A DNA stretch of 51,083 nt. It comes from a virus. Its lineage: Duplodnaviria; Heunggongvirae; Uroviricota; Caudoviricetes. A program made the translations under genes and the position numbers. This document shows positions 1 to 51,083 of this stretch, piece by piece. The stretch lies in IMG/VR virus record IMGVR_UViG_2541047841_000011; one strand, written 5' to 3'. Each line of letters begins with the position of its first letter. Within the stretch, counting starts at the first letter, position 1. The notes beneath the pieces are model-generated. The model did not search any database. It saw nothing but the letters and a program-made list of their open reading frames with translations, and was not told the DNA's origin.

Positions 1-1005
1 TTAATCCCCCGTGGACACTGCGTGGACACTTACGCCACCTTTCAGCGGATTAAGGGCCACCGCATCCTGCAGGTAATCCGGTGCAAAATGCGCATATGCC
101 ATTGTTTGCTGAATGGTTGCGTGACCAAGAATCTTCTGAAGCGCAATAATGTTTCCTCCGTTCATCACAAAATGGCTGGCGAACGTATGCCGCAGCACAT
201 GTGCAGCCTGGCCTTTTGGTAAATCGGGCTTAACTCTTTTCAGCGCCAGGCAGAATTCCCGGTACTTCACCTCAAACAAGCCGCCTGTTTCTCTGGTTTT
301 GATCGCCTCACAAACTGCCTGCGAAATTGGCACTGTTCTCTTCCGGCCATTTTTGGTTTCAAGAAACGTTACACGGTTATGAACTATCTGTTCACCACGA
401 AGCTTACAAGCTTCACTCCAGCGCGCCCCTGTGCTTAAACACAAAAGCGCAACACGCCAGTAGTCGCCCTCCAGTGTATCGAGCAATAGCGCCACTTCCT
501 TCTGTGACAGGAACGCCATTTCTCGTGGAGATACATAAAGAATAGAAATTCCCCTTACTGGATGTTCTGCATCCCAAAGACCTATTTTTTTCAGCACGGT
601 AAACATTCCGGATAACCGATTCATGTACCTGTTAGCAGATGACGGTTTCAATCCTTCAGCTATCTTTTGAGAACGCCACGCGATAATTTTCAGCTTATCA
701 AGATCCACAGCCTGCATATCAGCGCCAAGCTCATTGATTATGTTGCGCAGTTGTTTTCGGTCTTCTTCCGCCTTACGCCTGTGCTGGCCGTGATACATCC
801 ACCACAACTCAAGCAAATCATTTAGCGTTCGACGATCACGGTAGCCCTGTATATATTCCCGCTTTTCAGCGTTCGCCATGATGTAGCGTTCAGTGGCCAC
901 CGCTACCGATTTTTTGTCAAATACCTTACGCACGCGCTTTCCCTTGCGTCCGTTCGGCCTGATGTCCAGCAAATAACGACCATCTTCGAGCTTCTTAATC
1001 GACAT
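1..1005 (-). CDS. int: Tyrosine integrase, P2 Int-like
   Basis: ORF 1..1020 (TTG at 1018-1020); likely ATG start at 1003-1005 preceded by GGAGGG; C-terminal catalytic box HVLRHTFASHF...GHATIQQTMAYAHF; N-terminus MSIKKLEDGRY resembles P2-type integrases; window starts at its stop codon. Confidence 0.93.
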   Translation of the reverse strand: MSIKKLEDGRYLLDIRPNGRKGKRVRKVFDKKSVAVATERYIMANAEKREYIQGYRDRRTLNDLLELWWMYHGQHRRKAEEDRKQLRNIINELGADMQAVDLDKLKIIAWRSQKIAEGLKPSSANRYMNRLSGMFTVLKKIGLWDAEHPVRGISILYVSPREMAFLSQKEVALLLDTLEGDYWRVALLCLSTGARWSEACKLRGEQIVHNRVTFLETKNGRKRTVPISQAVCEAIKTRETGGLFEVKYREFCLALKRVKPDLPKGQAAHVLRHTFASHFVMNGGNIIALQKILGHATIQQTMAYAHFAPDYLQDAVALNPLKGGVSVHAVSTGD

Positions 1006-1101
1006 TACGAAGCCCTCCAATGAACCGCTCTACAATTTCTCCAGCCTCTTTCCAGCAATAATCAGACCAGACAAAAAGCAGGTCTAACCAGTTTTCTGGC
1101 C

Positions 1102-1422
1102 TCAGCGGGATAATTTTTGGATTGTTTCGGTTGAAACGCGATCTCCCTCCGAATTGCAGGAACCATCAAGAGAGAGAGCCGGAGAAATTTGCCCGACCTC
1201 CGGCATCGTTTCATCTGTTGATAACCAATAAGCATACTTCTTAAATTTAGGGTGTTTCGTAACCTTAAGTAAGGCACCCTCTGTTACTTGCTTCCCCCTC
1301 ACCTCATAGTTAGTTACCGTCCCATAAGGCAGCCCAACACAATCCGCAAACTCCTGGCGGGTCATACCTTCTGCTTCACGAATCAGGCGAAATTTTTCAC
1401 CCATGCTTGACAAAGATGCCAT
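1102..1422 (-). CDS. C: Immunity repressor, P2 C-like HTH protein
   Basis: ORF 1102..1476; probable start ATG 1420-1422 after GGAGGA; HTH segment RQEFADCVGLPYGTVTNYE; upstream of int on same strand and divergent from cox, as in P2. Confidence 0.75.
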   Translation of the reverse strand: MASLSSMGEKFRLIREAEGMTRQEFADCVGLPYGTVTNYEVRGKQVTEGALLKVTKHPKFKKYAYWLSTDETMPEVGQISPALSLDGSCNSEGDRVSTETIQKLSR

Positions 1423-1535
1423 ATCGGGCATATCCTCCATCGCAACATGCCACATCGGGCACAAACATAAAAACACTCAAATAAGCCGATATAAGCCATT
1501 TTGAGCCATTCGAACGAATTAGGGAGATTACCACA
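1423..1535. promoter_or_regulatory. Divergent early promoter/operator region between C and cox
   Basis: 113-bp intergenic gap between divergent repressor and cox; three phased direct repeats ATAAGCCGAT / ATAAGCCATT / TTGAGCCATT at about 1481..1510, candidate repressor operators. Mirror 49549..49661. Confidence 0.4.
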
Positions 1536-1823
1536 ATGAGCGAATCAGAGCTTGGGGGGTTCATTCAGGTAGCACCATATCCACTTGAAGCGGTGCCATA
1601 TCAACTATTCGCCAAGATGATCGGCCGCAAGGAATCCACAGTCAGAACCATGATTGACGCAGCAAAGCTACCGACAATTGACTTTGTGAAACCAGGTTCA
1701 GTAAAGACGCGTGCATCAGAAAACTGGGTATATCTGCCAGCATTTAACGAAGGCATGCGCAAAGCGTTTTTTGAGCAACCGAAAGAACGCCGCGACGCAT
1801 GGTTGTTGTGGCTGGGACTTTAG
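1536..1823 (+). CDS. cox: Cox-like excisionase/transcriptional regulator
   Basis: 95 aa; GGGAG RBS before ATG; IPYQLFAKMIG...WVYLPAFN...WLLWLGL resembles P2 Cox; first gene of rightward early operon. Confidence 0.8.
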   Translation: MSESELGGFIQVAPYPLEAVPYQLFAKMIGRKESTVRTMIDAAKLPTIDFVKPGSVKTRASENWVYLPAFNEGMRKAFFEQPKERRDAWLLWLGL

Positions 1824-2178
1824 TCATAAATGACCAGCCATATCATCAGCGCCATTCTGACCCTTGTTTTTATTGAGATAGGCGTAATAGAGATCTATTT
1901 GTTTCGCAAGTTAACGGACATGAAGAACGCTTTATTGAACTCAGCATTGAATATATCGCCACTTATACCAAAGGACTTTTCCCGGCAGCTATTGGGGCGA
2001 TGTTTATAGCGTTTGTTATCTGGTTTATCGGGTGAGAAACCTGACAACCCACAACTACTGCAATGAGGGTAATTATGTGTGGCATGGACAAATTGGACCT
2101 TATGTTAATTGTAATACTATCAATTAACTTCGGTTACCTCTTAAGCGGCGCAATTCTCATGTGCGGAGGCAAACGAAA

Positions 2179-2286
2179 ATGAACCAGCAGTCCGCAAAAC
2201 GTGAAAACAATGCGATGCGATTTAATCGCAAATATTTTGAGTTCGGCCTCTATGCCGGAATAATTAAATCTGTACAGAGTCTTTAA
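2179..2286 (+). CDS. Small ORF (35 aa), hypothetical
   Basis: ATG at 2179 with strong GGAGG RBS 11 nt upstream; stop TAA 2284-2286 directly abuts ATG of next ORF (TAAcATG); below ORF-track length cutoff. Confidence 0.3.
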   Translation: MNQQSAKRENNAMRFNRKYFEFGLYAGIIKSVQSL

Positions 2287-2287
2287 C

Positions 2288-2629
2288 ATGAAACAGCAAC
2301 GTAATTCACGCTTTCGCAATGGTGCAGAACGCCACGCTAACCGTTTTGCTACCAGTGCATCACGCAGCAACATCCGCTACAGCCTGAGTGATACACACGC
2401 AACGCCGGATGGCTACCCAGTAAAACAAATCGGCGAGCATGCCTGGCTGATTGAGAAAGCTGGAATCGTGATCCACAAATGCCCACGCAATCCGTTTACC
2501 GGAAACCGCATTTTTGCTCTAAGCAGTGGCAACAATCAGTTCGGGCAGGATTTCACATTATACGAAGCACTTCGCACGGTTGATCGTCTGCTTCGCGGGC
2601 AAAGTTTTATTAAACAGGCTGATTTATAA
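2288..2629 (+). CDS. Hypothetical early-operon protein (113 aa)
   Basis: Intact ORF in early operon orientation; no recognisable motif. Confidence 0.5.
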   Translation: MKQQRNSRFRNGAERHANRFATSASRSNIRYSLSDTHATPDGYPVKQIGEHAWLIEKAGIVIHKCPRNPFTGNRIFALSSGNNQFGQDFTLYEALRTVDRLLRGQSFIKQADL

Positions 2630-2639
2630 CAGGTGCTTT

Positions 2640-2927
2640 ATGACCAAAGACCATGCACAAGGTGTATTTATCCGTTTTATTGATTTTCGCGGTGAACTGT
2701 TATTACGTGCATCCGCTATTGACGGAGTAACTCCGGCGGGTAAAAACGGAGCCGACGAAGCCACTTACGTTTATCTGAACGGCACGCGACTGCTTGTGGA
2801 ACTTCCGTACCAGACCGTACGAGAAATCATTAGCGAAGCTGAAAAGGCACGCCAGGTTAATGGCGATGAACCCTATATCGAAATTATTTGTATGGATTCA
2901 GAAGCTGAAATACAGAAAGCAGATTAA
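2640..2927 (+). CDS. Hypothetical early-operon protein (95 aa)
   Basis: Internal ATG of ORF 2526..2927 with AGGTG RBS; tightly packed with neighbours. Confidence 0.5.
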   Translation: MTKDHAQGVFIRFIDFRGELLLRASAIDGVTPAGKNGADEATYVYLNGTRLLVELPYQTVREIISEAEKARQVNGDEPYIEIICMDSEAEIQKAD

Positions 2928-2935
2928 AGGGCGTT

Positions 2936-3181
2936 GTGATGGGCAAAGAATATAAAACTCTCATTAACAAAGCACTTGAGCGTTTTTATTTTCGCTTAAG
3001 TGCATCAGGCGCTCATGCTGAACGTGCGGCCCGTGACTCATTGACCAGAGCAATCCGAAGTCTGTATGACGTGGCTTTTTACGCTGATGATCTGGATGCA
3101 CTTAACGAACTTTCCGAGCTGATCTGTGCCGCAGAGTGCGGGGAACATATTGAACCGTATAAGCTGGGGAATATCGCATGA
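2936..3181 (+). CDS. Hypothetical early-operon protein (81 aa)
   Basis: ORF with GTG/ATG start at 2936/2939; stop overlaps next small ORF start (ATGA). Confidence 0.5.
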   Translation: MMGKEYKTLINKALERFYFRLSASGAHAERAARDSLTRAIRSLYDVAFYADDLDALNELSELICAAECGEHIEPYKLGNIA

Positions 3182-3291
3182 GTATATTTATCTCATGGCT
3201 TGTTCTGATTATTTCGGTGGCCTGCGCTATTGGGATTATGCGAATTATTCATTCAATAAAAAAGATTGAACGCTTTTTCACTGGCGAATAA
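3178..3291 (+). CDS. Small hydrophobic peptide (37 aa), putative single-TM
   Basis: ATG 3178 overlaps upstream stop (ATGA); translation MSIFISWLVLIISVACAIGIMRIIHSIKKIERFFTGE is one hydrophobic helix plus basic tail; below ORF-track cutoff. Confidence 0.3.
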   Translation: MSIFISWLVLIISVACAIGIMRIIHSIKKIERFFTGE

Positions 3292-3376
3292 CAGAGCAAA
3301 TAAAACCACAGATTAAATAAGAAAATGTAAAACAATCCGCATTCGCGGAGGTATTCGCACACGCCAAGGAGGCGTA

Positions 3377-3580
3377 ATGGCAATTAAGCATTTTCCTGTC
3401 GTTCGTTTTACCTCCAGAGGGCGTGAATACGAAGTCGACGAACGCCTGATTACCACAATCGACAAACACCGTTCAGAAAAGGATGCACATCACATCTATC
3501 TCACTGACGGCACTTACTTCTGCGCCACGAATGTGGTGCGGGTGAACCTTATCCGACAGGTACAGGAGTCACGCAGATGA
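3377..3580 (+). CDS. Hypothetical early-operon protein (67 aa)
   Basis: Excellent RBS AAGGAGG 7 nt upstream of ATG; stop overlaps next start. Confidence 0.6.
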   Translation: MAIKHFPVVRFTSRGREYEVDERLITTIDKHRSEKDAHHIYLTDGTYFCATNVVRVNLIRQVQESRR

Positions 3581-3822
3581 CCATTCTGGACTATATCGCC
3601 GCCAATCCGGGGTGTAGCGGTGGAGAAATCGCCGCAGCACTGAATACCCCAACCACAGCCATTAATGCGGAGTTACGCCGACTCTGGCGCAGCGGTTCAG
3701 TCATAAGAAAAGAGCGCAAAACAGGCGGTCGCTTTTCTTACCAGATAAACCCGATGCCGTTCGGGTGCGGCAATCCACTTACCAACATGTTTAACCAGCT
3801 ACTGAAGGAAGCCAGAGCATGA
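3577..3822 (+). CDS. Small winged-helix-like DNA-binding protein (81 aa)
   Basis: ATGA overlap with upstream gene; segment GCSGGEIAAALNTPTTAINAELRRLWRSG is a helix-turn-helix-like pattern. Confidence 0.5.
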   Translation: MTILDYIAANPGCSGGEIAAALNTPTTAINAELRRLWRSGSVIRKERKTGGRFSYQINPMPFGCGNPLTNMFNQLLKEARA

Positions 3823-4118
3823 GCGCCATCAACCACCAGGAATTACGCGAACTGGCGACTGACCTGCAACGAATGGCAACGCCTCAAAAATTACTGGCGT
3901 TTCGCGCAATGCTCTCGCCGTCTGCTGTGCTGGCGCTGCTGGATGAGCTGGAGCACGCCAGAACCACACCTCTCGCCATTCGCCTGACGCTCCGTCATGA
4001 AATCGAGGATTTCTGCGCGACGTTGGAGGCGCCAGGCGAACCGGAAACGCCGGAAGCAATACAGCAAGAGCTGCTGCAACGCATTGACAAGGTTTTTGAT
4101 TTTTTTCTGAACCACTAA
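3819..4118 (+). CDS. Hypothetical early-operon protein (99 aa)
   Basis: ATGA-coupled ORF, acidic helical protein; followed by 320-bp non-coding region. Confidence 0.5.
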   Translation: MSAINHQELRELATDLQRMATPQKLLAFRAMLSPSAVLALLDELEHARTTPLAIRLTLRHEIEDFCATLEAPGEPETPEAIQQELLQRIDKVFDFFLNH

Positions 4119-4440
4119 GAAACCAGAACATGCACACACAAAAAAACCGCTTGCCATGCCGCAATCAGTCAGGTTACATTTCCGCTGCACCTCACAAAAC
4201 GGGTGCCGGGTTTCGCAGCCTGCTGACTACACAAGCGCACAACCGCGCCAGCGTTTTTTTTGTGCGTACTGTATTGCCACGTTTTTTTCGCGTCAGAATT
4301 ATGGCGGGGCGTACGGGGCCGACTTCGGTCGGGCCGGGTTCTTGTGTAGCCGGTACTGCGAACCTCGTACGTCTCGCCACCCACAGTTTCGCAGCTCTGG
4401 ATGGTGAGTTTTCACAACTTACTACACAAGGGGCCACACC
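4119..4440 (+). other. Structured non-coding region (candidate sRNA/regulatory element)
   Basis: 320 bp without credible ORF inside an otherwise tightly packed operon; hairpin GGCCGAC-TTCG-GTCGGGCC at about 4317..4336; motif TACACAAG at about 4229 and 4424 and inverted as CTTGTGTAG at about 4343; direct repeat GTTTCGCAGC at about 4211 and 4387; T8 run at 4253..4260. Mirror 46644..46965. Confidence 0.4.
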
Positions 4441-4671
4441 ATGGCAAACCGCAAACCACACCGCGCTATCGCGGAGCGTCGTCACATCCAGACTGAAATC
4501 AACCGCAGACTTTCCCGCGCATCACGCGTCGCGCAAATCATGCACATCAATATGCTGCATGAGCGCAGCCACGCACTATCAAACATTTATTCCGCCTCTG
4601 TTTTCAGCTATCTGGCGGATGATCTGCACGAGCTTCAACAGCTCATCCAGCAGCAAAACAAACTCCATTAA
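4441..4671 (+). CDS. Hypothetical protein (76 aa), basic
   Basis: ORF directly after the structured non-coding region. Confidence 0.45.
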   Translation: MANRKPHRAIAERRHIQTEINRRLSRASRVAQIMHINMLHERSHALSNIYSASVFSYLADDLHELQQLIQQQNKLH

Positions 4672-4743
4672 CTCCTGTTCCGGGCCTTTCCTGCACCTTG
4701 CGGCGGGAGGCCTTCGCACATCTGTAACAAGAGGATTGCCGCA

Positions 4744-5109
4744 ATGATTCTCGCCAACGACTTTCTTGAATACCTGCTCAACACAGAACGTGATCTTGCC
4801 GCTCGCGTGCGTGATCGTTATGACATGTACCTGAAATCCCTGCCTGTACCGCAGCTCGCTGACGGAAAGATTGTTATTGATGGTCGCTACATGATTGACA
4901 GCCACGAGGGAAATTACAGGCTTTACCGCATTGAAGGTGGCACCCCGTCCGTTATTGGCATTTACCAGCGCCCATCCTCTGCAATCGTCGATGTGATTGC
5001 CGACAGCATCCGCATCACACATCGCCATGCCGACACAGAAGACACCGTGCTGGAAATTCAGCGGCTGGCTACAGTCTGCCGCGACACCCTGAATGGCATG
5101 ACGAAGTAA
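4744..5109 (+). CDS. Hypothetical protein (121 aa)
   Basis: ORF immediately upstream of gpA with AGAGGA RBS-like sequence. Confidence 0.5.
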   Translation: MILANDFLEYLLNTERDLAARVRDRYDMYLKSLPVPQLADGKIVIDGRYMIDSHEGNYRLYRIEGGTPSVIGIYQRPSSAIVDVIADSIRITHRHADTEDTVLEIQRLATVCRDTLNGMTK

Positions 5110-5115
5110 ATCACT

Positions 5116-7938
5116 ATGACGGCAGAGTACATCAGGGGCTGGCAACAACCGCGCCACGCAGTGGGGCGTGAAGGAACGGGGATCCCCGCTCCTGAATCCG
5201 CGCTTTCCTCCTGGCTGGATGCCTACCGGGTAGAGAACGAGCACCGCCAGGAAATGGCTGATGCGGCGTTCTCCGCAACGCCGCTGGGCAACCTGATTAA
5301 TAAAAGCCTGAACGCACAGGAAAAACAGGACAAAACCATCACACTGGCAGGAGATGCCAGAAAACAGGCACGCGGCGCGGTGGATGAAGCCATGGCCTCG
5401 CTGCGCCTGCTGCCGTCCTATCTGCGCGATCCGCTTATTCGCCACCTCTCCTTCCTGCGCAAAAAACAGGAAGCCGATCGTCAGAAAGGCAAAAAGAGCT
5501 GGCAGGCTGAACGCTACGCGCGCGGAAACCTGCGCAAAATATTCGAACGTCTGGATCGCACCGATCACCGCTGGCTGACACAGGGTTATCGCTCCCTTGC
5601 CGGACGCGAACGCCTGGACGATTTGCTTTACCTGCCGCAGCTCAACAAACACCAGATACAGACACTGGCCACCATGACGGCGGCGATGTTCAGCAGCACC
5701 TTCGAAAAACTCTGCGATGGCTTTGGCGCGACCGATGGCGAACTGACCATGGATGTAACGCTGAAGGCGTATCAGATGCTGGCCCGCATGGCGTTACACC
5801 TGCACGCCATGCCTCCACATTATGACGCACTGACAACAGACAAAGACCGGAGGAACGAACCGGACACGGAGCTGCTGCCGGGCGCAATCCTTCGCCTGAC
5901 CTGTGCAGAATGGTGGAAACGCAAACTGTGGCTGTTACGTTGCGAGTGGAGAGAAGAACAACTCCGCGCCGCCTGTCTGGTTTCCAGAAAAACATCGCCC
6001 TATCTGAGCCAGGACGCGTTAAGCGAGTTTCGCGCACAGCGCGAGAAAACACGCGATTTCCTGAAAAGTTTCATGCTGGAAAATGAAGACGGGTTCACGA
6101 TTGATCTCGAGACGGTGTATTACGCGGGAGTAAGTAACCCGGTTCACCGTAAGGCAGAAATGATGGCCACCATGAAGGGGCTGGAACTTCTGGCCGAAGC
6201 CCGTGGCGACAAAGCGGTGTTTCTGACTGTCACCTGCCCGTCAAAATACCACGCCACAACAGAGAACGGTCATCCGAATCCCAAATGGAACGGGGCCACC
6301 ATGCGCGACTCCAGCGATTACCTGGTTAACACGTTTTTTGCGGCGGTCCGCAAAAAACTGAACCGCGACGGTCTTCGCTGGTATGGCATCCGCACGGTGG
6401 AGCCTCACCATGACGGCACCGTGCACTGGCATATGATGGTCTTTGCGCATCCGGAAGAAATCGACAGCATCGTGGCCATCACCCGCGATATTGCCATTCA
6501 GGAAGACCGCCACGAGCTGGGCAATGATATTACTCCGCGCTTTAAGGCGGAGTATGTCGACGGCTCAAAAGGCACACCAACCAGCTATATCGCGACCTAC
6601 ATCGGAAAGAACCTGGACAGCCGCGCCGTGGATGGCATCGACCCGAAAACGGGCAAGCCACGCGTTGACCACGAAACCGGAAAATCAATGGCCGAGAGTG
6701 TGGAGCGCGCCATCGGCTGGGCGCGCCTTCATCGGGTCCGCCAGTTCCAGTTCTTTGGCATCCCCTCCCGTCAGGTGTGGCGTGAACTGCGCCGCCTTGC
6801 CAGCCAGATGGCACGCAACCCGGAAGGCCCGCAACGACTGAAAGATGACGCAATGGATGCGGTACTCGCTGCCGCCGATGCCGGGTGTTTTGCCACCTAC
6901 ATTGAAAAACAGGGCGGCGTACTTGTTCCACGCAAAGACTACCTGATTCGCACCGCCTACGACCTCGCAGATGAGCTGAATGATTACGGCGAACAGAGCG
7001 TACAGATTTACGGGATCTGGTCACCACTCATCGGGGAATCCTCCCGTGTGTGCACGCATCCGGATAACTGGAAACTGGTAAGACGTAAACCGGAAACGGA
7101 AGACAGCGCCCGCGAAAATGGTTTTGACCTTCAGGGCGGCCCTGCCGCCCCTTGGACTCGTGGCAATAACTGTCCCCGTGTACAGGAAACGGACAACAAC
7201 GGGACAGAACAGCCGGAAGAACGGCCAGCACCGTGGCCGCAGCTCCCTGACGGCGTTGAAGTGAACGAATGGATGCGCTCACTGAAACGACACGAACGCC
7301 GGGCGCTGATGCGTTCGCTTCGTGACAAACAGGCAAAAAACAGCAGCGATGAAATGCAGAGCTGGACACAGAGCCGCAAACAGCAGCGGCCTTTGCCTGA
7401 TAACCACGAATTACTCGCTAAAGAATGGCGGGAGTCTGCTGAATCTCTCGGCCTGCATATCGGTGAACAACAGATGCAGCACCTGTTACGGGGCGGCAGT
7501 CTGTACGTTGACGGCAGCATCATTGCACCGCAGGGATTTGAAATTGTACGCAAACCGGATACCCGCCCGGACAGCCGAATCACGCAGCTCTGGCAGCGCC
7601 TGAGCCGTAATCACGGCGTAAGCAGCACGGAGATCCGCCATAACCCGGTCTCCAGCTATCTGGCACAGCTCGGGGCATCAGACCCCGAAGCCGCCGCACG
7701 CCTGGCATCCACACTTCAGCAGGTCCAGAACACCATGAAAACACCCGTTACCGTGCTTTCTGACATGCTGCGCGCCATTCGTGACGCAGAGCACGCACAG
7801 AGAATCAGAGAAACCACTGAACGCGCCCGCCGCAAAGCAAACCTGCTGAGGACTGGCCTGACCAGTGGAAACAAAAAACAGACAGAAACGGGATTCACAA
7901 ATCCCGTAAATGAGCAAAAAACGCGCCGCGATATATGA
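5116..7938 (+). CDS. A: Rolling-circle replication initiator (P2 gpA-like HUH endonuclease), 940 aa
   Basis: HUH motif TVHWHMMVF and paired-tyrosine motif YIATYIGKN (YxxxY) typical of superfamily-I RCR initiators; position matches P2 A; about 300 extra C-terminal residues. Confidence 0.88.
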   Translation: MTAEYIRGWQQPRHAVGREGTGIPAPESALSSWLDAYRVENEHRQEMADAAFSATPLGNLINKSLNAQEKQDKTITLAGDARKQARGAVDEAMASLRLLPSYLRDPLIRHLSFLRKKQEADRQKGKKSWQAERYARGNLRKIFERLDRTDHRWLTQGYRSLAGRERLDDLLYLPQLNKHQIQTLATMTAAMFSSTFEKLCDGFGATDGELTMDVTLKAYQMLARMALHLHAMPPHYDALTTDKDRRNEPDTELLPGAILRLTCAEWWKRKLWLLRCEWREEQLRAACLVSRKTSPYLSQDALSEFRAQREKTRDFLKSFMLENEDGFTIDLETVYYAGVSNPVHRKAEMMATMKGLELLAEARGDKAVFLTVTCPSKYHATTENGHPNPKWNGATMRDSSDYLVNTFFAAVRKKLNRDGLRWYGIRTVEPHHDGTVHWHMMVFAHPEEIDSIVAITRDIAIQEDRHELGNDITPRFKAEYVDGSKGTPTSYIATYIGKNLDSRAVDGIDPKTGKPRVDHETGKSMAESVERAIGWARLHRVRQFQFFGIPSRQVWRELRRLASQMARNPEGPQRLKDDAMDAVLAAADAGCFATYIEKQGGVLVPRKDYLIRTAYDLADELNDYGEQSVQIYGIWSPLIGESSRVCTHPDNWKLVRRKPETEDSARENGFDLQGGPAAPWTRGNNCPRVQETDNNGTEQPEERPAPWPQLPDGVEVNEWMRSLKRHERRALMRSLRDKQAKNSSDEMQSWTQSRKQQRPLPDNHELLAKEWRESAESLGLHIGEQQMQHLLRGGSLYVDGSIIAPQGFEIVRKPDTRPDSRITQLWQRLSRNHGVSSTEIRHNPVSSYLAQLGASDPEAAARLASTLQQVQNTMKTPVTVLSDMLRAIRDAEHAQRIRETTERARRKANLLRTGLTSGNKKQTETGFTNPVNEQKTRRDI

Positions 7939-7983
7939 AGCGCGCACAAAACAGGCGAAAGCGGGATTTAAAAATCCCGTAAA
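7871..7983. repeat. Two 40-bp direct repeats, each with an 18-bp palindrome (parC-like centromere or ori element)
   Basis: Unit 1 at 7871..7910 (inside gpA 3-prime end) and unit 2 at 7944..7983 match at 32/40; each contains CGGGATT(T/C)A(A/C)AAATCCCG; lies directly upstream of the ParM-like gene. Mirror 43101..43213. Confidence 0.5.
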
Positions 7984-8014
7984 CGGTTAATTAACCAACA
8001 TAAGGAAAATCGAC

Positions 8015-8974
8015 ATGAAAATTTGTATCGACGACGGCTCCACCAACATCAAGCTGGCATGGACTGAGAATGGCGAACGCCGCAACGCCATCAGCCCGAA
8101 CAGCTTCAAGTCGGAATGGTCTGCGCCGTTCGGTGGCATGCAGCCCGCGAACTACATGCTTGATGGCGTGCGCTATGGTTTTGATCCGGTCAGCGATCGC
8201 TTTGTCCAGACGACCGACACGCAATACCAGTACAGCGATGTGAATGTAATCGCCATTCATCACGCGCTGGTCAAATCAGGCATCACGCCACAAGAGGTGG
8301 ATGTGGTTGTCACCCTGCCACTGAGCGAGTATTTCGAGACAAACGCACAGCCGGACATGGCCAACATCAACCGCAAAAAAGCGAACGTTATGCGCTCGGT
8401 GGAGTACCAGAACGGCGAAGCATTCACTATCCGTAACGTGCGGGTTATGCCTGAATCCATTCCGGCTGGCTTTAAAGCACTGGCTGACATGAGTCCGTTT
8501 GAATCCCTGCTGATTGTGGATTTAGGCGGAACCACGCTGGATGTGGCAAAGGTTCAAGGGCAACTGGCAGGTATCAGCCAGGTGTTTTGCGATCCACACG
8601 TAGGCGTTTCCCTGATGGCCGATGCCGTACTGTCGGTGATGGCCACTAACGGTATGCGCACCAGTCACCACATCGCCAATACCATTATCGAACATCGCCA
8701 TGATGAAGCCTGGCTGCGCCAGCACATCCACAATGACGCGCATTACGCCAGCCTGATGGCGGTTATTCGTGAAAAGGAAGAAACACTGAAACAACGCGTG
8801 ATCCGCGCGCTGGCGGTTTTTTCGGGTTACGGGCGGGTGATGGTTGTCGGTGGAGGGGCGGAGATTGTGGCACCCGCTATCCGCGAAGTCTGCGGAGTTA
8901 ATGCGACTTTCATCGCGGACGGGGTGCCACAGTTTGCTCTGGTTAATGGGCTGTACGCAATGGACAAGGAGTAA
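8015..8974 (+). CDS. parM: ParM/StbA-like actin-fold ATPase
   Basis: Actin-fold motifs IDDGSTNIK (phosphate 1), VDLGGTTLD (phosphate 2), VGGGAE (adenosine); length 319 aa as for ParM. Confidence 0.78.
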   Translation: MKICIDDGSTNIKLAWTENGERRNAISPNSFKSEWSAPFGGMQPANYMLDGVRYGFDPVSDRFVQTTDTQYQYSDVNVIAIHHALVKSGITPQEVDVVVTLPLSEYFETNAQPDMANINRKKANVMRSVEYQNGEAFTIRNVRVMPESIPAGFKALADMSPFESLLIVDLGGTTLDVAKVQGQLAGISQVFCDPHVGVSLMADAVLSVMATNGMRTSHHIANTIIEHRHDEAWLRQHIHNDAHYASLMAVIREKEETLKQRVIRALAVFSGYGRVMVVGGGAEIVAPAIREVCGVNATFIADGVPQFALVNGLYAMDKE

Positions 8975-8978
8975 ACCA

Positions 8979-9293
8979 ATGACGACACCAACCAGACGGA
9001 TAAGTTTCTATCTGAAGCCCGCCGCCGTCAAGAGTGAACAGGAGGCGTGCAATTACCTCGATAGCCTGCCAGCCTCCGAACGCAGCCGCGCGCAACGCGC
9101 GGCCTTTCTGGCTGGGCTAGCGCTCATAAAGCGCAACCCAGCATTTGCCTACTGGATGGCCGAATGGCCAGAGGACAACCTCCCCTTCAATACCGTTAGC
9201 ATCAAGGAAACATACCAGGATAATCAGCCTAGCGGAGTTGAATGCAATTTTTATAAAATTGCAAAGAATATTCAGACCTTATTCCCAGAATAA
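8979..9293 (+). CDS. parR: ParR-like centromere-binding adaptor
   Basis: Internal ATG of ORF 8844..9293 with AGGAG RBS; RRISFYLKP...ERSRAQRAAFLAGLAL matches the ParR ribbon-helix-helix N-terminus; immediately downstream of the ParM-like gene. Confidence 0.68.
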   Translation: MTTPTRRISFYLKPAAVKSEQEACNYLDSLPASERSRAQRAAFLAGLALIKRNPAFAYWMAEWPEDNLPFNTVSIKETYQDNQPSGVECNFYKIAKNIQTLFPE

Positions 9294-9341
9294 TCTGATA
9301 ATTGTATGTGAACTAATAAAATACAGACCAACACATCATTC

Positions 9342-9366
9342 TGGCACCCTTGCTAACAGGGTGCCA
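9342..9366. terminator. Bidirectional hairpin between parR-like gene and convergent cargo operon
   Basis: TGGCACCCT-TGCTAAC-AGGGTGCCA, 9-bp perfect stem, between convergent stops at 9293 and 9377. Mirror 41718..41742. Confidence 0.5.
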
Positions 9367-9376
9367 ATGTTTCAAA

Positions 9377-10219
9377 TCATGATGAAATTGCCGAAGTTTT
9401 TTTATCGTGCTGAAGTACCGCAAATGCCATTAAAACCTCAAGAGAATAGCGGCGATAATACTTAACAAAACCATAATAAAATACTCGGGATGCAGCAATA
9501 CAAAACAAGAGAAGAAAACAAAAAGGTAACAGTCTGATATTTATATCTATTAAAAAGGATAGAAGGAGCAGGAACATAAGCAACCAGACTGAAGCGAGAA
9601 AAACAAATGTAATGTTTCTACAAAAACCATACAAAGCAACATAGTTTTGCATTTTCACCTGATGATTTTTAGAATGTTCATACACATAATGATAAGCAAG
9701 GCGAAAAAGATCGCCCCTCAAGCCCTTACGTCGATATAGCGTAGATACAGAAAAAACATTTATATAACCATCTCGTATTTGCGGCCAAAAGACTTTAATA
9801 AGTATAGAATGCAGTGTGGTTTTATGATGTTCTGCTTTATCAAAAGCTGATACAGGAAATAAAAAAACTCCACGAATAAAATTAACTATACTGAACTTAG
9901 TATTATGTCGTTTTATTTTCAGGGAGCTTCTTTTAGAAAACAGATAAATTGAAGGATACCCAAGTTTACTGTTCATGTATTTTTCAATTAAACAGGATGA
10001 TAGAATAGATATGAAGTGACCTGAAATATATGATAGAACGATTAATACCACATATATAAATACACTTATTATTTCTTTATATTTCAGGATATGGTTAAGA
10101 ATACCTTCTATATAAACAGGGTTAATTTCAATAGAAAACAAAAAAAGGATAAACAGGAATAACCCACCTGGAATTAGATAGCCCAAAAAGTCATAAAATG
10201 AAAACGGATTCTGTGTCAC
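9377..10219 (-). CDS. Polytopic membrane protein (280 aa), unknown function; low-GC cargo
   Basis: GTG start with GGGGGAAG RBS; at least 4 hydrophobic helices (e.g. FLGYLIPGGLFLFILFLF, IISVFIYVVLIVLSYISGHFISIL, ITFVFLASVWLLMFLLLLSFLI, LLPFCFLLLFCIAASRVFYYGF); GC about 30-35 percent against about 55 percent in the backbone. Confidence 0.7.
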   Translation of the reverse strand: MTQNPFSFYDFLGYLIPGGLFLFILFLFSIEINPVYIEGILNHILKYKEIISVFIYVVLIVLSYISGHFISILSSCLIEKYMNSKLGYPSIYLFSKRSSLKIKRHNTKFSIVNFIRGVFLFPVSAFDKAEHHKTTLHSILIKVFWPQIRDGYINVFSVSTLYRRKGLRGDLFRLAYHYVYEHSKNHQVKMQNYVALYGFCRNITFVFLASVWLLMFLLLLSFLIDINIRLLPFCFLLLFCIAASRVFYYGFVKYYRRYSLEVLMAFAVLQHDKKTSAISS

Positions 10220-10258
10220 ACTTCCCCCTGTGTTACTTGTAAATTAAAGGGTAAAACA

Positions 10259-10756
10259 TTATTTGTTTTTCCGTAAAGGATTAGCTTTCCATCTTCTTAC
10301 TAACCATTCGAATTCTTGATATGTAGTATCCGAATTAATGCTTTCTCTGATTGCTTTAATTAATGGCTCGGCAATATCATATGTCTCTACAACTGTTGTG
10401 TAAGATGTTCTTTTTATCATTTTTTCATCATAAATACCTTCACGAATACTTACAGCAACTCGCTCGTAAAAATTTAAAATATATTGAAATTTTCGGCGCT
10501 CGGCCATTTCTTCATCTGTTATTATGCAACCATCACAAGGAAAAACATAAGAACGAAATGATTTGCCTGAACGATGCACTTGTTTCAGGGTATGCAATGA
10601 CTCTATATATTGCATATCTTGCCGACTCTCAAAAAGAAAGTTGGCCGTTTGAGTTTTTTTTGCGGTACGCACATTGTAGATAATGGTTCCAATGGCAACC
10701 AAAACGCCAAGCAGAACAATAGTATTGCTGATGATTTGTAGTGTTATTGGGTTCAT
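10259..10756 (-). CDS. Single-pass membrane protein (165 aa) with soluble C-terminal domain, unknown function; low-GC cargo
   Basis: N-terminal helix ITLQIISNTIVLLGVLVAIGTIIYNV then charged domain with CDGC motif; 39 bp upstream of the 280-aa gene on same strand, so likely an operon. Confidence 0.7.
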   Translation of the reverse strand: MNPITLQIISNTIVLLGVLVAIGTIIYNVRTAKKTQTANFLFESRQDMQYIESLHTLKQVHRSGKSFRSYVFPCDGCIITDEEMAERRKFQYILNFYERVAVSIREGIYDEKMIKRTSYTTVVETYDIAEPLIKAIRESINSDTTYQEFEWLVRRWKANPLRKNK

Positions 10757-10774
10757 CCTATTTCATCCATAAAA

Positions 10775-10805
10775 AAGGCGGGGAGCAAATCCCCGCCTCA
10801 TTAGA
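10775..10805. other. Candidate cos (cohesive end) site
   Basis: Minus-strand sequence TGAGGCGGGGATTTGCTCCCCGCC contains GAGGCGGGGA, matching the core of the P2/186 cos sequence as I recall it (GGCGAGGCGGGGAAAGCAC); located between cargo and portal, where P2 has cos. Mirror 40279..40309. Confidence 0.4.
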
Positions 10806-10953
10806 GGTCAACGTAGCTTAGAAACCATCAAATTCATCATACATTTTATTCATATCAACCCCCTCATAGAAATCATAACCACGTTTTGTGGTTTTTGTGA
10901 CGTATAAACTACATCAAAGGCAAGCCACGGTCAAATATATAGGCATGCTTACC

Positions 10954-10980
10954 TGCACAAAAGTGCACAAATTTGCACAA
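10954..10980. repeat. Three 10-bp-phased TGCACAA repeats in cos-proximal region
   Basis: cTGCACAAaagTGCACAAattTGCACAAttttttt, plus a fourth GTGCACAAAAAAA at about 11045; candidate terminase/IHF-type binding array. Mirror 40104..40130. Confidence 0.35.
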
Positions 10981-11353
10981 TTTTTTTGAACGACTTTTTA
11001 CCCTTCCGGCCCGCATGGCGGCTGGATCCGTCAAGGATCCGTGCGTGCACAAAAAAACGCGCTTTTTCTGCGCGCAGGTGACGGGGGAACAGCCCGCGTT
11101 TCAGGGGGTAAATAGTATTCCCTGAGCGATGTCGCAGCGACATAACAGAATGGCCATATTTCTCACGCTGAGCGTGAAAAAGATGTGAGGGCTTTTGATT
11201 TGATGGGGTGAAAGGTAAGGCCGTCAAAATCGCACTGAGGCGGTGAGAACATGCAGTCAGCGCGGTGGGATTGCGTAAGAGTCTGACCGTCGATGATGGT
11301 AATAAACAGGAAAGCGTCGTGAAATTATCTGATTGATACAGGAGCTGGAGAGT

Positions 11354-11378
11354 CGGGGCATAAATTTTTTATGCCCCG
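11354..11378. terminator. Perfect 11-bp hairpin downstream of portal gene
   Basis: CGGGGCATAAA-TTT-TTTATGCCCCG, 26 bp beyond the portal stop. Mirror 39706..39730. Confidence 0.5.
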
Positions 11379-11404
11379 CCGAAGCAGCAGACAAGCGAAG
11401 CGCG

Positions 11405-12451
11405 TCAGGATGTGGGCTGGGTGTCTAACAGTGCGTAAGGGTTAAAGCGAATCACCTCTTCGCCAAGCCAGTCATTGATGTGCTTCATGGCCTCCATGAC
11501 GGGCATCAGCTCGTTAATTGCGTAAACCCGCGCGGCCTTCTCCACATCACCAAACGCACTTTTTTCGCCTGGCATCGCCCCCATCAGTTGCGGCGGAACG
11601 CGGTGCGCAGCCAGCACATCATCACGGGATGCCACCTTAACATTCATGAACTCATCCTTTGCGGTGATCTGCTGGAACGGCAAAATTTGCACCCCCTCTT
11701 TGCCACCGTTGGGCGCATGAATGAGCACGTTTTTAAACGCACCACCACCACGCGCACCCTGTAGCGTTTCTTTCAGGGAGTCCATGCTTTCGCGGTTTAC
11801 CTGCGCTGCACCGATGTAGATGATGCACCCGGCGTGGGATCCGTTGTCGTAATACAGTTTTCTGAACATGTCCGCCGAATGAGACAGGCTGGCCGAGAGT
11901 AATGCGCCGAGATATTCCGGCATGCCGTAGATTTCCTGGTTAATGTCAGGATTCATCAGGTGGCACACTTTGCCAGGGCGAAACTGAAACGCGTCCTTGC
12001 CATCCTGCACATACCACCATGATTCAAGATCGCTTCCGCGTCGCATGTATTTCGCCAGGGCGTGCCGTAATTTAAGCGGTTCGCCGAGCATATTGCTTCG
12101 AAGCTCAAGGAATGCGTTACCGAACACAAACCAGTCCAGCGCCAGCGCCGAGAAATCCTGCCGGGAAAGCAACGGGTGCGGGATGTAGCAACCGAGTAAT
12201 ACATTGCGCTTAAAGTAAAGCGCAGACTGATGCCAGGACGTTTGCCGGGCAGCTCTTGCCAGACCGTACCAGTCCACCGGGGTTTCATACCACCGCCCGT
12301 TATCAGCACAGTACATATTGTCCAGCAGGTCATGCCCGGTCAGGCGATAAGGACCATCAAATGTGAATGCACTGAGCGATGATTCTTTCCTGAGCGCATC
12401 AGCGAGATCAATGCGTGAACTCATGCGCACTTTTTTATTTTTTCTGCTCAT
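11405..12451 (-). CDS. Q: Portal protein (P2 gpQ-like)
   Basis: 348 aa; downstream of and translationally overlapped (TGATG) with large terminase on the leftward strand, as in P2 P-Q. Confidence 0.88.
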   Translation of the reverse strand: MSRKNKKVRMSSRIDLADALRKESSLSAFTFDGPYRLTGHDLLDNMYCADNGRWYETPVDWYGLARAARQTSWHQSALYFKRNVLLGCYIPHPLLSRQDFSALALDWFVFGNAFLELRSNMLGEPLKLRHALAKYMRRGSDLESWWYVQDGKDAFQFRPGKVCHLMNPDINQEIYGMPEYLGALLSASLSHSADMFRKLYYDNGSHAGCIIYIGAAQVNRESMDSLKETLQGARGGGAFKNVLIHAPNGGKEGVQILPFQQITAKDEFMNVKVASRDDVLAAHRVPPQLMGAMPGEKSAFGDVEKAARVYAINELMPVMEAMKHINDWLGEEVIRFNPYALLDTQPTS

Positions 12452-14202
12452 CAGAACTCCATAACCGTGAAACGCTCGTTTTCTCCTTCGCCGCCAATTG
12501 GTTCGTTAATGACAGCAAGCATGGTTGCCCACGCAAGGTCGCCGTGGCTGATCCCCCTCGCGCGGTCCGTTTCGTAAGTGATAAAGCCGCCCGGTGTTTT
12601 CACCTTACGCACGGCGTTAAAGGCCGCGACCAGCTCGCGTTCGGCGCGATCGTATTCCCACCGCCCGGCACGCATTATTTGCAGCATTTTCAGTACCAGC
12701 GACCGTTTTGATGACAGCGTGAAGGTGTACGGAATAGCGGCAGGGAAAAACCGTTTCACTATCTGATAAACAGCCTCCCCGTTCCCGCCCGTCACATCAA
12801 TGCCGATGTGTTCCACGTTGTAGCGACACGTGAACTCTTCAATGACTCTGGCCTGTTCTTCAAACTCCAGCCCCTGAACGCGTCGCGTCTCTACCGTTCG
12901 AAAACGGCCACCAGGAACAGACGGAGGAACCACCACGGACACAGCGCCGCTGTCGCCGTTGCCACTGCTGCCGTTTGCGTCATACCCAATCCATACCGGA
13001 CGATTCCCCATCGGGCGGGGAGCAAAAGGTTTCCAGTCTTTCCAGTCGTCGTATCCGTCAACACCGCAGCCAATCAGGATATTCAGGTTAAATGCCGATT
13101 CCCCTTCGCGGACAAACTCACACATATAGAGATTGAGGAACTCGTCTTCGGTGTTTTCATCACGAATTTCGTCGATATCGGTGTGTTCCCAGCCGTGATT
13201 AACCACATCTTCCAGCGTGACAATTTGCCGCCACGTCCGGTCAGGGCAGATAAGCCCGTTATGCAGCGCTTTCCAGTCCACAGAAAAACGCTGGCGTTTA
13301 TGCGTGACCTTTTTCTCGTTCCAGCGGTCGCCGTTCCAGTAGGCGTATGCCTCGTGCATTTCGGTGGATGGCGTGGAGAAGTAGGTGCGCCGCAGTCCGC
13401 TGAGGGTTGCCATAGCGCCAGCCACCTTGCGCAGTTCAGCAAAGCGACTGACCCAGAAAAATTCATCAAAATAAAAATTGCCCGTATAGGACTGTGCCGA
13501 CGCAGCAGAAGTGCCGAGAAAATGCAGCTCTGCGCCGTTGGAGAGGATGATTTTATCGCCCCCTTTCAGCTCCACATCAACTTCAGCCGCGGCCTTCTGA
13601 ATAATGCTTTTAAACTGGAACGCCTGACGACGCGACGCAGACAAAAAAATCTGGTTACGCTGGTAAGGTTGCGCCACATCGTCACGCAGCGCCATCAGCA
13701 GCGCTTCCTGTGCAAAATACCAGGTCGCCCCAATCTGTCGGGATTTCAGGATCATCCTGTTACGTATCCCTGCTTCCCTGCAAAGGGTCAGGGAGTCAAA
13801 CCAGCCCCGCTGATGCCACTCCAGCCTGCTGATGATTTTTTCCCGCAGTGCGGCAATCTGTTCCGGCGTGAAATGATTTTTAAGCTTTTTCGCCCGGCCT
13901 TTCTTTCCTGTGGCCGTCGCATCCGGCTGGCCATCATGCAGTTTTTTAAGCTGCCGGGTCAGCAGGTCTATTTCCTTGAAGTCACCACCTGTTTTATTCT
14001 GTTTTTCAGTGAGCTGGATGAGGCGCGCATCGATGGACTGCGTGACACGCTGCACGGGTGGCGTTTCATCCCACTGGTCGCGTTTTTTCCACGCATAAAT
14101 CGTGTTCGGGTTTATTCCCATCAGACGTGATATTTCTGCGGGCGGATAACCCTGCCAGTAAAGTTGCCGCGCACGCTGGCGCACAAAAGCGTCCTGAATC
14201 AT
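12451..14202 (-). CDS. P: Terminase large subunit (P2 gpP-like ATPase/nuclease)
   Basis: 583 aa; Walker-A-like MILKSRQIGATWYF; divergent from scaffold/capsid operon. Confidence 0.93.
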   Translation of the reverse strand: MIQDAFVRQRARQLYWQGYPPAEISRLMGINPNTIYAWKKRDQWDETPPVQRVTQSIDARLIQLTEKQNKTGGDFKEIDLLTRQLKKLHDGQPDATATGKKGRAKKLKNHFTPEQIAALREKIISRLEWHQRGWFDSLTLCREAGIRNRMILKSRQIGATWYFAQEALLMALRDDVAQPYQRNQIFLSASRRQAFQFKSIIQKAAAEVDVELKGGDKIILSNGAELHFLGTSAASAQSYTGNFYFDEFFWVSRFAELRKVAGAMATLSGLRRTYFSTPSTEMHEAYAYWNGDRWNEKKVTHKRQRFSVDWKALHNGLICPDRTWRQIVTLEDVVNHGWEHTDIDEIRDENTEDEFLNLYMCEFVREGESAFNLNILIGCGVDGYDDWKDWKPFAPRPMGNRPVWIGYDANGSSGNGDSGAVSVVVPPSVPGGRFRTVETRRVQGLEFEEQARVIEEFTCRYNVEHIGIDVTGGNGEAVYQIVKRFFPAAIPYTFTLSSKRSLVLKMLQIMRAGRWEYDRAERELVAAFNAVRKVKTPGGFITYETDRARGISHGDLAWATMLAVINEPIGGEGENERFTVMEF

Positions 14203-14356
14203 TGCTCCCCCTGAGTAATTACAGGAAGATTACCCGCGCGCGAAACTGTTCTCCTTAACCCCCTGTTCTGGCCGTTTTCTTACAACAAAAGCCCTTTGTA
14301 TCAGCCTGTTACGCTTTGCCATCATGACTGAAGAACCAGTCAGAGGGGCAAAAACT
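14203..14356. promoter_or_regulatory. Divergent late promoter region (P-Q leftward, O-N-M-L rightward)
   Basis: 154-bp gap between divergent late operons; I could not find a clean TGT-N12-ACA Ogr-type element by eye. Mirror 36728..36881. Confidence 0.4.
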
Positions 14357-15193
14357 ATGGCTAATGAAAAAAAGACATCCCGCAAAAAGTTTCGCGTGGC
14401 TGTCTCCGGTGTAACGGCAGACGGGCGCGAAATCAACGGCGACATGCTGAAAGCTGCCGCCACCAGTTATAACCCGTCCGTTTATGGTGCACGTGTGAAT
14501 ATTGAGCACATCCTGTCACCACTCCCCGGTAGCGAGTTTTCCGCTATGGGCGATGTTGTGGGGTTGAGCACCGAAGACATAACCGATGGCCCGCTGGCAG
14601 GCCGCACGGCACTGTATGCCGAAATTGAGCCGACCGCTCGCATGATGTCCCTGCTTAACGATGGTAAAAAAATTTACTCCAGTATTGAGCTGGAACCACA
14701 GTCAACCATCACGGGAGGCCCTTACCTGCGCGGGCTGGCAATGACCGACACCCCTGCCAGCCTGGGCACGGAACGTCTGGCCTTTGCGGCACAACAACGT
14801 ATGCAACTGATGACATTCAACTGTCAGCAGGGAGACGTGGCGATGTTTACCGCCGCTATGGAGTCAGAACTTATCGAACTCACCGAACAACGTCAGGAAG
14901 AAGGCACCCAGTGGTTTAACCGCGTTATGGGGATTATTGGCCGTGGCCGCAAAGCGGATGACGCCAGTTTCTCCCGTATTCAGGAAGCGGTGGAAGGTGT
15001 CGCAACGTCACAGGCCGACATTATCGACCGTTTTAATGCGCTGGAAACCCGCCATCAGCAGGACAGCCAGAAAATCACTTTACTGACCACAGAGCTGACA
15101 GCACTGAAGGAAAAACTGCGCACGCAGGACGGCGATCCGCAGAACCGGTTCACCGCAACGGGCGCAGCCTCCGATCAACTGGCTGACTTCTGA
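14357..15193 (+). CDS. O: Capsid scaffolding protein (P2 gpO-like)
   Basis: Internal ATG (MANEKK) of ORF 14324..15193 with GAGGGG RBS; conserved YGARVNIEH and GLAMTDTPASLGTE segments as in gpO. Confidence 0.85.
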   Translation: MANEKKTSRKKFRVAVSGVTADGREINGDMLKAAATSYNPSVYGARVNIEHILSPLPGSEFSAMGDVVGLSTEDITDGPLAGRTALYAEIEPTARMMSLLNDGKKIYSSIELEPQSTITGGPYLRGLAMTDTPASLGTERLAFAAQQRMQLMTFNCQQGDVAMFTAAMESELIELTEQRQEEGTQWFNRVMGIIGRGRKADDASFSRIQEAVEGVATSQADIIDRFNALETRHQQDSQKITLLTTELTALKEKLRTQDGDPQNRFTATGAASDQLADF

Positions 15194-15216
15194 TAAGACA
15201 AAGGAGCAAATTTTTT

Positions 15217-16269
15217 ATGAATCTGGTGATGTCAGATATTACCCGCAACAAGCTGGGTTGCTATATGGCGCAGCAGGCGTCGCTTAACAACATCCCGGTA
15301 TCTGCACTGGTATCGCGATTTACCGTGGAACCCTCGGTGCAGCAGCGTTTTGAAAACGCAGTAAAGGAGAGCACTGAATTTACAAAAAAAATTAACGTGT
15401 TCGGTGTGACCGACCAGAAAGGCGAAAAAATCCTCCTGGACACCACCGGGCCGATTGCGCGCACGAATACCAGTTATGACGGCACAAAACGCCGTAACCC
15501 GAATAACGTGGTTGATCTGAAAAACCGTAAATATCAGTGCGAACAGGTGAACTACGACACGTTTATTTCGTATCCGCAGCTTGATGCCTGGGCGGCACAC
15601 CCTGATTTTCAGTCACGCGTCAGCACACAGATTGCCCGGCAGGTGGCGCTTGACCGCATCATGATCGGTTTCAACGGCACGTCTCACGCAGATGAGTCCA
15701 ACTTCAGCACCAACAAGCTGCTTCAGGACGTTAACGTGGGATGGCTGGAGCACATCAGAACCGACGCCAGCGAGCGCGTAATGAATGACGTGACGCTGAC
15801 CTCCCGCAACATGGACAACACCGTGGCGCACGCGGGTAAGTATGCGAACGCTGATGCACTGGTACAGGACGCGCGCTCATCCCTGCTGGATGAATGGCAC
15901 AAGGAAGCTGACGACCTCGTGGTGATTATGGGGCGCAACCTGTTTAACTCGCTGCGTCTGCCCGTGCTGAACAGCATCAGCGGCCAGAATCCCAATGCGG
16001 AATTACTTGCCGGACAGCTCATCCTGTCATCGCGCGCCATTGGCGGACTGGATGTATTCCTTGCGCCGTTCTTCCCGGATTCAACGATGCTGATCACCTC
16101 GTTCAACAACCTGTCGATTTACTGGCAGAAAGGAACAATGCGTCGCCTGATGAAAGACGAGCCGGAATACAACCGCATCGCCACCTACCAGTCCATCAAT
16201 GACGCTTATGTCGTTGAAGACTATGGCAAGTGCGCGATGGTCACTGGCCTGAAGTTCGCCGACAGCTAA
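15217..16269 (+). CDS. N: Major capsid protein (P2 gpN-like)
   Basis: 350 aa; AAGGAG RBS; FTVEPSV..., LSIYWQ and DAYVVEDYG segments similar to gpN. Confidence 0.9.
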   Translation: MNLVMSDITRNKLGCYMAQQASLNNIPVSALVSRFTVEPSVQQRFENAVKESTEFTKKINVFGVTDQKGEKILLDTTGPIARTNTSYDGTKRRNPNNVVDLKNRKYQCEQVNYDTFISYPQLDAWAAHPDFQSRVSTQIARQVALDRIMIGFNGTSHADESNFSTNKLLQDVNVGWLEHIRTDASERVMNDVTLTSRNMDNTVAHAGKYANADALVQDARSSLLDEWHKEADDLVVIMGRNLFNSLRLPVLNSISGQNPNAELLAGQLILSSRAIGGLDVFLAPFFPDSTMLITSFNNLSIYWQKGTMRRLMKDEPEYNRIATYQSINDAYVVEDYGKCAMVTGLKFADS

Positions 16270-16314
16270 TCAACTCACGGCGGGCATCATGCCCGCCTGT
16301 AACGGAGAGAAAAA

Positions 16315-17115
16315 ATGATTACTCCTGCACAGCAACACTGGCAGAACGTGATGGCACAGCGCGCAGGCCGGGCGAATGAAGGCGTGGACCACGCCGCGCG
16401 TACCGCGCATGAAGAGGTGCTGTATCGTCTGCGTCTGGCACAGGCCCGACTTAAGGGCGTACAGGCCAGAAGCGCGAAAGCCGCCATCAAAAAAGAGTTG
16501 TTACCGGACTTTTCCGGCTGGATTGAGGGAACGCTGGAGGCTGACGGCGGGCAGCAAGATGAAGTGATTGCCACGCTGATGGTGTGGGCAATTGACTGCG
16601 GCGATCTTCCGCTGGCGCTGCGTATTGGTGCGTATGTGGTCCGTCACAACCTCATCATGCCGGATAACTTTGACCGTACTGCTGCCACGGTACTGACCGA
16701 AGAAATCTGTAATCCGGTACTGACGCAGGCCGGGACGGATGCCGACGCGGATTTGTCCGCCTTTATCGAACCACTGGACACCCTCCGGGAGATTGTCACC
16801 GACCAGGACATGCCGGACGAAGTGCGCGCCAAATTATGCAAGGCGTGCGCCTTTGCCCGTCGTGGCCTGACCGATGCGGACAGCATGGCCTCATCACTGA
16901 AGCTGCTGCGCGAAGCGATGCACCTGAACCCGAACGCAGGTGTGAAACGCGAGATTGCAACCCTTTCCCGCGCCCTGAAAAAAGCCGATTCCGCAGCCGC
17001 ACCAGAAGATGCCAGCACACCGCAGGCGCAGGACGAAAGCAGCAAAAGTAAAAAGACAACGCGGAAGCCTGCAACACGAAAAACCACCGCGACGCAGAAG
17101 GCGAAGCGCGGTTAA
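16315..17115 (+). CDS. M: Terminase small (endonuclease) subunit (P2 gpM-like)
   Basis: 266 aa with basic low-complexity C-terminal tail; position between capsid and head completion genes. Confidence 0.8.
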   Translation: MITPAQQHWQNVMAQRAGRANEGVDHAARTAHEEVLYRLRLAQARLKGVQARSAKAAIKKELLPDFSGWIEGTLEADGGQQDEVIATLMVWAIDCGDLPLALRIGAYVVRHNLIMPDNFDRTAATVLTEEICNPVLTQAGTDADADLSAFIEPLDTLREIVTDQDMPDEVRAKLCKACAFARRGLTDADSMASSLKLLREAMHLNPNAGVKREIATLSRALKKADSAAAPEDASTPQAQDESSKSKKTTRKPATRKTTATQKAKRG

Positions 17116-17216
17116 CGACTGACCCCGTCAGCGGGCGGCGTGCGCGGTGTTCCGGTTTGACTCCGTGACCGTTTACACCGCACACCCACCGCCCGATTTT
17201 TTCAGGAGTGAACACC

Positions 17217-17711
17217 ATGAGTATGGTTGCCAGAACCAACCCCGGCCCCGCAGAGGACGACATCACCGATACCGATGATGGTGATACCCGTATTTCAGCG
17301 GGCGCATTCTGGCCGGATATTGTGCTGCGTGAGCTGCGTCTGGCGATACGACTGCCGGGCCGTGTGACCACCTCCCGCCTGCTGCATACCGCCACCGGGG
17401 CCGTGGCACACGTTACCCGCGAGCTGGAAGCGTGGCAGCAGGAACAGCAGGCGGCTGGCCATCAGACGCTGGCCGATGTTCCGGCACCCGTAATTAACGG
17501 AGAAAGCGTCAATCTCTGGCACTGGCGCAATGCTGTTTATACCGCCACGCGCGCCCTGATTCTGGAGCGTTATCGTGATGCAGACACAACGGACAAGGGC
17601 GACCGCCGGGCGGACGCTCTGGATATACAGACATCGGATTTGTGGCGTGATGTGAGCTGGGCCATCTCTGACATTCTGTGCCGCCCGCGAATCTTTGCGG
17701 AGTTGTGCTGA
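17217..17711 (+). CDS. L: Head completion/stabilisation protein (P2 gpL-like)
   Basis: ATG at 17217 with AGGAG RBS inside ORF 17208..17711; synteny. Confidence 0.8.
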   Translation: MSMVARTNPGPAEDDITDTDDGDTRISAGAFWPDIVLRELRLAIRLPGRVTTSRLLHTATGAVAHVTRELEAWQQEQQAAGHQTLADVPAPVINGESVNLWHWRNAVYTATRALILERYRDADTTDKGDRRADALDIQTSDLWRDVSWAISDILCRPRIFAELC

Positions 17712-17911
17712 TGAAAGTGAAGGCACTGGAAGGCGACACCGTGGATTCGCTCTGTTTCCGGCACTACGGCACGACGCAGGGCGTCACCGAAAAGGTGCTG
17801 GATGCCAACCCCGGACTCTGTCAGCAGGTATTTCTGGACGCCGGGCAGGAAGTGGAGATGCCGGAGCCGGAGAAGAAGAAACGAGAAATGATTCAGTTGT
17901 GGGGGGAGTAG
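17711..17911 (+). CDS. X: Tail protein X (P2 gpX-like)
   Basis: 66 aa MKVKALEGDTVDSLCFRHYG...; TGATG overlap with L. Confidence 0.75.
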   Translation: MKVKALEGDTVDSLCFRHYGTTQGVTEKVLDANPGLCQQVFLDAGQEVEMPEPEKKKREMIQLWGE

Positions 17912-17913
17912 CA

Positions 17914-18237
17914 GTGAGCACCATTCAAACAGGGATCACAGAGCAGGTTATTGCATGGCTCTTTGACCACCTGCCAACGGTGTATGCAGTAGGCGCGGCG
18001 GTCAGCATTTCCGCGCTGATGAGTCTTTATGACGGACGAACACTGGTTCAGACCGTAACGGGATCGCTGGCGTGCGGCGTTCTTGCCATGGCTGTGGCCG
18101 GGTCGTTGCGCTTCTTCGGTTTTCCTGAAGATGCCGTGACGTTTATCGGCGCATCAATCGGTTTTATGGGGGCAGAGAAAGCACGCGATAAGGTTATTGC
18201 GGCCTTTAATCGCAGGGTGAAGGAGAAGGACGAATGA
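17914..18237 (+). CDS. Holin (three predicted TM helices)
   Basis: GTG start after gpX stop; hydrophobic segments LPTVYAVGAAVSISALMSLY, GSLACGVLAMAVAGSLRFFGF, AVTFIGASIGFMGA; basic C-terminus; precedes endolysin. Confidence 0.6.
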   Translation: MSTIQTGITEQVIAWLFDHLPTVYAVGAAVSISALMSLYDGRTLVQTVTGSLACGVLAMAVAGSLRFFGFPEDAVTFIGASIGFMGAEKARDKVIAAFNRRVKEKDE

Positions 18238-18626
18238 GCAACACATTTAAATTCAGCAGCCGGAGCGAAAAGAATTTGCAGGGCGTAAATCCTGATCTGG
18301 TGAAAGTGACCCGACGGGCACTGGAAATTTCGGAAGTGGATTTTGGTATCACCGAAGGGTTGCGCAGTCGTTACCGCCAGAAGCAACTTGTGGCCACAGG
18401 TAAGAGCCAGACCATGAACAGCCGCCACCTTACGGGACATGCCGTGGATGTTGTGGCTTATATCGGCAGCCAAGTGTCATGGGAATGGCCGCTGTACGAA
18501 AAAATCGCAGCCGCATTCAAACAGGCCAGCCGGGAACTGAATATTCCGGTGGAATGGGGCGGCGACTGGAAGACCCTGAAAGACGGACCGCATTTTCAGT
18601 TACCACACGGAGCCTATCCGGCATGA
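18234..18626 (+). CDS. Endolysin, peptidase M15-type (L-Ala-D-Glu / D-Ala-D-Ala peptidase fold)
   Basis: 130 aa; Zn-binding signature SRHLTGHAVDV and DGPHFQ; ATGA overlap with holin. Confidence 0.8.
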   Translation: MSNTFKFSSRSEKNLQGVNPDLVKVTRRALEISEVDFGITEGLRSRYRQKQLVATGKSQTMNSRHLTGHAVDVVAYIGSQVSWEWPLYEKIAAAFKQASRELNIPVEWGGDWKTLKDGPHFQLPHGAYPA

Positions 18627-19030
18627 AGCTCTGGCCAACGCTTGGCGTTGCTTTCCTTCTGATTGCCGGATGGGGAACATCCATGCGTCTGTCATGGTCG
18701 CTGGGCCGGGAGAACGCCAGAAACGAAGCGCAGGCCAGCACCCTGAAACGTACCGCCGACACCCTGAATATCATCAGCGCCGGGGTACAGGATATGCAGC
18801 AGGTGCTGGCGCAACTCCGCGTGGAAAATCAGCAACGCAATCAGGACGGAGAGGCAAGACGTGAACAGCTACGCAACGATATTGCAAAAGATGAATGCGC
18901 CCACGCTTTGCCTGACGCTCGTTTTACTGACAGGCTGCGCAGGCACGCAGAACGCGCTACGGCCAGCGCCGTCAGTCCGGCTTATACCGCAGACGCTGAC
19001 CATACCGGTAACGCCTCCCCCCTTCCCTGA
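18623..19030 (+). CDS. i-spanin (Rz/LysB-like)
   Basis: Internal ATG of ORF 18479..19030; N-terminal TM (MKLWPTLGVAFLLIAGWG) then coiled-coil-like periplasmic domain. Confidence 0.6.
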   Translation: MKLWPTLGVAFLLIAGWGTSMRLSWSLGRENARNEAQASTLKRTADTLNIISAGVQDMQQVLAQLRVENQQRNQDGEARREQLRNDIAKDECAHALPDARFTDRLRRHAERATASAVSPAYTADADHTGNASPLP

Positions 19031-19181
19031 CACTCCCACATGGGGAAATCTCGGTATATGGGGCGACCGCCTTCTGGATGCACTGGAAACCTGTAACGCG
19101 GATAAACGGGCCATTGAATTACTGGAACAGCGCAGGCTGCAACGACTGAACAACGAGGACAACAACCATGCTGAAAACTGA
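18891..19181 (+). CDS. o-spanin lipoprotein (Rz1/LysC-like), overlapped out of frame with i-spanin
   Basis: Lipobox LLTGC then proline-rich segment; starts inside the i-spanin gene and extends past it, as in P2 lysB/lysC. Confidence 0.55.
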   Translation: MNAPTLCLTLVLLTGCAGTQNALRPAPSVRLIPQTLTIPVTPPPFPDTPTWGNLGIWGDRLLDALETCNADKRAIELLEQRRLQRLNNEDNNHAEN

Positions 19182-19635
19182 TTCCCTGCGTGAAGCCATG
19201 ACCCGTTCATGCCGATGGTGTCAGGCCAACCCGGAAAAATTCACCATTTTCGTGGAGAGCGGCAACATTGAAACGACCGGAGAAACGCCCTCGTTTGTTT
19301 ACCGCTATCAGATGGTGATGTTTGTCATGGATTACGCCGGGGAGCTGGACGACCTCACGCTGCCGCTACTGGCGTGGTTATCCGAAAATCAGCCACAGTT
19401 GTTGCTCAATCCGGAGCGTAATCAGGACATCAAATTCTCCGCCGTTATCAATGACGATGACAGCGCCGATCTCCTGTTTACGCTCCCCCTGCGGGAACGC
19501 GTTCGCATTACGCGCAGCAGTCAGGGGACACCGCAGGCAGAGCACCTGCCGGAGCCAAAACCCCGTCTGCCATCTTCCGAAGGCGACTGGTCGCATATAT
19601 TCCAGGATGTGACGTGGGGTGAAAGCGATGGATAA
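19168..19635 (+). CDS. R: Tail completion protein (P2 gpR-like)
   Basis: 155 aa, N-terminus MLKTDSLREA; synteny. Confidence 0.8.
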   Translation: MLKTDSLREAMTRSCRWCQANPEKFTIFVESGNIETTGETPSFVYRYQMVMFVMDYAGELDDLTLPLLAWLSENQPQLLLNPERNQDIKFSAVINDDDSADLLFTLPLRERVRITRSSQGTPQAEHLPEPKPRLPSSEGDWSHIFQDVTWGESDG

Positions 19636-20263
19636 GGCATTCACCCGTGTGGATGAAACCTTTGAGGCCATCCGCGACAGCCTGAATCAGCAGGCCATCA
19701 ATAACATCGCCAGAAAGCTGGCACAGGATTTACGCCGCGCCCAGCAGGCGCGCATCCGGTCACAGAAAGCGCCGGACGGGACCGCATGGACACCACGCAG
19801 ACGCCGCGTAACCCGGATACAGGAGCGCATTCGCTTTATCTGGAATAACGAAGCACGCACGCTGAAAAACTGGCATCACGACACGGGGAAATACGGGCGA
19901 ACCATTACCGGGTGGGATGAGGATAAAAACAATATCCGCACGTTTTACCGGGATGACATCGACCGTTTTCTGGAAATACGCACCCGGCGCATCAACCAGG
20001 ACAGCACAAAGCGCGTCCCCATGTTCGTAAAACTGCGCACCGCCCGCTACCTGAAAGCCCGTGCAGATGCTTCCGGTGTGACGGTGGGTTACAGCGGCGT
20101 GGCCGCACGTATTGCACGCGTTCATCAGTTCGGTGAGCGCGATCAGGTTGCGCCGGGCATTTTCACCGATTACCCGGTACGTGAGCTGCTGGGTATCAGC
20201 CAGGCAGATGAGCGCCTGATTTATAACACGGTGCTGGGCCGGATTGCGGAGGCTGTACGGTGA
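19628..20263 (+). CDS. S: Tail completion / virion morphogenesis protein (P2 gpS-like)
   Basis: ATG at 19628 inside ORF 19619..20263; synteny. Confidence 0.78.
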   Translation: MDKAFTRVDETFEAIRDSLNQQAINNIARKLAQDLRRAQQARIRSQKAPDGTAWTPRRRRVTRIQERIRFIWNNEARTLKNWHHDTGKYGRTITGWDEDKNNIRTFYRDDIDRFLEIRTRRINQDSTKRVPMFVKLRTARYLKARADASGVTVGYSGVAARIARVHQFGERDQVAPGIFTDYPVRELLGISQADERLIYNTVLGRIAEAVR

Positions 20264-20841
20264 GCGCAGAACTCATGCGACTGCTGAGCAACATCATCCG
20301 TACCGGGATCATCTCTGAAGTTGATGAGGAATCCTGGTGCGTGCGCGTTCGCAGCGGCGAACTGGAAACAGGCTGGCTGCGCTGGAACACCACGCGCGCG
20401 GGAGCCTTCAATGTATGGCTGCCGCCATCACCAGGCGAACAGGTGGTAATTGCCTGCATTGGCGGCAACCCGGAAACCGCCATGATAATTGGCAGCCTGT
20501 GGAGTGATGCCAGTCCGGCCCCCGGCAAAAGCCTGAAAGAAATCGTGGTCAGCGCGCCGGATGGCGCGGTGTTCCGCTACGACGCGGAAGCAGGCGCACT
20601 GAGCGCCAGCGGCATGAAAACAGCCACCCTGCAGGCATCCGTCAGCGTGACACTGGACACGCCCGTCGTGGAATGCACAGACCTTCTGAGAACGGCGACG
20701 CTTGACGTCACAAAAGGAGGAAAGATGAGCGGCAATATCACGCACAGCGGCGGCAACTTCACCTCAAACGGCATTACCGTGCATACGCATAAACACGGTG
20801 GCGTGAAAGGCGGCAGCGATTCGACAGGAGGCCCGCAGTGA
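20260..20841 (+). CDS. V: Baseplate spike/hub protein (P2 gpV-like)
   Basis: 193 aa; C-terminal GNITHSGGNFTSNGITVHTHKHGG as in gpV; GTG start overlaps S stop. Confidence 0.9.
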   Translation: MSAELMRLLSNIIRTGIISEVDEESWCVRVRSGELETGWLRWNTTRAGAFNVWLPPSPGEQVVIACIGGNPETAMIIGSLWSDASPAPGKSLKEIVVSAPDGAVFRYDAEAGALSASGMKTATLQASVSVTLDTPVVECTDLLRTATLDVTKGGKMSGNITHSGGNFTSNGITVHTHKHGGVKGGSDSTGGPQ

Positions 20842-21188
20842 CAACCCGCTACACAGGAATGAATCCGGACGGGACGGGAAACCTGAACGATATGGAGCAC
20901 CTGAAACAGTCAGTCAGGGATATCCTGACCACCCCGCTGGCAAGCCGGGTTATGCGACGGGAATATGGCAGCCTTGTGCCTGATTTGATTGACGAACCCA
21001 TGAATAACACCACGCGTCTGCAATGCATGAGTGCTGCCGTGATTGCGCTGACACGATGGGAACCCCGCATTGCCCTGGATGCCATCGACGTTGTCTGGAA
21101 AGCGGGAGGCCGCGCCGGGGTGACGCTGTCGGGCACTGTCATGCAGACCATGCAGAATGTTGAATTAACCATCACGCTGAGGGAGTAA
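20838..21188 (+). CDS. W: Baseplate wedge protein (P2 gpW-like)
   Basis: 116 aa, MTTRYTGMN...RVMRREYGS as in gpW. Confidence 0.85.
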   Translation: MTTRYTGMNPDGTGNLNDMEHLKQSVRDILTTPLASRVMRREYGSLVPDLIDEPMNNTTRLQCMSAAVIALTRWEPRIALDAIDVVWKAGGRAGVTLSGTVMQTMQNVELTITLRE

Positions 21189-21191
21189 ATC

Positions 21192-22088
21192 ATGCCTGCC
21201 GTTGACCTTTCCCAGTTACCGGAACCCGCCATCATCGCGGAGCCTGACTTTGAGGCAATTCTGGCTGACACAAAGGCCATGATGATTGCGGCTTATCACG
21301 CCGAACAGCGTGAAGCCGTTTCCGCCGCGCTGGAGCTGGAATCGGAACCCCTGAACGTTATCGCCCAGACAACAGCGTTTCGTGAAATGCTGTTACGCCA
21401 GCGGGTCAATGAGGGGGCACGCGCCTGCATGTTAAGCCACAGCGCCGGGACAGACCTGGACAACCTCGCGGGCAATATGAACACAAAGCGCCTGACCATC
21501 ACTCCGGCAACGGATACCACCGACGCAGTGATGGAAAGTGACACCTCGCTGAGACTGCGGGCGCAGCGGGCGTACGATGGCCTGAGTGTTGCTGGCCCGT
21601 CAGGTGCATACGAGTATTTTGCCCGCAGCGCCAGCGGTCTGGTGCGTGATGCGCGGGCTATCAGTCCGTCTCCGGCAAATGTGACGGTTTCCATTCTGTC
21701 CACTGAAGGCGACGGCACAGCAACGGAGGCGTTGCTTAATACCGTTCGCGCCGTTCTGAATGCAGAGGACACCCGCCCGGTGGCCGACCGCCTGACCGTA
21801 CAGAGCGCCAGAATCGTGACATGGCGGCTGAATGCAAAACTGTACTTTTACCCCGGTCCGGAATCCGAACCTATTCTGGCTGCGGCGGAATCGTCGTTCA
21901 GGAAGTGGCTGGCTGAGCAGGGGCTTATCGGTCAGGACGTGGCGTTGTCCGCCATTGCTGCCGCACTGCATGTGCACGGTGTGCAACGCGTGGAGATAAT
22001 CGAACCCACACAGAATATGGCCATCAGCGACATACAGGCGGCGCGCTGTGAGTCATTCACCATCAGCGAAGGTGGGCGCAATGAGTAA
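21192..22088 (+). CDS. J: Baseplate assembly protein (P2 gpJ-like)
   Basis: 298 aa; GGGAG RBS; synteny. Confidence 0.88.
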   Translation: MPAVDLSQLPEPAIIAEPDFEAILADTKAMMIAAYHAEQREAVSAALELESEPLNVIAQTTAFREMLLRQRVNEGARACMLSHSAGTDLDNLAGNMNTKRLTITPATDTTDAVMESDTSLRLRAQRAYDGLSVAGPSGAYEYFARSASGLVRDARAISPSPANVTVSILSTEGDGTATEALLNTVRAVLNAEDTRPVADRLTVQSARIVTWRLNAKLYFYPGPESEPILAAAESSFRKWLAEQGLIGQDVALSAIAAALHVHGVQRVEIIEPTQNMAISDIQAARCESFTISEGGRNE

Positions 22089-22611
22089 TTCGTTGTTACC
22101 ACCATCAGCCAGCAATTTCATGCGTTGTGCCGAAGCCGTCGGAACACGCATTACAGACATTCCGGTAGACCTCAACACACTGTGGTCGCCGGATACCTGC
22201 CCGGTGCATCTGCTGCCCTATCTCGCCTGGGCATTTTCCGTTGACCGCTGGGATCGCAACTGGCCGGAAGAGACAAAGCGACAGGTTATTCGTGATGCAT
22301 GGCTGATACACCGACACAAAGGGACCATCAGCGCACTGCGCAGGGCCATTGAGCCGCTGGGATACCTCATTCGCGTGTCTGAGTGGTGGGAGTTCGGCGG
22401 AGAACCGGGAACATTTACCGTTGAAGTCGGCACACTGGACAGTGGCGTGACGGAGGAAATGTATCTGGAAATGGAGCGGTTGATTGCTGATGCCCGCCCG
22501 GTCAGCCGCCACATGACAGGGCTGAATATCATTCAGGAAATTCCGGGGGATATTTTCGCAGCGGCGGCAACTTATGACGGTGAAGTTATTACCATTTATC
22601 CGGACGATTAA
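22081..22611 (+). CDS. I: Baseplate protein (P2 gpI-like)
   Basis: ATG at 22081 inside ORF 22048..22611 gives 176 aa; overlaps J stop. Confidence 0.83.
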   Translation: MSNSLLPPSASNFMRCAEAVGTRITDIPVDLNTLWSPDTCPVHLLPYLAWAFSVDRWDRNWPEETKRQVIRDAWLIHRHKGTISALRRAIEPLGYLIRVSEWWEFGGEPGTFTVEVGTLDSGVTEEMYLEMERLIADARPVSRHMTGLNIIQEIPGDIFAAAATYDGEVITIYPDD

Positions 22612-22613
22612 GC

Positions 22614-24848
22614 ATGAGTACCACAACACGAAAATTTAAAACCGTTATCACCGATACAGGTGCAAAAAAATTAGCTCAGGCAGCCGCGCCAGATGGTAAG
22701 CCTGTCCGCCTGACTCATATGGCCGTGGGCGACGGTGGCGGCACGTTGCCCACACCAGACAGTAAGCAGACCCGTCTGGTGCATGAGGTGTGGCGACACA
22801 CTGTTAATCGCGTCATCCTGGACGCAACACATCAGAACCGCATTATTGCGGAGCTGGTTATACCTCCTGAAACGGGCGGATTCTGGATCCGGGAAATTGG
22901 TGTATTTGATGAGCACGGCGATTTAATCGCGGTGGGCAATACTGCCGAAAGTTACAAGCCAACCGTTGCCGAGGGGTCCGGACGTGCACAAACATTTCGC
23001 ACCATTCTGACCGTATCCAGCACTGCCAGCGTGGCGCTTACCGTGGATAACACCATGGTGATGGCCACAGTGGATTACGTGGATGACAAACTGAAAGAGC
23101 ATGAACAGTCACGACGTCACCCGGATGCCTCGCTGACCGCAAAAGGCTTTGTTCAACTCAGTAGCGCCACTAACAGCGATTCTGAAACGCTGGCCGCAAC
23201 GCCGAAAGCGGTTAAGGCCGCGTATGACCTGGCTAACGGAAAATATACCGCTCAGGACGCCACGACGGCACGAAAAGGGATAGTCCAGCTCAGCAGTGCA
23301 ACCAACAGCACGTCTGAAACGCAGGCTGCAACGCCGAAAGCAGTAAAGGCGGCATATGACCTTGCTAACGCAAAATATACCGCTCAGGACGCAACGACGG
23401 CACGAAAAGGGATAGTTCAGCTCAGTAGCGCCACTAACAGCCCGTCTGAAACGCTGGCTGCGACACCAAAAGCGGTTAAGGCGGTAATGGATGAAACGAA
23501 CAAGAAAGCGCCTTTAAACAGTCCTGCGCTGACCGGAACGCCAACAACGCCAACTGCGCGACAGGGAACGAATAATACCCAAATCGCAAGCACGGCTTTC
23601 GTTATGGCTGCGATTGCCGCCCTTGTAGATTCGTCACCTGACGCACTGAATACGCTGAACAAGTTAGCGGCGGCGCTGGGAAACGACCCGAATTTTGCGA
23701 CCACCATGACTAACGCGCTTGCGGGTAAGCAACCGAAAGATGCCACCCTGACGGCGCTGGCCGGGCTTGCTACTGCGGCAGACAGGTTTCCGTATTTTAC
23801 GGGGAATGATGTCGCCAGCCTGGCAACCCTGACAAAAGTCGGGCGGGATATTCTTGCGAAATCGACCGTTGCTGCCGTTATCGAATACCTCGGTTTACAG
23901 GAAACGGTAAATCAGGCTTCTGGCGCATTACAGAAAAACCAGAACGGCGCAGATATTCCGGGTAAAGATACCTTCACCAAAAACATTGGTGCCTGCCGCG
24001 CATATAGCGCATGGCTGAATATTGGTGGCGATAGTCAGGTCTGGACAACTGCGCAATTTATTTCGTGGCTGGAGAGTCAGGGGGCATTTAACCATCCTTA
24101 CTGGATGTGCAAAGGCTCATGGGCTTATGCAAATAATAAGGTCATTACAGATACAGGTTGCGGAAATATTTGTCTTGCAGGTGCTGTGGTGGAAGTTATT
24201 GGCACTCGCGGCGCAATGACCATACGCGTTACTACGCCGAGTACGTCCAGCGGCGGCGGAATTACTAACGCTCAATTCACCTATATTAATCATGGTGATG
24301 CTTATGCTCCTGGCTGGCGACGAGACTACAACACGAAAAACCAGCAGCCTGCATTTGCTTTAGGGCAAACAGGACGCAGGGTCGCAAATGATAAAGCTGT
24401 TGGCTGGAACTGGAATAGCGGTGTTTATGATGCAGATATCAGTGGTGCATCGACATTAATCCTCCACTTCAATATGAATGCGGGGAGTTGCCCTGCTGTA
24501 CAGTTCCGCGTGAATTACAGGAACGGCGGTATCTTTTATCGTTCAGCGCGTGATGGTTATGGCTTTGAAGCTAACTGGTCAGAGTTTTACACCACAACCC
24601 GCAAACCCTCTGCGGGGGATGTTGGTGCATATACGCAGGCAGAATGTAATTCAAGGTTTATTACAGGTATTCGCTTGGGCGGTCTGTCATCTGTTCAGAC
24701 ATGGAATGGTCCCGGCTGGTCTGACAGGTCAGGTTATGTCGTTACGGGTTCAGTTAACGGAAACCGTGATGAATTAATTGATACAACTCAGGCAAGGCCA
24801 GTTCAGTATTGCATTAATGGGACGTGGTATAACGCGGGGAGTATTTAA
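22614..24848 (+). CDS. H: Tail fibre protein H, variant 1 (constant N-terminus plus variable C-terminus Hv1)
   Basis: 744 aa; N-terminal part with 44-aa SSATNS...ATPKAVK repeats identical to the 842-aa mirror ORF up to ...[10 protein letters not shown]; C-terminus diverges after the 26-bp crossover site at 23878..23903. Confidence 0.9.
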   Translation: MSTTTRKFKTVITDTGAKKLAQAAAPDGKPVRLTHMAVGDGGGTLPTPDSKQTRLVHEVWRHTVNRVILDATHQNRIIAELVIPPETGGFWIREIGVFDEHGDLIAVGNTAESYKPTVAEGSGRAQTFRTILTVSSTASVALTVDNTMVMATVDYVDDKLKEHEQSRRHPDASLTAKGFVQLSSATNSDSETLAATPKAVKAAYDLANGKYTAQDATTARKGIVQLSSATNSTSETQAATPKAVKAAYDLANAKYTAQDATTARKGIVQLSSATNSPSETLAATPKAVKAVMDETNKKAPLNSPALTGTPTTPTARQGTNNTQIASTAFVMAAIAALVDSSPDALNTLNKLAAALGNDPNFATTMTNALAGKQPKDATLTALAGLATAADRFPYFTGNDVASLATLTKVGRDILAKSTVAAVIEYLGLQETVNQASGALQKNQNGADIPGKDTFTKNIGACRAYSAWLNIGGDSQVWTTAQFISWLESQGAFNHPYWMCKGSWAYANNKVITDTGCGNICLAGAVVEVIGTRGAMTIRVTTPSTSSGGGITNAQFTYINHGDAYAPGWRRDYNTKNQQPAFALGQTGRRVANDKAVGWNWNSGVYDADISGASTLILHFNMNAGSCPAVQFRVNYRNGGIFYRSARDGYGFEANWSEFYTTTRKPSAGDVGAYTQAECNSRFITGIRLGGLSSVQTWNGPGWSDRSGYVVTGSVNGNRDELIDTTQARPVQYCINGTWYNAGSI
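23141..23490 (+). repeat. 132-bp tandem repeat (2.6 units) inside tail fibre gene
   Basis: Units start at 23141, 23273, 23405; encode 44-aa fibre repeat [44 protein letters not shown]. Mirror 27594..27943. Confidence 0.85.
23878..23903. other. Left crossover site for a Gin/Hin/Cin/Pin-family serine invertase (gix-like)
   Basis: TTATCGAATACC-TC-GGTTTACAGGAA, a 12-2-12 imperfect palindrome matching the Din-family site as I recall it (Mu gix about TTATCCAAAACC-TC-GGTTTACAGGAA), at the constant/variable junction of the fibre gene. Confidence 0.75.
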
Positions 24849-24850
24849 CG

Positions 24851-25384
24851 ATGATGCACTTAAAAAACATTACTGCTGGCAACCCTAAAACAAAAGAGCA
24901 ATACCAGCTAACGAAACAATTTAACATCAAATGGCTTTATTCAGAGGATGGAAAAAACTGGTATGAGGAACAAAAGAATTTCCAGCCAGACACTTTGAAA
25001 ATGGTCTATGACCATAACGGCGTTATTATTTGTATTGAAAAGGATGTTTCAGCAATTAATCCGGAAGGCGCAAGCGTCGTTGAATTACCTGATATTACAG
25101 CAAATCGCCGTGCTGACATTTCGGGTAAATGGATGTTCAAAGATGGCGTAGTGGTAAAGCGAACTTATACCGAGGAAGAGCAGAGGCAGCAGGCGGAAAA
25201 TGAAAAGCAAAGCCTGCTACAGCTCGTCAGGGATAAAACCCAGCTATGGGACTCACAGCTACGGCTGGGCATCATTTCCGACGAGAATAAACAAAAATTA
25301 ACAGAGTGGATGCTCTTTGCGCAGAAAGTCGAATCTACAGACACTTCCAGCCTGCCAGTAACGTTTCCCGAACAACCAGAATGA
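24851..25384 (+). CDS. G: Tail fibre assembly protein, variant 1 (P2 gpG / Mu U-like)
   Basis: 177 aa, MMHLKNITAGNPKT...[14 protein letters not shown]; immediately follows Hv1. Confidence 0.85.
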   Translation: MMHLKNITAGNPKTKEQYQLTKQFNIKWLYSEDGKNWYEEQKNFQPDTLKMVYDHNGVIICIEKDVSAINPEGASVVELPDITANRRADISGKWMFKDGVVVKRTYTEEEQRQQAENEKQSLLQLVRDKTQLWDSQLRLGIISDENKQKLTEWMLFAQKVESTDTSSLPVTFPEQPE

Positions 25385-25387
25385 GAG

Positions 25388-25414
25388 AAGGCCTGATATC
25401 GGGCCTTAATTTTT
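25388..25414. terminator. Bidirectional hairpin between convergent tail-fibre assembly genes
   Basis: AAGGCC-TGATATC-GGGCCTT followed by AATTTTT; lies in the 28-bp gap between stops at 25384 and 25413. Confidence 0.5.
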
Positions 25415-25940
25415 ACTCAGGCTTTTGTGGCCATTCGGGCTTTGCCGTATCCACACGGCTGACCATAACACTGTAGCGTTCCCATGACTCCAGTCGTGCG
25501 CATTCCTCATCCGTCGCCATATTCAGCCTGACAGCGCGTTCCAGTGGCTGAATAACGCTTTCCGCTTCGGAAAGTAACGCGGCCTTTTGTGATTCTGCCT
25601 GTTGTTGCTGTTCATCTGCCGTATAAATCCGTTTAACCACAGCACCATCCTTAAACATCCATTTACCTGAGTCGTCAGCACGTCGGTTGGAGGTAATATC
25701 AGGAACCTCAACAACGCTAAAACCTTCAGGATTAAGCGTTGAAGCATCTCTGGTGATAGCGACAATAATATTATTTTCATCGTAAACAATCTTTATTGTG
25801 TCTGACTGAAAGTTCTTCACTTCCTCATACCAGTTTTTCCCGTCTTCAGTGTAAAGCCAGATGACTCCATGCTTCTTTGTTAACTCATACTGTTCCAGTG
25901 TTTTAGCGTTACCCGCTTTTATGTTCTTTAAGTGCATCAT
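25413..25940 (-). CDS. Tail fibre assembly protein, variant 2 (Mu U-prime-like)
   Basis: 175 aa, [14 protein letters not shown]...[14 protein letters not shown]; homologous to but distinct from variant 1. Confidence 0.85.
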
Positions 25941-25941
25941 A

Positions 25942-28470
25942 TTAAACGCTCGCTACATTATACCATGTGCCATTTATATACTTTTGAACGGGTCTGTAAT
26001 AAACACCCGCAATATTATCGGCGGAGTTGGAACCTGTATCCTGAACATTTATACCAGACAATACATGACCTGAAGGGCACTGGAAGTTCCATGTTTGCCA
26101 GTTGTTCACACCATAATATTGCTGTGAGCCAAGCCGAACATCTTTCACATATCTGGAATCAATGTTACCCCAGTTGCTTGGTTGTATCTGACCGTTTACA
26201 GCAAATGTCACCGAGTTATCTGTATTTCGCTGACTATAGAAATGCCAGCCTGAATCATCACCAAGCTCTGCAACAGTTGGTCTTGACGAATTTCCCCACA
26301 AGTTAAATGATGCATTACGGGCAGCGGTATTTGCACTTGAAAGTGTGAATAACTTACTTTCCCCAGCCTGAATACCCTTTAATGATATTGCTGAGCCATT
26401 TCTAAAGCGGAATACATGCACACCATTAGCATAAGCATCCAGCACCCCATCACCATTTTGTTTAAACCCAGTATCGTTATCTCCTAAAACTATTGAATTT
26501 CCCCCCAGGGCATTAGCCGTTCCAATCCCCAGATTTCCGCTAAAAATGGCATTAATACCGAATATTGAGTGAGAACAATAAAACCCTCGCCCATTGTTAA
26601 AATCCAGAATGGCTTGTGCGTTCGTGCTTTCTGTCGCGGGATTAGTTGCTCCCCACTTATATGTTGTTTGACCGACGGTATAATCCTGAGTTGGAACAAT
26701 AACCGTTAGCCCTTCTTCGGCAAAAACTCGCACAGGAAAAGCCCTGCCTTCAACGTAAAAAACGCTGCATACATCATCTTCTTTAAGGCTTGTTACAATG
26801 GAATGGATTGCGCGCTCATTAGTCTGATACGTCGAAAAATAACCTGCCGCATATGAACCACGATCAGTCCAGCCACCAGGCATTACCATTCCATTGAATT
26901 CGCAGTTATTCATTGCGTAATCACCACTGGCAGATGTGGTCGTTATAATCACTCTGGAAGCCAGCTCGCCAGTGCTGCCTGTGGAACGCCGGAAAATAAC
27001 TGGATACCACTTTCCACCAACTGCATTAGACGGCGCATTAAATGCGTACTGCCGCATTCCTTTTTTCTTATCCACCTCGCCTTTGCTGTAAACATTAATG
27101 TTACTCAGGAAGCGATCCTTATCAGGAATATCCGCGCCGTTCTGTTTTTTTTGTAATGCGCCAGAAGCCAGATTTACCGTTTCCTGCAAACCGAGGTATT
27201 CGATAACGGCAGCAACGGTCGATTTCGCAAGAATATCCCGCCCGACTTTTGTCAGGGTTGCCAGGCTGGCGACATCATTCCCCGTAAAATACGGAAACCT
27301 GTCTGCCGCAGTAGCAAGCCCGGCCAGCGCCGTCAGGGTGGCATCTTTCGGTTGCTTACCCGCAAGCGCGTTAGTCATGGTGGTCGCAAAATTCGGGTCG
27401 TTTCCCAGCGCCGCCGCTAACTTGTTCAGCGTATTCAGTGCGTCAGGTGACGAATCTACAAGGGCGGCAATCGCAGCCATAACGAAAGCCGTGCTTGCGA
27501 TTTGGGTATTATTCGTTCCCTGTCGCGCAGTTGGCGTTGTTGGCGTTCCGGTCAGCGCAGGACTGTTTAAAGGCGCTTTCTTGTTCGTTTCATCCATTAC
27601 CGCCTTAACCGCTTTTGGTGTCGCAGCCAGCGTTTCAGACGGGCTGTTAGTGGCGCTACTGAGCTGAACTATCCCTTTTCGTGCCGTCGTTGCGTCCTGA
27701 GCGGTATATTTTGCGTTAGCAAGGTCATATGCCGCCTTTACTGCTTTCGGCGTTGCAGCCTGCGTTTCAGACGTGCTGTTGGTTGCACTGCTGAGCTGGA
27801 CTATCCCTTTTCGTGCCGTCGTGGCGTCCTGAGCGGTATATTTTCCGTTAGCCAGGTCATACGCGGCCTTAACCGCTTTCGGCGTTGCGGCCAGCGTTTC
27901 AGAATCGCTGTTAGTGGCGCTACTGAGTTGAACAAAGCCTTTTGCGGTCAGCGAGGCATCCGGGTGACGTCGTGACTGTTCATGCTCTTTCAGTTTGTCA
28001 TCCACGTAATCCACTGTGGCCATCACCATGGTGTTATCCACGGTAAGCGCCACGCTGGCAGTGCTGGATACGGTCAGAATGGTGCGAAATGTTTGTGCAC
28101 GTCCGGACCCCTCGGCAACGGTTGGCTTGTAACTTTCGGCAGTATTGCCCACCGCGATTAAATCGCCGTGCTCATCAAATACACCAATTTCCCGGATCCA
28201 GAATCCGCCCGTTTCAGGAGGTATAACCAGCTCCGCAATAATGCGGTTCTGATGTGTTGCGTCCAGGATGACGCGATTAACAGTGTGTCGCCACACCTCA
28301 TGCACCAGACGGGTCTGCTTACTGTCTGGTGTGGGCAACGTGCCGCCACCGTCGCCCACGGCCATATGAGTCAGGCGGACAGGCTTACCATCTGGCGCGG
28401 CTGCCTGAGCTAATTTTTTTGCACCTGTATCGGTGATAACGGTTTTAAATTTTCGTGTTGTGGTACTCAT
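25942..28470 (-). CDS. Tail fibre protein H, variant 2 (constant N-terminus plus variable C-terminus Hv2, P2 H-like tip)
   Basis: 842 aa; first roughly 430 aa identical to variant 1; C-terminus ends ...[13 protein letters not shown]...RYVKDVRLG...[13 protein letters not shown], which resembles my recollection of the P2 gpH end. Confidence 0.9.
27181..27206. other. Right crossover site for a Din-family serine invertase (gix-like)
   Basis: TTCCTGCAAACC-GA-GGTATTCGATAA, reverse complement of the left site except one base (27187). Confidence 0.75.
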
Positions 28471-28472
28471 GC

Positions 28473-29003
28473 TTAATCGTCCGGATAAATGGTAATAACT
28501 TCACCGTCATAAGTTGCCGCCGCTGCGAAAATATCCCCCGGAATTTCCTGAATGATATTCAGCCCTGTCATGTGGCGGCTGACCGGGCGGGCATCAGCAA
28601 TCAACCGCTCCATTTCCAGATACATTTCCTCCGTCACGCCACTGTCCAGTGTGCCGACTTCAACGGTAAATGTTCCCGGTTCTCCGCCGAACTCCCACCA
28701 CTCAGACACGCGAATGAGGTATCCCAGCGGCTCAATGGCCCTGCGCAGTGCGCTGATGGTCCCTTTGTGTCGGTGTATCAGCCATGCATCACGAATAACC
28801 TGTCGCTTTGTCTCTTCCGGCCAGTTGCGATCCCAGCGGTCAACGGAAAATGCCCAGGCGAGATAGGGCAGCAGATGCACCGGGCAGGTATCCGGCGACC
28901 ACAGTGTGTTGAGGTCTACCGGAATGTCTGTAATGCGTGTTCCGACGGCTTCGGCACAACGCATGAAATTGCTGGCTGATGGTGGTAACAACGAATTACT
29001 CAT
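28473..29003 (-). CDS. I: Baseplate protein (gpI-like), mirror copy
   Basis: Exact inverted copy of 22081..22611. Confidence 0.83.
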   Translation of the reverse strand: MSNSLLPPSASNFMRCAEAVGTRITDIPVDLNTLWSPDTCPVHLLPYLAWAFSVDRWDRNWPEETKRQVIRDAWLIHRHKGTISALRRAIEPLGYLIRVSEWWEFGGEPGTFTVEVGTLDSGVTEEMYLEMERLIADARPVSRHMTGLNIIQEIPGDIFAAAATYDGEVITIYPDD

Positions 29004-29892
29004 TGCGCCCACCTTCGCTGATGGTGAATGACTCACAGCGCGCCGCCTGTATGTCGCTGATGGCCATATTCTGTGTGGGTTCGATTATCTCCACGCGTTG
29101 CACACCGTGCACATGCAGTGCGGCAGCAATGGCGGACAACGCCACGTCCTGACCGATAAGCCCCTGCTCAGCCAGCCACTTCCTGAACGACGATTCCGCC
29201 GCAGCCAGAATAGGTTCGGATTCCGGACCGGGGTAAAAGTACAGTTTTGCATTCAGCCGCCATGTCACGATTCTGGCGCTCTGTACGGTCAGGCGGTCGG
29301 CCACCGGGCGGGTGTCCTCTGCATTCAGAACGGCGCGAACGGTATTAAGCAACGCCTCCGTTGCTGTGCCGTCGCCTTCAGTGGACAGAATGGAAACCGT
29401 CACATTTGCCGGAGACGGACTGATAGCCCGCGCATCACGCACCAGACCGCTGGCGCTGCGGGCAAAATACTCGTATGCACCTGACGGGCCAGCAACACTC
29501 AGGCCATCGTACGCCCGCTGCGCCCGCAGTCTCAGCGAGGTGTCACTTTCCATCACTGCGTCGGTGGTATCCGTTGCCGGAGTGATGGTCAGGCGCTTTG
29601 TGTTCATATTGCCCGCGAGGTTGTCCAGGTCTGTCCCGGCGCTGTGGCTTAACATGCAGGCGCGTGCCCCCTCATTGACCCGCTGGCGTAACAGCATTTC
29701 ACGAAACGCTGTTGTCTGGGCGATAACGTTCAGGGGTTCCGATTCCAGCTCCAGCGCGGCGGAAACGGCTTCACGCTGTTCGGCGTGATAAGCCGCAATC
29801 ATCATGGCCTTTGTGTCAGCCAGAATTGCCTCAAAGTCAGGCTCCGCGATGATGGCGGGTTCCGGTAACTGGGAAAGGTCAACGGCAGGCAT
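28996..29892 (-). CDS. J: Baseplate assembly protein (gpJ-like), mirror copy
   Basis: Exact inverted copy of 21192..22088. Confidence 0.88.
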   Translation of the reverse strand: MPAVDLSQLPEPAIIAEPDFEAILADTKAMMIAAYHAEQREAVSAALELESEPLNVIAQTTAFREMLLRQRVNEGARACMLSHSAGTDLDNLAGNMNTKRLTITPATDTTDAVMESDTSLRLRAQRAYDGLSVAGPSGAYEYFARSASGLVRDARAISPSPANVTVSILSTEGDGTATEALLNTVRAVLNAEDTRPVADRLTVQSARIVTWRLNAKLYFYPGPESEPILAAAESSFRKWLAEQGLIGQDVALSAIAAALHVHGVQRVEIIEPTQNMAISDIQAARCESFTISEGGRNE

Positions 29893-29895
29893 GAT

Positions 29896-30246
29896 TTACT
29901 CCCTCAGCGTGATGGTTAATTCAACATTCTGCATGGTCTGCATGACAGTGCCCGACAGCGTCACCCCGGCGCGGCCTCCCGCTTTCCAGACAACGTCGAT
30001 GGCATCCAGGGCAATGCGGGGTTCCCATCGTGTCAGCGCAATCACGGCAGCACTCATGCATTGCAGACGCGTGGTGTTATTCATGGGTTCGTCAATCAAA
30101 TCAGGCACAAGGCTGCCATATTCCCGTCGCATAACCCGGCTTGCCAGCGGGGTGGTCAGGATATCCCTGACTGACTGTTTCAGGTGCTCCATATCGTTCA
30201 GGTTTCCCGTCCCGTCCGGATTCATTCCTGTGTAGCGGGTTGTCAC
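29896..30246 (-). CDS. W: Baseplate wedge protein (gpW-like), mirror copy
   Basis: Exact inverted copy of 20838..21188. Confidence 0.85.
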   Translation of the reverse strand: MTTRYTGMNPDGTGNLNDMEHLKQSVRDILTTPLASRVMRREYGSLVPDLIDEPMNNTTRLQCMSAAVIALTRWEPRIALDAIDVVWKAGGRAGVTLSGTVMQTMQNVELTITLRE

Positions 30247-30824
30247 TGCGGGCCTCCTGTCGAATCGCTGCCGCCTTTCACGCCACCGTGTTTATGCGTA
30301 TGCACGGTAATGCCGTTTGAGGTGAAGTTGCCGCCGCTGTGCGTGATATTGCCGCTCATCTTTCCTCCTTTTGTGACGTCAAGCGTCGCCGTTCTCAGAA
30401 GGTCTGTGCATTCCACGACGGGCGTGTCCAGTGTCACGCTGACGGATGCCTGCAGGGTGGCTGTTTTCATGCCGCTGGCGCTCAGTGCGCCTGCTTCCGC
30501 GTCGTAGCGGAACACCGCGCCATCCGGCGCGCTGACCACGATTTCTTTCAGGCTTTTGCCGGGGGCCGGACTGGCATCACTCCACAGGCTGCCAATTATC
30601 ATGGCGGTTTCCGGGTTGCCGCCAATGCAGGCAATTACCACCTGTTCGCCTGGTGATGGCGGCAGCCATACATTGAAGGCTCCCGCGCGCGTGGTGTTCC
30701 AGCGCAGCCAGCCTGTTTCCAGTTCGCCGCTGCGAACGCGCACGCACCAGGATTCCTCATCAACTTCAGAGATGATCCCGGTACGGATGATGTTGCTCAG
30801 CAGTCGCATGAGTTCTGCGCTCAC
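30243..30824 (-). CDS. V: Baseplate spike protein (gpV-like), mirror copy
   Basis: Exact inverted copy of 20260..20841. Confidence 0.9.
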   Translation of the reverse strand: MSAELMRLLSNIIRTGIISEVDEESWCVRVRSGELETGWLRWNTTRAGAFNVWLPPSPGEQVVIACIGGNPETAMIIGSLWSDASPAPGKSLKEIVVSAPDGAVFRYDAEAGALSASGMKTATLQASVSVTLDTPVVECTDLLRTATLDVTKGGKMSGNITHSGGNFTSNGITVHTHKHGGVKGGSDSTGGPQ

Positions 30825-31456
30825 CGTACAGCCTCCGCAATCCGGCCCAGCACCGTGTTATAAATCAGGCGCTCATCTGCCTGGCTGATACCCAGCAGCT
30901 CACGTACCGGGTAATCGGTGAAAATGCCCGGCGCAACCTGATCGCGCTCACCGAACTGATGAACGCGTGCAATACGTGCGGCCACGCCGCTGTAACCCAC
31001 CGTCACACCGGAAGCATCTGCACGGGCTTTCAGGTAGCGGGCGGTGCGCAGTTTTACGAACATGGGGACGCGCTTTGTGCTGTCCTGGTTGATGCGCCGG
31101 GTGCGTATTTCCAGAAAACGGTCGATGTCATCCCGGTAAAACGTGCGGATATTGTTTTTATCCTCATCCCACCCGGTAATGGTTCGCCCGTATTTCCCCG
31201 TGTCGTGATGCCAGTTTTTCAGCGTGCGTGCTTCGTTATTCCAGATAAAGCGAATGCGCTCCTGTATCCGGGTTACGCGGCGTCTGCGTGGTGTCCATGC
31301 GGTCCCGTCCGGCGCTTTCTGTGACCGGATGCGCGCCTGCTGGGCGCGGCGTAAATCCTGTGCCAGCTTTCTGGCGATGTTATTGATGGCCTGCTGATTC
31401 AGGCTGTCGCGGATGGCCTCAAAGGTTTCATCCACACGGGTGAATGCCTTATCCAT
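30821..31456 (-). CDS. S: Tail completion protein (gpS-like), mirror copy
   Basis: Exact inverted copy of 19628..20263. Confidence 0.78.
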   Translation of the reverse strand: MDKAFTRVDETFEAIRDSLNQQAINNIARKLAQDLRRAQQARIRSQKAPDGTAWTPRRRRVTRIQERIRFIWNNEARTLKNWHHDTGKYGRTITGWDEDKNNIRTFYRDDIDRFLEIRTRRINQDSTKRVPMFVKLRTARYLKARADASGVTVGYSGVAARIARVHQFGERDQVAPGIFTDYPVRELLGISQADERLIYNTVLGRIAEAVR

Positions 31457-31916
31457 CGCTTTCACCCCACGTCACATCCTGGAATATATGCGACCAGTCG
31501 CCTTCGGAAGATGGCAGACGGGGTTTTGGCTCCGGCAGGTGCTCTGCCTGCGGTGTCCCCTGACTGCTGCGCGTAATGCGAACGCGTTCCCGCAGGGGGA
31601 GCGTAAACAGGAGATCGGCGCTGTCATCGTCATTGATAACGGCGGAGAATTTGATGTCCTGATTACGCTCCGGATTGAGCAACAACTGTGGCTGATTTTC
31701 GGATAACCACGCCAGTAGCGGCAGCGTGAGGTCGTCCAGCTCCCCGGCGTAATCCATGACAAACATCACCATCTGATAGCGGTAAACAAACGAGGGCGTT
31801 TCTCCGGTCGTTTCAATGTTGCCGCTCTCCACGAAAATGGTGAATTTTTCCGGGTTGGCCTGACACCATCGGCATGAACGGGTCATGGCTTCACGCAGGG
31901 AATCAGTTTTCAGCAT
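31449..31916 (-). CDS. R: Tail completion protein (gpR-like), mirror copy
   Basis: Exact inverted copy of 19168..19635. Confidence 0.8.
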   Translation of the reverse strand: MLKTDSLREAMTRSCRWCQANPEKFTIFVESGNIETTGETPSFVYRYQMVMFVMDYAGELDDLTLPLLAWLSENQPQLLLNPERNQDIKFSAVINDDDSADLLFTLPLRERVRITRSSQGTPQAEHLPEPKPRLPSSEGDWSHIFQDVTWGESDG

Positions 31917-32193
31917 GGTTGTTGTCCTCGTTGTTCAGTCGTTGCAGCCTGCGCTGTTCCAGTAATTCAATGGCCCGTTTATCCGCGTTACAGGTTTCCA
32001 GTGCATCCAGAAGGCGGTCGCCCCATATACCGAGATTTCCCCATGTGGGAGTGTCAGGGAAGGGGGGAGGCGTTACCGGTATGGTCAGCGTCTGCGGTAT
32101 AAGCCGGACTGACGGCGCTGGCCGTAGCGCGTTCTGCGTGCCTGCGCAGCCTGTCAGTAAAACGAGCGTCAGGCAAAGCGTGGGCGCATTCAT
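31903..32193 (-). CDS. o-spanin lipoprotein, mirror copy
   Basis: Exact inverted copy of 18891..19181. Confidence 0.55.
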   Translation of the reverse strand: MNAPTLCLTLVLLTGCAGTQNALRPAPSVRLIPQTLTIPVTPPPFPDTPTWGNLGIWGDRLLDALETCNADKRAIELLEQRRLQRLNNEDNNHAEN

Positions 32194-32461
32194 CTTTTGC
32201 AATATCGTTGCGTAGCTGTTCACGTCTTGCCTCTCCGTCCTGATTGCGTTGCTGATTTTCCACGCGGAGTTGCGCCAGCACCTGCTGCATATCCTGTACC
32301 CCGGCGCTGATGATATTCAGGGTGTCGGCGGTACGTTTCAGGGTGCTGGCCTGCGCTTCGTTTCTGGCGTTCTCCCGGCCCAGCGACCATGACAGACGCA
32401 TGGATGTTCCCCATCCGGCAATCAGAAGGAAAGCAACGCCAAGCGTTGGCCAGAGCTTCAT
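32054..32461 (-). CDS. i-spanin, mirror copy
   Basis: Exact inverted copy of 18623..19030. Confidence 0.6.
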   Translation of the reverse strand: MKLWPTLGVAFLLIAGWGTSMRLSWSLGRENARNEAQASTLKRTADTLNIISAGVQDMQQVLAQLRVENQQRNQDGEARREQLRNDIAKDECAHALPDARFTDRLRRHAERATASAVSPAYTADADHTGNASPLP

Positions 32462-32850
32462 GCCGGATAGGCTCCGTGTGGTAACTGAAAATGCGGTCCG
32501 TCTTTCAGGGTCTTCCAGTCGCCGCCCCATTCCACCGGAATATTCAGTTCCCGGCTGGCCTGTTTGAATGCGGCTGCGATTTTTTCGTACAGCGGCCATT
32601 CCCATGACACTTGGCTGCCGATATAAGCCACAACATCCACGGCATGTCCCGTAAGGTGGCGGCTGTTCATGGTCTGGCTCTTACCTGTGGCCACAAGTTG
32701 CTTCTGGCGGTAACGACTGCGCAACCCTTCGGTGATACCAAAATCCACTTCCGAAATTTCCAGTGCCCGTCGGGTCACTTTCACCAGATCAGGATTTACG
32801 CCCTGCAAATTCTTTTCGCTCCGGCTGCTGAATTTAAATGTGTTGCTCAT
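32458..32850 (-). CDS. Endolysin (peptidase M15-type), mirror copy
   Basis: Exact inverted copy of 18234..18626. Confidence 0.8.
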   Translation of the reverse strand: MSNTFKFSSRSEKNLQGVNPDLVKVTRRALEISEVDFGITEGLRSRYRQKQLVATGKSQTMNSRHLTGHAVDVVAYIGSQVSWEWPLYEKIAAAFKQASRELNIPVEWGGDWKTLKDGPHFQLPHGAYPA

Positions 32851-33170
32851 TCGTCCTTCTCCTTCACCCTGCGATTAAAGGCCGCAATAACCTTATCGCG
32901 TGCTTTCTCTGCCCCCATAAAACCGATTGATGCGCCGATAAACGTCACGGCATCTTCAGGAAAACCGAAGAAGCGCAACGACCCGGCCACAGCCATGGCA
33001 AGAACGCCGCACGCCAGCGATCCCGTTACGGTCTGAACCAGTGTTCGTCCGTCATAAAGACTCATCAGCGCGGAAATGCTGACCGCCGCGCCTACTGCAT
33101 ACACCGTTGGCAGGTGGTCAAAGAGCCATGCAATAACCTGCTCTGTGATCCCTGTTTGAATGGTGCTCAC
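32847..33170 (-). CDS. Holin, mirror copy
   Basis: Exact inverted copy of 17914..18237. Confidence 0.6.
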   Translation of the reverse strand: MSTIQTGITEQVIAWLFDHLPTVYAVGAAVSISALMSLYDGRTLVQTVTGSLACGVLAMAVAGSLRFFGFPEDAVTFIGASIGFMGAEKARDKVIAAFNRRVKEKDE

Positions 33171-33172
33171 TG

Positions 33173-33373
33173 CTACTCCCCCCACAACTGAATCATTTCT
33201 CGTTTCTTCTTCTCCGGCTCCGGCATCTCCACTTCCTGCCCGGCGTCCAGAAATACCTGCTGACAGAGTCCGGGGTTGGCATCCAGCACCTTTTCGGTGA
33301 CGCCCTGCGTCGTGCCGTAGTGCCGGAAACAGAGCGAATCCACGGTGTCGCCTTCCAGTGCCTTCACTTTCAT
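33173..33373 (-). CDS. X: Tail protein X, mirror copy
   Basis: Exact inverted copy of 17711..17911. Confidence 0.75.
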   Translation of the reverse strand: MKVKALEGDTVDSLCFRHYGTTQGVTEKVLDANPGLCQQVFLDAGQEVEMPEPEKKKREMIQLWGE

Positions 33374-33867
33374 CAGCACAACTCCGCAAAGATTCGCGGG
33401 CGGCACAGAATGTCAGAGATGGCCCAGCTCACATCACGCCACAAATCCGATGTCTGTATATCCAGAGCGTCCGCCCGGCGGTCGCCCTTGTCCGTTGTGT
33501 CTGCATCACGATAACGCTCCAGAATCAGGGCGCGCGTGGCGGTATAAACAGCATTGCGCCAGTGCCAGAGATTGACGCTTTCTCCGTTAATTACGGGTGC
33601 CGGAACATCGGCCAGCGTCTGATGGCCAGCCGCCTGCTGTTCCTGCTGCCACGCTTCCAGCTCGCGGGTAACGTGTGCCACGGCCCCGGTGGCGGTATGC
33701 AGCAGGCGGGAGGTGGTCACACGGCCCGGCAGTCGTATCGCCAGACGCAGCTCACGCAGCACAATATCCGGCCAGAATGCGCCCGCTGAAATACGGGTAT
33801 CACCATCATCGGTATCGGTGATGTCGTCCTCTGCGGGGCCGGGGTTGGTTCTGGCAACCATACTCAT
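33373..33867 (-). CDS. L: Head completion protein (gpL-like), mirror copy
   Basis: Exact inverted copy of 17217..17711. Confidence 0.8.
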   Translation of the reverse strand: MSMVARTNPGPAEDDITDTDDGDTRISAGAFWPDIVLRELRLAIRLPGRVTTSRLLHTATGAVAHVTRELEAWQQEQQAAGHQTLADVPAPVINGESVNLWHWRNAVYTATRALILERYRDADTTDKGDRRADALDIQTSDLWRDVSWAISDILCRPRIFAELC

Positions 33868-33968
33868 GGTGTTCACTCCTGAAAAAATCGGGCGGTGGGT
33901 GTGCGGTGTAAACGGTCACGGAGTCAAACCGGAACACCGCGCACGCCGCCCGCTGACGGGGTCAGTCG

Positions 33969-34769
33969 TTAACCGCGCTTCGCCTTCTGCGTCGCGGTGG
34001 TTTTTCGTGTTGCAGGCTTCCGCGTTGTCTTTTTACTTTTGCTGCTTTCGTCCTGCGCCTGCGGTGTGCTGGCATCTTCTGGTGCGGCTGCGGAATCGGC
34101 TTTTTTCAGGGCGCGGGAAAGGGTTGCAATCTCGCGTTTCACACCTGCGTTCGGGTTCAGGTGCATCGCTTCGCGCAGCAGCTTCAGTGATGAGGCCATG
34201 CTGTCCGCATCGGTCAGGCCACGACGGGCAAAGGCGCACGCCTTGCATAATTTGGCGCGCACTTCGTCCGGCATGTCCTGGTCGGTGACAATCTCCCGGA
34301 GGGTGTCCAGTGGTTCGATAAAGGCGGACAAATCCGCGTCGGCATCCGTCCCGGCCTGCGTCAGTACCGGATTACAGATTTCTTCGGTCAGTACCGTGGC
34401 AGCAGTACGGTCAAAGTTATCCGGCATGATGAGGTTGTGACGGACCACATACGCACCAATACGCAGCGCCAGCGGAAGATCGCCGCAGTCAATTGCCCAC
34501 ACCATCAGCGTGGCAATCACTTCATCTTGCTGCCCGCCGTCAGCCTCCAGCGTTCCCTCAATCCAGCCGGAAAAGTCCGGTAACAACTCTTTTTTGATGG
34601 CGGCTTTCGCGCTTCTGGCCTGTACGCCCTTAAGTCGGGCCTGTGCCAGACGCAGACGATACAGCACCTCTTCATGCGCGGTACGCGCGGCGTGGTCCAC
34701 GCCTTCATTCGCCCGGCCTGCGCGCTGTGCCATCACGTTCTGCCAGTGTTGCTGTGCAGGAGTAATCAT
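33969..34769 (-). CDS. M: Terminase small subunit (gpM-like), mirror copy
   Basis: Exact inverted copy of 16315..17115. Confidence 0.8.
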   Translation of the reverse strand: MITPAQQHWQNVMAQRAGRANEGVDHAARTAHEEVLYRLRLAQARLKGVQARSAKAAIKKELLPDFSGWIEGTLEADGGQQDEVIATLMVWAIDCGDLPLALRIGAYVVRHNLIMPDNFDRTAATVLTEEICNPVLTQAGTDADADLSAFIEPLDTLREIVTDQDMPDEVRAKLCKACAFARRGLTDADSMASSLKLLREAMHLNPNAGVKREIATLSRALKKADSAAAPEDASTPQAQDESSKSKKTTRKPATRKTTATQKAKRG

Positions 34770-34814
34770 TTTTTCTCTCCGTTACAGGCGGGCATGATGC
34801 CCGCCGTGAGTTGA

Positions 34815-35867
34815 TTAGCTGTCGGCGAACTTCAGGCCAGTGACCATCGCGCACTTGCCATAGTCTTCAACGACATAAGCGTCATTGATGGACTGGTAGG
34901 TGGCGATGCGGTTGTATTCCGGCTCGTCTTTCATCAGGCGACGCATTGTTCCTTTCTGCCAGTAAATCGACAGGTTGTTGAACGAGGTGATCAGCATCGT
35001 TGAATCCGGGAAGAACGGCGCAAGGAATACATCCAGTCCGCCAATGGCGCGCGATGACAGGATGAGCTGTCCGGCAAGTAATTCCGCATTGGGATTCTGG
35101 CCGCTGATGCTGTTCAGCACGGGCAGACGCAGCGAGTTAAACAGGTTGCGCCCCATAATCACCACGAGGTCGTCAGCTTCCTTGTGCCATTCATCCAGCA
35201 GGGATGAGCGCGCGTCCTGTACCAGTGCATCAGCGTTCGCATACTTACCCGCGTGCGCCACGGTGTTGTCCATGTTGCGGGAGGTCAGCGTCACGTCATT
35301 CATTACGCGCTCGCTGGCGTCGGTTCTGATGTGCTCCAGCCATCCCACGTTAACGTCCTGAAGCAGCTTGTTGGTGCTGAAGTTGGACTCATCTGCGTGA
35401 GACGTGCCGTTGAAACCGATCATGATGCGGTCAAGCGCCACCTGCCGGGCAATCTGTGTGCTGACGCGTGACTGAAAATCAGGGTGTGCCGCCCAGGCAT
35501 CAAGCTGCGGATACGAAATAAACGTGTCGTAGTTCACCTGTTCGCACTGATATTTACGGTTTTTCAGATCAACCACGTTATTCGGGTTACGGCGTTTTGT
35601 GCCGTCATAACTGGTATTCGTGCGCGCAATCGGCCCGGTGGTGTCCAGGAGGATTTTTTCGCCTTTCTGGTCGGTCACACCGAACACGTTAATTTTTTTT
35701 GTAAATTCAGTGCTCTCCTTTACTGCGTTTTCAAAACGCTGCTGCACCGAGGGTTCCACGGTAAATCGCGATACCAGTGCAGATACCGGGATGTTGTTAA
35801 GCGACGCCTGCTGCGCCATATAGCAACCCAGCTTGTTGCGGGTAATATCTGACATCACCAGATTCAT
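34815..35867 (-). CDS. N: Major capsid protein (gpN-like), mirror copy
   Basis: Exact inverted copy of 15217..16269. Confidence 0.9.
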   Translation of the reverse strand: MNLVMSDITRNKLGCYMAQQASLNNIPVSALVSRFTVEPSVQQRFENAVKESTEFTKKINVFGVTDQKGEKILLDTTGPIARTNTSYDGTKRRNPNNVVDLKNRKYQCEQVNYDTFISYPQLDAWAAHPDFQSRVSTQIARQVALDRIMIGFNGTSHADESNFSTNKLLQDVNVGWLEHIRTDASERVMNDVTLTSRNMDNTVAHAGKYANADALVQDARSSLLDEWHKEADDLVVIMGRNLFNSLRLPVLNSISGQNPNAELLAGQLILSSRAIGGLDVFLAPFFPDSTMLITSFNNLSIYWQKGTMRRLMKDEPEYNRIATYQSINDAYVVEDYGKCAMVTGLKFADS

Positions 35868-35890
35868 AAAAAATTTGCTCCTTTGTCTTA

Positions 35891-36727
35891 TCAGAAGTCA
35901 GCCAGTTGATCGGAGGCTGCGCCCGTTGCGGTGAACCGGTTCTGCGGATCGCCGTCCTGCGTGCGCAGTTTTTCCTTCAGTGCTGTCAGCTCTGTGGTCA
36001 GTAAAGTGATTTTCTGGCTGTCCTGCTGATGGCGGGTTTCCAGCGCATTAAAACGGTCGATAATGTCGGCCTGTGACGTTGCGACACCTTCCACCGCTTC
36101 CTGAATACGGGAGAAACTGGCGTCATCCGCTTTGCGGCCACGGCCAATAATCCCCATAACGCGGTTAAACCACTGGGTGCCTTCTTCCTGACGTTGTTCG
36201 GTGAGTTCGATAAGTTCTGACTCCATAGCGGCGGTAAACATCGCCACGTCTCCCTGCTGACAGTTGAATGTCATCAGTTGCATACGTTGTTGTGCCGCAA
36301 AGGCCAGACGTTCCGTGCCCAGGCTGGCAGGGGTGTCGGTCATTGCCAGCCCGCGCAGGTAAGGGCCTCCCGTGATGGTTGACTGTGGTTCCAGCTCAAT
36401 ACTGGAGTAAATTTTTTTACCATCGTTAAGCAGGGACATCATGCGAGCGGTCGGCTCAATTTCGGCATACAGTGCCGTGCGGCCTGCCAGCGGGCCATCG
36501 GTTATGTCTTCGGTGCTCAACCCCACAACATCGCCCATAGCGGAAAACTCGCTACCGGGGAGTGGTGACAGGATGTGCTCAATATTCACACGTGCACCAT
36601 AAACGGACGGGTTATAACTGGTGGCGGCAGCTTTCAGCATGTCGCCGTTGATTTCGCGCCCGTCTGCCGTTACACCGGAGACAGCCACGCGAAACTTTTT
36701 GCGGGATGTCTTTTTTTCATTAGCCAT
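35891..36727 (-). CDS. O: Capsid scaffolding protein (gpO-like), mirror copy
   Basis: Exact inverted copy of 14357..15193. Confidence 0.85.
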   Translation of the reverse strand: MANEKKTSRKKFRVAVSGVTADGREINGDMLKAAATSYNPSVYGARVNIEHILSPLPGSEFSAMGDVVGLSTEDITDGPLAGRTALYAEIEPTARMMSLLNDGKKIYSSIELEPQSTITGGPYLRGLAMTDTPASLGTERLAFAAQQRMQLMTFNCQQGDVAMFTAAMESELIELTEQRQEEGTQWFNRVMGIIGRGRKADDASFSRIQEAVEGVATSQADIIDRFNALETRHQQDSQKITLLTTELTALKEKLRTQDGDPQNRFTATGAASDQLADF

Positions 36728-36881
36728 AGTTTTTGCCCCTCTGACTGGTTCTTCAGTCATGATGGCAAAGCGTAACAGGCTGATACAAAGGGCTTTTGTT
36801 GTAAGAAAACGGCCAGAACAGGGGGTTAAGGAGAACAGTTTCGCGCGCGGGTAATCTTCCTGTAATTACTCAGGGGGAGCA

Positions 36882-38633
36882 ATGATTCAGGACGCTTTTG
36901 TGCGCCAGCGTGCGCGGCAACTTTACTGGCAGGGTTATCCGCCCGCAGAAATATCACGTCTGATGGGAATAAACCCGAACACGATTTATGCGTGGAAAAA
37001 ACGCGACCAGTGGGATGAAACGCCACCCGTGCAGCGTGTCACGCAGTCCATCGATGCGCGCCTCATCCAGCTCACTGAAAAACAGAATAAAACAGGTGGT
37101 GACTTCAAGGAAATAGACCTGCTGACCCGGCAGCTTAAAAAACTGCATGATGGCCAGCCGGATGCGACGGCCACAGGAAAGAAAGGCCGGGCGAAAAAGC
37201 TTAAAAATCATTTCACGCCGGAACAGATTGCCGCACTGCGGGAAAAAATCATCAGCAGGCTGGAGTGGCATCAGCGGGGCTGGTTTGACTCCCTGACCCT
37301 TTGCAGGGAAGCAGGGATACGTAACAGGATGATCCTGAAATCCCGACAGATTGGGGCGACCTGGTATTTTGCACAGGAAGCGCTGCTGATGGCGCTGCGT
37401 GACGATGTGGCGCAACCTTACCAGCGTAACCAGATTTTTTTGTCTGCGTCGCGTCGTCAGGCGTTCCAGTTTAAAAGCATTATTCAGAAGGCCGCGGCTG
37501 AAGTTGATGTGGAGCTGAAAGGGGGCGATAAAATCATCCTCTCCAACGGCGCAGAGCTGCATTTTCTCGGCACTTCTGCTGCGTCGGCACAGTCCTATAC
37601 GGGCAATTTTTATTTTGATGAATTTTTCTGGGTCAGTCGCTTTGCTGAACTGCGCAAGGTGGCTGGCGCTATGGCAACCCTCAGCGGACTGCGGCGCACC
37701 TACTTCTCCACGCCATCCACCGAAATGCACGAGGCATACGCCTACTGGAACGGCGACCGCTGGAACGAGAAAAAGGTCACGCATAAACGCCAGCGTTTTT
37801 CTGTGGACTGGAAAGCGCTGCATAACGGGCTTATCTGCCCTGACCGGACGTGGCGGCAAATTGTCACGCTGGAAGATGTGGTTAATCACGGCTGGGAACA
37901 CACCGATATCGACGAAATTCGTGATGAAAACACCGAAGACGAGTTCCTCAATCTCTATATGTGTGAGTTTGTCCGCGAAGGGGAATCGGCATTTAACCTG
38001 AATATCCTGATTGGCTGCGGTGTTGACGGATACGACGACTGGAAAGACTGGAAACCTTTTGCTCCCCGCCCGATGGGGAATCGTCCGGTATGGATTGGGT
38101 ATGACGCAAACGGCAGCAGTGGCAACGGCGACAGCGGCGCTGTGTCCGTGGTGGTTCCTCCGTCTGTTCCTGGTGGCCGTTTTCGAACGGTAGAGACGCG
38201 ACGCGTTCAGGGGCTGGAGTTTGAAGAACAGGCCAGAGTCATTGAAGAGTTCACGTGTCGCTACAACGTGGAACACATCGGCATTGATGTGACGGGCGGG
38301 AACGGGGAGGCTGTTTATCAGATAGTGAAACGGTTTTTCCCTGCCGCTATTCCGTACACCTTCACGCTGTCATCAAAACGGTCGCTGGTACTGAAAATGC
38401 TGCAAATAATGCGTGCCGGGCGGTGGGAATACGATCGCGCCGAACGCGAGCTGGTCGCGGCCTTTAACGCCGTGCGTAAGGTGAAAACACCGGGCGGCTT
38501 TATCACTTACGAAACGGACCGCGCGAGGGGGATCAGCCACGGCGACCTTGCGTGGGCAACCATGCTTGCTGTCATTAACGAACCAATTGGCGGCGAAGGA
38601 GAAAACGAGCGTTTCACGGTTATGGAGTTCTGA
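36882..38633 (+). CDS. P: Terminase large subunit (gpP-like), mirror copy
   Basis: Exact inverted copy of 12451..14202. Confidence 0.93.
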   Translation: MIQDAFVRQRARQLYWQGYPPAEISRLMGINPNTIYAWKKRDQWDETPPVQRVTQSIDARLIQLTEKQNKTGGDFKEIDLLTRQLKKLHDGQPDATATGKKGRAKKLKNHFTPEQIAALREKIISRLEWHQRGWFDSLTLCREAGIRNRMILKSRQIGATWYFAQEALLMALRDDVAQPYQRNQIFLSASRRQAFQFKSIIQKAAAEVDVELKGGDKIILSNGAELHFLGTSAASAQSYTGNFYFDEFFWVSRFAELRKVAGAMATLSGLRRTYFSTPSTEMHEAYAYWNGDRWNEKKVTHKRQRFSVDWKALHNGLICPDRTWRQIVTLEDVVNHGWEHTDIDEIRDENTEDEFLNLYMCEFVREGESAFNLNILIGCGVDGYDDWKDWKPFAPRPMGNRPVWIGYDANGSSGNGDSGAVSVVVPPSVPGGRFRTVETRRVQGLEFEEQARVIEEFTCRYNVEHIGIDVTGGNGEAVYQIVKRFFPAAIPYTFTLSSKRSLVLKMLQIMRAGRWEYDRAERELVAAFNAVRKVKTPGGFITYETDRARGISHGDLAWATMLAVINEPIGGEGENERFTVMEF

Positions 38634-39679
38634 TGAGCAGAAAAAATAAAAAAGTGCGCATGAGTTCACGCATTGATCTCGCTGATGCGCTCAGGAAAGA
38701 ATCATCGCTCAGTGCATTCACATTTGATGGTCCTTATCGCCTGACCGGGCATGACCTGCTGGACAATATGTACTGTGCTGATAACGGGCGGTGGTATGAA
38801 ACCCCGGTGGACTGGTACGGTCTGGCAAGAGCTGCCCGGCAAACGTCCTGGCATCAGTCTGCGCTTTACTTTAAGCGCAATGTATTACTCGGTTGCTACA
38901 TCCCGCACCCGTTGCTTTCCCGGCAGGATTTCTCGGCGCTGGCGCTGGACTGGTTTGTGTTCGGTAACGCATTCCTTGAGCTTCGAAGCAATATGCTCGG
39001 CGAACCGCTTAAATTACGGCACGCCCTGGCGAAATACATGCGACGCGGAAGCGATCTTGAATCATGGTGGTATGTGCAGGATGGCAAGGACGCGTTTCAG
39101 TTTCGCCCTGGCAAAGTGTGCCACCTGATGAATCCTGACATTAACCAGGAAATCTACGGCATGCCGGAATATCTCGGCGCATTACTCTCGGCCAGCCTGT
39201 CTCATTCGGCGGACATGTTCAGAAAACTGTATTACGACAACGGATCCCACGCCGGGTGCATCATCTACATCGGTGCAGCGCAGGTAAACCGCGAAAGCAT
39301 GGACTCCCTGAAAGAAACGCTACAGGGTGCGCGTGGTGGTGGTGCGTTTAAAAACGTGCTCATTCATGCGCCCAACGGTGGCAAAGAGGGGGTGCAAATT
39401 TTGCCGTTCCAGCAGATCACCGCAAAGGATGAGTTCATGAATGTTAAGGTGGCATCCCGTGATGATGTGCTGGCTGCGCACCGCGTTCCGCCGCAACTGA
39501 TGGGGGCGATGCCAGGCGAAAAAAGTGCGTTTGGTGATGTGGAGAAGGCCGCGCGGGTTTACGCAATTAACGAGCTGATGCCCGTCATGGAGGCCATGAA
39601 GCACATCAATGACTGGCTTGGCGAAGAGGTGATTCGCTTTAACCCTTACGCACTGTTAGACACCCAGCCCACATCCTGA
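38633..39679 (+). CDS. Q: Portal protein (gpQ-like), mirror copy
   Basis: Exact inverted copy of 11405..12451. Confidence 0.88.
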   Translation: MSRKNKKVRMSSRIDLADALRKESSLSAFTFDGPYRLTGHDLLDNMYCADNGRWYETPVDWYGLARAARQTSWHQSALYFKRNVLLGCYIPHPLLSRQDFSALALDWFVFGNAFLELRSNMLGEPLKLRHALAKYMRRGSDLESWWYVQDGKDAFQFRPGKVCHLMNPDINQEIYGMPEYLGALLSASLSHSADMFRKLYYDNGSHAGCIIYIGAAQVNRESMDSLKETLQGARGGGAFKNVLIHAPNGGKEGVQILPFQQITAKDEFMNVKVASRDDVLAAHRVPPQLMGAMPGEKSAFGDVEKAARVYAINELMPVMEAMKHINDWLGEEVIRFNPYALLDTQPTS

Positions 39680-40327
39680 CGCGCTTCGCTTGTCTGCTGC
39701 TTCGGCGGGGCATAAAAAATTTATGCCCCGACTCTCCAGCTCCTGTATCAATCAGATAATTTCACGACGCTTTCCTGTTTATTACCATCATCGACGGTCA
39801 GACTCTTACGCAATCCCACCGCGCTGACTGCATGTTCTCACCGCCTCAGTGCGATTTTGACGGCCTTACCTTTCACCCCATCAAATCAAAAGCCCTCACA
39901 TCTTTTTCACGCTCAGCGTGAGAAATATGGCCATTCTGTTATGTCGCTGCGACATCGCTCAGGGAATACTATTTACCCCCTGAAACGCGGGCTGTTCCCC
40001 CGTCACCTGCGCGCAGAAAAAGCGCGTTTTTTTGTGCACGCACGGATCCTTGACGGATCCAGCCGCCATGCGGGCCGGAAGGGTAAAAAGTCGTTCAAAA
40101 AAATTGTGCAAATTTGTGCACTTTTGTGCAGGTAAGCATGCCTATATATTTGACCGTGGCTTGCCTTTGATGTAGTTTATACGTCACAAAAACCACAAAA
40201 CGTGGTTATGATTTCTATGAGGGGGTTGATATGAATAAAATGTATGATGAATTTGATGGTTTCTAAGCTACGTTGACCTCTAATGAGGCGGGGATTTGCT
40301 CCCCGCCTTTTTTATGGATGAAATAGG

Positions 40328-40825
40328 ATGAACCCAATAACACTACAAATCATCAGCAATACTATTGTTCTGCTTGGCGTTTTGGTTGCCATTGGAACCA
40401 TTATCTACAATGTGCGTACCGCAAAAAAAACTCAAACGGCCAACTTTCTTTTTGAGAGTCGGCAAGATATGCAATATATAGAGTCATTGCATACCCTGAA
40501 ACAAGTGCATCGTTCAGGCAAATCATTTCGTTCTTATGTTTTTCCTTGTGATGGTTGCATAATAACAGATGAAGAAATGGCCGAGCGCCGAAAATTTCAA
40601 TATATTTTAAATTTTTACGAGCGAGTTGCTGTAAGTATTCGTGAAGGTATTTATGATGAAAAAATGATAAAAAGAACATCTTACACAACAGTTGTAGAGA
40701 CATATGATATTGCCGAGCCATTAATTAAAGCAATCAGAGAAAGCATTAATTCGGATACTACATATCAAGAATTCGAATGGTTAGTAAGAAGATGGAAAGC
40801 TAATCCTTTACGGAAAAACAAATAA
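40328..40825 (+). CDS. Single-pass membrane protein (165 aa), low-GC cargo, mirror copy
   Basis: Exact inverted copy of 10259..10756. Confidence 0.7.
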   Translation: MNPITLQIISNTIVLLGVLVAIGTIIYNVRTAKKTQTANFLFESRQDMQYIESLHTLKQVHRSGKSFRSYVFPCDGCIITDEEMAERRKFQYILNFYERVAVSIREGIYDEKMIKRTSYTTVVETYDIAEPLIKAIRESINSDTTYQEFEWLVRRWKANPLRKNK

Positions 40826-40864
40826 TGTTTTACCCTTTAATTTACAAGTAACACAGGGGGAAGT

Positions 40865-41707
40865 GTGACACAGAATCCGTTTTCATTTTATGACTTTTTG
40901 GGCTATCTAATTCCAGGTGGGTTATTCCTGTTTATCCTTTTTTTGTTTTCTATTGAAATTAACCCTGTTTATATAGAAGGTATTCTTAACCATATCCTGA
41001 AATATAAAGAAATAATAAGTGTATTTATATATGTGGTATTAATCGTTCTATCATATATTTCAGGTCACTTCATATCTATTCTATCATCCTGTTTAATTGA
41101 AAAATACATGAACAGTAAACTTGGGTATCCTTCAATTTATCTGTTTTCTAAAAGAAGCTCCCTGAAAATAAAACGACATAATACTAAGTTCAGTATAGTT
41201 AATTTTATTCGTGGAGTTTTTTTATTTCCTGTATCAGCTTTTGATAAAGCAGAACATCATAAAACCACACTGCATTCTATACTTATTAAAGTCTTTTGGC
41301 CGCAAATACGAGATGGTTATATAAATGTTTTTTCTGTATCTACGCTATATCGACGTAAGGGCTTGAGGGGCGATCTTTTTCGCCTTGCTTATCATTATGT
41401 GTATGAACATTCTAAAAATCATCAGGTGAAAATGCAAAACTATGTTGCTTTGTATGGTTTTTGTAGAAACATTACATTTGTTTTTCTCGCTTCAGTCTGG
41501 TTGCTTATGTTCCTGCTCCTTCTATCCTTTTTAATAGATATAAATATCAGACTGTTACCTTTTTGTTTTCTTCTCTTGTTTTGTATTGCTGCATCCCGAG
41601 TATTTTATTATGGTTTTGTTAAGTATTATCGCCGCTATTCTCTTGAGGTTTTAATGGCATTTGCGGTACTTCAGCACGATAAAAAAACTTCGGCAATTTC
41701 ATCATGA
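40865..41707 (+). CDS. Polytopic membrane protein (280 aa), low-GC cargo, mirror copy
   Basis: Exact inverted copy of 9377..10219. Confidence 0.7.
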   Translation: MTQNPFSFYDFLGYLIPGGLFLFILFLFSIEINPVYIEGILNHILKYKEIISVFIYVVLIVLSYISGHFISILSSCLIEKYMNSKLGYPSIYLFSKRSSLKIKRHNTKFSIVNFIRGVFLFPVSAFDKAEHHKTTLHSILIKVFWPQIRDGYINVFSVSTLYRRKGLRGDLFRLAYHYVYEHSKNHQVKMQNYVALYGFCRNITFVFLASVWLLMFLLLLSFLIDINIRLLPFCFLLLFCIAASRVFYYGFVKYYRRYSLEVLMAFAVLQHDKKTSAISS

Positions 41708-41790
41708 TTTGAAACATTGGCACCCTGTTAGCAAGGGTGCCAGAATGATGTGTTGGTCTGTATTTTATTAGTTCACATACAATTATCAGA

Positions 41791-42105
41791 TTATTCTGGG
41801 AATAAGGTCTGAATATTCTTTGCAATTTTATAAAAATTGCATTCAACTCCGCTAGGCTGATTATCCTGGTATGTTTCCTTGATGCTAACGGTATTGAAGG
41901 GGAGGTTGTCCTCTGGCCATTCGGCCATCCAGTAGGCAAATGCTGGGTTGCGCTTTATGAGCGCTAGCCCAGCCAGAAAGGCCGCGCGTTGCGCGCGGCT
42001 GCGTTCGGAGGCTGGCAGGCTATCGAGGTAATTGCACGCCTCCTGTTCACTCTTGACGGCGGCGGGCTTCAGATAGAAACTTATCCGTCTGGTTGGTGTC
42101 GTCAT
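41791..42105 (-). CDS. parR: ParR-like protein, mirror copy
   Basis: Exact inverted copy of 8979..9293. Confidence 0.68.
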   Translation of the reverse strand: MTTPTRRISFYLKPAAVKSEQEACNYLDSLPASERSRAQRAAFLAGLALIKRNPAFAYWMAEWPEDNLPFNTVSIKETYQDNQPSGVECNFYKIAKNIQTLFPE

Positions 42106-42109
42106 TGGT

Positions 42110-43069
42110 TTACTCCTTGTCCATTGCGTACAGCCCATTAACCAGAGCAAACTGTGGCACCCCGTCCGCGATGAAAGTCGCATTAACTCCGCAGACTTCG
42201 CGGATAGCGGGTGCCACAATCTCCGCCCCTCCACCGACAACCATCACCCGCCCGTAACCCGAAAAAACCGCCAGCGCGCGGATCACGCGTTGTTTCAGTG
42301 TTTCTTCCTTTTCACGAATAACCGCCATCAGGCTGGCGTAATGCGCGTCATTGTGGATGTGCTGGCGCAGCCAGGCTTCATCATGGCGATGTTCGATAAT
42401 GGTATTGGCGATGTGGTGACTGGTGCGCATACCGTTAGTGGCCATCACCGACAGTACGGCATCGGCCATCAGGGAAACGCCTACGTGTGGATCGCAAAAC
42501 ACCTGGCTGATACCTGCCAGTTGCCCTTGAACCTTTGCCACATCCAGCGTGGTTCCGCCTAAATCCACAATCAGCAGGGATTCAAACGGACTCATGTCAG
42601 CCAGTGCTTTAAAGCCAGCCGGAATGGATTCAGGCATAACCCGCACGTTACGGATAGTGAATGCTTCGCCGTTCTGGTACTCCACCGAGCGCATAACGTT
42701 CGCTTTTTTGCGGTTGATGTTGGCCATGTCCGGCTGTGCGTTTGTCTCGAAATACTCGCTCAGTGGCAGGGTGACAACCACATCCACCTCTTGTGGCGTG
42801 ATGCCTGATTTGACCAGCGCGTGATGAATGGCGATTACATTCACATCGCTGTACTGGTATTGCGTGTCGGTCGTCTGGACAAAGCGATCGCTGACCGGAT
42901 CAAAACCATAGCGCACGCCATCAAGCATGTAGTTCGCGGGCTGCATGCCACCGAACGGCGCAGACCATTCCGACTTGAAGCTGTTCGGGCTGATGGCGTT
43001 GCGGCGTTCGCCATTCTCAGTCCATGCCAGCTTGATGTTGGTGGAGCCGTCGTCGATACAAATTTTCAT
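42110..43069 (-). CDS. parM: ParM-like actin-fold ATPase, mirror copy
   Basis: Exact inverted copy of 8015..8974. Confidence 0.78.
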   Translation of the reverse strand: MKICIDDGSTNIKLAWTENGERRNAISPNSFKSEWSAPFGGMQPANYMLDGVRYGFDPVSDRFVQTTDTQYQYSDVNVIAIHHALVKSGITPQEVDVVVTLPLSEYFETNAQPDMANINRKKANVMRSVEYQNGEAFTIRNVRVMPESIPAGFKALADMSPFESLLIVDLGGTTLDVAKVQGQLAGISQVFCDPHVGVSLMADAVLSVMATNGMRTSHHIANTIIEHRHDEAWLRQHIHNDAHYASLMAVIREKEETLKQRVIRALAVFSGYGRVMVVGGGAEIVAPAIREVCGVNATFIADGVPQFALVNGLYAMDKE

Positions 43070-43145
43070 GTCGATTTTCCTTATGTTGGTTAATTAACCG
43101 TTTACGGGATTTTTAAATCCCGCTTTCGCCTGTTTTGTGCGCGCT

Positions 43146-45968
43146 TCATATATCGCGGCGCGTTTTTTGCTCATTTACGGGATTTGTGAATCCCGTTTCT
43201 GTCTGTTTTTTGTTTCCACTGGTCAGGCCAGTCCTCAGCAGGTTTGCTTTGCGGCGGGCGCGTTCAGTGGTTTCTCTGATTCTCTGTGCGTGCTCTGCGT
43301 CACGAATGGCGCGCAGCATGTCAGAAAGCACGGTAACGGGTGTTTTCATGGTGTTCTGGACCTGCTGAAGTGTGGATGCCAGGCGTGCGGCGGCTTCGGG
43401 GTCTGATGCCCCGAGCTGTGCCAGATAGCTGGAGACCGGGTTATGGCGGATCTCCGTGCTGCTTACGCCGTGATTACGGCTCAGGCGCTGCCAGAGCTGC
43501 GTGATTCGGCTGTCCGGGCGGGTATCCGGTTTGCGTACAATTTCAAATCCCTGCGGTGCAATGATGCTGCCGTCAACGTACAGACTGCCGCCCCGTAACA
43601 GGTGCTGCATCTGTTGTTCACCGATATGCAGGCCGAGAGATTCAGCAGACTCCCGCCATTCTTTAGCGAGTAATTCGTGGTTATCAGGCAAAGGCCGCTG
43701 CTGTTTGCGGCTCTGTGTCCAGCTCTGCATTTCATCGCTGCTGTTTTTTGCCTGTTTGTCACGAAGCGAACGCATCAGCGCCCGGCGTTCGTGTCGTTTC
43801 AGTGAGCGCATCCATTCGTTCACTTCAACGCCGTCAGGGAGCTGCGGCCACGGTGCTGGCCGTTCTTCCGGCTGTTCTGTCCCGTTGTTGTCCGTTTCCT
43901 GTACACGGGGACAGTTATTGCCACGAGTCCAAGGGGCGGCAGGGCCGCCCTGAAGGTCAAAACCATTTTCGCGGGCGCTGTCTTCCGTTTCCGGTTTACG
44001 TCTTACCAGTTTCCAGTTATCCGGATGCGTGCACACACGGGAGGATTCCCCGATGAGTGGTGACCAGATCCCGTAAATCTGTACGCTCTGTTCGCCGTAA
44101 TCATTCAGCTCATCTGCGAGGTCGTAGGCGGTGCGAATCAGGTAGTCTTTGCGTGGAACAAGTACGCCGCCCTGTTTTTCAATGTAGGTGGCAAAACACC
44201 CGGCATCGGCGGCAGCGAGTACCGCATCCATTGCGTCATCTTTCAGTCGTTGCGGGCCTTCCGGGTTGCGTGCCATCTGGCTGGCAAGGCGGCGCAGTTC
44301 ACGCCACACCTGACGGGAGGGGATGCCAAAGAACTGGAACTGGCGGACCCGATGAAGGCGCGCCCAGCCGATGGCGCGCTCCACACTCTCGGCCATTGAT
44401 TTTCCGGTTTCGTGGTCAACGCGTGGCTTGCCCGTTTTCGGGTCGATGCCATCCACGGCGCGGCTGTCCAGGTTCTTTCCGATGTAGGTCGCGATATAGC
44501 TGGTTGGTGTGCCTTTTGAGCCGTCGACATACTCCGCCTTAAAGCGCGGAGTAATATCATTGCCCAGCTCGTGGCGGTCTTCCTGAATGGCAATATCGCG
44601 GGTGATGGCCACGATGCTGTCGATTTCTTCCGGATGCGCAAAGACCATCATATGCCAGTGCACGGTGCCGTCATGGTGAGGCTCCACCGTGCGGATGCCA
44701 TACCAGCGAAGACCGTCGCGGTTCAGTTTTTTGCGGACCGCCGCAAAAAACGTGTTAACCAGGTAATCGCTGGAGTCGCGCATGGTGGCCCCGTTCCATT
44801 TGGGATTCGGATGACCGTTCTCTGTTGTGGCGTGGTATTTTGACGGGCAGGTGACAGTCAGAAACACCGCTTTGTCGCCACGGGCTTCGGCCAGAAGTTC
44901 CAGCCCCTTCATGGTGGCCATCATTTCTGCCTTACGGTGAACCGGGTTACTTACTCCCGCGTAATACACCGTCTCGAGATCAATCGTGAACCCGTCTTCA
45001 TTTTCCAGCATGAAACTTTTCAGGAAATCGCGTGTTTTCTCGCGCTGTGCGCGAAACTCGCTTAACGCGTCCTGGCTCAGATAGGGCGATGTTTTTCTGG
45101 AAACCAGACAGGCGGCGCGGAGTTGTTCTTCTCTCCACTCGCAACGTAACAGCCACAGTTTGCGTTTCCACCATTCTGCACAGGTCAGGCGAAGGATTGC
45201 GCCCGGCAGCAGCTCCGTGTCCGGTTCGTTCCTCCGGTCTTTGTCTGTTGTCAGTGCGTCATAATGTGGAGGCATGGCGTGCAGGTGTAACGCCATGCGG
45301 GCCAGCATCTGATACGCCTTCAGCGTTACATCCATGGTCAGTTCGCCATCGGTCGCGCCAAAGCCATCGCAGAGTTTTTCGAAGGTGCTGCTGAACATCG
45401 CCGCCGTCATGGTGGCCAGTGTCTGTATCTGGTGTTTGTTGAGCTGCGGCAGGTAAAGCAAATCGTCCAGGCGTTCGCGTCCGGCAAGGGAGCGATAACC
45501 CTGTGTCAGCCAGCGGTGATCGGTGCGATCCAGACGTTCGAATATTTTGCGCAGGTTTCCGCGCGCGTAGCGTTCAGCCTGCCAGCTCTTTTTGCCTTTC
45601 TGACGATCGGCTTCCTGTTTTTTGCGCAGGAAGGAGAGGTGGCGAATAAGCGGATCGCGCAGATAGGACGGCAGCAGGCGCAGCGAGGCCATGGCTTCAT
45701 CCACCGCGCCGCGTGCCTGTTTTCTGGCATCTCCTGCCAGTGTGATGGTTTTGTCCTGTTTTTCCTGTGCGTTCAGGCTTTTATTAATCAGGTTGCCCAG
45801 CGGCGTTGCGGAGAACGCCGCATCAGCCATTTCCTGGCGGTGCTCGTTCTCTACCCGGTAGGCATCCAGCCAGGAGGAAAGCGCGGATTCAGGAGCGGGG
45901 ATCCCCGTTCCTTCACGCCCCACTGCGTGGCGCGGTTGTTGCCAGCCCCTGATGTACTCTGCCGTCAT
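43146..45968 (-). CDS. A: Rolling-circle replication initiator gpA-like, mirror copy
   Basis: Exact inverted copy of 5116..7938. Confidence 0.88.
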   Translation of the reverse strand: MTAEYIRGWQQPRHAVGREGTGIPAPESALSSWLDAYRVENEHRQEMADAAFSATPLGNLINKSLNAQEKQDKTITLAGDARKQARGAVDEAMASLRLLPSYLRDPLIRHLSFLRKKQEADRQKGKKSWQAERYARGNLRKIFERLDRTDHRWLTQGYRSLAGRERLDDLLYLPQLNKHQIQTLATMTAAMFSSTFEKLCDGFGATDGELTMDVTLKAYQMLARMALHLHAMPPHYDALTTDKDRRNEPDTELLPGAILRLTCAEWWKRKLWLLRCEWREEQLRAACLVSRKTSPYLSQDALSEFRAQREKTRDFLKSFMLENEDGFTIDLETVYYAGVSNPVHRKAEMMATMKGLELLAEARGDKAVFLTVTCPSKYHATTENGHPNPKWNGATMRDSSDYLVNTFFAAVRKKLNRDGLRWYGIRTVEPHHDGTVHWHMMVFAHPEEIDSIVAITRDIAIQEDRHELGNDITPRFKAEYVDGSKGTPTSYIATYIGKNLDSRAVDGIDPKTGKPRVDHETGKSMAESVERAIGWARLHRVRQFQFFGIPSRQVWRELRRLASQMARNPEGPQRLKDDAMDAVLAAADAGCFATYIEKQGGVLVPRKDYLIRTAYDLADELNDYGEQSVQIYGIWSPLIGESSRVCTHPDNWKLVRRKPETEDSARENGFDLQGGPAAPWTRGNNCPRVQETDNNGTEQPEERPAPWPQLPDGVEVNEWMRSLKRHERRALMRSLRDKQAKNSSDEMQSWTQSRKQQRPLPDNHELLAKEWRESAESLGLHIGEQQMQHLLRGGSLYVDGSIIAPQGFEIVRKPDTRPDSRITQLWQRLSRNHGVSSTEIRHNPVSSYLAQLGASDPEAAARLASTLQQVQNTMKTPVTVLSDMLRAIRDAEHAQRIRETTERARRKANLLRTGLTSGNKKQTETGFTNPVNEQKTRRDI

Positions 45969-45974
45969 AGTGAT

Positions 45975-46340
45975 TTACTTCGTCATGCCATTCAGGGTGT
46001 CGCGGCAGACTGTAGCCAGCCGCTGAATTTCCAGCACGGTGTCTTCTGTGTCGGCATGGCGATGTGTGATGCGGATGCTGTCGGCAATCACATCGACGAT
46101 TGCAGAGGATGGGCGCTGGTAAATGCCAATAACGGACGGGGTGCCACCTTCAATGCGGTAAAGCCTGTAATTTCCCTCGTGGCTGTCAATCATGTAGCGA
46201 CCATCAATAACAATCTTTCCGTCAGCGAGCTGCGGTACAGGCAGGGATTTCAGGTACATGTCATAACGATCACGCACGCGAGCGGCAAGATCACGTTCTG
46301 TGTTGAGCAGGTATTCAAGAAAGTCGTTGGCGAGAATCAT
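45975..46340 (-). CDS. Hypothetical protein (121 aa), mirror copy
   Basis: Exact inverted copy of 4744..5109. Confidence 0.5.
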   Translation of the reverse strand: MILANDFLEYLLNTERDLAARVRDRYDMYLKSLPVPQLADGKIVIDGRYMIDSHEGNYRLYRIEGGTPSVIGIYQRPSSAIVDVIADSIRITHRHADTEDTVLEIQRLATVCRDTLNGMTK

Positions 46341-46412
46341 TGCGGCAATCCTCTTGTTACAGATGTGCGAAGGCCTCCCGCCGCAAGGTGCAGGAAAGGC
46401 CCGGAACAGGAG

Positions 46413-46643
46413 TTAATGGAGTTTGTTTTGCTGCTGGATGAGCTGTTGAAGCTCGTGCAGATCATCCGCCAGATAGCTGAAAACAGAGGCGGAATAAATG
46501 TTTGATAGTGCGTGGCTGCGCTCATGCAGCATATTGATGTGCATGATTTGCGCGACGCGTGATGCGCGGGAAAGTCTGCGGTTGATTTCAGTCTGGATGT
46601 GACGACGCTCCGCGATAGCGCGGTGTGGTTTGCGGTTTGCCAT
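46413..46643 (-). CDS. Hypothetical protein (76 aa), mirror copy
   Basis: Exact inverted copy of 4441..4671. Confidence 0.45.
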   Translation of the reverse strand: MANRKPHRAIAERRHIQTEINRRLSRASRVAQIMHINMLHERSHALSNIYSASVFSYLADDLHELQQLIQQQNKLH

Positions 46644-46965
46644 GGTGTGGCCCCTTGTGTAGTAAGTTGTGAAAACTCACCATCCAGAGCTGCGAAACTG
46701 TGGGTGGCGAGACGTACGAGGTTCGCAGTACCGGCTACACAAGAACCCGGCCCGACCGAAGTCGGCCCCGTACGCCCCGCCATAATTCTGACGCGAAAAA
46801 AACGTGGCAATACAGTACGCACAAAAAAAACGCTGGCGCGGTTGTGCGCTTGTGTAGTCAGCAGGCTGCGAAACCCGGCACCCGTTTTGTGAGGTGCAGC
46901 GGAAATGTAACCTGACTGATTGCGGCATGGCAAGCGGTTTTTTTGTGTGTGCATGTTCTGGTTTC

Positions 46966-47265
46966 TTAGTGGTTCAGAAAAAAATCAAAAACCTTGTCAA
47001 TGCGTTGCAGCAGCTCTTGCTGTATTGCTTCCGGCGTTTCCGGTTCGCCTGGCGCCTCCAACGTCGCGCAGAAATCCTCGATTTCATGACGGAGCGTCAG
47101 GCGAATGGCGAGAGGTGTGGTTCTGGCGTGCTCCAGCTCATCCAGCAGCGCCAGCACAGCAGACGGCGAGAGCATTGCGCGAAACGCCAGTAATTTTTGA
47201 GGCGTTGCCATTCGTTGCAGGTCAGTCGCCAGTTCGCGTAATTCCTGGTGGTTGATGGCGCTCAT
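46966..47265 (-). CDS. Hypothetical protein (99 aa), mirror copy
   Basis: Exact inverted copy of 3819..4118. Confidence 0.5.
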   Translation of the reverse strand: MSAINHQELRELATDLQRMATPQKLLAFRAMLSPSAVLALLDELEHARTTPLAIRLTLRHEIEDFCATLEAPGEPETPEAIQQELLQRIDKVFDFFLNH

Positions 47266-47507
47266 GCTCTGGCTTCCTTCAGTAGCTGGTTAAACATGTT
47301 GGTAAGTGGATTGCCGCACCCGAACGGCATCGGGTTTATCTGGTAAGAAAAGCGACCGCCTGTTTTGCGCTCTTTTCTTATGACTGAACCGCTGCGCCAG
47401 AGTCGGCGTAACTCCGCATTAATGGCTGTGGTTGGGGTATTCAGTGCTGCGGCGATTTCTCCACCGCTACACCCCGGATTGGCGGCGATATAGTCCAGAA
47501 TGGTCAT
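47262..47507 (-). CDS. Winged-helix-like protein (81 aa), mirror copy
   Basis: Exact inverted copy of 3577..3822. Confidence 0.5.
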   Translation of the reverse strand: MTILDYIAANPGCSGGEIAAALNTPTTAINAELRRLWRSGSVIRKERKTGGRFSYQINPMPFGCGNPLTNMFNQLLKEARA

Positions 47508-47707
47508 CTGCGTGACTCCTGTACCTGTCGGATAAGGTTCACCCGCACCACATTCGTGGCGCAGAAGTAAGTGCCGTCAGTGAGATAGATGTGATGTGCA
47601 TCCTTTTCTGAACGGTGTTTGTCGATTGTGGTAATCAGGCGTTCGTCGACTTCGTATTCACGCCCTCTGGAGGTAAAACGAACGACAGGAAAATGCTTAA
47701 TTGCCAT
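47504..47707 (-). CDS. Hypothetical protein (67 aa), mirror copy
   Basis: Exact inverted copy of 3377..3580. Confidence 0.6.
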   Translation of the reverse strand: MAIKHFPVVRFTSRGREYEVDERLITTIDKHRSEKDAHHIYLTDGTYFCATNVVRVNLIRQVQESRR

Positions 47708-47902
47708 TACGCCTCCTTGGCGTGTGCGAATACCTCCGCGAATGCGGATTGTTTTACATTTTCTTATTTAATCTGTGGTTTTATTTGCTCTGTTATTCGC
47801 CAGTGAAAAAGCGTTCAATCTTTTTTATTGAATGAATAATTCGCATAATCCCAATAGCGCAGGCCACCGAAATAATCAGAACAAGCCATGAGATAAATAT
47901 AC

Positions 47903-48148
47903 TCATGCGATATTCCCCAGCTTATACGGTTCAATATGTTCCCCGCACTCTGCGGCACAGATCAGCTCGGAAAGTTCGTTAAGTGCATCCAGATCATCAG
48001 CGTAAAAAGCCACGTCATACAGACTTCGGATTGCTCTGGTCAATGAGTCACGGGCCGCACGTTCAGCATGAGCGCCTGATGCACTTAAGCGAAAATAAAA
48101 ACGCTCAAGTGCTTTGTTAATGAGAGTTTTATATTCTTTGCCCATCAC
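47903..48148 (-). CDS. Hypothetical protein (81 aa), mirror copy
   Basis: Exact inverted copy of 2936..3181. Confidence 0.5.
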   Translation of the reverse strand: MMGKEYKTLINKALERFYFRLSASGAHAERAARDSLTRAIRSLYDVAFYADDLDALNELSELICAAECGEHIEPYKLGNIA

Positions 48149-48156
48149 AACGCCCT

Positions 48157-48444
48157 TTAATCTGCTTTCTGTATTTCAGCTTCTGAATCCATACAAATAA
48201 TTTCGATATAGGGTTCATCGCCATTAACCTGGCGTGCCTTTTCAGCTTCGCTAATGATTTCTCGTACGGTCTGGTACGGAAGTTCCACAAGCAGTCGCGT
48301 GCCGTTCAGATAAACGTAAGTGGCTTCGTCGGCTCCGTTTTTACCCGCCGGAGTTACTCCGTCAATAGCGGATGCACGTAATAACAGTTCACCGCGAAAA
48401 TCAATAAAACGGATAAATACACCTTGTGCATGGTCTTTGGTCAT
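48157..48444 (-). CDS. Hypothetical protein (95 aa), mirror copy
   Basis: Exact inverted copy of 2640..2927. Confidence 0.5.
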   Translation of the reverse strand: MTKDHAQGVFIRFIDFRGELLLRASAIDGVTPAGKNGADEATYVYLNGTRLLVELPYQTVREIISEAEKARQVNGDEPYIEIICMDSEAEIQKAD

Positions 48445-48454
48445 AAAGCACCTG

Positions 48455-48796
48455 TTATAAATCAGCCTGTTTAATAAAACTTTGCCCGCGAAGCAGACGA
48501 TCAACCGTGCGAAGTGCTTCGTATAATGTGAAATCCTGCCCGAACTGATTGTTGCCACTGCTTAGAGCAAAAATGCGGTTTCCGGTAAACGGATTGCGTG
48601 GGCATTTGTGGATCACGATTCCAGCTTTCTCAATCAGCCAGGCATGCTCGCCGATTTGTTTTACTGGGTAGCCATCCGGCGTTGCGTGTGTATCACTCAG
48701 GCTGTAGCGGATGTTGCTGCGTGATGCACTGGTAGCAAAACGGTTAGCGTGGCGTTCTGCACCATTGCGAAAGCGTGAATTACGTTGCTGTTTCAT
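48455..48796 (-). CDS. Hypothetical protein (113 aa), mirror copy
   Basis: Exact inverted copy of 2288..2629. Confidence 0.5.
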   Translation of the reverse strand: MKQQRNSRFRNGAERHANRFATSASRSNIRYSLSDTHATPDGYPVKQIGEHAWLIEKAGIVIHKCPRNPFTGNRIFALSSGNNQFGQDFTLYEALRTVDRLLRGQSFIKQADL

Positions 48797-49260
48797 GTTA
48801 AAGACTCTGTACAGATTTAATTATTCCGGCATAGAGGCCGAACTCAAAATATTTGCGATTAAATCGCATCGCATTGTTTTCACGTTTTGCGGACTGCTGG
48901 TTCATTTTCGTTTGCCTCCGCACATGAGAATTGCGCCGCTTAAGAGGTAACCGAAGTTAATTGATAGTATTACAATTAACATAAGGTCCAATTTGTCCAT
49001 GCCACACATAATTACCCTCATTGCAGTAGTTGTGGGTTGTCAGGTTTCTCACCCGATAAACCAGATAACAAACGCTATAAACATCGCCCCAATAGCTGCC
49101 GGGAAAAGTCCTTTGGTATAAGTGGCGATATATTCAATGCTGAGTTCAATAAAGCGTTCTTCATGTCCGTTAACTTGCGAAACAAATAGATCTCTATTAC
49201 GCCTATCTCAATAAAAACAAGGGTCAGAATGGCGCTGATGATATGGCTGGTCATTTATGA

Positions 49261-49548
49261 CTAAAGTCCCAGCCACAACAACCATGCGTCGCGGCGTTCT
49301 TTCGGTTGCTCAAAAAACGCTTTGCGCATGCCTTCGTTAAATGCTGGCAGATATACCCAGTTTTCTGATGCACGCGTCTTTACTGAACCTGGTTTCACAA
49401 AGTCAATTGTCGGTAGCTTTGCTGCGTCAATCATGGTTCTGACTGTGGATTCCTTGCGGCCGATCATCTTGGCGAATAGTTGATATGGCACCGCTTCAAG
49501 TGGATATGGTGCTACCTGAATGAACCCCCCAAGCTCTGATTCGCTCAT
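49261..49548 (-). CDS. cox: Cox-like protein, mirror copy
   Basis: Exact inverted copy of 1536..1823. Confidence 0.8.
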   Translation of the reverse strand: MSESELGGFIQVAPYPLEAVPYQLFAKMIGRKESTVRTMIDAAKLPTIDFVKPGSVKTRASENWVYLPAFNEGMRKAFFEQPKERRDAWLLWLGL

Positions 49549-49661
49549 TGTGGTAATCTCCCTAATTCGTTCGAATGGCTCAAAATGGCTTATATCGGCT
49601 TATTTGAGTGTTTTTATGTTTGTGCCCGATGTGGCATGTTGCGATGGAGGATATGCCCGAT

Positions 49662-49982
49662 ATGGCATCTTTGTCAAGCATGGGTGAAAAATTTCGCCTG
49701 ATTCGTGAAGCAGAAGGTATGACCCGCCAGGAGTTTGCGGATTGTGTTGGGCTGCCTTATGGGACGGTAACTAACTATGAGGTGAGGGGGAAGCAAGTAA
49801 CAGAGGGTGCCTTACTTAAGGTTACGAAACACCCTAAATTTAAGAAGTATGCTTATTGGTTATCAACAGATGAAACGATGCCGGAGGTCGGGCAAATTTC
49901 TCCGGCTCTCTCTCTTGATGGTTCCTGCAATTCGGAGGGAGATCGCGTTTCAACCGAAACAATCCAAAAATTATCCCGCTGA
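49662..49982 (+). CDS. C: C-like repressor, mirror copy
   Basis: Exact inverted copy of 1102..1422. Confidence 0.75.
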   Translation: MASLSSMGEKFRLIREAEGMTRQEFADCVGLPYGTVTNYEVRGKQVTEGALLKVTKHPKFKKYAYWLSTDETMPEVGQISPALSLDGSCNSEGDRVSTETIQKLSR

Positions 49983-50078
49983 GGCCAGAAAACTGGTTAG
50001 ACCTGCTTTTTGTCTGGTCTGATTATTGCTGGAAAGAGGCTGGAGAAATTGTAGAGCGGTTCATTGGAGGGCTTCGTA

Positions 50079-51083
50079 ATGTCGATTAAGAAGCTCGAAG
50101 ATGGTCGTTATTTGCTGGACATCAGGCCGAACGGACGCAAGGGAAAGCGCGTGCGTAAGGTATTTGACAAAAAATCGGTAGCGGTGGCCACTGAACGCTA
50201 CATCATGGCGAACGCTGAAAAGCGGGAATATATACAGGGCTACCGTGATCGTCGAACGCTAAATGATTTGCTTGAGTTGTGGTGGATGTATCACGGCCAG
50301 CACAGGCGTAAGGCGGAAGAAGACCGAAAACAACTGCGCAACATAATCAATGAGCTTGGCGCTGATATGCAGGCTGTGGATCTTGATAAGCTGAAAATTA
50401 TCGCGTGGCGTTCTCAAAAGATAGCTGAAGGATTGAAACCGTCATCTGCTAACAGGTACATGAATCGGTTATCCGGAATGTTTACCGTGCTGAAAAAAAT
50501 AGGTCTTTGGGATGCAGAACATCCAGTAAGGGGAATTTCTATTCTTTATGTATCTCCACGAGAAATGGCGTTCCTGTCACAGAAGGAAGTGGCGCTATTG
50601 CTCGATACACTGGAGGGCGACTACTGGCGTGTTGCGCTTTTGTGTTTAAGCACAGGGGCGCGCTGGAGTGAAGCTTGTAAGCTTCGTGGTGAACAGATAG
50701 TTCATAACCGTGTAACGTTTCTTGAAACCAAAAATGGCCGGAAGAGAACAGTGCCAATTTCGCAGGCAGTTTGTGAGGCGATCAAAACCAGAGAAACAGG
50801 CGGCTTGTTTGAGGTGAAGTACCGGGAATTCTGCCTGGCGCTGAAAAGAGTTAAGCCCGATTTACCAAAAGGCCAGGCTGCACATGTGCTGCGGCATACG
50901 TTCGCCAGCCATTTTGTGATGAACGGAGGAAACATTATTGCGCTTCAGAAGATTCTTGGTCACGCAACCATTCAGCAAACAATGGCATATGCGCATTTTG
51001 CACCGGATTACCTGCAGGATGCGGTGGCCCTTAATCCGCTGAAAGGTGGCGTAAGTGTCCACGCAGTGTCCACGGGGGATTAA
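50079..51083 (+). CDS. int: Tyrosine integrase, mirror copy
   Basis: Exact inverted copy of 1..1005; window ends at its stop codon. Confidence 0.93.
   Translation: MSIKKLEDGRYLLDIRPNGRKGKRVRKVFDKKSVAVATERYIMANAEKREYIQGYRDRRTLNDLLELWWMYHGQHRRKAEEDRKQLRNIINELGADMQAVDLDKLKIIAWRSQKIAEGLKPSSANRYMNRLSGMFTVLKKIGLWDAEHPVRGISILYVSPREMAFLSQKEVALLLDTLEGDYWRVALLCLSTGARWSEACKLRGEQIVHNRVTFLETKNGRKRTVPISQAVCEAIKTRETGGLFEVKYREFCLALKRVKPDLPKGQAAHVLRHTFASHFVMNGGNIIALQKILGHATIQQTMAYAHFAPDYLQDAVALNPLKGGVSVHAVSTGD

Follow-up and report, generated by a model that had tools for sequence, protein, structure and literature searches.

The window, meaning here the whole stretch of DNA that was analysed (51,083 nt), carries the left part of a P2-like prophage twice, once on each strand, on both sides of an invertible tail-fibre segment. 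Gene names were taken from the RefSeq annotation of relatives (the AH21F008 prophage) and from Pfam families. The main features are the following.

1..23896, + strand: left arm, the left two thirds of a P2-like prophage
1..1020, - strand: integrase, mirrored at 50064-51083 (+); Pfam Int_N and Phage_integrase
5116..7938, + strand: replication protein gpA, mirrored at 43146-45968 (-); Phage_GPA, E 3e-131
22614..24848, + strand: tail fibre H in state (+), Hc + Hv1, 744 aa; Pfam Phage_tail_fib and Phage_fiber_2
23878..23903, + strand: left crossover site, TTATCGAATACC-TC-GGTTTACAGGAA; the natural Hc-side site, 24 of 26 bases identical to Mu gix, same in AH21F008
23897..27187, + strand: asymmetric core with Hv1, G, G' and Hv2', which make up the body of the invertible tail-fibre segment; homologue of the G segment of phage Mu
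24851..25384, + strand: tail-fibre assembly protein G, 177 aa, like Mu U'; Caudo_TAP, E 2.7e-36
25413..25940, - strand: tail-fibre assembly protein G', 175 aa, like Mu U; Caudo_TAP, E 1.2e-36
25942..28470, - strand: tail fibre H in state (-), Hc (from the mirrored arm) + Hv2, 842 aa; annotated in NR1430
27181..27206, - strand: right crossover site, + strand TTCCTGCAAACC-GA-GGTATTCGATAA; a hybrid of the natural right inner half and the reverse complement of the Hc-side outer half
27188..51083, - strand: right arm, exact reverse-complement copy of the left arm

A preliminary description had presented the entire window as a 51-kb palindrome with two identical 23.9-kb arms around a 3.3-kb core, and had proposed a base-by-base alignment of one arm to the reverse complement of the other as a check. 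Comparison of the full 51,083 nt with their own reverse complement bore this out, with exact arms of 23,896 nt and 0 mismatches between them. All the 2,277 mismatches of the comparison fall in 23897-27187 and the window contains no N. The outermost mismatches, at 23897 and 27187, delimit an asymmetric core of 3,291 nt between the arms. At 23897 an A stands against a G, in the inner half-site and 6 nt inside the TC core dinucleotide, so that the first arm difference (23897/27187) does lie within the 26-bp crossover sites, as had been described. The mirrored recurrence of the arm open reading frames was likewise found by comparison of these frames, all those of the left arm being repeated in the right arm with int and gpA as examples. 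A perfect inverted repeat of 23.9 kb is impossible by chance.

Both ends of the window coincide exactly with the int stop codon, while in natural genomes pdxB follows after an intergenic stretch of about 200 nt. This suggests that the window may have been cut out of a longer contig at a gene boundary. An att core as the cause of these ends was not supported, since the 369 nt beyond int and the ogr-distal stretch that was compared share no direct repeat of at least 12 nt.

Each arm holds the P2-like early region (int, C, cox, gpA), followed by ParM/partition and cargo genes, the head genes (portal Q, terminase P, O, N, M, L), X, lysis genes, R, S, the baseplate genes V, W, J and I and the constant part of the tail fibre H, with G lying in the core. 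This gene set from int to H and its order are those of P2-like (Peduoviridae) prophages with invertible segments such as the one of EPEC E2348/69 (PMC4272514). Unlike these prophages, the window is devoid of everything to the right of the segment. There were zero blastn or tblastn matches in the window to the invertase, gpU, the tape measure, E, the tube, the sheath, D and ogr, so that of a complete P2-like prophage the sheath FI, tube FII, E/E', T, U, D and ogr were not found. In the same way, neither blastn nor tblastn detected a serine invertase with Resolvase and HTH_7 domains beside the right site. In each full-length natural context read, the invertase and then the tail genes through ogr lie to the right of the segment; compared with canonical P2, these natural relatives have an invertase behind the fibre genes and the block from sheath to gpU on the opposite strand. 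The invertase of the natural copies is Gin-like, with 81% identity to Mu Gin, and is recognized by Pfam Resolvase (E 6e-50) and by PDB 4m6f (E 8e-100). The recombinational enhancer of such systems usually lies in the 5' part of the invertase gene, and this part too is outside the window.

Based on its two gix-like sites, two alternative tips and two chaperone genes, the core is an invertible tail-fibre segment of the phage Mu type. It holds the alternative C-termini of the fibre with their cognate assembly proteins in opposite orientation, that is Hv1 and G on the + strand and G' and Hv2 on the - strand. At the amino-acid level, Hv1 is 96.5% identical to Mu S'v, G 97.2% to U' and G' 89.7% to U, while Hv2 is divergent and largely unrelated to Mu Sv. 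The layout of the natural copies is also that of Mu, with a constant fibre part, a site, two variable ends with chaperones in opposite orientation, a second site and the invertase. The segment nevertheless differs from its Mu counterpart in that it resides in a P2-like prophage and is joined to an H constant region of the P2 type and, in the window, in that the mirrored arm stands in place of the invertase. Exactly two 26-bp crossover sites were found in the window, where 0 are expected by chance; they are in inverted orientation, agree with Mu gix in 24 of 26 bases and have the same TC/GA core. The Gin system of Mu belongs to the Din family (Gin, Cin, Hin, Pin). When up to 3 mismatches were allowed, no gix-like site besides these two was detected in the window or in the natural prophage.

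The host element is a very common P2-like prophage of E. coli integrated beside pdxB, present in complete genomes at 99.96-99.97% identity and in both flip states. The left arm shares 99.97% identity with the prophage that lies next to pdxB in E. coli AH21F008. That prophage is in state (+) and matches window 16942-27210 at 99.96% before diverging into the invertase gene. NR1430, in state (-), matches window 23874-36300 at 99.97%. Both orientations exist in nature, state (+) in AH21F008 and loci L102-L109 and state (-) in NR1430, L003-L007 and L100. The assemblies contain the two states at similar frequency, as the exact 842-aa H protein of state (-) occurs in 291 collection blocks versus 342 for the 744-aa protein of state (+), and the exact gpA protein in 890. 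For each of these three look-ups, the 24 blocks with the longest contigs showed no mirrored context; those of the 744-aa fibre were normal, as were those of the 842-aa fibre, with the invertase and tail genes downstream. A peptide scan of IMG/VR returned 80 loci (best identity 98%), none of which was mirrored, and no allele specific to the window was found.

An older inverted duplication of the left part of the prophage, stably inherited and fixed in some E. coli lineage, is conceivable insofar as E. coli can maintain palindromes with long spacers. Against it stand the 0 differences between the arms in 23,896 nt and the absence of the structure from the clean complete genomes and from 96 related loci, 0 of which had an inverted self-match of at least 1 kb. 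As int lies next to pdxB in natural genomes, the host flanks would also have to be mirrored, and all tail-shaft genes and ogr would have to be lost. This explanation is close to refuted.

The natural invertase-side site reads ...GA-GGTTTTAGATAA, unlike the right site of the window, which departs from this natural half-site at 27198, 27201 and 27207. The hybrid junction of the window is instead present in NR1430 (L001) and in the metagenome contig L100, and the exact flipped-junction pattern was found in 2 normally organised contigs of JGI/ENA metagenomes and in none of the GTDB species representatives. The right site thus reads as the junction of the flipped state and not as an invertase-side site. 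A collapse of the assembly at the inverted repeats themselves was considered and rejected, since the natural left and right repeats agree without interruption over 18 nt at most, and over no more than 10 nt across the crossover core, less than the k-mers in common use. With so little shared sequence, DNA in the flipped state would be required rather than repeat collapse, and a flipped-state hybrid at the right site implies that the sequenced DNA would have to have held both orientations.

All substrings of the window up to 3,300 nt are present in normally organised loci. New substrings appear only at about 3,313 nt or more, when they begin no later than 23886 and extend at least to 27198, and this smallest novel linkage exceeds a short-read insert. 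The window is state (+) joined to the reverse complement of state (-) with an overlap of about 3.3 kb. In parallel, large draft contigs of the prophage were found to end at the equivalents of window positions 23908, 27197 and 27176, which are the crossover sites.

Taken together, it is very probable that the palindrome is an assembly fold-back at the invertible segment and not a molecule. The sequenced E. coli would have contained one ordinary copy of the P2-like prophage next to pdxB, with a segment S (in the order gixL, Hv1, G, G', Hv2', gixR) flipped by the adjacent Gin-like serine invertase. An active invertase would give both orientations in the DNA preparation and hence four junctions: state (+) would contribute Hc|Hv1 and Hv2'|inv, and state (-) Hc|Hv2 and Hv1'|inv. 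Once the strands are merged in an assembly graph, both ends of S would have Hc as well as the invertase side as neighbours. The assembler may have entered S from Hc by the Hc|Hv1 junction and left it by the reverse complement of Hc|Hv2, to go through the same 23.9 kb backwards. Such a path would make the arms identical by construction and would omit the third of the prophage from the invertase to ogr. We infer from the sequence that this particular sample contained both states and that this was the path taken by the assembler. Arms that agree base for base, pivot junctions that are both legitimate in normal genome states and the normality of everything shorter than the pivot are what a fold-back predicts. 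The preliminary description had favoured a fold-back pivoting on the invertible segment, and this part is retained; its passage through the right inverted repeat is replaced by re-entry at the Hc|Hv2 junction of the flipped state, read in reverse complement.

Published observations are in line with this reading. Clonal E. coli cultures hold both orientations of P2-like tail-fibre segments, as in EPEC E2348/69 (PMC4272514), and this coexistence is the precondition of a fold-back. Wholly palindromic SPAdes contigs, 81 of them in M. bovis assemblies, were judged by the authors to be assembly errors (PMC9455707). Like the window, an entire contig forms one reverse-complement palindrome in which the mirrored genes are identical; unlike there, the pivot is identifiable here, as the switching segment gives each of its ends two legitimate neighbours. 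This general report was the only one that a literature search on fold-back contigs at invertible segments turned up. Counting against a fold-back, most assemblers break at such a branch, which makes the outcome uncommon.

A chimera made at the library or read level could be another source of the palindrome, through snap-back during multiple-displacement amplification, a missed SMRTbell adapter or a nanopore template-complement fold-back read propagated by the assembler. Such chimeras do yield perfectly palindromic sequences, in agreement with the perfectly identical arms. Their fold points should nevertheless be random with little or no spacer, whereas the pivot is here an intact 3.3-kb invertible segment bounded by both crossover sites and its right junction is the exact recombinant site of natural flipped genomes. 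A chimera of this kind is therefore highly improbable.

The assembly fold-back has also to be weighed against a genuine inverted dimer, in which a Gin-like enzyme joins gixL of one copy to gixR of a second copy. The partners could be sister chromosomes in the wake of a replication fork, or a pair of phage circles, and the products would be Hc-S-rc(Hc) and rc(inv)-S-inv, in a head-to-head structure comparable to that produced by FLP-driven flipping in the yeast 2-micron plasmid. Worked out on paper, this exchange yields the structure of the window with its natural left site and hybrid right site, and the absence of arm divergence suits a very recent event. The invertase exchange between copies predicts a sequence identical to that of the artefact, hybrid site included, and the earlier caveat that sequence alone is compatible with a real head-to-head structure holds. 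On the other hand, wild-type enzymes of the Gin/Hin family need two inverted sites and a Fis-bound enhancer on one supercoiled molecule and strongly disfavour exchange between molecules; a literature search on intermolecular Gin recombination provided nothing directly usable. In addition, an inverted chromosome dimer cannot segregate and should be rare in culture rather than the consensus, and the invertase and its cis enhancer are missing from the window.

One deposited record could be read as a recurrence of a real structure and thus against the fold-back. Among 2,803 complete genomes with related loci, a mirrored arrangement was found in one only, E. coli O111:H21 strain 15A (NZ_CP077477.1), where a segment of the same kind forms the centre of a mirrored, related P2-like prophage (95% identical). 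The arms, 17,495 nt long, are 100.000% identical and the Hc outer flank is present at both sites. The record was deposited as a complete circular chromosome and, unlike the window, also contains a normal copy of the prophage, a second mirror and a novel junction between a uvrC fragment and mid-gpA, present twice. Its first base lies 5 nt inside gixR, and direct and mirrored copies add about 58 kb of redundancy. The second mirror runs across the record origin and has as its centre a 300-nt spacer in the invertase gene instead of a crossover site, which argues against the dimer. These oddities together point to unresolved contig ends in a record that is visibly mis-assembled. As independent proof of a real palindrome the record was rejected, on account of its start inside gixR, the origin mirror in the invertase gene and the redundancy of about 58 kb. 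A genuine dimer is very unlikely. That the window is a real head-to-head molecule from a Gin-type exchange between sister copies or replicating phage circles, which would give an inverted dimer of the replicon with the prophage, and that strain 15A is a second sighting, is likewise very unlikely; if it were true, tail-fibre invertases would occasionally escape their topological filter in vivo and make giant palindromes.

The 51-kb palindrome is thus most likely not a biological feature, and the fold-back reading matters mainly for quality control. Switching invertible segments offer the assembler two legitimate exits per end, which makes fully palindromic contigs possible. Such a contig can be taken for a 51-kb "virus" that has perfect inverted terminal repeats and twice the genes but no tail module, or be confused with a genome that truly ends in inverted repeats, and it inflates statistics of genome size, completeness and gene count. 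The pattern is also found in a RefSeq "complete" chromosome, that of strain 15A. A simple screen would ask whether a contig equals its own reverse complement except for a short core between recombinase sites. For biology little is at stake, as the Mu-G-type invertible tail-fibre segment is already well known and the prophage that carries it is very common.

When the window was compared with its own reverse complement, positions 1-23896 and 27188-51083 were found to be perfect reverse complements (0 mismatches, no N), and all 2,277 differing positions lay inside a core of 3,291 nt (23897-27187). This agrees exactly with the preliminary description, which had reported identical arms around an asymmetric core. 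Its observation that ORFs recur on the opposite strand was also borne out: the ORF list of the whole window mirrors across both arms, with int and gpA at the coordinates it had given.

1-1020 (-) and 50064-51083 (+): int, mirrored in the ORF list
5116-7938 (+) and 43146-45968 (-): gpA, mirrored in the ORF list

The stop codon of int forms the exact start (1) and end (51083) of the window, and in natural genomes an intergenic stretch of about 200 nt separates it from pdxB. This suggests trimming at a gene boundary out of a longer contig, for instance by a provirus caller using the integrase as edge; the longer parent contig was presumably mirrored as well.

The core and its edges carry four genes, whose names are backed by Pfam, and exactly 2 Gin/Cin-type 26-bp sites bound the invertible segment, against 0 expected by chance.

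22614-24848 (+): full-length tail-fibre gene H, 744 aa
24851-25384 (+): fibre-assembly gene G
25413-25940 (-): second assembly gene G'
25942-28470 (-): second full-length fibre gene, 842 aa
23878-23903: left crossover site (gixL), TTATCGAATACC-TC-GGTTTACAGGAA
27181-27206: right crossover site (gixR), as read on the + strand TTCCTGCAAACC-GA-GGTATTCGATAA

The first 423 codons of the 842-aa fibre gene lie inside the mirrored arm. The constant fibre part (Hc) also contains three tandem 132-nt repeats of 67-88% identity (23123-23518, mirrored at 27600-27995), which correspond to the Phage_fiber_2 repeats.

The prophage was found in its natural organization in both states. The chromosome of AH21F008, in which Hc is joined to Hv1 (state (+)), shows 8 differences in total from window positions 1-27210, and its order is pdxB, int ... 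Hc, site, Hv1, G, G', Hv2' (orphan), site and a 199-aa recombinase, followed by gpU, tape measure, E, tube, sheath, D and ogr. NR1430 represents the flipped state (-), in which Hc is joined to Hv2; its 842-aa fibre gene is the minus-strand gene of the window, and 4 differences separate it from window positions 23874-36300. The recombinase, a Gin-type serine invertase, carries the Pfam domains Resolvase and HTH_7 and matches the Gin structures 4m6f and 3uj3 with an E value of 8e-100. The prophage is very common according to exact-protein look-ups, which returned 890 collection blocks for gpA, 342 for the 744-aa fibre and 291 for the 842-aa fibre. The invertase and tail genes lie to the right of the segment in every full-length context read from these look-ups; in the window, no trace of the right-hand genes, from invertase to ogr, was detected at the DNA and protein level.

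In natural copies, the block from sheath through tube, E and tape measure to gpU is on the strand opposite to H/G and D/ogr (L002 10320-17788, AH21F008; also NR1430 and the related loci L003-L006 and L102-L107), whereas canonical P2 has these genes on the same strand as H and G. No gix-like sites were found flanking this block. The gpD protein has 369 aa in some natural copies and is truncated to 266 aa in others. Moreover, in GCA_964043755.1 the invertase gene is interrupted by an IS4-family transposase (L006 15035-16684); a 100-aa remnant is left, and the tail-fibre segment is probably fixed in its 842-aa state as a result.

The right crossover site reveals how the window is composed. The natural invertase-side half-site is GGTTTTAGATAA, whereas the window carries there GGTATTCGATAA, the reverse complement of the Hc-side half-site, with differences at 27198, 27201 and 27207 and complete divergence past 27210. 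The right site is therefore a recombinant hybrid of the flipped state, made of the inner-right half, the core and the Hc outer half, as it exists in NR1430 and in the metagenome contig L100. It follows that the window consists of state (+) as far as 27210, continued by state (-) in reverse complement starting at 23874, with the whole segment as overlap. From this reading of the site, the flipped junction must have been present in the sequenced DNA. A formal test found every window substring of up to 3,300 nt in some normally organized locus; novelty was confined to substrings at least about 3,313 nt long that start no later than 23886 and extend to 27198 or further. Thus, the palindrome rests on one linkage longer than a short-read insert.

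Inverted-repeat collapse was ruled out as origin: between the natural left and right repeats, the longest run of identical bases is 18, and across the core it is only 10. A chimera at the read level is very improbable, as such chimeras fold at random points and have no spacer; it would leave unexplained why the invertible segment at the pivot is intact and has the correct recombinant junction. A genuine inverted dimer, in which the invertase joins gixL of one copy to gixR of another, predicts exactly the window, hybrid site included, and sequence alone therefore does not separate it from a fold-back. Nevertheless, such a dimer is quite improbable, given that Gin/Hin enzymes are known to be topologically selective, that an inverted chromosome dimer is non-viable and that clean examples are absent among closed genomes.

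For the fold-back, that is, an assembler passing through the segment and returning along the same arm in reverse, we infer a path through both junctions as the proposed mechanism. An active invertase would keep both segment orientations in any culture, which is consistent with the near 1:1 split of states among public assemblies; for P2-like prophages, both orientations have been documented in clonal E. coli (PMC4272514). Each segment end would then have two legitimate neighbours in a strand-merged assembly graph, Hc and the invertase side, and most assemblers stop at such a point. The ends of three draft contigs, each about 450 kb long, are at window-equivalent positions 23908, 27197 and 27176, which correspond to the crossover sites. 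Another assembler could leave the segment at its Hv2 end, enter the Hc|Hv2 junction in reverse complement and go back down the same 23.9 kb, a return path on which the arms would come out identical and the prophage would lose its right third. Contigs of this kind, palindromic throughout, have been documented as an error of short-read assembly, with 81 SPAdes contigs as the reported case (PMC9455707). In addition, the ENA food metagenome contig NODE_1570 (3,150 nt) is a related invertible segment, 90% identical to the Hv1-G part of the window, that ends just past the crossover sites, a further sign of assemblers isolating or breaking at the invertible segment. On balance, the palindrome is best not counted as a real feature.

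An inverted self-match of at least 1 kb was present in 0 of 96 related loci from IMG/VR, NCBI drafts and metagenomes. An old, fixed duplication, which is absent elsewhere and would have to account for zero divergence between the arms, has next to no probability. A 12-kb core-centred query had matches in 2,803 complete E. coli genomes; more than 80% of the query was covered at one place only, in E. coli O111:H21 strain 15A (NZ_CP077477.1). In this RefSeq 'complete' record (positions 5160000-5207197 and 1-62000), a related P2-like prophage is present at leuZ/yecA as a normal copy, and about 58 kb of further copies, direct as well as mirrored, come in addition. The mirror arms around its invertible segment extend over 17,495 nt with 100.000% identity, and a second mirror of 12,198 nt with 1 gap crosses the record origin, its 300-nt spacer lying inside the invertase gene. 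The uvrC-fragment/mid-gpA junction occurs twice, and the record starts 5 nt inside gixR. The record is probably mis-assembled, and we take it as a case in which the same problem of assembly has entered a deposited genome, not as proof of a real structure. The extra unit (A'..Hc-S-inv..ogr-tRNAs-pgsA-uvrC', where S is the invertible segment and inv the invertase side) measures about 30.5 kb and may be an aberrantly excised circle, since this is close to P2 size.

A ParM/StbA-like actin-type segregation protein is encoded directly after gpA (8015-8974, +), followed by its Plasmid_stab_B partner, an ORF of about 104 aa; both are mirrored in the right arm. With this pair, an integrated P2-like element carries partition genes of a plasmid type. 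Between the partition genes and the portal gene, two cargo genes (9377-10756, -; mirrored at 40328-41707, +) encode a DUF4760 protein of 165 aa and a 280-aa protein with a weak PADLOC match to Csx27 (E 1e-5). In P2, old/tin occupy this position, and the locus may be anti-phage cargo.

The last 221 nt of Hv2 (25942-26162) share 94% nucleotide identity with the tail-fibre gene of the Mu-like Shigella phage SfMu, and its middle part (26588-27153) is 82% identical to the fibre genes of Peduovirus P22H4 and Escherichia phage 9W. The fibre tip is a mosaic common to Mu-like and P2-like phages. The likeness to phage Mu extends to the crossover site, which matches Mu gix at 24 of 26 positions, to Hv1 and G (96.5% and 97.2% aa identity with Mu S'v and U') and to G' (89.7% identity with Mu U), whereas Hv2 is largely different from its Mu counterpart. 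The recombinase of the natural copies is 81% identical to Mu Gin, and the only reason why the window has no invertase is that the contig omits this part. The system works like the G segment of Mu and the Gin family, to which it belongs by the features tested, and its host element is a P2-like prophage.

Follow-up and report, generated by a model that had tools for sequence, protein, structure and literature searches.

Among the described systems related to the G segment of phage Mu and its invertase Gin are the C segment of P1/P7 with Cin and the P segment of e14 with Pin. Enzymes of this type (Gin, Hin and Cin) act on inverted sites within one supercoiled molecule, together with Fis and an enhancer, and exchange between molecules is strongly disfavoured. 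Phage P2 has neither an invertible cassette nor an invertase, and its FI-FII-E-T-U-D genes share the strand of H. Invertible fibre cassettes of the Gin type are already known from P2-family prophages. Clonal E. coli cultures that harbour P2-like prophages contain the two orientations side by side (PMC4272514). In the context of assembly, SPAdes contigs that are palindromic throughout have been classed as assembly errors (PMC9455707).

In this study, a stretch of 51,083 nucleotides of a virus assigned to the Caudoviricetes (IMG/VR record IMGVR_UViG_2541047841_000011), here called the window in its full length, was analysed. Among isolated phages, Escherichia phage P88 (Xuanwuvirus P88, Peduoviridae; NC_026014.1) is the closest, its DNA being 96.3% identical over 79% of window positions 1-25000. 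P88 has the gene order of the window, with ParM, and likewise an invertible H/tfa cassette; in P88 this cassette is followed by a DNA invertase and then by a tail-core operon whose orientation is the reverse of that in P2. P88 differs from the window in its integrase (44% identity), immunity region and cargo locus, while its cassette lies in the other orientation and carries a different second fibre tip. Judged from its sequence, the window is very probably a fold-back (palindromic) contig that hides the right flank of the element, rather than a truncated phage.

The genes of the unique half of the window are ordered int, C-like HTH, cox, early genes, A, ParM/stability, cargo, Q, P, O, N, M, L, X, holin, endolysin, LysB/LysC, R, S, V, W, J, I, H and tfa. 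The features up to gene I are given below, where AH21F008 denotes a chromosome (NZ_CP196263.1) carrying a near-identical prophage.

1..1005, minus strand: P2-type tyrosine integrase of 334 aa, identical to AH21F008 WP_000023402.1
1102-1431, minus strand: C-like HTH repressor of the immunity switch (Pfam HTH_3, below the gathering cut-off; AH21F008 annotation)
1536-1823, plus strand: Cox, immunity switch (Pfam Phage_Cox; AH21F008 annotation)
2288..7938, plus strand: early operon (DUF4761, DUF4754, wHTH, Ead/Ea22-like, derepression protein and gpA)
5116-7938, plus strand: replication endonuclease gpA, part of the early operon
8015..9293, plus strand: ParM-like segregation ATPase and plasmid-stability protein
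9377..10756, minus strand: cargo pair of low GC content (about 36%), a 280-aa membrane protein and a DUF4760 protein
11405..14202, minus strand: portal (Q-like) and large terminase (P-like)
14357..22611, plus strand: late genes, comprising scaffold O, capsid N, small terminase M, L, X, the lysis set (holin, endolysin and LysB/LysC) and R, S, V, W, J and I

The late genes were called from the annotation of the near-identical genome and from the Pfam families found on identical proteins (Phage_GPO_N, Phage_cap_P2, Phage_term_smal, Phage_GPL, Phage_tail_X, P2_Phage_GpR, Phage_tail_S, Phage_base_V, GPW_gp25, Baseplate_J and Tail_P2_I). The head and baseplate genes of the P2 family are present in their conserved order from Q to tfa, the cargo pair sits where P2 has its old/tin locus, and the unique half is a P2-family (Peduoviridae), P88-like (Xuanwuvirus) prophage of E. 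coli. No protein of the window is diagnostic, since each one recurs on some 170 to 1,000 or more E. coli contigs. Additionally, seven strict matches to Ogr-type TGT-N12-ACA boxes were counted in the window, none of which lies in the P/O divergent region or upstream of V.

Base-by-base comparison revealed that the arms at 1-23896 and 27188-51083 are exact reverse complements, with no mismatch over 23,896 nt. An inverted-repeat search returned arms of 1-23987 and 27097-51083 at an identity of 100% after rounding; within these, positions 23897-23987 and their partner stretch differ at 15 positions by base-by-base comparison, which is real partial homology between the start of Hv1 and the start of Hv2. 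The centre of the palindrome is unique and consists of a cassette of about 3.3 kb in the order Hv1-tfa1-tfa2'-Hv2': tfa1 is followed by tfa2 and Hv2, both encoded on the minus strand, beyond which the whole left side recurs in mirror image. The initial annotation had described this turn after tfa1 into an inverted cassette and a mirrored arm, and its description is correct. The ends of the contig are symmetrical, as each is located at the integrase stop codon, base 1 of the window being the last base of that codon. The features of the cassette and of the second arm are as follows.

22614..24848, plus strand: tail fibre H in the G(+) state, constant part and Hv1, 744 aa
23878..23903, plus strand: left 26-bp crossover site, TTATCGAATACC-TC-GGTTTACAGGAA, forming the G(+) junction
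23892..27192: invertible segment with Hv1, tfa1, tfa2 and Hv2, 3,303 bp between the central dinucleotides
24851-25384, plus strand: tfa1
25413-25940, minus strand: tfa2
25942-27192, minus strand: Hv2
25942-28470, minus strand: H(Hv2) of 842 aa in the G(-) state, the H constant region joined in frame to a different tip
27181..27206, plus strand: hybrid site, TTCCTGCAAACC-GA-GGTATTCGATAA, with the inner half of the true right site and the outer half of the left site
27198..51083, minus strand: mirrored arm that repeats 1-23886 in reverse complement and occupies the position of the real invertase/tail-core/ogr/attR flank

The left crossover site differs from the Mu site (TTATCCAAAACCTCGGTTTACAGGAA) at three of 26 positions. 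Two inverted 26-bp sites with TC and GA centres are found in the window, although the outer half of the second is not its native one. The right site of AH21F008, a G(+) genome, reads TTCCTGCAAACC-GA-GGTTTTAGATAA, while in L005, a near-identical E. coli prophage in the G(-) state, the left and right sites read TTATCGAATACC-TC-GGTTTGCAGGAA and TTCCTGTAAACC-GA-GGTTTTAGATAA, respectively. Between these two genomes a single inner half-site base (A versus G) moves with the segment, as is expected for exchange at the central dinucleotide. In reverse complement, the hybrid site at 27181-27206 is identical to the G(-) left junction of real genomes, and L005 matches the reverse complement of the window without a mismatch for about 4 kb around that junction. 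Both orientations occur in real genomes with their inner half-sites swapped, and in each the fibre gene is intact and has its own chaperone, H-Hv1 (744 aa) being paired with tfa1 and H-Hv2 (842 aa) with tfa2. The window itself contains the left junction of the G(+) state and, in reverse, that of the G(-) state; each is real, but they belong to different molecules, since one molecule can hold only one of the two.

The genome of AH21F008 illustrates what follows the cassette in an ordinary prophage. Its element occupies about 3,683,900-3,721,231, between pdxB and flk, measures 37.2 kb and, like the window, is in the G(+) orientation with H-Hv1, tfa1, tfa2 and Hv2. Identity is 100% over window positions 22600-27096, and over 1-27197 the two sequences differ by four substitutions (5138, 13307, 16673 and 17373) and one 1-nt indel near 1918. 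They part at 27198, inside the 26-bp gix-like crossover site, where the window turns into the reverse complement of the H constant region while AH21F008 continues to the invertase. Unlike the window, AH21F008 has no mirrored arm: its right site leads to the invertase (plus strand), then to an opposite-strand block of gpU, tape measure, E', E, tube and sheath, and beyond the sheath to gpD and ogr (both plus strand), hok, two cargo genes (zinc-ribbon and TagO-like) and attR. The window thus lacks the last 9.8 kb of this element, of which 7.8 kb extend to the ogr stop codon. That the mirrored arm has taken the place of the true right flank, as had been proposed from the letters of the window, is supported by this match to 1-27197 followed by a real flank. 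A 20-nt att core repeat (TTTTCATCAACAAGGATTTT) flanks the 37.2-kb element; its attL copy is located 201 nt to the left of window base 1, and both att cores fall outside the window. The invertase of the near-identical genomes is a protein of 199 aa (Resolvase and HTH_7) with 81% identity to Mu Gin and 98% to P88 gp43, and its gene starts about 185 nt past the Hv2 ORF and about 65 nt past the right crossover site. A truncation of gpD in AH21F008 (266 aa in RefSeq) was considered and rejected, as it reflects a start-codon call only and tblastn recovers an intact frame of 369 aa.

The absence of the right-flank genes from the window was assessed at the protein, DNA and domain levels. When P88 gp43-gp53 (invertase, U, T, E', E, FII, FI, D, hok and gp53) were compared with the whole window by tblastn, none matched better than E=0.17, while the positive controls H, tfa and int matched strongly. 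The same proteins of L005, together with its 86-aa Ogr_Delta protein, gave nothing below E=0.13 in the window (tblastn), and the 7.9-kb right flank of L005 had no match there by blastn. A Pfam scan of the small early ORFs identified Cox, DUF4761, DUF4754, wHTH and derepression protein, and no Ogr_Delta domain was found among them. The contractile tail core of the P2 family (FI, FII, E/E', T, U and D) and the Ogr/Delta activator are accordingly missing from the window, so that the initial annotation, which had listed sheath, tube, tape measure, gpU, gpD and ogr as absent, was correct for this stretch of DNA. Its further statement that the late operons lack their activator describes the contig only. 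The gene order of P2, which it had taken as the expectation, does not apply to this lineage, in which the order is invertase, inverted U-T-E'-E-FII-FI, then D and ogr. A DNA invertase, which that annotation did not mention, is likewise absent: no serine (resolvase-family) invertase of the Gin/Cin/Pin/Hin kind adjoins the cassette in the window, with neither a tblastn nor a blastn match, and it is the key absent gene. The lack of a tail core and late activator pertains to the contig and not to the phage.

Public assemblies present the same picture of the right flank. The 842-aa H-Hv2 protein is indexed in 291 blocks and the 744-aa H-Hv1 protein in 342 blocks of public assemblies (E. coli contigs). 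Among the displayed H loci, which come from the 24 blocks with the longest contigs, no palindromic place was found, and every locus that extends past the cassette continues with Resolvase/HTH_7, P2_GpU, PhageMin_Tail and P2_GpE and, as far as it reaches, with Phage_tube, Phage_sheath, Phage_GPD and Ogr_Delta. In one of these loci, an IS4 element interrupts the invertase after the cassette. Two draft contigs break off at or close to the turning point, one ending in ...TTCCTGCAAACCGAGGT, the equivalent of window position 27197, and the other 17 nt before that equivalent. Among 5,426 complete E. coli genomes, coverage of the 7,085-nt core of the palindrome (22000-29084) never reaches 80%; for AH21F008 (G+) and for NR1430 (G-) it is 74%, at 99.9% identity. 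An IMG/VR scan with the 60-nt junction returned no exact match. In a scan with the 38-nt inner end, two short IMG/VR contigs and one metagenome contig matched, none of which is palindromic; the three represent a true invertase flank, another gix and fibre module, and an ordinary G(-) junction.

How such a contig could arise may be outlined as follows. The real element would be a P88-like E. coli prophage of roughly 37 kb, whose H gene ends in a Mu-G-like cassette that is presumably flipped by a Gin-family serine invertase, and both cassette orientations would have been present in the sequenced DNA. Each end of the 3.3-kb segment would then be joined in the assembly graph to the H constant region as well as to the invertase flank, and with both orientations among the reads a fold-back path would be permitted. 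An assembler could proceed from the H constant region through the segment into the reverse complement of the H constant region, using real edges only. Such a path would yield identical arms and would drop the 9.8 kb from the invertase through attR, which would be expected on another contig of the same assembly. We infer that only reads or read pairs spanning at least 3,310 nt (23889-27198) could have forbidden it. On the evidence of the near-identical genomes, the same right flank would be linked to the cassette in the source sample. Two observations correspond to what is expected of an artefact: the arms are identical and the contig ends symmetrical, and each junction is real while their combination is absent from the 5,426 complete genomes at a core coverage of at least 80%. 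The join was almost certainly made by the assembler and not in a cell.

The palindrome might alternatively be a real head-to-head dimer, in which a Gin-like invertase joined the right site of one copy to the left site of another, the copies being prophage or phage on a sister chromosome or a replicating circle and the sequenced part being arm-segment-arm'. A recent real duplication would give the same sequence, and the junction lies at the central dinucleotide with correctly recombined half-sites, as an intermolecular event of the enzyme would leave it. Moreover, a deposited complete genome, that of E. coli O111:H21 15A (NZ_CP077477.1), shows palindromes in a related prophage that are hinged on gix-like sites. 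This record was the single near-exception in the search of 5,426 genomes with the palindrome core; its prophage contains perfect palindromes of 17.5 kb and 27.5 kb, three of whose four junctions are on gix-like sites, while the record origin lies on a fourth. The palindromes are nested around that origin, and the record also has an abrupt join inside gene A; both features point to a troubled assembly, the first being typical of one. The record implies that the artefact also affects finished assemblies or else that structures of this kind can exist. If the head-to-head reading were true, structures such as those of 15A would be genuine invertase-driven palindromic duplications and not assembly errors. 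However, a dimer is not needed to account for the junction, which is an ordinary G(-) left junction reversed, its chromosomal product would be dicentric, and none of the 5,426 complete genomes has this palindrome. Because the junction is an ordinary G(-) junction and Gin-type enzymes are biased towards intramolecular action, a head-to-head dimer is disfavoured and considered very unlikely.

The absence of the right-flank genes from the window is also what a defective remnant would display, i.e. a source genome that had truly lost its invertase, tail core and ogr and could neither build tails nor switch on its late genes, and defective P2-like remnants are common in E. coli. A deletion, however, does not generate a perfect mirror of 23.9 kb, the break is at a crossover site without a deletion scar, and the left 27.2 kb differ from the intact 37.2-kb prophage by only the four substitutions and the 1-nt indel listed above, so that true loss of these genes is regarded as extremely improbable. 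It should be added that the G(-) junction shows past inversion and not a currently working invertase in the sample, and that it could stem from a second copy fixed in the other orientation. An origin in the library or in the reads, whether by multiple-displacement amplification, a missing hairpin adapter or nanopore template/complement read-through, would fit the form of the sequence in so far as fold-back chimeras of amplification or reads are typically inverted, perfect palindromes, and the 15A record suggests that long-read assemblies can carry palindromes in the same phage family. Yet random fold-backs turn anywhere and with little or no loop, while the loop observed here is exactly the 3,303-bp segment and the switch occurs at the central dinucleotide with half-sites exchanged as in an inversion; a chimera of this kind has an exceedingly small chance of being correct. 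The position of the turn, precisely on the crossover dinucleotide, and the exchange of the half-sites were the grounds for rejecting a random fold-back chimera as well as a simple deletion.

If the window is read as a fold-back contig, its main value lies in the quality control of assemblies. At face value, the 51-kb record would score as an oversized or duplicated viral genome, or as a defective prophage without tail core and late activator, and about 40 genes would be counted twice. As a biological feature the truncation is not real; what is incomplete is the contig. The phase-variable nature of the turning point predicts that the missing 9.8 kb would be found on a contig beginning near GGTTTTAGATAATGGCC, the outer flank of gixR. 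As a by-product, the sequenced DNA would have held both fibre orientations, active inversion being the simplest explanation. Perfect arms hinged on gix-like sites may furthermore serve as a screen for assemblies, including deposited 'complete' genomes.

In comparison with the known systems, the cassette resembles the G segment of Mu: window positions 23878-26004 are 92-93% identical to S'v-U'-U of Mu and to the equivalents in P1, P7 and D108, and this homology begins exactly at 23878. The inverted crossover sites differ from the corresponding Mu sites at three of 26 positions, and both systems provide two alternative C-termini for the fibre, with a separate assembly chaperone for each. Unlike the Mu G segment and the P1/P7 C segment (Cin), the cassette of the window resides in a P2-family phage; its Hv2 is unrelated to Sv of Mu, no invertase accompanies it, and only one of its two sites is authentic, the other being the hybrid. 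P2 shares its structural gene families from Q to H/G with the window and those of FI, FII, E, E', T, U, D and ogr with the near-identical genomes, in which, unlike in P2, U-T-E'-E-FII-FI are on the opposite strand between the invertase and D. Finally, the window resembles palindromic contigs of short-read assemblies in that the whole contig is self-complementary with identical duplicated genes, and differs from them in that its turning point has a specific cause, namely a phase-variable segment that would have been caught in both orientations.

Short-read assemblies are routinely broken by the phase-variable cassette segment. One E. coli draft contig (L013, GCA_053186885.1) ends at the crossover site, i.e. 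at the equivalent of window position 27197, while that of a second locus (L008, GCA_043306235.1) ends 17 nt short of it. As regards the ends of the window record, positions 1 and 51083 both coincide exactly with the final base of the stop codon of the integrase gene, a point 201 nt inside of the attL core of the near-identical intact prophage in E. coli AH21F008. This suggests provirus trimming, with the record cut where a gene ends, and not a natural terminus of the contig or an att site.

Perfect, nested palindromes were also observed within a related P88-like prophage of E. coli O111:H21 strain 15A, the chromosome of which is designated 'complete' in RefSeq (NZ_CP077477.1), in the following region:

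5,177,198-5,207,197 and 1-52,124 of NZ_CP077477.1: 15A prophage region (loci L016, L022 and L015)

A 27.5-kb palindrome pairs 5179670-5207197 with its mirror at 301-27827, and a 17.5-kb palindrome pairs 30490-47984 with 10333-27827. Sites resembling gix are located at 5179674, 27816 and 30494; a fourth coincides with the record origin (position 5). Additionally, gene A of this prophage contains an abrupt join, adjacent to a uvrC/pgsA-side fragment. A real rearrangement is a possible explanation of these palindromes, but they more likely reflect an assembly error like the one proposed for the window.

In one genome (L007, GCA_964043755.1), at 15035-16684, an IS4-family transposase lies within the invertase gene, leaving a 100-aa invertase remnant, and this prophage copy should thus be locked in the G(-) orientation. 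The window differs from AH21F008 by a 1-nt indel at ~1918, downstream of cox; the stretch equivalent to 4130-4396 (region 4130-4440) is labelled in RefSeq as an 'ash family' pseudogene lacking its C-terminus.

Two further gene pairs were identified:

9377-10756 (mirror 40328-41707), opposite strand: low-GC cargo island of two genes, at the P2 old/tin position
8015-9293: genes for a ParM-like actin ATPase and Plasmid_stab_B, inside the integrated P2-family prophage

The cargo island (GC ~36%) encodes a DUF4760 protein together with a 280-aa multi-pass membrane protein for which PADLOC gives a weak Csx27 match (E=1e-5); the pair, present in hundreds to >1,000 E. coli contigs, may constitute an exclusion or defence module. 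The ParM-like and Plasmid_stab_B genes are common to P88 and the window prophage, a possible sign that plasmid-like maintenance is open to this lineage.

The constant region of the tail fibre gene H carries the following repeat:

23123-23518 (mirror 27600-27995): tandem repeat, 3 units of 132 nt

These units encode three Phage_fiber_2 repeats of 44 aa each and display 79-88% and 63-67% identity to the reference copy. The cassette (23878-27192) is a mosaic: S'v-U'-U of Mu, D108, P1 and P7 is 92-93% identical to Hv1-tfa1-tfa2, whereas Hv2 (25942-27192) is without a counterpart in Mu and has ~96% identical copies in O103, O145 and O111 E. coli prophages.

Follow-up and report, generated by a model that had tools for sequence, protein, structure and literature searches.

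RESULTS

The locus and its genes

The window (the whole stretch of 51,083 nucleotides analysed here) belongs to a P88-like phage of the P2 family (Xuanwuvirus). From a comparison of its two arms, we observed that positions 1-23896 are the exact reverse complement of 27187-51083. The locus therefore has the mirror copy that had been predicted for it, although the inverted duplication carrying this copy is probably an assembly artefact. The original prediction concerned an island of 320 bp inside the early operon, which it described as a GC-rich interruption of tightly packed genes, having a stable hairpin, direct and inverted repeats and a T8 run, and as devoid of any credible open reading frame. 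The hairpin, the repeats and the T8 run are present where it had placed them and are commoner than expected by chance. The statement on the reading frame has to be given up. An ORF of 205 codons, hereafter the long ORF, crosses the island and scores above the Pfam Phage_ASH cut-off, and once it is counted the packing of the early genes is not interrupted at all. The features of the locus are collected in Table 1.

Table 1. Coordinates of the features at the locus (positions in the window; RNA elements and promoter are predictions)
Feature	Position	Strand	Basis and remarks
Long ORF, 205 codons, ATG start, 'eta-like', Phage_ASH	4130..4747	+	ORF list, Pfam, PHROG
Predicted sigma-70 promoter	4151..4180	+	Promoter scan; -35 TTGCCA 4151-4156, 18-nt spacer, -10 TACATT 4175-4180
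Leader RNA, IsrK / P4-seqA / P1-a1b1 type	4187..4261	+	Rfam RF01394
a1 target GTTTCGCAGC	4210..4219	+	Core TTCGCAG 4212-4218; complementary to a' of the C4 RNA
b1 target CTACACAAG	4227..4235	+	Complementary to the b' loop of the C4 RNA
C4 / P4-CI type antisense RNA gene	4297..4384	+	Rfam RF01695, full length
b' element CUUGUGUAG	4341..4349	+	P3 loop of the C4 RNA
a' element CUGCGAA	4356..4362	+	Single-stranded bulge 3' of P3
a2 target GTTTCGCAGC	4386..4395	+	Directly 3' of the C4 RNA; position equals annotated P1 a2
b2 target CTACACAAG with Shine-Dalgarno	4422..4433	+	CTACACAAG 4422-4430, running into Shine-Dalgarno GGGG 4430-4433; start codon at 4441
Epsilon-like gene, 76 aa (homologue of P4 epsilon, helper derepression / anti-repressor)	4441..4671	+	Pfam, BLASTP, PHROG 3688
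orf121, function without assignment	4744..5109	+	PHROG 3237 match
gpA, replication endonuclease	5116..7938	+	Downstream of orf121
Mirror copy of the whole module	46644..46965	-	Other arm of the inverted duplication; arms exact reverse complements

The first gene behind the island codes for a protein that scored 32.5 bits with the Pfam family PF25738 (Derepression; cut-off 27) and was 32% identical to P4 epsilon over 50 aa by BLASTP (E = 7e-9). RefSeq names it 'derepression protein', and on these similarities we consider it as a putative anti-repressor of the epsilon family. A wider search of genome contigs for more diverged epsilon-like genes yielded a single locus. A profile search of the downstream proteins revealed no Ant, Bro or KilA domains, and an NCBIfam search with the three proteins gave no matches. 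A GC-rich hairpin between the epsilon-like gene and orf121 (4682-4713) was no more stable than shuffled sequence.

Two RNA families of known phage immunity regions match the island

A covariance-model search against Rfam, which the original prediction had proposed as a check, yielded two full-length matches above the gathering scores, as expected from its suggestion that the island encodes a small RNA; the number of RNA elements is two. The C4 model (RF01695) scored 83.2 bits against a gathering score of 45 (model positions 1-87 of 87, E = 5.9e-15), and the IsrK model (RF01394) 57.5 bits against 50 (model positions 1-77 of 77). Identical matches were obtained in the mirror arm at 46700-46787 and 46823-46897 on the minus strand.

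The C4 match folds as a three-helix RNA (4302-4379) comprising a long closing stem, a hairpin P2 capped by a UUCG loop and a hairpin P3 with a 12-nt loop. The hairpin that had been noticed around 4317..4336 (CCGAC-UUCG-GUCGG, 4319-4332) is arm P2 of this larger fold. The minimum free energy, -47.1 kcal/mol (z = -4.84), was reached by none of 200 shuffled sequences, and the minimum free energy fold equals the consensus. When the structure was projected onto 14 diverse homologues, 98.7% of the cells were paired, compared with 33-45% in slid controls, and compensatory changes occurred in 13 of the 27 pairs, an extent reached in 0 of 500 shuffles. The flanks of the element are conserved too (AAUUAU/GG and GCCACC), and an AUG in frame f1 at C4 positions 5-7 (4301-4303), inside the invariant AAUUAUGG, is itself invariant. 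In P1 lysogens, the c4-type RNA accumulates after its release from a longer transcript, the 5' end being cut by RNase P. Judged from its homology to c4 as annotated in P1 (L007 3344-3420), the mature RNA of the island would span approximately 4303-4381.

The leader consists of a first hairpin (4187-4206), a second hairpin carrying a1 in its loop (4207-4222), a single-stranded stretch holding b1, and a terminator-like 3' part, in which a GC hairpin is followed by U8; this is the T8 run of the original prediction (4254-4261). The helices of the leader co-vary as well; compensatory changes were seen in four pairs of the first helix, and its covariation score was reached by 0 of 500 shuffles. In the terminator the U8 is present, two stem pairs are marked as non-standard by Rfam, and a simple terminator scan did not call it; the stem of the window allele has one pair fewer than those of P88 and Shae, which have an intact 5-bp stem. 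The c4-a1b1 model (RF03163) remained under threshold on the leader (20.9 bits against 46.7). As IsrK scores above its threshold and c4-a1b1 below, we assigned the leader to the IsrK/seqA subtype and not to that of P1.

The pair of IsrK and C4 elements, approximately 25-35 nt apart, was also present in P88, in Shae_phiSM, in nine other phages, mostly lambdoid, and in P4, whereas in P1 the C4 and c4-a1b1 models score above threshold and IsrK below. The module is approximately 87% identical among the window, P88 and Shae, and is carried by a widespread group of P2-like prophages found in about 21% of complete E. coli genomes, with up to four copies per genome. Conservation among P2-like phages, which the original prediction wished to see compared, thus extends to P88 and Shae but not to P2 and 186, whose early regions gave no C4 or IsrK match at E <= 0.1. 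Therefore, the module is not general to the P2 family.

A conserved predicted promoter precedes the leader

The predicted sigma-70 promoter lies directly upstream of the leader, as expected for the IsrK family, and would initiate transcription at about 4187. In 14 diverged loci, the T, A, A and T positions of the -10 box were invariant and a -35 TTGxxx was present at a constant distance. Both boxes align position for position with those annotated in P1 as P1c4/P51b (L007 3196-3201 and 3219-3224), in favour of the internal promoter that had been suggested for the island. The promoter scan returned a second promoter-like site at 4274-4302, which we rejected because its -10 falls within the 5' flank of C4 and its start would land inside the closing stem.

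The repeats form two co-varying sets of complementary elements

The repeats recognised earlier turned out to have a common logic. The sequence TACACAAG is present as two direct copies (4228-4235 and 4423-4430) and one inverted copy (4341-4348), and GTTTCGCAGC constitutes the direct repeat at a1 and a2. Counting the mirror arm, TACACAAG has six matches in the window (0.98 expected) and GTTTCGCAGC has four (0.22 expected), numbers that were reached by none of 100 shuffles in either case. The inverted copy is the b' loop of the C4 RNA, the direct copies are b1 and b2, and the complementarity in the window is exact over a 9-mer for the b elements and a 7-mer for the a elements. A conserved UCU directly 5' of b' pairs with the AGA/AGG of the target Shine-Dalgarno sequence. 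We also observed that b2 adjoins the Shine-Dalgarno sequence 7-11 nt upstream of the ATG, so that it reaches into the ribosome-binding site of the gene behind it, as is characteristic of downstream targets in the C4 family.

These elements change jointly. The b1/b'/b2 set reads CTACACAAG in the window, CAACTACAG in P88 and CAACCAAAG in Shae, and the a1/a'/a2 set reads TTCGCAG, TTTCCAC and TTGGAAC, respectively. The three copies of each element co-vary across 15 phages, P1, P4 and lambdoid phages included, and the joint change extends to the annotated a1, b1, a2 and b2 sites of P1 and to the seqA/seqC positions of P4. Among 129 IMG/VR loci, we counted 18 specificity types, in which b' pairs at 9-10 of 10 positions with b1 and b2, and the a and b elements reassort independently. 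The calculated duplex of C4 with its cognate a2b2 (-33.8 kcal/mol) is stronger than those with the P88 target (-17.2 kcal/mol) or the Shae target (-14.1 kcal/mol). Judged by complementarity and co-variation, the repeats represent targets (a1/b1 and a2/b2) together with the antisense elements that recognise them (b'/a'). The original prediction was right in regarding them as meaningful, but it had not recognised this role.

It had also considered a replication or recombination site, and direct and inverted repeats close to a replication gene could mark an origin of replication, a site of recombination or an operator bound by a protein. We give this proposal next to no chance and reject it as origin or recombination site because every repeat is explained by RNA pairing: all copies belong to the target/anti-target set and co-vary for complementarity, not for the identity of a protein-binding site. 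Moreover, the P2 origin is annotated inside gene A, and iterons and an AT-rich unwinding element are absent.

The many specificity types and the independent reassortment of a and b also bear on a different proposal, namely that the module serves chiefly between elements, in cross-immunity or interference with prophages or P4-like satellites of shared a/b specificity, rather than in the development of its own phage. Some a elements are common to unrelated lambdoid phages (TCGCAG in the Stx1_14040 phage, for example), that of P4 (GTGAGAA) is seen again in Klebsiella phage NAR688, and the duplex calculated between the window C4 and the Stx1_14040 target reaches -31.8 kcal/mol. The multiple copies per E. 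coli genome fit this proposal as well, and a defence role against satellites has been suggested by Barquist et al. (PMC3632133). However, the targets lie in cis on the same transcript and b2 covers the phage's own ribosome-binding site. Cross-reaction requires both a and b to match, and we found no full match with a satellite. The heteroimmunity of P1 and P7 is, moreover, a by-product of self-regulation. We therefore regard a primarily inter-element function as improbable.

A long reading frame overlies the RNA genes

The long ORF starts 11 nt past the preceding stop codon, upstream of the internal promoter, crosses the leader, C4 and a2/b2, and then continues over the epsilon-like gene in a different frame. 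It ends in a TGA that shares bases with the start codon of orf121 (ATGA, 4744-4747). The frame is open in 120 of the 129 related loci, 116 of which end in ATGA, and also in P4, six lambdoid phages, P88 and Shae; it is absent in the remaining nine loci and in P1, NAR688 and GER2.

Could the region then be a plain protein-coding gene of the 'Ash family' (4130-4747), with the hairpin and repeats incidental? The ORF is intact and scores 29.7 bits with Phage_ASH (cut-off 26), PHROG labels it 'transcriptional repressor' and RefSeq 'ash family protein', some phage records annotate it in place of the epsilon-like gene, and it has the ATGA junction with the next gene. Nevertheless, the Pfam and PHROG matches are restricted to aa 4-112, exactly the stretch of the RNA genes, and the family Phage_ASH has as its prototype the ORF once called 'cI protein' in P4, which overlaps the CI RNA. 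The C-terminal 95 residues gave no matches; there the frame overlaps a gene with its own Pfam family. RNA pairing predicts both the compensatory changes in the stems and the joint change of the a and b elements in triplicate, and a protein predicts neither. Between the window and Shae, only 16 of 53 substitutions fall on the third position of the long frame, which is no third-position excess. We consider a protein gene of this kind very unlikely. The original prediction had named a gene spanning the region as the outcome that would speak against it. Formally, the intact long ORF is such a gene, but it coexists with the RNA genes in the manner of eta in P4.

Over the epsilon-like gene, the probability for the long frame to stay open was 0.19-0.33 when the gene's own codons were permuted and 0.008-0.10 when codons were resampled from the genome usage, which hints weakly at selection keeping it open. 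The substitutions between the window and Shae, counted in the epsilon frame (16, 14 and 23 at positions 1, 2 and 3), are too flat to tell which frame is constrained. The ATG following b2 is in frame f0 in the window, P88 and Shae, and in frame f1 in P4 and the lambdoid phages. Hence, the first gene from the internal promoter is not the in-frame 3' part of the long ORF, as it is in the eta/kil arrangement, and since the first gene after b2 is out of the long-ORF frame, the nested-gene logic of P4 is not directly transferable.

DISCUSSION

Relation to known immunity systems

From its two RNA families, pairing elements and promoter, we conclude that the island is very likely an RNA-based immunity module of the P1 immI / P4 immunity type, placed within an early operon. 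This kind of module is already well known, and we claim nothing new in kind. What is noteworthy is that a P2-like phage carries it and that a long reading frame overlies it. A literature search for c4 antisense RNA in P2-like phages found nothing, and the literature that mentions Xuanwuvirus does not discuss the element.

The order and spacing of the elements equal those of immI of P1 and P7 (P51b, a1 b1, c4, a2 b2, icd, ant). In either case, the RNA belongs to the C4 family, displays b' in the loop of a hairpin and a' in the 3' bulge, and is immediately followed by a2. The b2 of P1 lies approximately 11 nt before the icd start, a spacing matched by that from b2 to the ATG in the window. The specificity elements are hypervariable, which in P1 and P7 is the basis of heteroimmunity. 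The systems differ in what is regulated: instead of icd and ant homologues, the window has the 76-aa epsilon-like protein, orf121 (PHROG 3237) and gpA. In addition, no long ORF covers the P1 module, where frame f1 closes inside c4, and P1 is a plasmid prophage whereas the present phage is a P2-like integrating one.

The P4 immunity region comprises PLE, seqA, the CI RNA (seqB), seqC, kil/eta, epsilon, orf151 and alpha, and PMC10111431, citing Forti 1999 and Sabbattini 1995, summarises the eta/kil/CI/seqA mechanism. In P4, seqA matches the IsrK model and CI the C4 model, and the RNA genes lie within a long ORF (eta, formerly 'cI/Ash') whose start precedes the internal promoter. Further downstream come a gene of the epsilon family and then a replication gene, and the Phage_ASH signal is seen in both systems. 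However, seqC of P4 is followed by kil, which forms the in-frame end of eta, and then by epsilon, whereas in the window the epsilon-like gene stands directly behind b2 and out of the long-ORF frame. The replication protein is the alpha primase-helicase in P4 and the rolling-circle nickase gpA here, orf121 is unrelated to orf151, and the window phage is of the helper type and also has a C repressor and Cox switch.

The lambdoid coliphages (Stx phages, mEp460, ST64B) carry both Rfam matches, the promoter and the triple complementarity in their early rightward operon, where the replication genes follow shortly after. Their long ORF starts by an ATGA overlap on the preceding cII-like gene. In these phages, an anti-repressor of the Ant/Rha/Bro type starts in the long-ORF frame and gives nested long and short forms, while the regulated gene of the window is epsilon-like and out of frame.

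A model for the module

By homology with these systems, we infer the following for transcription, processing and regulation in the phage of the window. The internal promoter would be constitutive, and its transcripts would carry the leader with a1 and b1; many would end at the hairpin and U8, giving a short RNA of the IsrK/seqA type. Transcripts reading through would carry the C4/CI-type RNA. After excision, in which RNase P probably makes the 5' cut as in P1, this RNA would accumulate. Its b' loop and a' bulge would then pair with a2/b2 of the read-through RNA and cover the Shine-Dalgarno sequence of the epsilon-like gene. Translation of this gene would be blocked, and orf121 and gpA (4744..7938) would also be off, through loss of coupling or Rho-dependent polarity; control by polarity is probable. 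Pairing with a1/b1 could reinforce early termination, as in P4, or the leader could titrate C4, as for IsrK. Transcripts from the upstream early promoter, on the other hand, would include the start of the long ORF, and if this frame is translated, the ribosomes would unfold the RNA from the leader through C4 to a2/b2 and so keep transcription from terminating. Lytic development would then be insensitive to the immunity RNA, as with eta in P4, and it is probably by translating the long frame that early-operon transcripts escape control.

The net sign of the control could differ from this, because in the Gifsy-1 prophage of Salmonella (isrK, orf45/STnc1160, anrP) the leader is reported to activate the downstream anti-repressor (PMC4825925). 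As in the window, a leader of the IsrK family has its own promoter and terminator, and read-through leads into a processed C4-like RNA and then an anti-repressor gene. According to the published mechanism, the short leader RNA acts in trans via the 45-codon upstream ORF, orf45, which overlaps the C4-like STnc1160; anrP translation was raised more than 100-fold, and induction of the prophage required the isrK promoter (PMC4825925). Gifsy-1 differs in having another anti-repressor protein, in being lambdoid and in feeding into the anti-terminator AntQ. On this analogy, our module might be mainly a positive switch of the IsrK type. The leader would bind the read-through transcript in trans or sponge the C4-like RNA, and the opened structure would let translation start, possibly at AUG 4301-4303 within AAUUAUGG, in the long frame. 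The epsilon-like gene, orf121 and gpA would thereby be switched on, making the module an induction trigger and not an immunity device. The score of the leader on the IsrK model and the invariant AUG of C4 in frame f1 agree with such a switch, and in the region examined we found no obvious Tum-like SOS anti-repressor in P88-type prophages. We nevertheless hold it to be rather unlikely as the main function. Three-way co-variation together with b2 on the ribosome-binding site is the signature of C4 repression known from P1/P7 and P4 (PMC3632133), and the RNase P cut expected from P1 would fall beside the 4301 AUG. The two modes do not exclude each other, because titration of C4 by the leader fits with C4 being a repressor.

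Implications

With C4 repression as the preferred reading, what had been an unexplained structured spacer becomes a fully labelled regulatory module together with its base-pairing partners. The analysis also points to a problem of annotation: the Phage_ASH family of Pfam, the RefSeq name 'ash family protein' and several 'transcriptional repressor' families of PHROG go back to the translation of an RNA gene. Phage records annotate either the long ORF or the epsilon-like gene, and those of lambdoid phages extend the anti-repressor CDS across the RNA genes.

Antisense immunity in the style of P4 and P1, set before an epsilon-like anti-repressor and the replicase, bears on prophage induction and on the cross-talk between helpers and satellites. 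As a tentative proposal, for which we see a real but smaller than even chance, P88-like phages of the P2 family may run a second, RNA-based and hypervariable layer of immunity on top of the C/Cox switch, with at least 18 a/b specificity combinations seen, which would gate the epsilon-type anti-repressor and gpA. If this is true, the 320 bp would have three uses: they would hold two RNA genes, contribute to a translated 'pass-through' ORF by which early-operon transcripts disregard the immunity RNA and, further on, overlap the anti-repressor gene out of frame. Given that epsilon and CI/seqA typify P4 satellites, the module would then also be a regulatory currency common to helper-type phages and their satellites.

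The structured island encodes C4- and IsrK-type RNAs

The original prediction described 4119–4440 as a structured island, and the sequence features listed for it were all found in the window. We observed that TACACAAG occurs on the plus strand at 4228 and 4423 and inverted at 4341, and GTTTCGCAGC at 4210 and 4386. Both motifs lie far above chance when the mirror arm is counted (6 matches versus 0.98 expected and 4 versus 0.22, respectively; 0 of 100 shuffles reached either count). The predicted UUCG hairpin (4319–4332) does exist, but it is merely one arm of a bigger RNA.

Full-length matches to two Rfam families cover the region (see the table), and both recurred on each arm in a whole-window Rfam scan. 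RF03163, the model of the P1 a1/b1 leader, gave a sub-threshold match to the same leader as IsrK. IsrK with seqA, and C4 with CI, have already been equated in the literature (PMC3632133; PMC10111431).

Features of the module and of the window centre
Feature	Position	Strand	Remark
Predicted promoter, TTGCCA-18-TACATT	4151–4180		sole well-placed promoter-like site
IsrK	4187–4261		Rfam RF01394, 57.5 bits (curated threshold 50), full-length
a1	4212–4218		in leader; complement of a′
b1	4227–4235		in leader; complement of b′
T8 run	4254–4261
C4 antisense RNA	4297–4384		Rfam RF01695, 83.2 bits (curated threshold 45), full-length
b′, CUUGUGUAG	4341–4349		12-nt loop of second C4 hairpin
a′, CUGCGAA	4356–4362		bulge 3′ of second C4 hairpin
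a2	4388–4394		shortly past C4 RNA; complement of a′
b2	4422–4430		shortly past C4 RNA; complement of b′
Tail-fibre unit 1	22614–24848 and 24851–25384	+
Tail-fibre unit 2	25413–25940 and 25942–28470	−

The predicted fold of 4302–4379 is that of the Rfam consensus, with a long closing stem and two hairpins (−47.1 kcal/mol, z = −4.84). Among 14 diverse homologues, 98.7% of the C4 pair cells were standard and 13 of 27 pairs were changed on both sides; none of 500 shuffles showed covariation as high, and sliding the partners by 1–3 columns lowered pairing to 33–45%. Co-variation was also seen in the leader, in its two 5′ hairpins, with 4 compensatory pairs in helix 1. Every feature testable in the sequence places the element in the C4 and IsrK RNA families.

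The repeats are an antisense recognition set

Judged from their sequences, and with co-variation as the decisive evidence, the repeats are an antisense recognition set. The module is ~87% identical among the window, P88 and Citrobacter phage Shae_phiSM (99–100% in several P88-like phages), yet the b element reads CTACACAAG, CAACTACAG and CAACCAAAG, and the a element TTCGCAG, TTTCCAC and TTGGAAC, respectively, the three copies of each switching in concert. The 129 IMG/VR loci encoding the same epsilon-like gene hold 18 loop/bulge combinations, in each of which b′ pairs 9–10/10 with b1 and with b2. Across these loci the a and b elements reassort independently, which suggests recombination within the ~200-bp module. 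The a element CTGCGAA was found with nine different b′ loops (IMG/VR loci L018–L154).

Lambdoid phages, P4 and P1 show the same triple complementarity. Within the genus, the C4/target duplex reached −33.8 kcal/mol for cognate partners versus −17.2 and −14.1 for non-cognate ones. Furthermore, b2 continues into the Shine-Dalgarno GGGG (4430–4433), with the ATG 7 nt further at 4441. Every type also has a conserved UCU on the loop's 5′ side, paired with AGA/AGG in the ribosome-binding site.

Predicted promoter and terminator of the leader

Across 14 aligned loci, with leaders averaging only 44% identity, the −10 positions T, A, A and T are invariant and the −35 TTGnnn is equally spaced throughout; in P1, these alignment columns coincide with the −35 and −10 annotated for P1c4 (formerly P51b). 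The predicted start (~4187) is position 1 of the IsrK model. At its 3′ end the leader has a GC hairpin followed by U8, a putative terminator (4243–4261) with GCGTT here versus GCGGT in P88 and Shae_phiSM, so that the window allele has one stem pair fewer and a U-run of 8 instead of 7. Because of the lost pair this terminator may be leaky, and the change might raise read-through into C4.

Putatively regulated genes, host phage and distribution

The 76-aa product of the gene behind b2 (4441–4671) is a Pfam Derepression family member similar to P4 epsilon (E = 7e-9); P4 epsilon inactivates the P2 C repressor. Behind this gene lie orf121, which showed no relation to P4 orf151, then gpA (the replication nickase) and ParM. 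The module is preceded by small early genes and the C/Cox switch. One IMG/VR locus has a truncated epsilon-like gene with the long overlapping frame intact. The GC-rich hairpin between the epsilon-like stop and the orf121 start (4682–4713) is no stabler than shuffled sequence (z = −0.5). In this integrase-carrying, P2-like phage, the genes right after gpA (8015–8974 and downstream) encode a partition protein and the actin-like segregation protein ParM, which hints at a plasmid-like stage or stabilisation of replicating genomes.

The phage is P88-like (genus Xuanwuvirus, Peduoviridae). Neither P2 nor 186 showed a C4 or IsrK match in its early region, even with a cut-off of E ≤ 0.1; hence, by sequence, the P88-like group is the only one of the P2-family prototypes tested to have the module. 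The module is common, being present in 1153 of 5426 complete E. coli genomes (≥80% identity).

The mirror copy is confirmed, as 1–23896 exactly reverse-complements 27187–51083, making the window an inverted duplication. Its unique centre (22614–28470) holds two head-to-head units of one tail-fibre and one tail-fibre-assembly gene each, and the fibres have their N-terminal domains in common. A fold-back of the assembly via a duplicated or invertible host-range segment is probable, and the second arm, hence the mirror copy of the module, is therefore probably an artefact.

A long ORF crosses the module

The earlier view that the island has no credible ORF has to be abandoned: a 205-codon ATG ORF (4130–4747) crosses it entirely. 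Its start lies 11 nt past the stop of the gene before it, and its TGA shares bases with the orf121 ATG; neighbouring early genes are joined in the same style. The equivalent ORF of lambdoid relatives begins by an ATGA overlap on a cII-like gene. The frame is strikingly persistent: no stop codon interrupts it from the promoter through the leader and C4 to a2/b2 in P88, Shae_phiSM, P4 and six lambdoid phages. It is open in 120 of the 129 related loci (116 of those end in ATGA on the next gene) and absent in the other nine as well as in P1, NAR688 and GER2. The probability of an open frame across the epsilon-like gene was 0.19–0.33 by codon permutation and 0.008–0.10 by codon-usage resampling, and codon-position counts were uninformative on the frame; selection for keeping it open there is weakly indicated.

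The ORF matches Pfam Phage_ASH (29.7 bits, cut-off 26) and PHROGs 6928, 995 and 821, labelled 'transcriptional repressor/regulator', with matches limited to residues 4–112, the DNA of the two RNAs. The old 'cI protein' ORF of P4, a strong Phage_ASH member, overlaps the CI RNA. In P4 (L008, 8168–8584) as in the window (4130–4470), the families match just the stretch that codes for the IsrK and C4 RNAs. Hence, these protein families largely mirror RNA-level conservation, and they seem to have inherited their names from the obsolete P4 'cI protein'.

Comparison with known systems

The order of a1, b1, c4, a2 and b2 in the window is the one annotated in P1, where icd follows 11 nt after b2. In P1, the C4 and c4-a1b1 models score above threshold and IsrK below, and the window differs from immI in gene content, having neither icd nor ant. 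In P4, the IsrK and C4 matches land on seqA and CI RNA, ~110 nt apart; the pair is ~25–35 nt apart in P88, Shae_phiSM and nine other phages, mostly lambdoid (Stx phages, mEp460, ST64B and others). Escherichia phage GER2 carries an Rfam sRNA-Xcc1 match (L011, 2102–2185; 75.7 bits, gathering score 53) ~500 nt downstream of its C4 RNA.

According to the passage on eta in PMC10111431 (citing Forti et al. 1999), the start of P4 eta precedes the constitutive internal promoter, eta is translated solely from upstream-promoter transcripts, its translation blocks immunity-dependent termination, and Kil, the in-frame 3′ part of eta, is made from read-through transcripts. The long ORF of the window has the same arrangement as eta, but the gene after b2 is in a different frame, whereas in P4 eta/kil and the lambdoid phages it is in the long-ORF frame.

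Four lambdoid phages (L005 1146–2297, L006 1141–2292, L009 1046–2203, L013 1141–2286) have a ~384-aa 'antirepressor / Rha / peptidase' CDS that overlaps the cII-like gene by ATGA at its start and crosses the internal promoter, IsrK leader and C4 RNA; a shorter anti-repressor starts past b2, nested in frame within it. From the sequence layout, this looks like P4 eta/kil, missing from the annotations.

Proposed mechanism

In a lysogen, the internal promoter would drive leader transcripts, many of which would stop after the leader, and read-through transcripts would be processed to the C4-type RNA. By analogy with the Gifsy-1 model (PMC4825925), the short leader RNA could instead, or in addition, activate the downstream anti-repressor in trans, which is a real alternative or complement. 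With C4-type repression, b′ and a′ would pair with a2/b2 and block the epsilon-like ribosome-binding site, and the RNA left untranslated would be terminated, keeping orf121 and gpA silent. In P1, translational repression by c4 leads to Rho-dependent termination. In P4, CI pairing with seqA/seqC leads to premature termination (PMC10111431; PMC3632133; PMC4825925).

Less certainly, transcripts from the upstream Pe promoter would carry the long-ORF start (4130), and ribosomes crossing the module might keep its structures and pairings from forming and shield the transcript from termination. Lytic gpA expression might thereby be immunity-insensitive.

We found no paper describing the module in P88-like phages in the literature searched. 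In kind it is already known: it is picked up directly by the Rfam models, and its flanks already carry labels from annotation pipelines. The module bears all the sequence-level hallmarks of the P1 c4 / P4 CI system, and by analogy we infer that it works like P1 immI and P4 immunity.

Follow-up and report, generated by a model that had tools for sequence, protein, structure and literature searches.

What does a plasmid-type partition cassette do in a temperate phage that integrates into the chromosome of its host? This question is raised by the window (the whole stretch of 51,083 nucleotides that was analysed), whose element is a P88-like (Xuanwuvirus) P2-type temperate phage with int and cox, both of which had been proposed in an earlier sequence-only reading and were confirmed by Pfam. 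The window is a near-perfect inverted duplication, in which position p complements position 51084-p for p = 1 to 23896. This fold-back is an assembly artefact, and the second copy of the locus at 41791-43213 is its product and no independent element. The features concerned are listed below.

1-1005, minus strand: int (Pfam)
1536-1823: cox (Pfam)
5116..7938, plus strand: gpA replication endonuclease, 940 aa (Pfam Phage_GPA, 3.3e-131; RefSeq 'replication endonuclease' on identical sequence)
7872..7910, plus strand: direct repeat 1, within the gpA coding sequence at its 3' end (repeat search)
7889-7906: site 1, an 18-bp palindrome, CGGGATTCACAAATCCCG, with a GGG-N10-CCC core, in direct repeat 1, about -125 from the parM ATG
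7945..7983, plus strand: direct repeat 2, intergenic, in the gpA-parM spacer (repeat search)
7962-7979: site 2, the palindrome CGGGATTTAAAAATCCCG, in direct repeat 2, about -52 from the parM ATG
7987..7994, plus strand: conserved TTAATTAA box (TTAATyAA in relatives), downstream of site 2 and about 25 nt upstream of the ATG
8015..8974, plus strand: parM, predicted R1-type actin-like segregation ATPase, 319 aa (Pfam PF06406 and PF21523, PDB 1mwk, PHROG 691)
8979..9293, plus strand: parR, small adaptor, predicted to be centromere-binding and of ribbon-helix-helix type, 104 aa (Pfam PF10784, PHROG 2515, pB171 ParR 2jd3)
41791..43213, minus strand: the whole locus again, as a mirror image (produced by the fold-back of the window)

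The locus runs from gpA, the final essential gene of the early operon (stop codon at 7936-7938), through the two repeats, one of them in the 3' end of gpA itself, to parM and parR. The gpA-parM spacer measures 76 nt, parR starts 5 nt past the parM stop with its ATG at 8979, and both downstream ORFs are intact (8015-8974, 319 aa; 8979-9293, 104 aa). As far as its sequence tells, the type II (ParMRC-type) partition cassette is genuine and intact, and it closes the early operon, directly after gpA. The cassette as such is already known: both genes are annotated by RefSeq, the partition system has been noted in the literature, and about a quarter of P2-like phages were reported to carry a putative partition system (Rousset et al. 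2022, PMC9122126).

The ParM-like ATPase and ParR-like adaptor proposed from the letters alone were both recovered by profile search. The ATPase matched PF06406 (StbA_N; 1.4e-81, 272.5 bits against a cut-off of 24.6) and PF21523 (ParM C-terminal domain; 1e-68, 230.8 bits against a cut-off of 27.4), and it aligned with R1 ParM (PDB 1mwk) over residues 2-316, i.e., full length, with an E value of 3.1e-92. The residue-by-residue alignment with R1 ParM showed that the actin-fold nucleotide-binding motifs are kept, namely DDGSTNIK (phosphate-1), DLGGTTLD (phosphate-2) and GGGAE (adenosine). By homology, we therefore assign the protein as a full-length R1-type actin-like ATPase, about 46% identical to R1-like StbA. 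Its identity as a sugar kinase or an Hsp70-like protein, which had been named as a finding that would speak against partition, was considered and rejected on account of this close, full-length relationship. A parM of 319 codons was present in all 84 loci analysed, and dN/dS among 65 alleles is about 0.07, demonstrating strong purifying selection on the gene; parM and parR are in fact both under purifying selection.

The adaptor matched PF10784 (Plasmid_stab_B) over residues 6-75 (7.4e-29, 99.8 bits against a cut-off of 25) and PHROG 2515 (1.2e-54), and its N-terminus (residues 6-57) gave a weak match to pB171 ParR (2jd3; E 0.012). The N-terminal strand RRISFYLKP is identical in every ParR allele, in keeping with a shared site, and its pattern is that of R1 ParR (RTIAFKLNP). 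The linker at about residues 66-92 is hypervariable, while the C-terminal tail KNIxxLFPE is conserved, and the tail motif +N(I/A)xxLFP(E/D) is kept from the P88-like ParRs to the R1 StbB-like protein (KKNAMKLIN; shared core +N(I/A)xxL) and other plasmid ParRs. We thus place the protein, on motif evidence, in the StbB/ParR family, with a predicted N-terminal DNA-binding strand and a C-terminal tail motif in common with R1 ParR. The AF2 monomer model has low confidence (pLDDT 58) and contains helices at residues 20-29, 37-52 and 54-61 and a C-terminal helix at 91-101; the N-terminal strand is absent from it, as expected for an obligate dimer. A readable parR occurs in 83 of 84 loci, one of these being truncated to 79 aa, and a recombination breakpoint at about codon 19 gives rise to two N-domain allele types.

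Upstream of parM, the repeat search of the window returned two 39-nt direct repeats that are 82% identical and lie 73 nt apart from start to start, within 1 nt of the positions first given for them. Each contains an 18-bp palindrome of the pattern CGGGATT-N4-AATCCCG, for which, allowing two mismatches or fewer, 0.18 occurrences are expected in the window; the observed count was reached in none of 100 shuffles. Both sites are retained in 81 of 82 P88-like loci, and among the 65 distinct upstream sequences of these loci the arms of site 2 hardly change and its 4-nt spacer varies greatly. The spacing of the GGG-N10-CCC pair and its offset from the parM ATG are preserved in the window and P88 (-125/-52, spacing 73), in Hafnia (-128/-55, spacing 73) and in Plesiomonas (-131/-59, spacing 72). 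This conservation in three genera, despite diverged flanking sequence, favours a compact two-site ParR operator or centromere over RNA hairpins, and it lends further weight to the suggestion of a parC-like site or operator. Furthermore, an extra ORF separates gpA from parM in Hafnia and the sites still hold their distance to parM, indicating that they travel with the par cassette and not with gpA. The TTAATTAA box is an invariant island in the alignment of the window, P88, Hafnia and Plesiomonas, and may represent the -10 region of a parM promoter that is weak. Site 2 overlaps the presumed -35 region and is the candidate ParR operator. Scanning for consensus promoters gave no sigma-70 call ahead of parM, so it is position only that suggests the operator role.

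The arrangement of these sites departs from what is described. Type II parC has been described as tandem repeats (PMC5016525), and in R1 the cis site is built from tandem direct iterons, an AT-rich array to either side of a strong promoter, whereas here a tandem direct iteron array is absent and only two 18-bp palindromes, 73 bp apart, occupy the 76-nt spacer and the end of gpA. R1-like, IncF, IncI and D6 loci have longer AT-rich or A/C-rich repeat regions, with A/C-rich repeats flanking the promoter in the R1-like locus. It may be that two palindromic sites are too few for a filament-capping segrosome and serve as an operator alone. Additionally, the Serratia and E. ludwigii relatives have different inverted repeats.

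P88-like (Xuanwuvirus) phages and the P2-like temperate phages related to them have come to carry the cassette as a conserved module. The same locus is present in 1358 of 5426 complete E. coli genomes, in which 1514 of 1516 copies are chromosomal; it is 100% identical in the chromosomes of E. coli NR1430 and AH21F008 and shows 95.7-98.4% DNA identity across 14 deposited P88/Xuanwuvirus phage genomes. The P88/Xuanwuvirus prophages are the same element with allelic differences only, and P88 is mitomycin-inducible from the chromosome (PMC5285337). In line with the earlier remark that a partition system lies outside the canonical P2 backbone, 382 phage records hold a gpA homologue and a ParM of this type occurs only in the 14 P88-like records and in phage-plasmid D6. 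The synteny of gpA, zero to two ORFs, parM-parR, cargo and portal extends to P2-like prophages of Hafnia, Plesiomonas, Serratia and Enterobacter (E. ludwigii), whose ParMs are 53-62% identical, and gpA is 29-56% identical among the five genera. To the prior knowledge we add this gpA-parM-parR synteny in further genera, the conservation of the site pair in three genera, and the purifying selection on parM.

Among known systems, parMRC (stbAB) of R1/R100 has the same order of cis site, parM and parR, with the cis site immediately upstream of parM. It differs in that the R1 replicon is a plasmid and the present one an integrating P2-like phage, in the length of ParR (117-140 aa versus 104 aa with a hypervariable linker here), and in ParM, which is here only about 46-51% identical to plasmid ParMs. 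The AlpC/AlpA/alpS system of prophage CGP3 in Corynebacterium (PMC4446434) likewise belongs to an integrated, inducible prophage and combines an actin-like ATPase with a DNA-binding adaptor transcribed together with it and with repeats in the operon promoter region. AlpAC is induced early, binds the promoter repeats, acts on excised circular phage DNA and is required for full phage DNA copy number (PMC4446434). The two genes stand there in the opposite order (alpA-alpC), alpS is made up of 24 short repeats (PMC4446434), and AlpA is not reported as a ParR-family protein. The likeness proposed here is one of function. Phage-plasmid D6 is also a tailed temperate phage with a plasmid partition cassette; its StbA is 47% identical to the present ParM, and its depositors noted the similarity to P88 StbA. 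Unlike the present phage, which integrates and has no plasmid replicon, D6 is without an integrated state, exists as a 91-kb plasmid prophage and carries iteron-type upstream repeats. Temperate tailed phage-plasmids of the P1/N15 type carry partition modules as well.

We consider the likeliest role of the cassette to be the positioning or segregation of transient circular phage genomes, and not stable plasmid lysogeny. The two palindromes, about seven helical turns apart, would be bound by ParR, and the pair would make up a compact parC that doubles as the operator of a weak parM promoter. Upon infection or induction, early transcription would run through gpA into parMR, because no plus-strand terminator-like site was found by scan between gpA and parM. 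ParR seated on the two sites would then capture the ends of ParM filaments via its C-terminal tail, and the growing filaments would push the circular phage genomes apart. P2-type rolling-circle replication yields monomeric circles, and the cassette would consequently position or segregate the phage genome while it is transiently plasmid-like, ahead of integration, following excision and in the course of lytic replication, with no part in the upkeep of a stable plasmid prophage. The dominance of the integrated state in the complete E. coli genomes speaks for this proposal, which also resembles, by analogy, the system of the CGP3 prophage; against it, the need for active segregation in a lytic or transient episomal stage is not obvious. 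Taken as a whole, from the two-site parC/operator to ParMR acting on transient circles, the proposal in our judgement stands an even chance of being right.

Segregation and positioning are compatible with, and do not exclude, a repurposing of ParMR for replication or another non-segregation role, in which it would stimulate the HUH nickase gpA, localise replication or packaging, or be a moron, expressed in lysogens, that acts on the host or on competing plasmids by way of partition incompatibility. The cassette sits tightly beside gpA in the five genera in spite of the divergence of gpA, R1 ParM and ParR physically stimulate the HUH relaxase TraI (PMC4949242), AlpAC is needed for replication efficiency and not for inheritance (PMC4446434), and a chromosomal ParMR of cyanobacteria is reported to have been turned into a cell-shape cytoskeleton (bioRxiv 10.1101/2025.06.27.661541). 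Nevertheless, every sequence feature of a working segregation system is kept and PADLOC returned no defence matches, so we regard such a role as unlikely.

The phage-plasmid lifestyle that the sequence-only reading had put forward, in which the prophage, instead of integrating, is kept and stably inherited as a low-copy plasmid, did not hold as the main reading, and we rate it as quite unlikely. The canonical function of ParMRC is indeed plasmid stabilisation, the possibility was raised by Rousset et al. (2022, PMC9122126), D6 carries the related ParM described above, and PLSDB has a single circular 'plasmid' record, NZ_CP148288.1 (34,461 bp), that is made up of a whole P88-like phage. However, P2-like phages without parMR also occur as phage-sized circular 'plasmid' records, so such records are probably excised or induced DNA. 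Nearly all copies are chromosomal, as given above; int, cox and the att end are kept, and no plasmid-type initiator or Rep is annotated in the identical NR1430 prophage. A real P2-like phage-plasmid, Arsenophonus paPv10, has RepA and a ParA-like ATPase replacing int, and no ParM. Moreover, for gpA replication to run, the early operon would have to be active, and in P2 this leads on to the expression of late genes and to lysis.

It also seems improbable that the repeats are RNA or transcriptional elements and not ParR sites, i.e., minus-strand intrinsic terminators or gpA-parM attenuators. Both palindromes fold stably as RNA (-10 to -12 kcal/mol), on the minus strand a T-rich tract, itself within the 39-nt repeat, comes after each hairpin, and 7907-7888 scored as terminator-like in the scan. 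Yet Hafnia and Plesiomonas keep only the outer GGG/CCC, leaving 3-4 bp stems with 10-nt loops that fold weakly, while spacing and parM distance are still conserved; arm variants in the P88 population are one-sided and show no compensatory changes, and no minus-strand gene immediately upstream needs termination. Finally, a decaying, plasmid-derived passenger hitch-hiking without phage function in the variable gpA-portal region, an accessory-cargo hotspot (PMC9122126), would fit the absence of the cassette from most P2-like phages, but is very improbable given the dN/dS of parM, the intact ORFs and sites in nearly all of about 84 loci, the position conserved across genera with ParM down to 53-62% identity, and invariant ParR tail and strand motifs beside a linker free to evolve.

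Returning to the positioning of transient circles, we raise a bolder idea, possible but not probable: that this minimal ParMRC machine is a viral genome-positioning device in P2-like phages, with a two-site palindromic centromere that straddles the gpA stop codon, and is tied to gpA rolling-circle replication. Monomeric circles could be separated and localised by it so that they are replicated, packaged or integrated, and the HUH nickase gpA might be stimulated in the way that TraI is by ParM and ParR of R1. If true, the life cycle of a small and very common integrating coliphage would include an actin-based step.

The two genes that directly follow the P2 replication endonuclease gene gpA in this P88-like phage were read from the sequence alone as a type II ParM/ParR partition locus preceded by paired repeats, and database searches firmly support the assignment of both proteins. 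The elements of the cassette, with their positions in the window, are as follows.

5116-7938: 940-aa ORF upstream of parM, P2 replication endonuclease gpA (Pfam 3.3e-131)
7872-7910: direct repeat 1, 39 nt, within the last codons of gpA
7889-7906: site 1, 18-bp palindrome CGGGATTCACAAATCCCG
7945-7983: direct repeat 2, 39 nt, within the 76-nt spacer preceding the 319-aa ORF
7962-7979: site 2, 18-bp palindrome CGGGATTTAAAAATCCCG
8015-8974, plus strand: parM, 319 aa; Pfam StbA_N 1.4e-81, ParM C-terminal domain 1e-68; PHROG 691 'partition protein'
8979-9293, plus strand: parR, 104 aa; Pfam PF10784 (Plasmid_stab_B, StbB/ParR family) 7.4e-29; PHROG 2515 1.2e-54

The Pfam matches of the parM product span the protein end to end, residues 2-316 align with plasmid R1 ParM in the PDB (E 3.1e-92), and the three actin-fold nucleotide-binding motifs (DDGSTNIK, DLGGTTLD and GGGAE) are all conserved, which identifies it as an R1-type ParM and not as a sugar kinase or Hsp70-like protein. 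Its partner, whose gene starts 5 nt past the parM ORF, is a ParR-family adaptor by both its Pfam and PHROG matches. In alignments with R1-like StbB, StbB of the phage-plasmid D6, two other plasmid ParRs and 28 protein-database homologues, it carries an invariant RRISFYLKP at the N-terminus, at the position of the ribbon-helix-helix DNA-reading strand, then helices in which R40, G46 and A48 are conserved, a hypervariable stretch (residues about 66-92) and a conserved C-terminal +N(I/A)xxLFP(E/D). This layout matches the description of ParR as an N-terminal ribbon-helix-helix domain with a C-terminal tail entering a hydrophobic ParM pocket (review, PMC5016525). The N-terminus also aligns weakly with the pB171 ParR structure 2jd3 (E 0.012), and a low-confidence AlphaFold2 monomer model (pLDDT 58), with predicted helices at 20-29, 37-52, 54-61 and 91-101 and disorder at 62-90, is only weakly supportive of the layout. 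PADLOC returned no defence-family match for ParM or ParR. Both genes are intact in nearly all P88-like loci, among which the 65 distinct parM alleles give a dN/dS of about 0.07. Within parR, a sharp recombination breakpoint sets the window apart from P88, from 9033 (codon about 19) to about 9400; dozens of ParR variants occur in E. coli prophages, with two N-domain allele types and a hypervariable linker of 25-30 residues, the first 18 and the last 8 or so residues being fixed across alleles.

The paired repeats with their palindromes lie, to within one base, where the sequence-only reading had placed them; a repeat search of the window shows them to be 82% identical and 73 nt apart from start to start. 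With at most two mismatches allowed, the expected number of CGGGATT-N4-AATCCCG occurrences in the window is 0.18, and the observed count was reached by no shuffle; the other copies of the palindrome are solely the mirror image of the same locus. When GGG-N10-CCY was scanned over the 260 nt upstream of parM, exactly two sites were found in each of the following phages (positions from the parM ATG).

Window and P88: -125 and -52, spacing 73
Hafnia phage: -128 and -55, spacing 73
Plesiomonas phage: -131 and -59, spacing 72

Over the same 260 nt, no such site was found in the Serratia or Enterobacter ludwigii phages, nor in four plasmid/D6 loci. In a four-way alignment of the window, P88, Hafnia and Plesiomonas sequences, little is conserved apart from a few invariant islands: both GGGA...CCC cores, and a TTAATyAA box that shortly precedes the ribosome-binding site. 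In the Hafnia phage a 167-aa ORF intervenes between gpA and parM and the distance from the sites to parM is unchanged, which argues that the sites are part of the par cassette and not of gpA. Both sites are kept in 81 of 82 P88-like loci, and in the P88 population the 4-nt spacer of site 2 is highly variable while its arms are almost invariant; one P88-like contig in IMG/VR is shorter by exactly one 73-bp unit, leaving a single palindromic site and a different gpA tail. The spacing of 72-73 bp corresponds to about seven helical turns and would leave the two sites facing the same side of the helix.

The ParMs that share this site type (Hafnia, Plesiomonas and window-type) are mutually closest relatives, and the Serratia and E. 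ludwigii pair forms a separate ParM subgroup with longer ParRs and different inverted repeats (GGGAAC...ATAGAAAAAT). That site type follows ParM subgroup and ParR length is, as far as sequence comparison goes, the pattern expected if ParR and its sites co-evolved. Among ParR alleles, no co-variation with the site variants was seen, the same variants occurring with both N-domain types, which fits a putative DNA-reading strand that is identical in all alleles.

What, then, are the repeats? The sequence-only reading had called them a plausible parC-like centromere or operator, and we consider them candidate ParR sites, a reading somewhat better than even. Its favourable side is the two-site architecture conserved in three genera, but the iteron array that defines parC is absent, since there are only two palindromic sites and a 76-nt spacer. 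Known type II centromeres are tandem direct repeats upstream of the operon, continuous or split by the promoter, whose DNA is wound around a superhelix of ParR dimers, each iteron taking one dimer (PMC5016525). The R1-like locus examined has A/C-rich repeats on either side of the promoter, and at the D6 and IncF/IncI loci the repeat region is long and AT-rich, unlike the P88-like locus. The two sites could thus be a minimal centromere or an operator only. It is unlikely that the palindromes act instead as RNA hairpins or terminators: those of the window do fold as RNA at -10 to -12 kcal/mol, each is followed on the minus strand by a T-rich tract, and one site scored as terminator-like, but in Hafnia and Plesiomonas the stem is down to 3-4 bp of GGG/CCC around a 10-nt loop and the folds are weak, arm polymorphisms are one-sided without compensation, and no minus-strand gene ends at the palindromes. 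A reading of the repeat flanks as R1-like 11-bp iterons rich in A/C (AAACAAAAAAC and similar) was rejected because these flanks are not conserved in Hafnia and Plesiomonas.

A search with an unverified version of the P2 ori nick sequence gave no match, which is uninformative. The promoter scan called no sigma-70 promoter upstream of parM, and no plus-strand terminator was found between gpA and parM, so that read-through from the early promoter is the simplest source of parMR expression; a weak ParR-controlled promoter may possibly lie at the TTAATTAA box. An inverted repeat at 9342-9366 (TGGCACCC-N9-GGGTGCCA), uncalled by the terminator scan, lies between the convergent parR and cargo genes and may be a bidirectional transcription stop.

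Over its first 23.9 kb the window matches a chromosomal prophage of E. coli NR1430 at 100% identity. RefSeq annotates this prophage in the order int, repressor-like HTH protein, cox, early genes, gpA, ParM, 'plasmid partitioning/stability family protein' and two cargo genes, followed by the portal, terminase, capsid and tail genes. Pfam confirmed int and cox in the window, in agreement with the integrating-phage context first proposed. The cargo between parR and portal (9377-10219 and 10259-10756, both minus strand) occupies a known P2 defence hotspot and is unlike that of P88; one gene encodes a multi-pass membrane protein of 280 aa that PADLOC matches weakly to Csx27 (1.1e-5), the other a DUF4760 protein.

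The window itself folds back: each position p from 1 to 23896 is the complement of position 51084-p, giving the parts below.

1-23896 and 27188-51083: arms, the right being the exact reverse complement of the left
23897-27187: unique centre
41791-43213: second copy of the parMR locus, a mirror image and not a second cassette
22614-24848 (+), 24851-25384 (+), 25413-25940 (-), 25942-28470 (-): two tail-fibre and assembly gene sets facing each other

Positions 23874-29084 are the reverse complement of NR1430 prophage positions 22000-27210, and the centre is an invertible tail-fibre segment in the orientation opposite to NR1430. The contig runs from int through gpA-parMR to the tail-fibre gene H, across the flipped segment and back along the same arm; the real prophage also has invertase, sheath, tube, D and ogr genes, which the contig lacks. 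Most likely the fold-back is an assembly artefact arising from both segment orientations in the reads. The alternative tail-fibre genes (744 and 842 aa) share an N-terminal constant part, have an assembly gene each and are a host-range switch of the Mu G / P1 C type.

The locus is 95.7-98.4% identical across 14 deposited phage genomes (P88, phiSM, 520873, P884B11 and others; Xuanwuvirus, Peduoviridae). That it lies outside the P2 backbone, as the sequence-only reading had it, is borne out by phage records: a gpA homologue occurs in 382 of them, whereas the window ParM is found only in the 14 P88-like phages and in the plasmid prophage D6 (47% identity). Plasmid ParMs reach at most about 51% identity. 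The related-locus search of GTDB and IMG/VR returned only ParMs of 97-100% identity, and the more distant relatives came from the protein search (Hafnia 62%, Plesiomonas 62%, Serratia 58%, E. ludwigii 53%). All four are in P2-like prophages with gpA, 0-2 small ORFs, parM, parR, variable cargo, (ogr and) portal and terminase. Their gpAs are 29-56% identical to that of the window and do not track ParM similarity, which implies that the par module was either retained through extensive mosaic exchange or repeatedly moved into the same slot. A 226-kb contig labelled Vagococcus sp. WN89Y, a Gram-positive (NZ_JBQPOM010000071.1), carries a 97%-identical ParM with enterobacterial P88-like flanks and is probably Enterobacteriaceae DNA contaminating that assembly.

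A phage-plasmid lifestyle, in which the cassette maintains a stable plasmid prophage, was among the roles first suggested; we regard it as improbable, and a stable plasmid prophage is not supported. The locus occurs in 1358 of 5426 complete E. coli genomes and is chromosomal in 1514 of 1516 places; int, cox and the att end are retained, and the NR1430 prophage annotation contains no plasmid initiator. P88, too, came from a chromosomal prophage, which was induced with mitomycin C (PMC5285337). In favour of the plasmid, an E. coli record of 34,461 bp (NZ_CP148288.1), entered as a circular, non-mobilisable 'plasmid', consists of an entire P88-like phage, but P2-like phages lacking parMR also have phage-sized circular records, so that we discounted it as episomal evidence; such records are probably excised or replicating DNA caught by assembly. 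This circle closes between int and the ogr/hok/dam side in an attP-like form, and several genes missing from its gene table suggest frameshifted pseudogenes. The complete P2-like genome deposited as the circular plasmid paPv10 of Arsenophonus nasoniae (NZ_CP123514.1, 33,818 bp) looks like a genuine P2-type phage-plasmid with a different maintenance module: beside the repressor/cox region, at the position of the absent integrase, it has 'replication initiator protein A' (RepA) and an AAA (ParA-like) ATPase, and no ParM. Just past ogr, close to the att end of the real prophage (L001, 35224-35364, outside the window), there is a Hok/Gef toxin gene, a second plasmid-type stability function (post-segregational killing).

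Since P2-type phages replicate into monomeric circles and the cassette stands at the end of the replication operon, we favour a role on the transient extrachromosomal phage genome, after infection or excision and during replication. More speculatively, ParM and ParR might stimulate gpA, which we take to be an HUH nickase like TraI in class. TraI, an HUH relaxase, is bound and stimulated by the ParM and ParR of R1 (PMC4949242). The closest functional precedent for the P88-like parMR is AlpC/AlpA/alpS of the integrated CGP3 prophage, which is expressed early in induction; AlpA recognises repeats that lie in its own promoter region and tethers the circular DNA of the phage to filaments of AlpC, and on deletion the phage copy number falls by half (PMC4446434).

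With both genes in RefSeq and a putative partition system in P2-like phages noted by Rousset et al. 2022 (PMC9122126), the locus was already known. It is annotated, its function is a testable question, and literature searches turned up no paper on what ParM does in P88 or P2-like phages. To our knowledge, the conserved two-site GGG-N10-CCC architecture, its conservation across genera, the domain and allele structure of ParR and the quantitative argument against a plasmid lifestyle have not been described; these additions on sites, ParR alleles and lifestyle are incremental. Nevertheless, the cassette puts an actin-like segregation machine of an integrating phage into about a quarter of complete E. 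coli genomes and, since P88 can be induced and forms plaques, the system lends itself to genetic study under either reading. We know of cytoskeleton-assisted handling of viral DNA so far only from PhuZ of jumbo phages and AlpC of a corynephage. Should the cassette occasionally maintain a plasmid, it would bear on the interconversion of integrative phages and phage-plasmids; if it acts on the transient circle, such handling would extend to ordinary small temperate coliphages, by way of a two-site centromere far smaller than plasmid iteron arrays.

Follow-up and report, generated by a model that had tools for sequence, protein, structure and literature searches.

The gene gpA, at positions 5116 to 7938 (plus strand) of the virus record IMGVR_UViG_2541047841_000011, codes for GpA, which initiates replication in a P88-like prophage (Xuanwuvirus, Peduoviridae) of E. 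coli. We put at roughly 85% the probability of the full account given here, in which a P88-like GpA carries its origin of replication inside its own gene, ends in a modular C terminus, and runs on into parC, the putative centromere of the partition cassette that adjoins it. The 51,083-nucleotide stretch of DNA that was analyzed is called the window throughout.

RESULTS

gpA is the initiator gene of a P88-like prophage. The gene is a real open reading frame with an ATG start, and its product is a P88-type rolling-circle replication initiator (HUH endonuclease) of 940 residues. The protein matched Pfam PF05840 (Phage_GPA) with an E value of 3.3e-131, residues 179 to 503 covering profile positions 1 to 321 of 321, and it matched PHROG 91, "nicking at origin of replication," with an E value of 5e-275. 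PHROG 6857 and PHROG 91 both cover it end to end, last residue included. Moreover, the protein is 100% identical to WP_001539197.1, a "replication endonuclease" of NZ_AP040186.1, and gp16 of Escherichia phage P88 (YP_009113059.1), also a "replication endonuclease," likewise has 940 residues and shares ~97% DNA identity. The neighbors in P88 (for background on P88 and phiSM, see PMC6456863) are those of the window, with a 121-residue open reading frame upstream and ParM and a partition protein downstream, and the two A proteins show essentially no difference. The P88 parR allele and the cargo beyond it differ from those of the window, however, and homology to P88 ends at window position 9033. 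The window repeats itself as a perfect inverted duplication and thus holds gpA twice, the second time as an exact mirror copy at 43146 to 45968 on the minus strand. The window is itself a fold-back assembly artefact through an invertible tail-fibre segment.

The catalytic domain, by Pfam match and motifs, spans residues 179 to 503 (5650 to 6624, plus strand, as for all coding features below). Its translation contains the HUH motif H437-W-H439 (6424 to 6432) and the YxxxY motif Y-I-A-T-Y with Y491 and Y495 (6586 to 6600), both lying before about residue 500 as originally predicted. H437, H439, Y491, and Y495 were invariant in 22 homologs. By homology with P2 A, GpA would nick phage DNA at an ori within its own coding sequence, with the metal site of the HUH motif and the tyrosines Y491 and Y495, and would prime rolling-circle replication. 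The full-length AF2 model was of low confidence (pLDDT 59.7), and Foldseek searches with it returned weak matches to the HUH nucleases 7lcc, AAV Rep OBD, and 4er8. Searching the whole gpA sequence against PDB chains gave no match at E values up to 1, and PADLOC reported nothing for A or ParM.

The predicted origin lies inside gpA and is flanked by mosaic junctions. The predicted ori core (7147 to 7176, plus strand) encodes A-P-W-T-R-G-N-N-C-P and can be aligned both to the nick site annotated in P2 and to the ori of 186, with a nick predicted near 7154. P2 A and 186 A likewise have an in-gene ori, at a conserved ...AAP..(V/G)NNC coding stretch. Sequence comparison revealed a wider invariant block around the core (7114 to 7176); five diverged A genes did not differ at a single synonymous site of the 30-nt core, and a Hafnia relative matched 60 nt at the ori without a change though dS is 0.8 to 2.2 elsewhere. 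Mosaic junctions fall on either side of the core, at 7146 and 7180. The 186-like phage L008 is unrelated to the window or ~69% identical before 7146 and is 97.4% identical from 7146 to 9400. Phages of the CP-933T type diverge from the window at 7180, those with an A of 871 or 879 residues diverge at 7352, and L090 diverges at 7838. The ori core appears to act as a recombination junction for module exchange, and its invariant and sharply bounded 30 nt can help in deciding where a hotspot begins and ends.

The length excess over P2 A is distributed along the protein. The original prediction placed gpA in the P2 family and held it to be longer than P2 A, and both points are borne out by the Phage_GPA match and by a length of 940 residues against 761 for P2 A (NP_046795.1); 186 A (NP_052289.1) has 694. 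P2 A and 186 A share with gpA the Phage_GPA domain, the HUH and YxxxY motifs, and an overall identity of 33 to 34%, but they lack an N-terminal insert of 56 residues, a module at residues 760 to 868, a tail helix, and the read-in into parC. Moreover, P2 has orf91, tin, and old downstream of A instead of parMRC. The excess over P2 A comprises five parts, namely the insert, a linker, the module, the helix at residues 877 to 917, and 21 read-in codons. About 60 of the 179 extra residues precede the motif encoded by the ori (its NNC begins at residue 684, compared with 624 in P2), and most of these are the insert (residues ~20 to 75; 5173 to 5340), which appears as a gap opposite P2 A in the MAFFT alignment, is absent from 186 A too, and is predicted by AF2 to be helical (pLDDT 64 to 71). 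The original prediction had missed the insert. It had also described the last ~300 residues as without counterpart in P2 A, a statement that stands for residues 760 to 868, for which profile comparison with the P2 A C terminus was not significant (hhalign probability 0.8%), but not for residues 641 to 686, which are clearly homologous to P2 A and 186 A and include the ori-encoded AAP..NNC stretch. Similarity to P2 A is weak past residue 686 and fades by about residue 735. Nor is this region of low complexity or especially rich in basic and acidic residues, as had been supposed: residues 641 to 940 have a Shannon entropy of 4.06 bits, zero low-complexity 12-mers, and K+R (15.7%) and D+E (13.3%) contents close to those of the rest of gpA.

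The C terminus consists of a linker, a conserved module, and a tail helix. The linker (residues ~687 to 759; 7177 to 7392) is hydrophilic, poorly conserved by alignment with P2 A, and modeled mostly at low confidence (pLDDT 24 to 63). The module that follows (residues 760 to 868, ~110 residues; 7393 to 7719) has distant relatives on other A C termini, carries the motif LLRG..W..H..IRxxP..Y..ML..DP, has a dN/dS of ~0.23, and is predicted by AF2 to form two helices, a three-stranded sheet, and then further helices. A separate AF2 model of residues 741 to 940 reached a pLDDT of 70.3 (~80 to 85 at residues 764 to 814), and Foldseek searches with it gave no significant match, the best E values being 0.7 in PDB and 0.1 in BFVD. 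Pfam and NCBIfam contain no model for the C-terminal part of gpA, and NCBIfam contains none for A at all. Thus, gpA carries a conserved ~110-residue C-terminal module with neither a domain model nor a fold match. MAFFT paired LLRGGSLYVDG of the module with LARGATVNYDG of P2 A, a pairing that was rejected as homology because the profile comparison was not significant. Sampling of the module across taxa is poor, as a third homology search with the module profile gave mostly short fragments.

The tail at residues 869 to 919 (7720 to 7872) is lineage specific by homolog comparison and contains the predicted long helix (AF2 pLDDT 74 to 92). It is missing from all of the distant module-bearing relatives, whose A ends there, whereas Hafnia, the 186-like mosaic, and L090 have it. 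The helix keeps its reading frame and has a dN/dS below 1 (0.47 for residues 886 to 919), and therefore it probably has a function of some kind. Every other part of gpA is more strongly constrained than the tail. Because the same ori core joins unrelated C-terminal modules in sister phages, we infer that the linker, module, and helix may be adaptors or regulators and not ori-recognition elements.

A type II partition cassette lies flush against the end of A. The cassette (parC-parM-parR) stands at the head of the gpA-gpQ hotspot. parM (8015 to 8974) encodes an actin-like segregation ATPase of 319 residues that matched Pfam StbA_N (E = 1e-81), the ParM C-terminal domain (E = 1e-68), and the R1 ParM structure 1mwk (E = 3e-92). 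parR (8979 to 9293) encodes a centromere-binding adaptor of 104 residues that matched Pfam PF10784, Plasmid_stab_B (E = 7e-29), and, weakly, pB171 ParR (2jd3); the N-terminal PTRRISFYLKP, which includes the N-terminal strand, and the C-terminal FPE were invariant in 46 ParR variants. The ParMRC system of R1, like par2 of pB171, has the same order of centromere, parM, and parR, and its ParM is homologous over the full length. Plasmid ParM proteins are at most 51% identical to that of the window, however, and R1 ParMRC is plasmid borne, whereas the cassette of the window is on an integrated prophage.

Upstream of parM, a search for direct repeats and palindromes found two 39-nt direct repeats that are 82% identical and 73 nt apart. 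Repeat 1 (7872 to 7910) is within the gpA reading frame, with its palindrome CGGGATTCACAAATCCCG at 7889 to 7906, and repeat 2 (7945 to 7983) is intergenic, with its palindrome CGGGATTTAAAAATCCCG at 7962 to 7979, which leaves 36 nt to the start codon of parM downstream. Both repeats carry the palindrome CGGGATT-N4-AATCCCG, which in its exact form occurs elsewhere in the window only as two mirror-image copies. The arms of the dyad are conserved and the center is variable (52 distinct sequences), and palindrome 1 is imperfect (GGGACT) in ~34 of 81 loci. The Hafnia relative, the A protein of which is 62% identical, has both units as well, again 73 nt apart, and this agreement is beyond chance. Repeat 1 is 79% identical to its Hafnia counterpart, with flanks at 50 to 54%, and repeat 2 is 85% identical; these values are not far above the 70% third-codon identity of the Hafnia parM.

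The two repeats likely constitute the ParR-binding centromere of the ParM/ParR cassette. A ribbon-helix-helix ParR would bind the GGGATT-N4-AATCCC dyads, giving a putative centromere, and the repeats probably also serve as a putative operator of parMR; a simple scan of 7600 to 9500 found no sigma-70-like promoter in parC. Where parC has been studied, in R1 and pSK41, the site has many iterons, ten in the case of R1. R1-type centromeres are arrays of direct iterons, whereas the window has two 18-bp dyads 73 bp apart, and the parM of IncI1, which among the plasmid genes examined is the closest, is preceded by direct repeats that are T-rich and not by these dyads. Thus, the architecture is unlike known iteron arrays, but the position upstream of parM fits parC.

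The gpA frame reads into repeat 1. The last 21 codons (920 to 940) and the stop codon (7936 to 7938) form a read-in segment (7873 to 7938) that is parC repeat 1 DNA, and the left edge of the cassette is exactly repeat 1. In L085, a short A of 871 residues is followed by a different open reading frame of 155 residues, the last 20 codons of which are repeat 1 DNA, and homology with the window resumes at 7874. How A ends depends on the frame: it ends in ...KKQTETGFTNPVNEQKTRRDI in the window and in ...KNRQKRDSQIP in L008 and L084, and in Hafnia it ends in ...KQKRDS with the stop within the palindrome. AF2 predicted residues 918 to 940 to be disordered. We conclude that these final 21 codons do not make up a domain; the A frame would simply run into repeat 1 until it meets a stop, and about 2% of the annotated gpA "protein" would be translated, putative centromere DNA. 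A BLASTP match (E = 6e-11) between the A tail and the 155-residue product of L085 is due to the shared read-in segment only, and we therefore do not claim that the tail helix was derived from that open reading frame.

DISCUSSION

The original prediction held that the final codons of gpA overlap the first palindrome-containing repeat, and so they do, and it assigned that repeat to a partition locus, which agrees with the parM and parR genes that follow directly. It went too far, however, in taking the overlap for a physical coupling of initiator and partition site, as the cassette begins at repeat 1, another open reading frame takes the place of A in L085, and frame and stop vary. The best reading of the apparent coupling is that it came about incidentally, through insertion of a cassette immediately next to the end of A. 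A functional alternative is that the P88-type tail (residues 869 to 940) is an adaptor linking the initiator to the ParMRC segrosome, such that the overlap of stop and parC was selected; the initiator would sit covalently on nicked DNA, and the partition machinery would receive the products of replication straight from it. Consistent with an adaptor, the tail adjoins parMRC in P88-like phages, Hafnia, and the 186-like mosaic and mostly co-occurs with it, ori, parR, and all that lies between them move together, and the helix is maintained in frame under dN/dS below 1. Yet L085 has parMRC and an A without the tail, L090 retains the helix of the tail as far as residue ~908 but has other cargo in place of parMRC, the terminal peptide, predicted to be disordered, shifts with the frame in natural variants, and no part of gpA is less constrained than the tail. 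We consider a selected adaptor quite improbable. Also unlikely, if slightly less so, is that the interval from ori to parR (7146 to ~9175) is a self-contained, mobile module of origin, initiator C terminus, centromere, and motor that P2-like lineages swap by recombination at the invariant ori core; the C-terminal module and tail of the P88-type A would then aid ParMRC, and the prophages could be maintained or segregated as episomes, which would make them facultative phage-plasmids.

Two further alternatives would deny the repeats a role as ParR sites. The palindromes might act as hairpins, either in RNA, as a stabilizer, processing site, or attenuator of an A-parM transcript, or in single-stranded DNA, as a rolling-circle hairpin such as a second-strand origin. 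A stem of 8 bp can form at each palindrome, the folding energy of the 149-nt region is -35.7 kcal/mol (z = -5.1), and palindrome 1 scores as terminator-like on the minus strand. Such a z score is expected from any two similar palindromes, however, and neither hairpin is followed by a U-run on the plus strand. Moreover, hairpin 1 shows 0 to 1 compensatory changes versus 28 pair-breaking changes among the 52 distinct sequences, and the elements travel with parMR and not with A, such that hairpin function seems very unlikely. Least credible of all is that the repeats belong to the origin of replication as iteron-like binding sites for A, although they are near the A gene and many origins have repeats. 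The original prediction spoke of "partition/ori" elements, but the homolog of the P2 and 186 ori, with its extreme conservation at the DNA level, is within the gene at 7147 to 7176, ~700 bp upstream of repeat 1. Furthermore, L006 and L009 share the ori core and have neither the repeats nor parMR, and the repeats accompany parMR even when another gene separates both from A. The repeats are better explained as the likely centromere of the adjoining cassette.

That gpA has partition genes as neighbors was already known, as the genes are annotated in the reference phage and the hotspot literature mentions them. The study of Rousset et al. 2022 (PMC9122126) describes the gpA-gpQ interval of P2-like phages as a cargo hotspot, reports a putative partition system there in about one-quarter of P2-like phages, and places it where the cassette of the window is, between gpA and the portal gene. 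The passages of PMC9122126 that were searched contain nothing on the left edge of the cassette, on A reading into parC, or on recombination junctions at the ori. Read-in tails of this kind inflate and diversify the annotated ends of proteins at cargo hotspots.

Finally, gpA was originally presented as oversized, with the concession that common P2-like A proteins of this length with a conserved, known C-terminal domain would argue otherwise. The length is common and the C terminus is conserved, but the latter has no Pfam or NCBIfam name. The form of 940 to 946 residues is the P88-type protein and makes up clusters of 16,881, 3,025, and 707 member sequences, and it is hardly unusual, as the gpA locus occurs in ~1,222 of 5,426 complete E. 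coli genomes (~22%). As about one E. coli genome in five has the gene and a reference phage has it annotated, its presence here carries little weight as a discovery. Of the 1,635 places of the locus, 1,633 are chromosomal, and a lone 34.5-kb record with the locus (NZ_CP148288.1) was deposited as a plasmid.

gpA is a common form of the initiator in E. coli

The gpA ORF begins with ATG and runs on the plus strand from 5116 to 7938, encoding 940 amino acids. Residues 179 to 503 match the Pfam Phage_GPA domain over its full length (E = 3e-131), and both catalytic motifs precede residue 500 or so, as originally predicted: HUH as H437-W-H439 and the paired tyrosines as Y491/Y495. All four residues (H437, H439, Y491, and Y495) are invariant across 22 homologs. 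The protein had been called oversized, and it does exceed its homologs P2 A (761 amino acids) and 186 A (694 amino acids). A 4.2-kb block, however, shares 97 to 98% identity with genomes of Xuanwuvirus (Peduoviridae), Escherichia phage P88 among them, and P88 gp16, a "replication endonuclease," is likewise 940 amino acids long, with ParM and a partition protein encoded next. Among 5,426 complete E. coli genomes, 1,222 carried the block with at least 80% coverage; 1,633 of its 1,635 placements were chromosomal, and a prophage adjoining pdxB in strain NR1430 matched it with 100% identity. Moreover, clusters of 940- to 946-amino-acid proteins contain 16,881, 3,025, and 707 member sequences, and matches to PHROGs 6857 and 91 extend to the final residue. 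Thus, the "oversized" gpA is the common E. coli form of the protein. We note that NZ_CP148288.1 (34,461 bp, from E. coli of a cat) is a complete P88-like genome deposited as a circular "plasmid," perhaps a replicative form after excision or else a true episome.

The novelty of the arrangement was overstated. The gene, its neighbors, and their adjacency are already known, and Rousset et al. (2022, PMC9122126) showed that cargo accumulates in a hotspot between gpA and gpQ of P2-like phages, about a quarter of which have a putative partition system there. The original prediction had named long A proteins with a known, conserved C-terminal domain as its counterexample; such length is common and the C terminus is conserved, but no named domain was matched there in Pfam or NCBIfam. 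That unannotated C-terminal module, the edge of the partition cassette with its read-in translation, and the use of the ori core as a junction for exchange may be undescribed elsewhere, and all are minor.

The predicted origin lies upstream of the C-terminal extension

Where the extra length resides follows from comparison with P2 A and 186 A. In a three-way alignment, gpA differs from both by a 56-residue N-terminal insert at approximately residues 20 to 75. The NNC motif encoded by the origin is at residue 684 in gpA and 624 in P2 A, and thus approximately 60 of the extra residues precede the origin and approximately 119 follow it. Both the nick annotated in P2 (codon ~620) and the ori of 186 align to 7147-7176, and a nick near 7154 is predicted from the P2 annotation. 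A 30-nt core, GCCCCTTGGACTCGTGGCAATAACTGTCCC, is shared without a single difference, even at synonymous positions, by five genes: those of the window, a Hafnia phage, a 186-like mosaic, a Shigella boydii prophage, and a CP-933T-type prophage. The Hafnia A protein is 62% identical to gpA with a dS of 0.8 to 2.2 outside the core, and the identical run at the origin is 60 nt. Judged by these alignments, the origin appears to lie within gpA and not in the 39-nt repeats near its 3' end, and the original prediction conflated parC, the putative centromere, with ori. Codons 504 to 690 (6625-7185) have a dS of 0.81 relative to the Hafnia ortholog, about half that of neighboring segments (1.4 to 2.2), which may reflect DNA-level constraint around the origin or more recent exchange.

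The ori core also appears to be a recombination junction. A 186-like phage (L008), whose early genes include CI, CII, Fil, and Dam, switches to 97.4% identity with the window precisely at 7146 and holds it through 9400, the CP-933T type (L009) diverges at 7180, and further junctions occur at 7352, 7838, and 7874. Between 7146 and 7180, the invariant core is the exact join of unrelated A-gene halves, upstream in L008 and downstream in L009. We suggest that the nick site or its conserved sequence drives module exchange among P2-like lineages.

A C-terminal module and a tail helix

Contrary to the original prediction, the last ~300 residues are not low complexity: residues 641 to 940 have an entropy of 4.06 bits and zero low-complexity 12-mers, with charge content on par with the rest of the protein. 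Beyond the origin, a hydrophilic, poorly modeled linker (residues 688 to 759, pLDDT 24 to 63) leads to a conserved module (760 to 868), a tail (869 to 919), and 21 terminal codons (920 to 940). When residues 690 to 940 were queried against 1.84 billion representative proteins, only 26 hits were returned, and the distant ones (28 to 35% identity) all align at approximately residues 774 to 860. These distant matches occupy the C termini of other A proteins or of A-protein fragments, share the signature LLRG...W...H...IRxxP...Y...ML...DP, and all end 10 to 20 residues past it. A profile of the module had no significant match in P2 A (hhalign probability, 0.8%). AlphaFold2 modeled two helices, a three-stranded sheet, and more helices, with pLDDT of ~80 to 85 in the first half, and Foldseek found no significant match to the model in PDB or BFVD. 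Because sister phages join identical ori cores to C-terminal modules of unrelated kinds, we infer that this one serves as an accessory or adaptor and not in recognizing the origin.

The tail contains a helix (residues 877 to 917, pLDDT 74 to 92) whose carriers with parMRC, the partition cassette, directly downstream are P88-like phages, Hafnia, and the 186-like mosaic. One related locus (L090) keeps the helix to residue ~908 with a Dam methylase and an AAA ATPase in place of parMRC, and another (L085) has parMRC without the helix. Relative to Hafnia, dN/dS is 0.47 for the helix and 0.15 to 0.23 for the core, rough estimates because dS is saturated. From these comparisons, the tail appears to be a weakly constrained part of the P88-type A gene that is not obligately tied to the partition cassette.

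The last codons of gpA read into a putative parC

Two copies of a 39-nt direct repeat (7872-7910 and 7945-7983), each with the dyad CGGGATT-N4-AATCCCG, lie immediately 5' of parM (8015-8974; Pfam StbA_N and ParM C-terminal domains) and parR (8979-9293; Pfam Plasmid_stab_B). The encoded ParM matches R1 ParM structures (E = 3e-92). In Hafnia, two units again stand exactly 73 bp apart; the repeats there are 79% and 85% identical, compared to 50% identity in the spacer and 54% in the A tail. Among relatives, the dyad arms GGGA(T/C)T and AATCCC are retained around a variable central 4 nt (52 distinct sequences). The N-terminal PTRRISFYLKP and C-terminal FPE tip of ParR are invariant in 46 of 46 variants with differing middles; by analogy with ParR of type II systems, these ends would be a ribbon-helix-helix DNA-reading strand and a ParM-contacting tip. 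The repeats are likely parC, with only two sites. The nearest plasmid parM examined instead has T-rich direct iterons upstream, an architecture unlike the two dyads here, and a scan of the repeat region found no consensus promoter. Alternatively, the repeats might act as RNA or single-strand hairpins, and the region does fold well (z = -5.1). Such a score is trivial for two palindromes, however, and hairpin 1 shows 0 to 1 compensatory versus 28 pair-breaking changes, such that hairpin function is not supported. Across parR and 81 related loci, ParR alleles are mutually 55 to 73% identical beside a ParM conserved at 93 to 100%, and homology between the window and P88 stops 18 codons into parR.

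That the final codons overlap a palindromic repeat was borne out, as repeat 1 falls within the final 22 codons of gpA. In L085, a short A protein of 871 amino acids is followed by a separate 155-amino-acid ORF and then parM and parR; the last 20 codons of that ORF are repeat-1 sequence (...KQTKTGFTNPVNEQKTRSDI), and DNA homology with the window restarts at 7874, where the repeat unit begins (±1 nt). The ending of A among relatives depends on frame. Most end in ...KKQTETGFTNPVNEQKTRRDI, L008 and another related locus (L084) have an A-run one A shorter and end in ...KNRQKRDSQIP at a TAA just past the dyad, Hafnia A ends in ...KQKRDS with TGA in the dyad center, and in two loci the frame continues into repeat 2. 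Moreover, AlphaFold2 predicts residues 918 to 940 to be disordered. The last 21 codons thus appear to be translated putative parC: the L085 ORF, the homology start at 7874, the frame-dependent endings, and the predicted disorder argue that the DNA element is conserved and the peptide incidental.

Window structure and neighboring cargo

Nucleotides 1-23896 recur, perfectly inverted, at 27188-51083, around a 3.3-kb center (23897-27187). The window corresponds to 14886 to 38854 of L004, a real-chromosome reference, and then to L004 14886 to 42095 in reverse complement, with the join in a 96-nt overlap (23874-23969). The center is an invertible tail-fiber segment with two alternative fiber C termini and two chaperones, and the real prophage used for comparison (NZ_AP040186.1) has an invertase and the remaining tail genes beside it, which the window lacks. 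The window thus appears to be a fold-back mis-join through inverted repeats of the invertible segment, and for that reason alone every feature of the gpA finding is present twice. The invertible region (22614-28470) is of the Mu G/P1 C type; its fiber ORFs (744 amino acids, plus strand; 842 amino acids, minus strand) have a common constant N-terminal part and alternative C termini, with opposed fiber-assembly chaperones between them (24851-25384, plus; 25413-25940, minus).

Upstream of gpA, Rfam identified an isrK Hfq-binding sRNA (4187-4261, 57.5 bits) and a C4 antisense RNA (4297-4384, 83.2 bits), each with a mirror copy in the other arm, and a 76-amino-acid "derepression protein" ORF (4441-4671) lies just downstream of both. 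Together, they look like a P1/P7-style antisense-RNA immunity or antirepressor module of a P2-like early operon, and mechanical ORFs called at 4187-4384 are probably spurious. After parR are two AT-rich hotspot cargo genes on the minus strand, both "hypothetical" in RefSeq: a 280-amino-acid multipass membrane-like protein (9377-10219) that PADLOC matched weakly to Csx27 (E = 1e-5) and a DUF4760 protein (10259-10756). The two could be a defense or exclusion pair.
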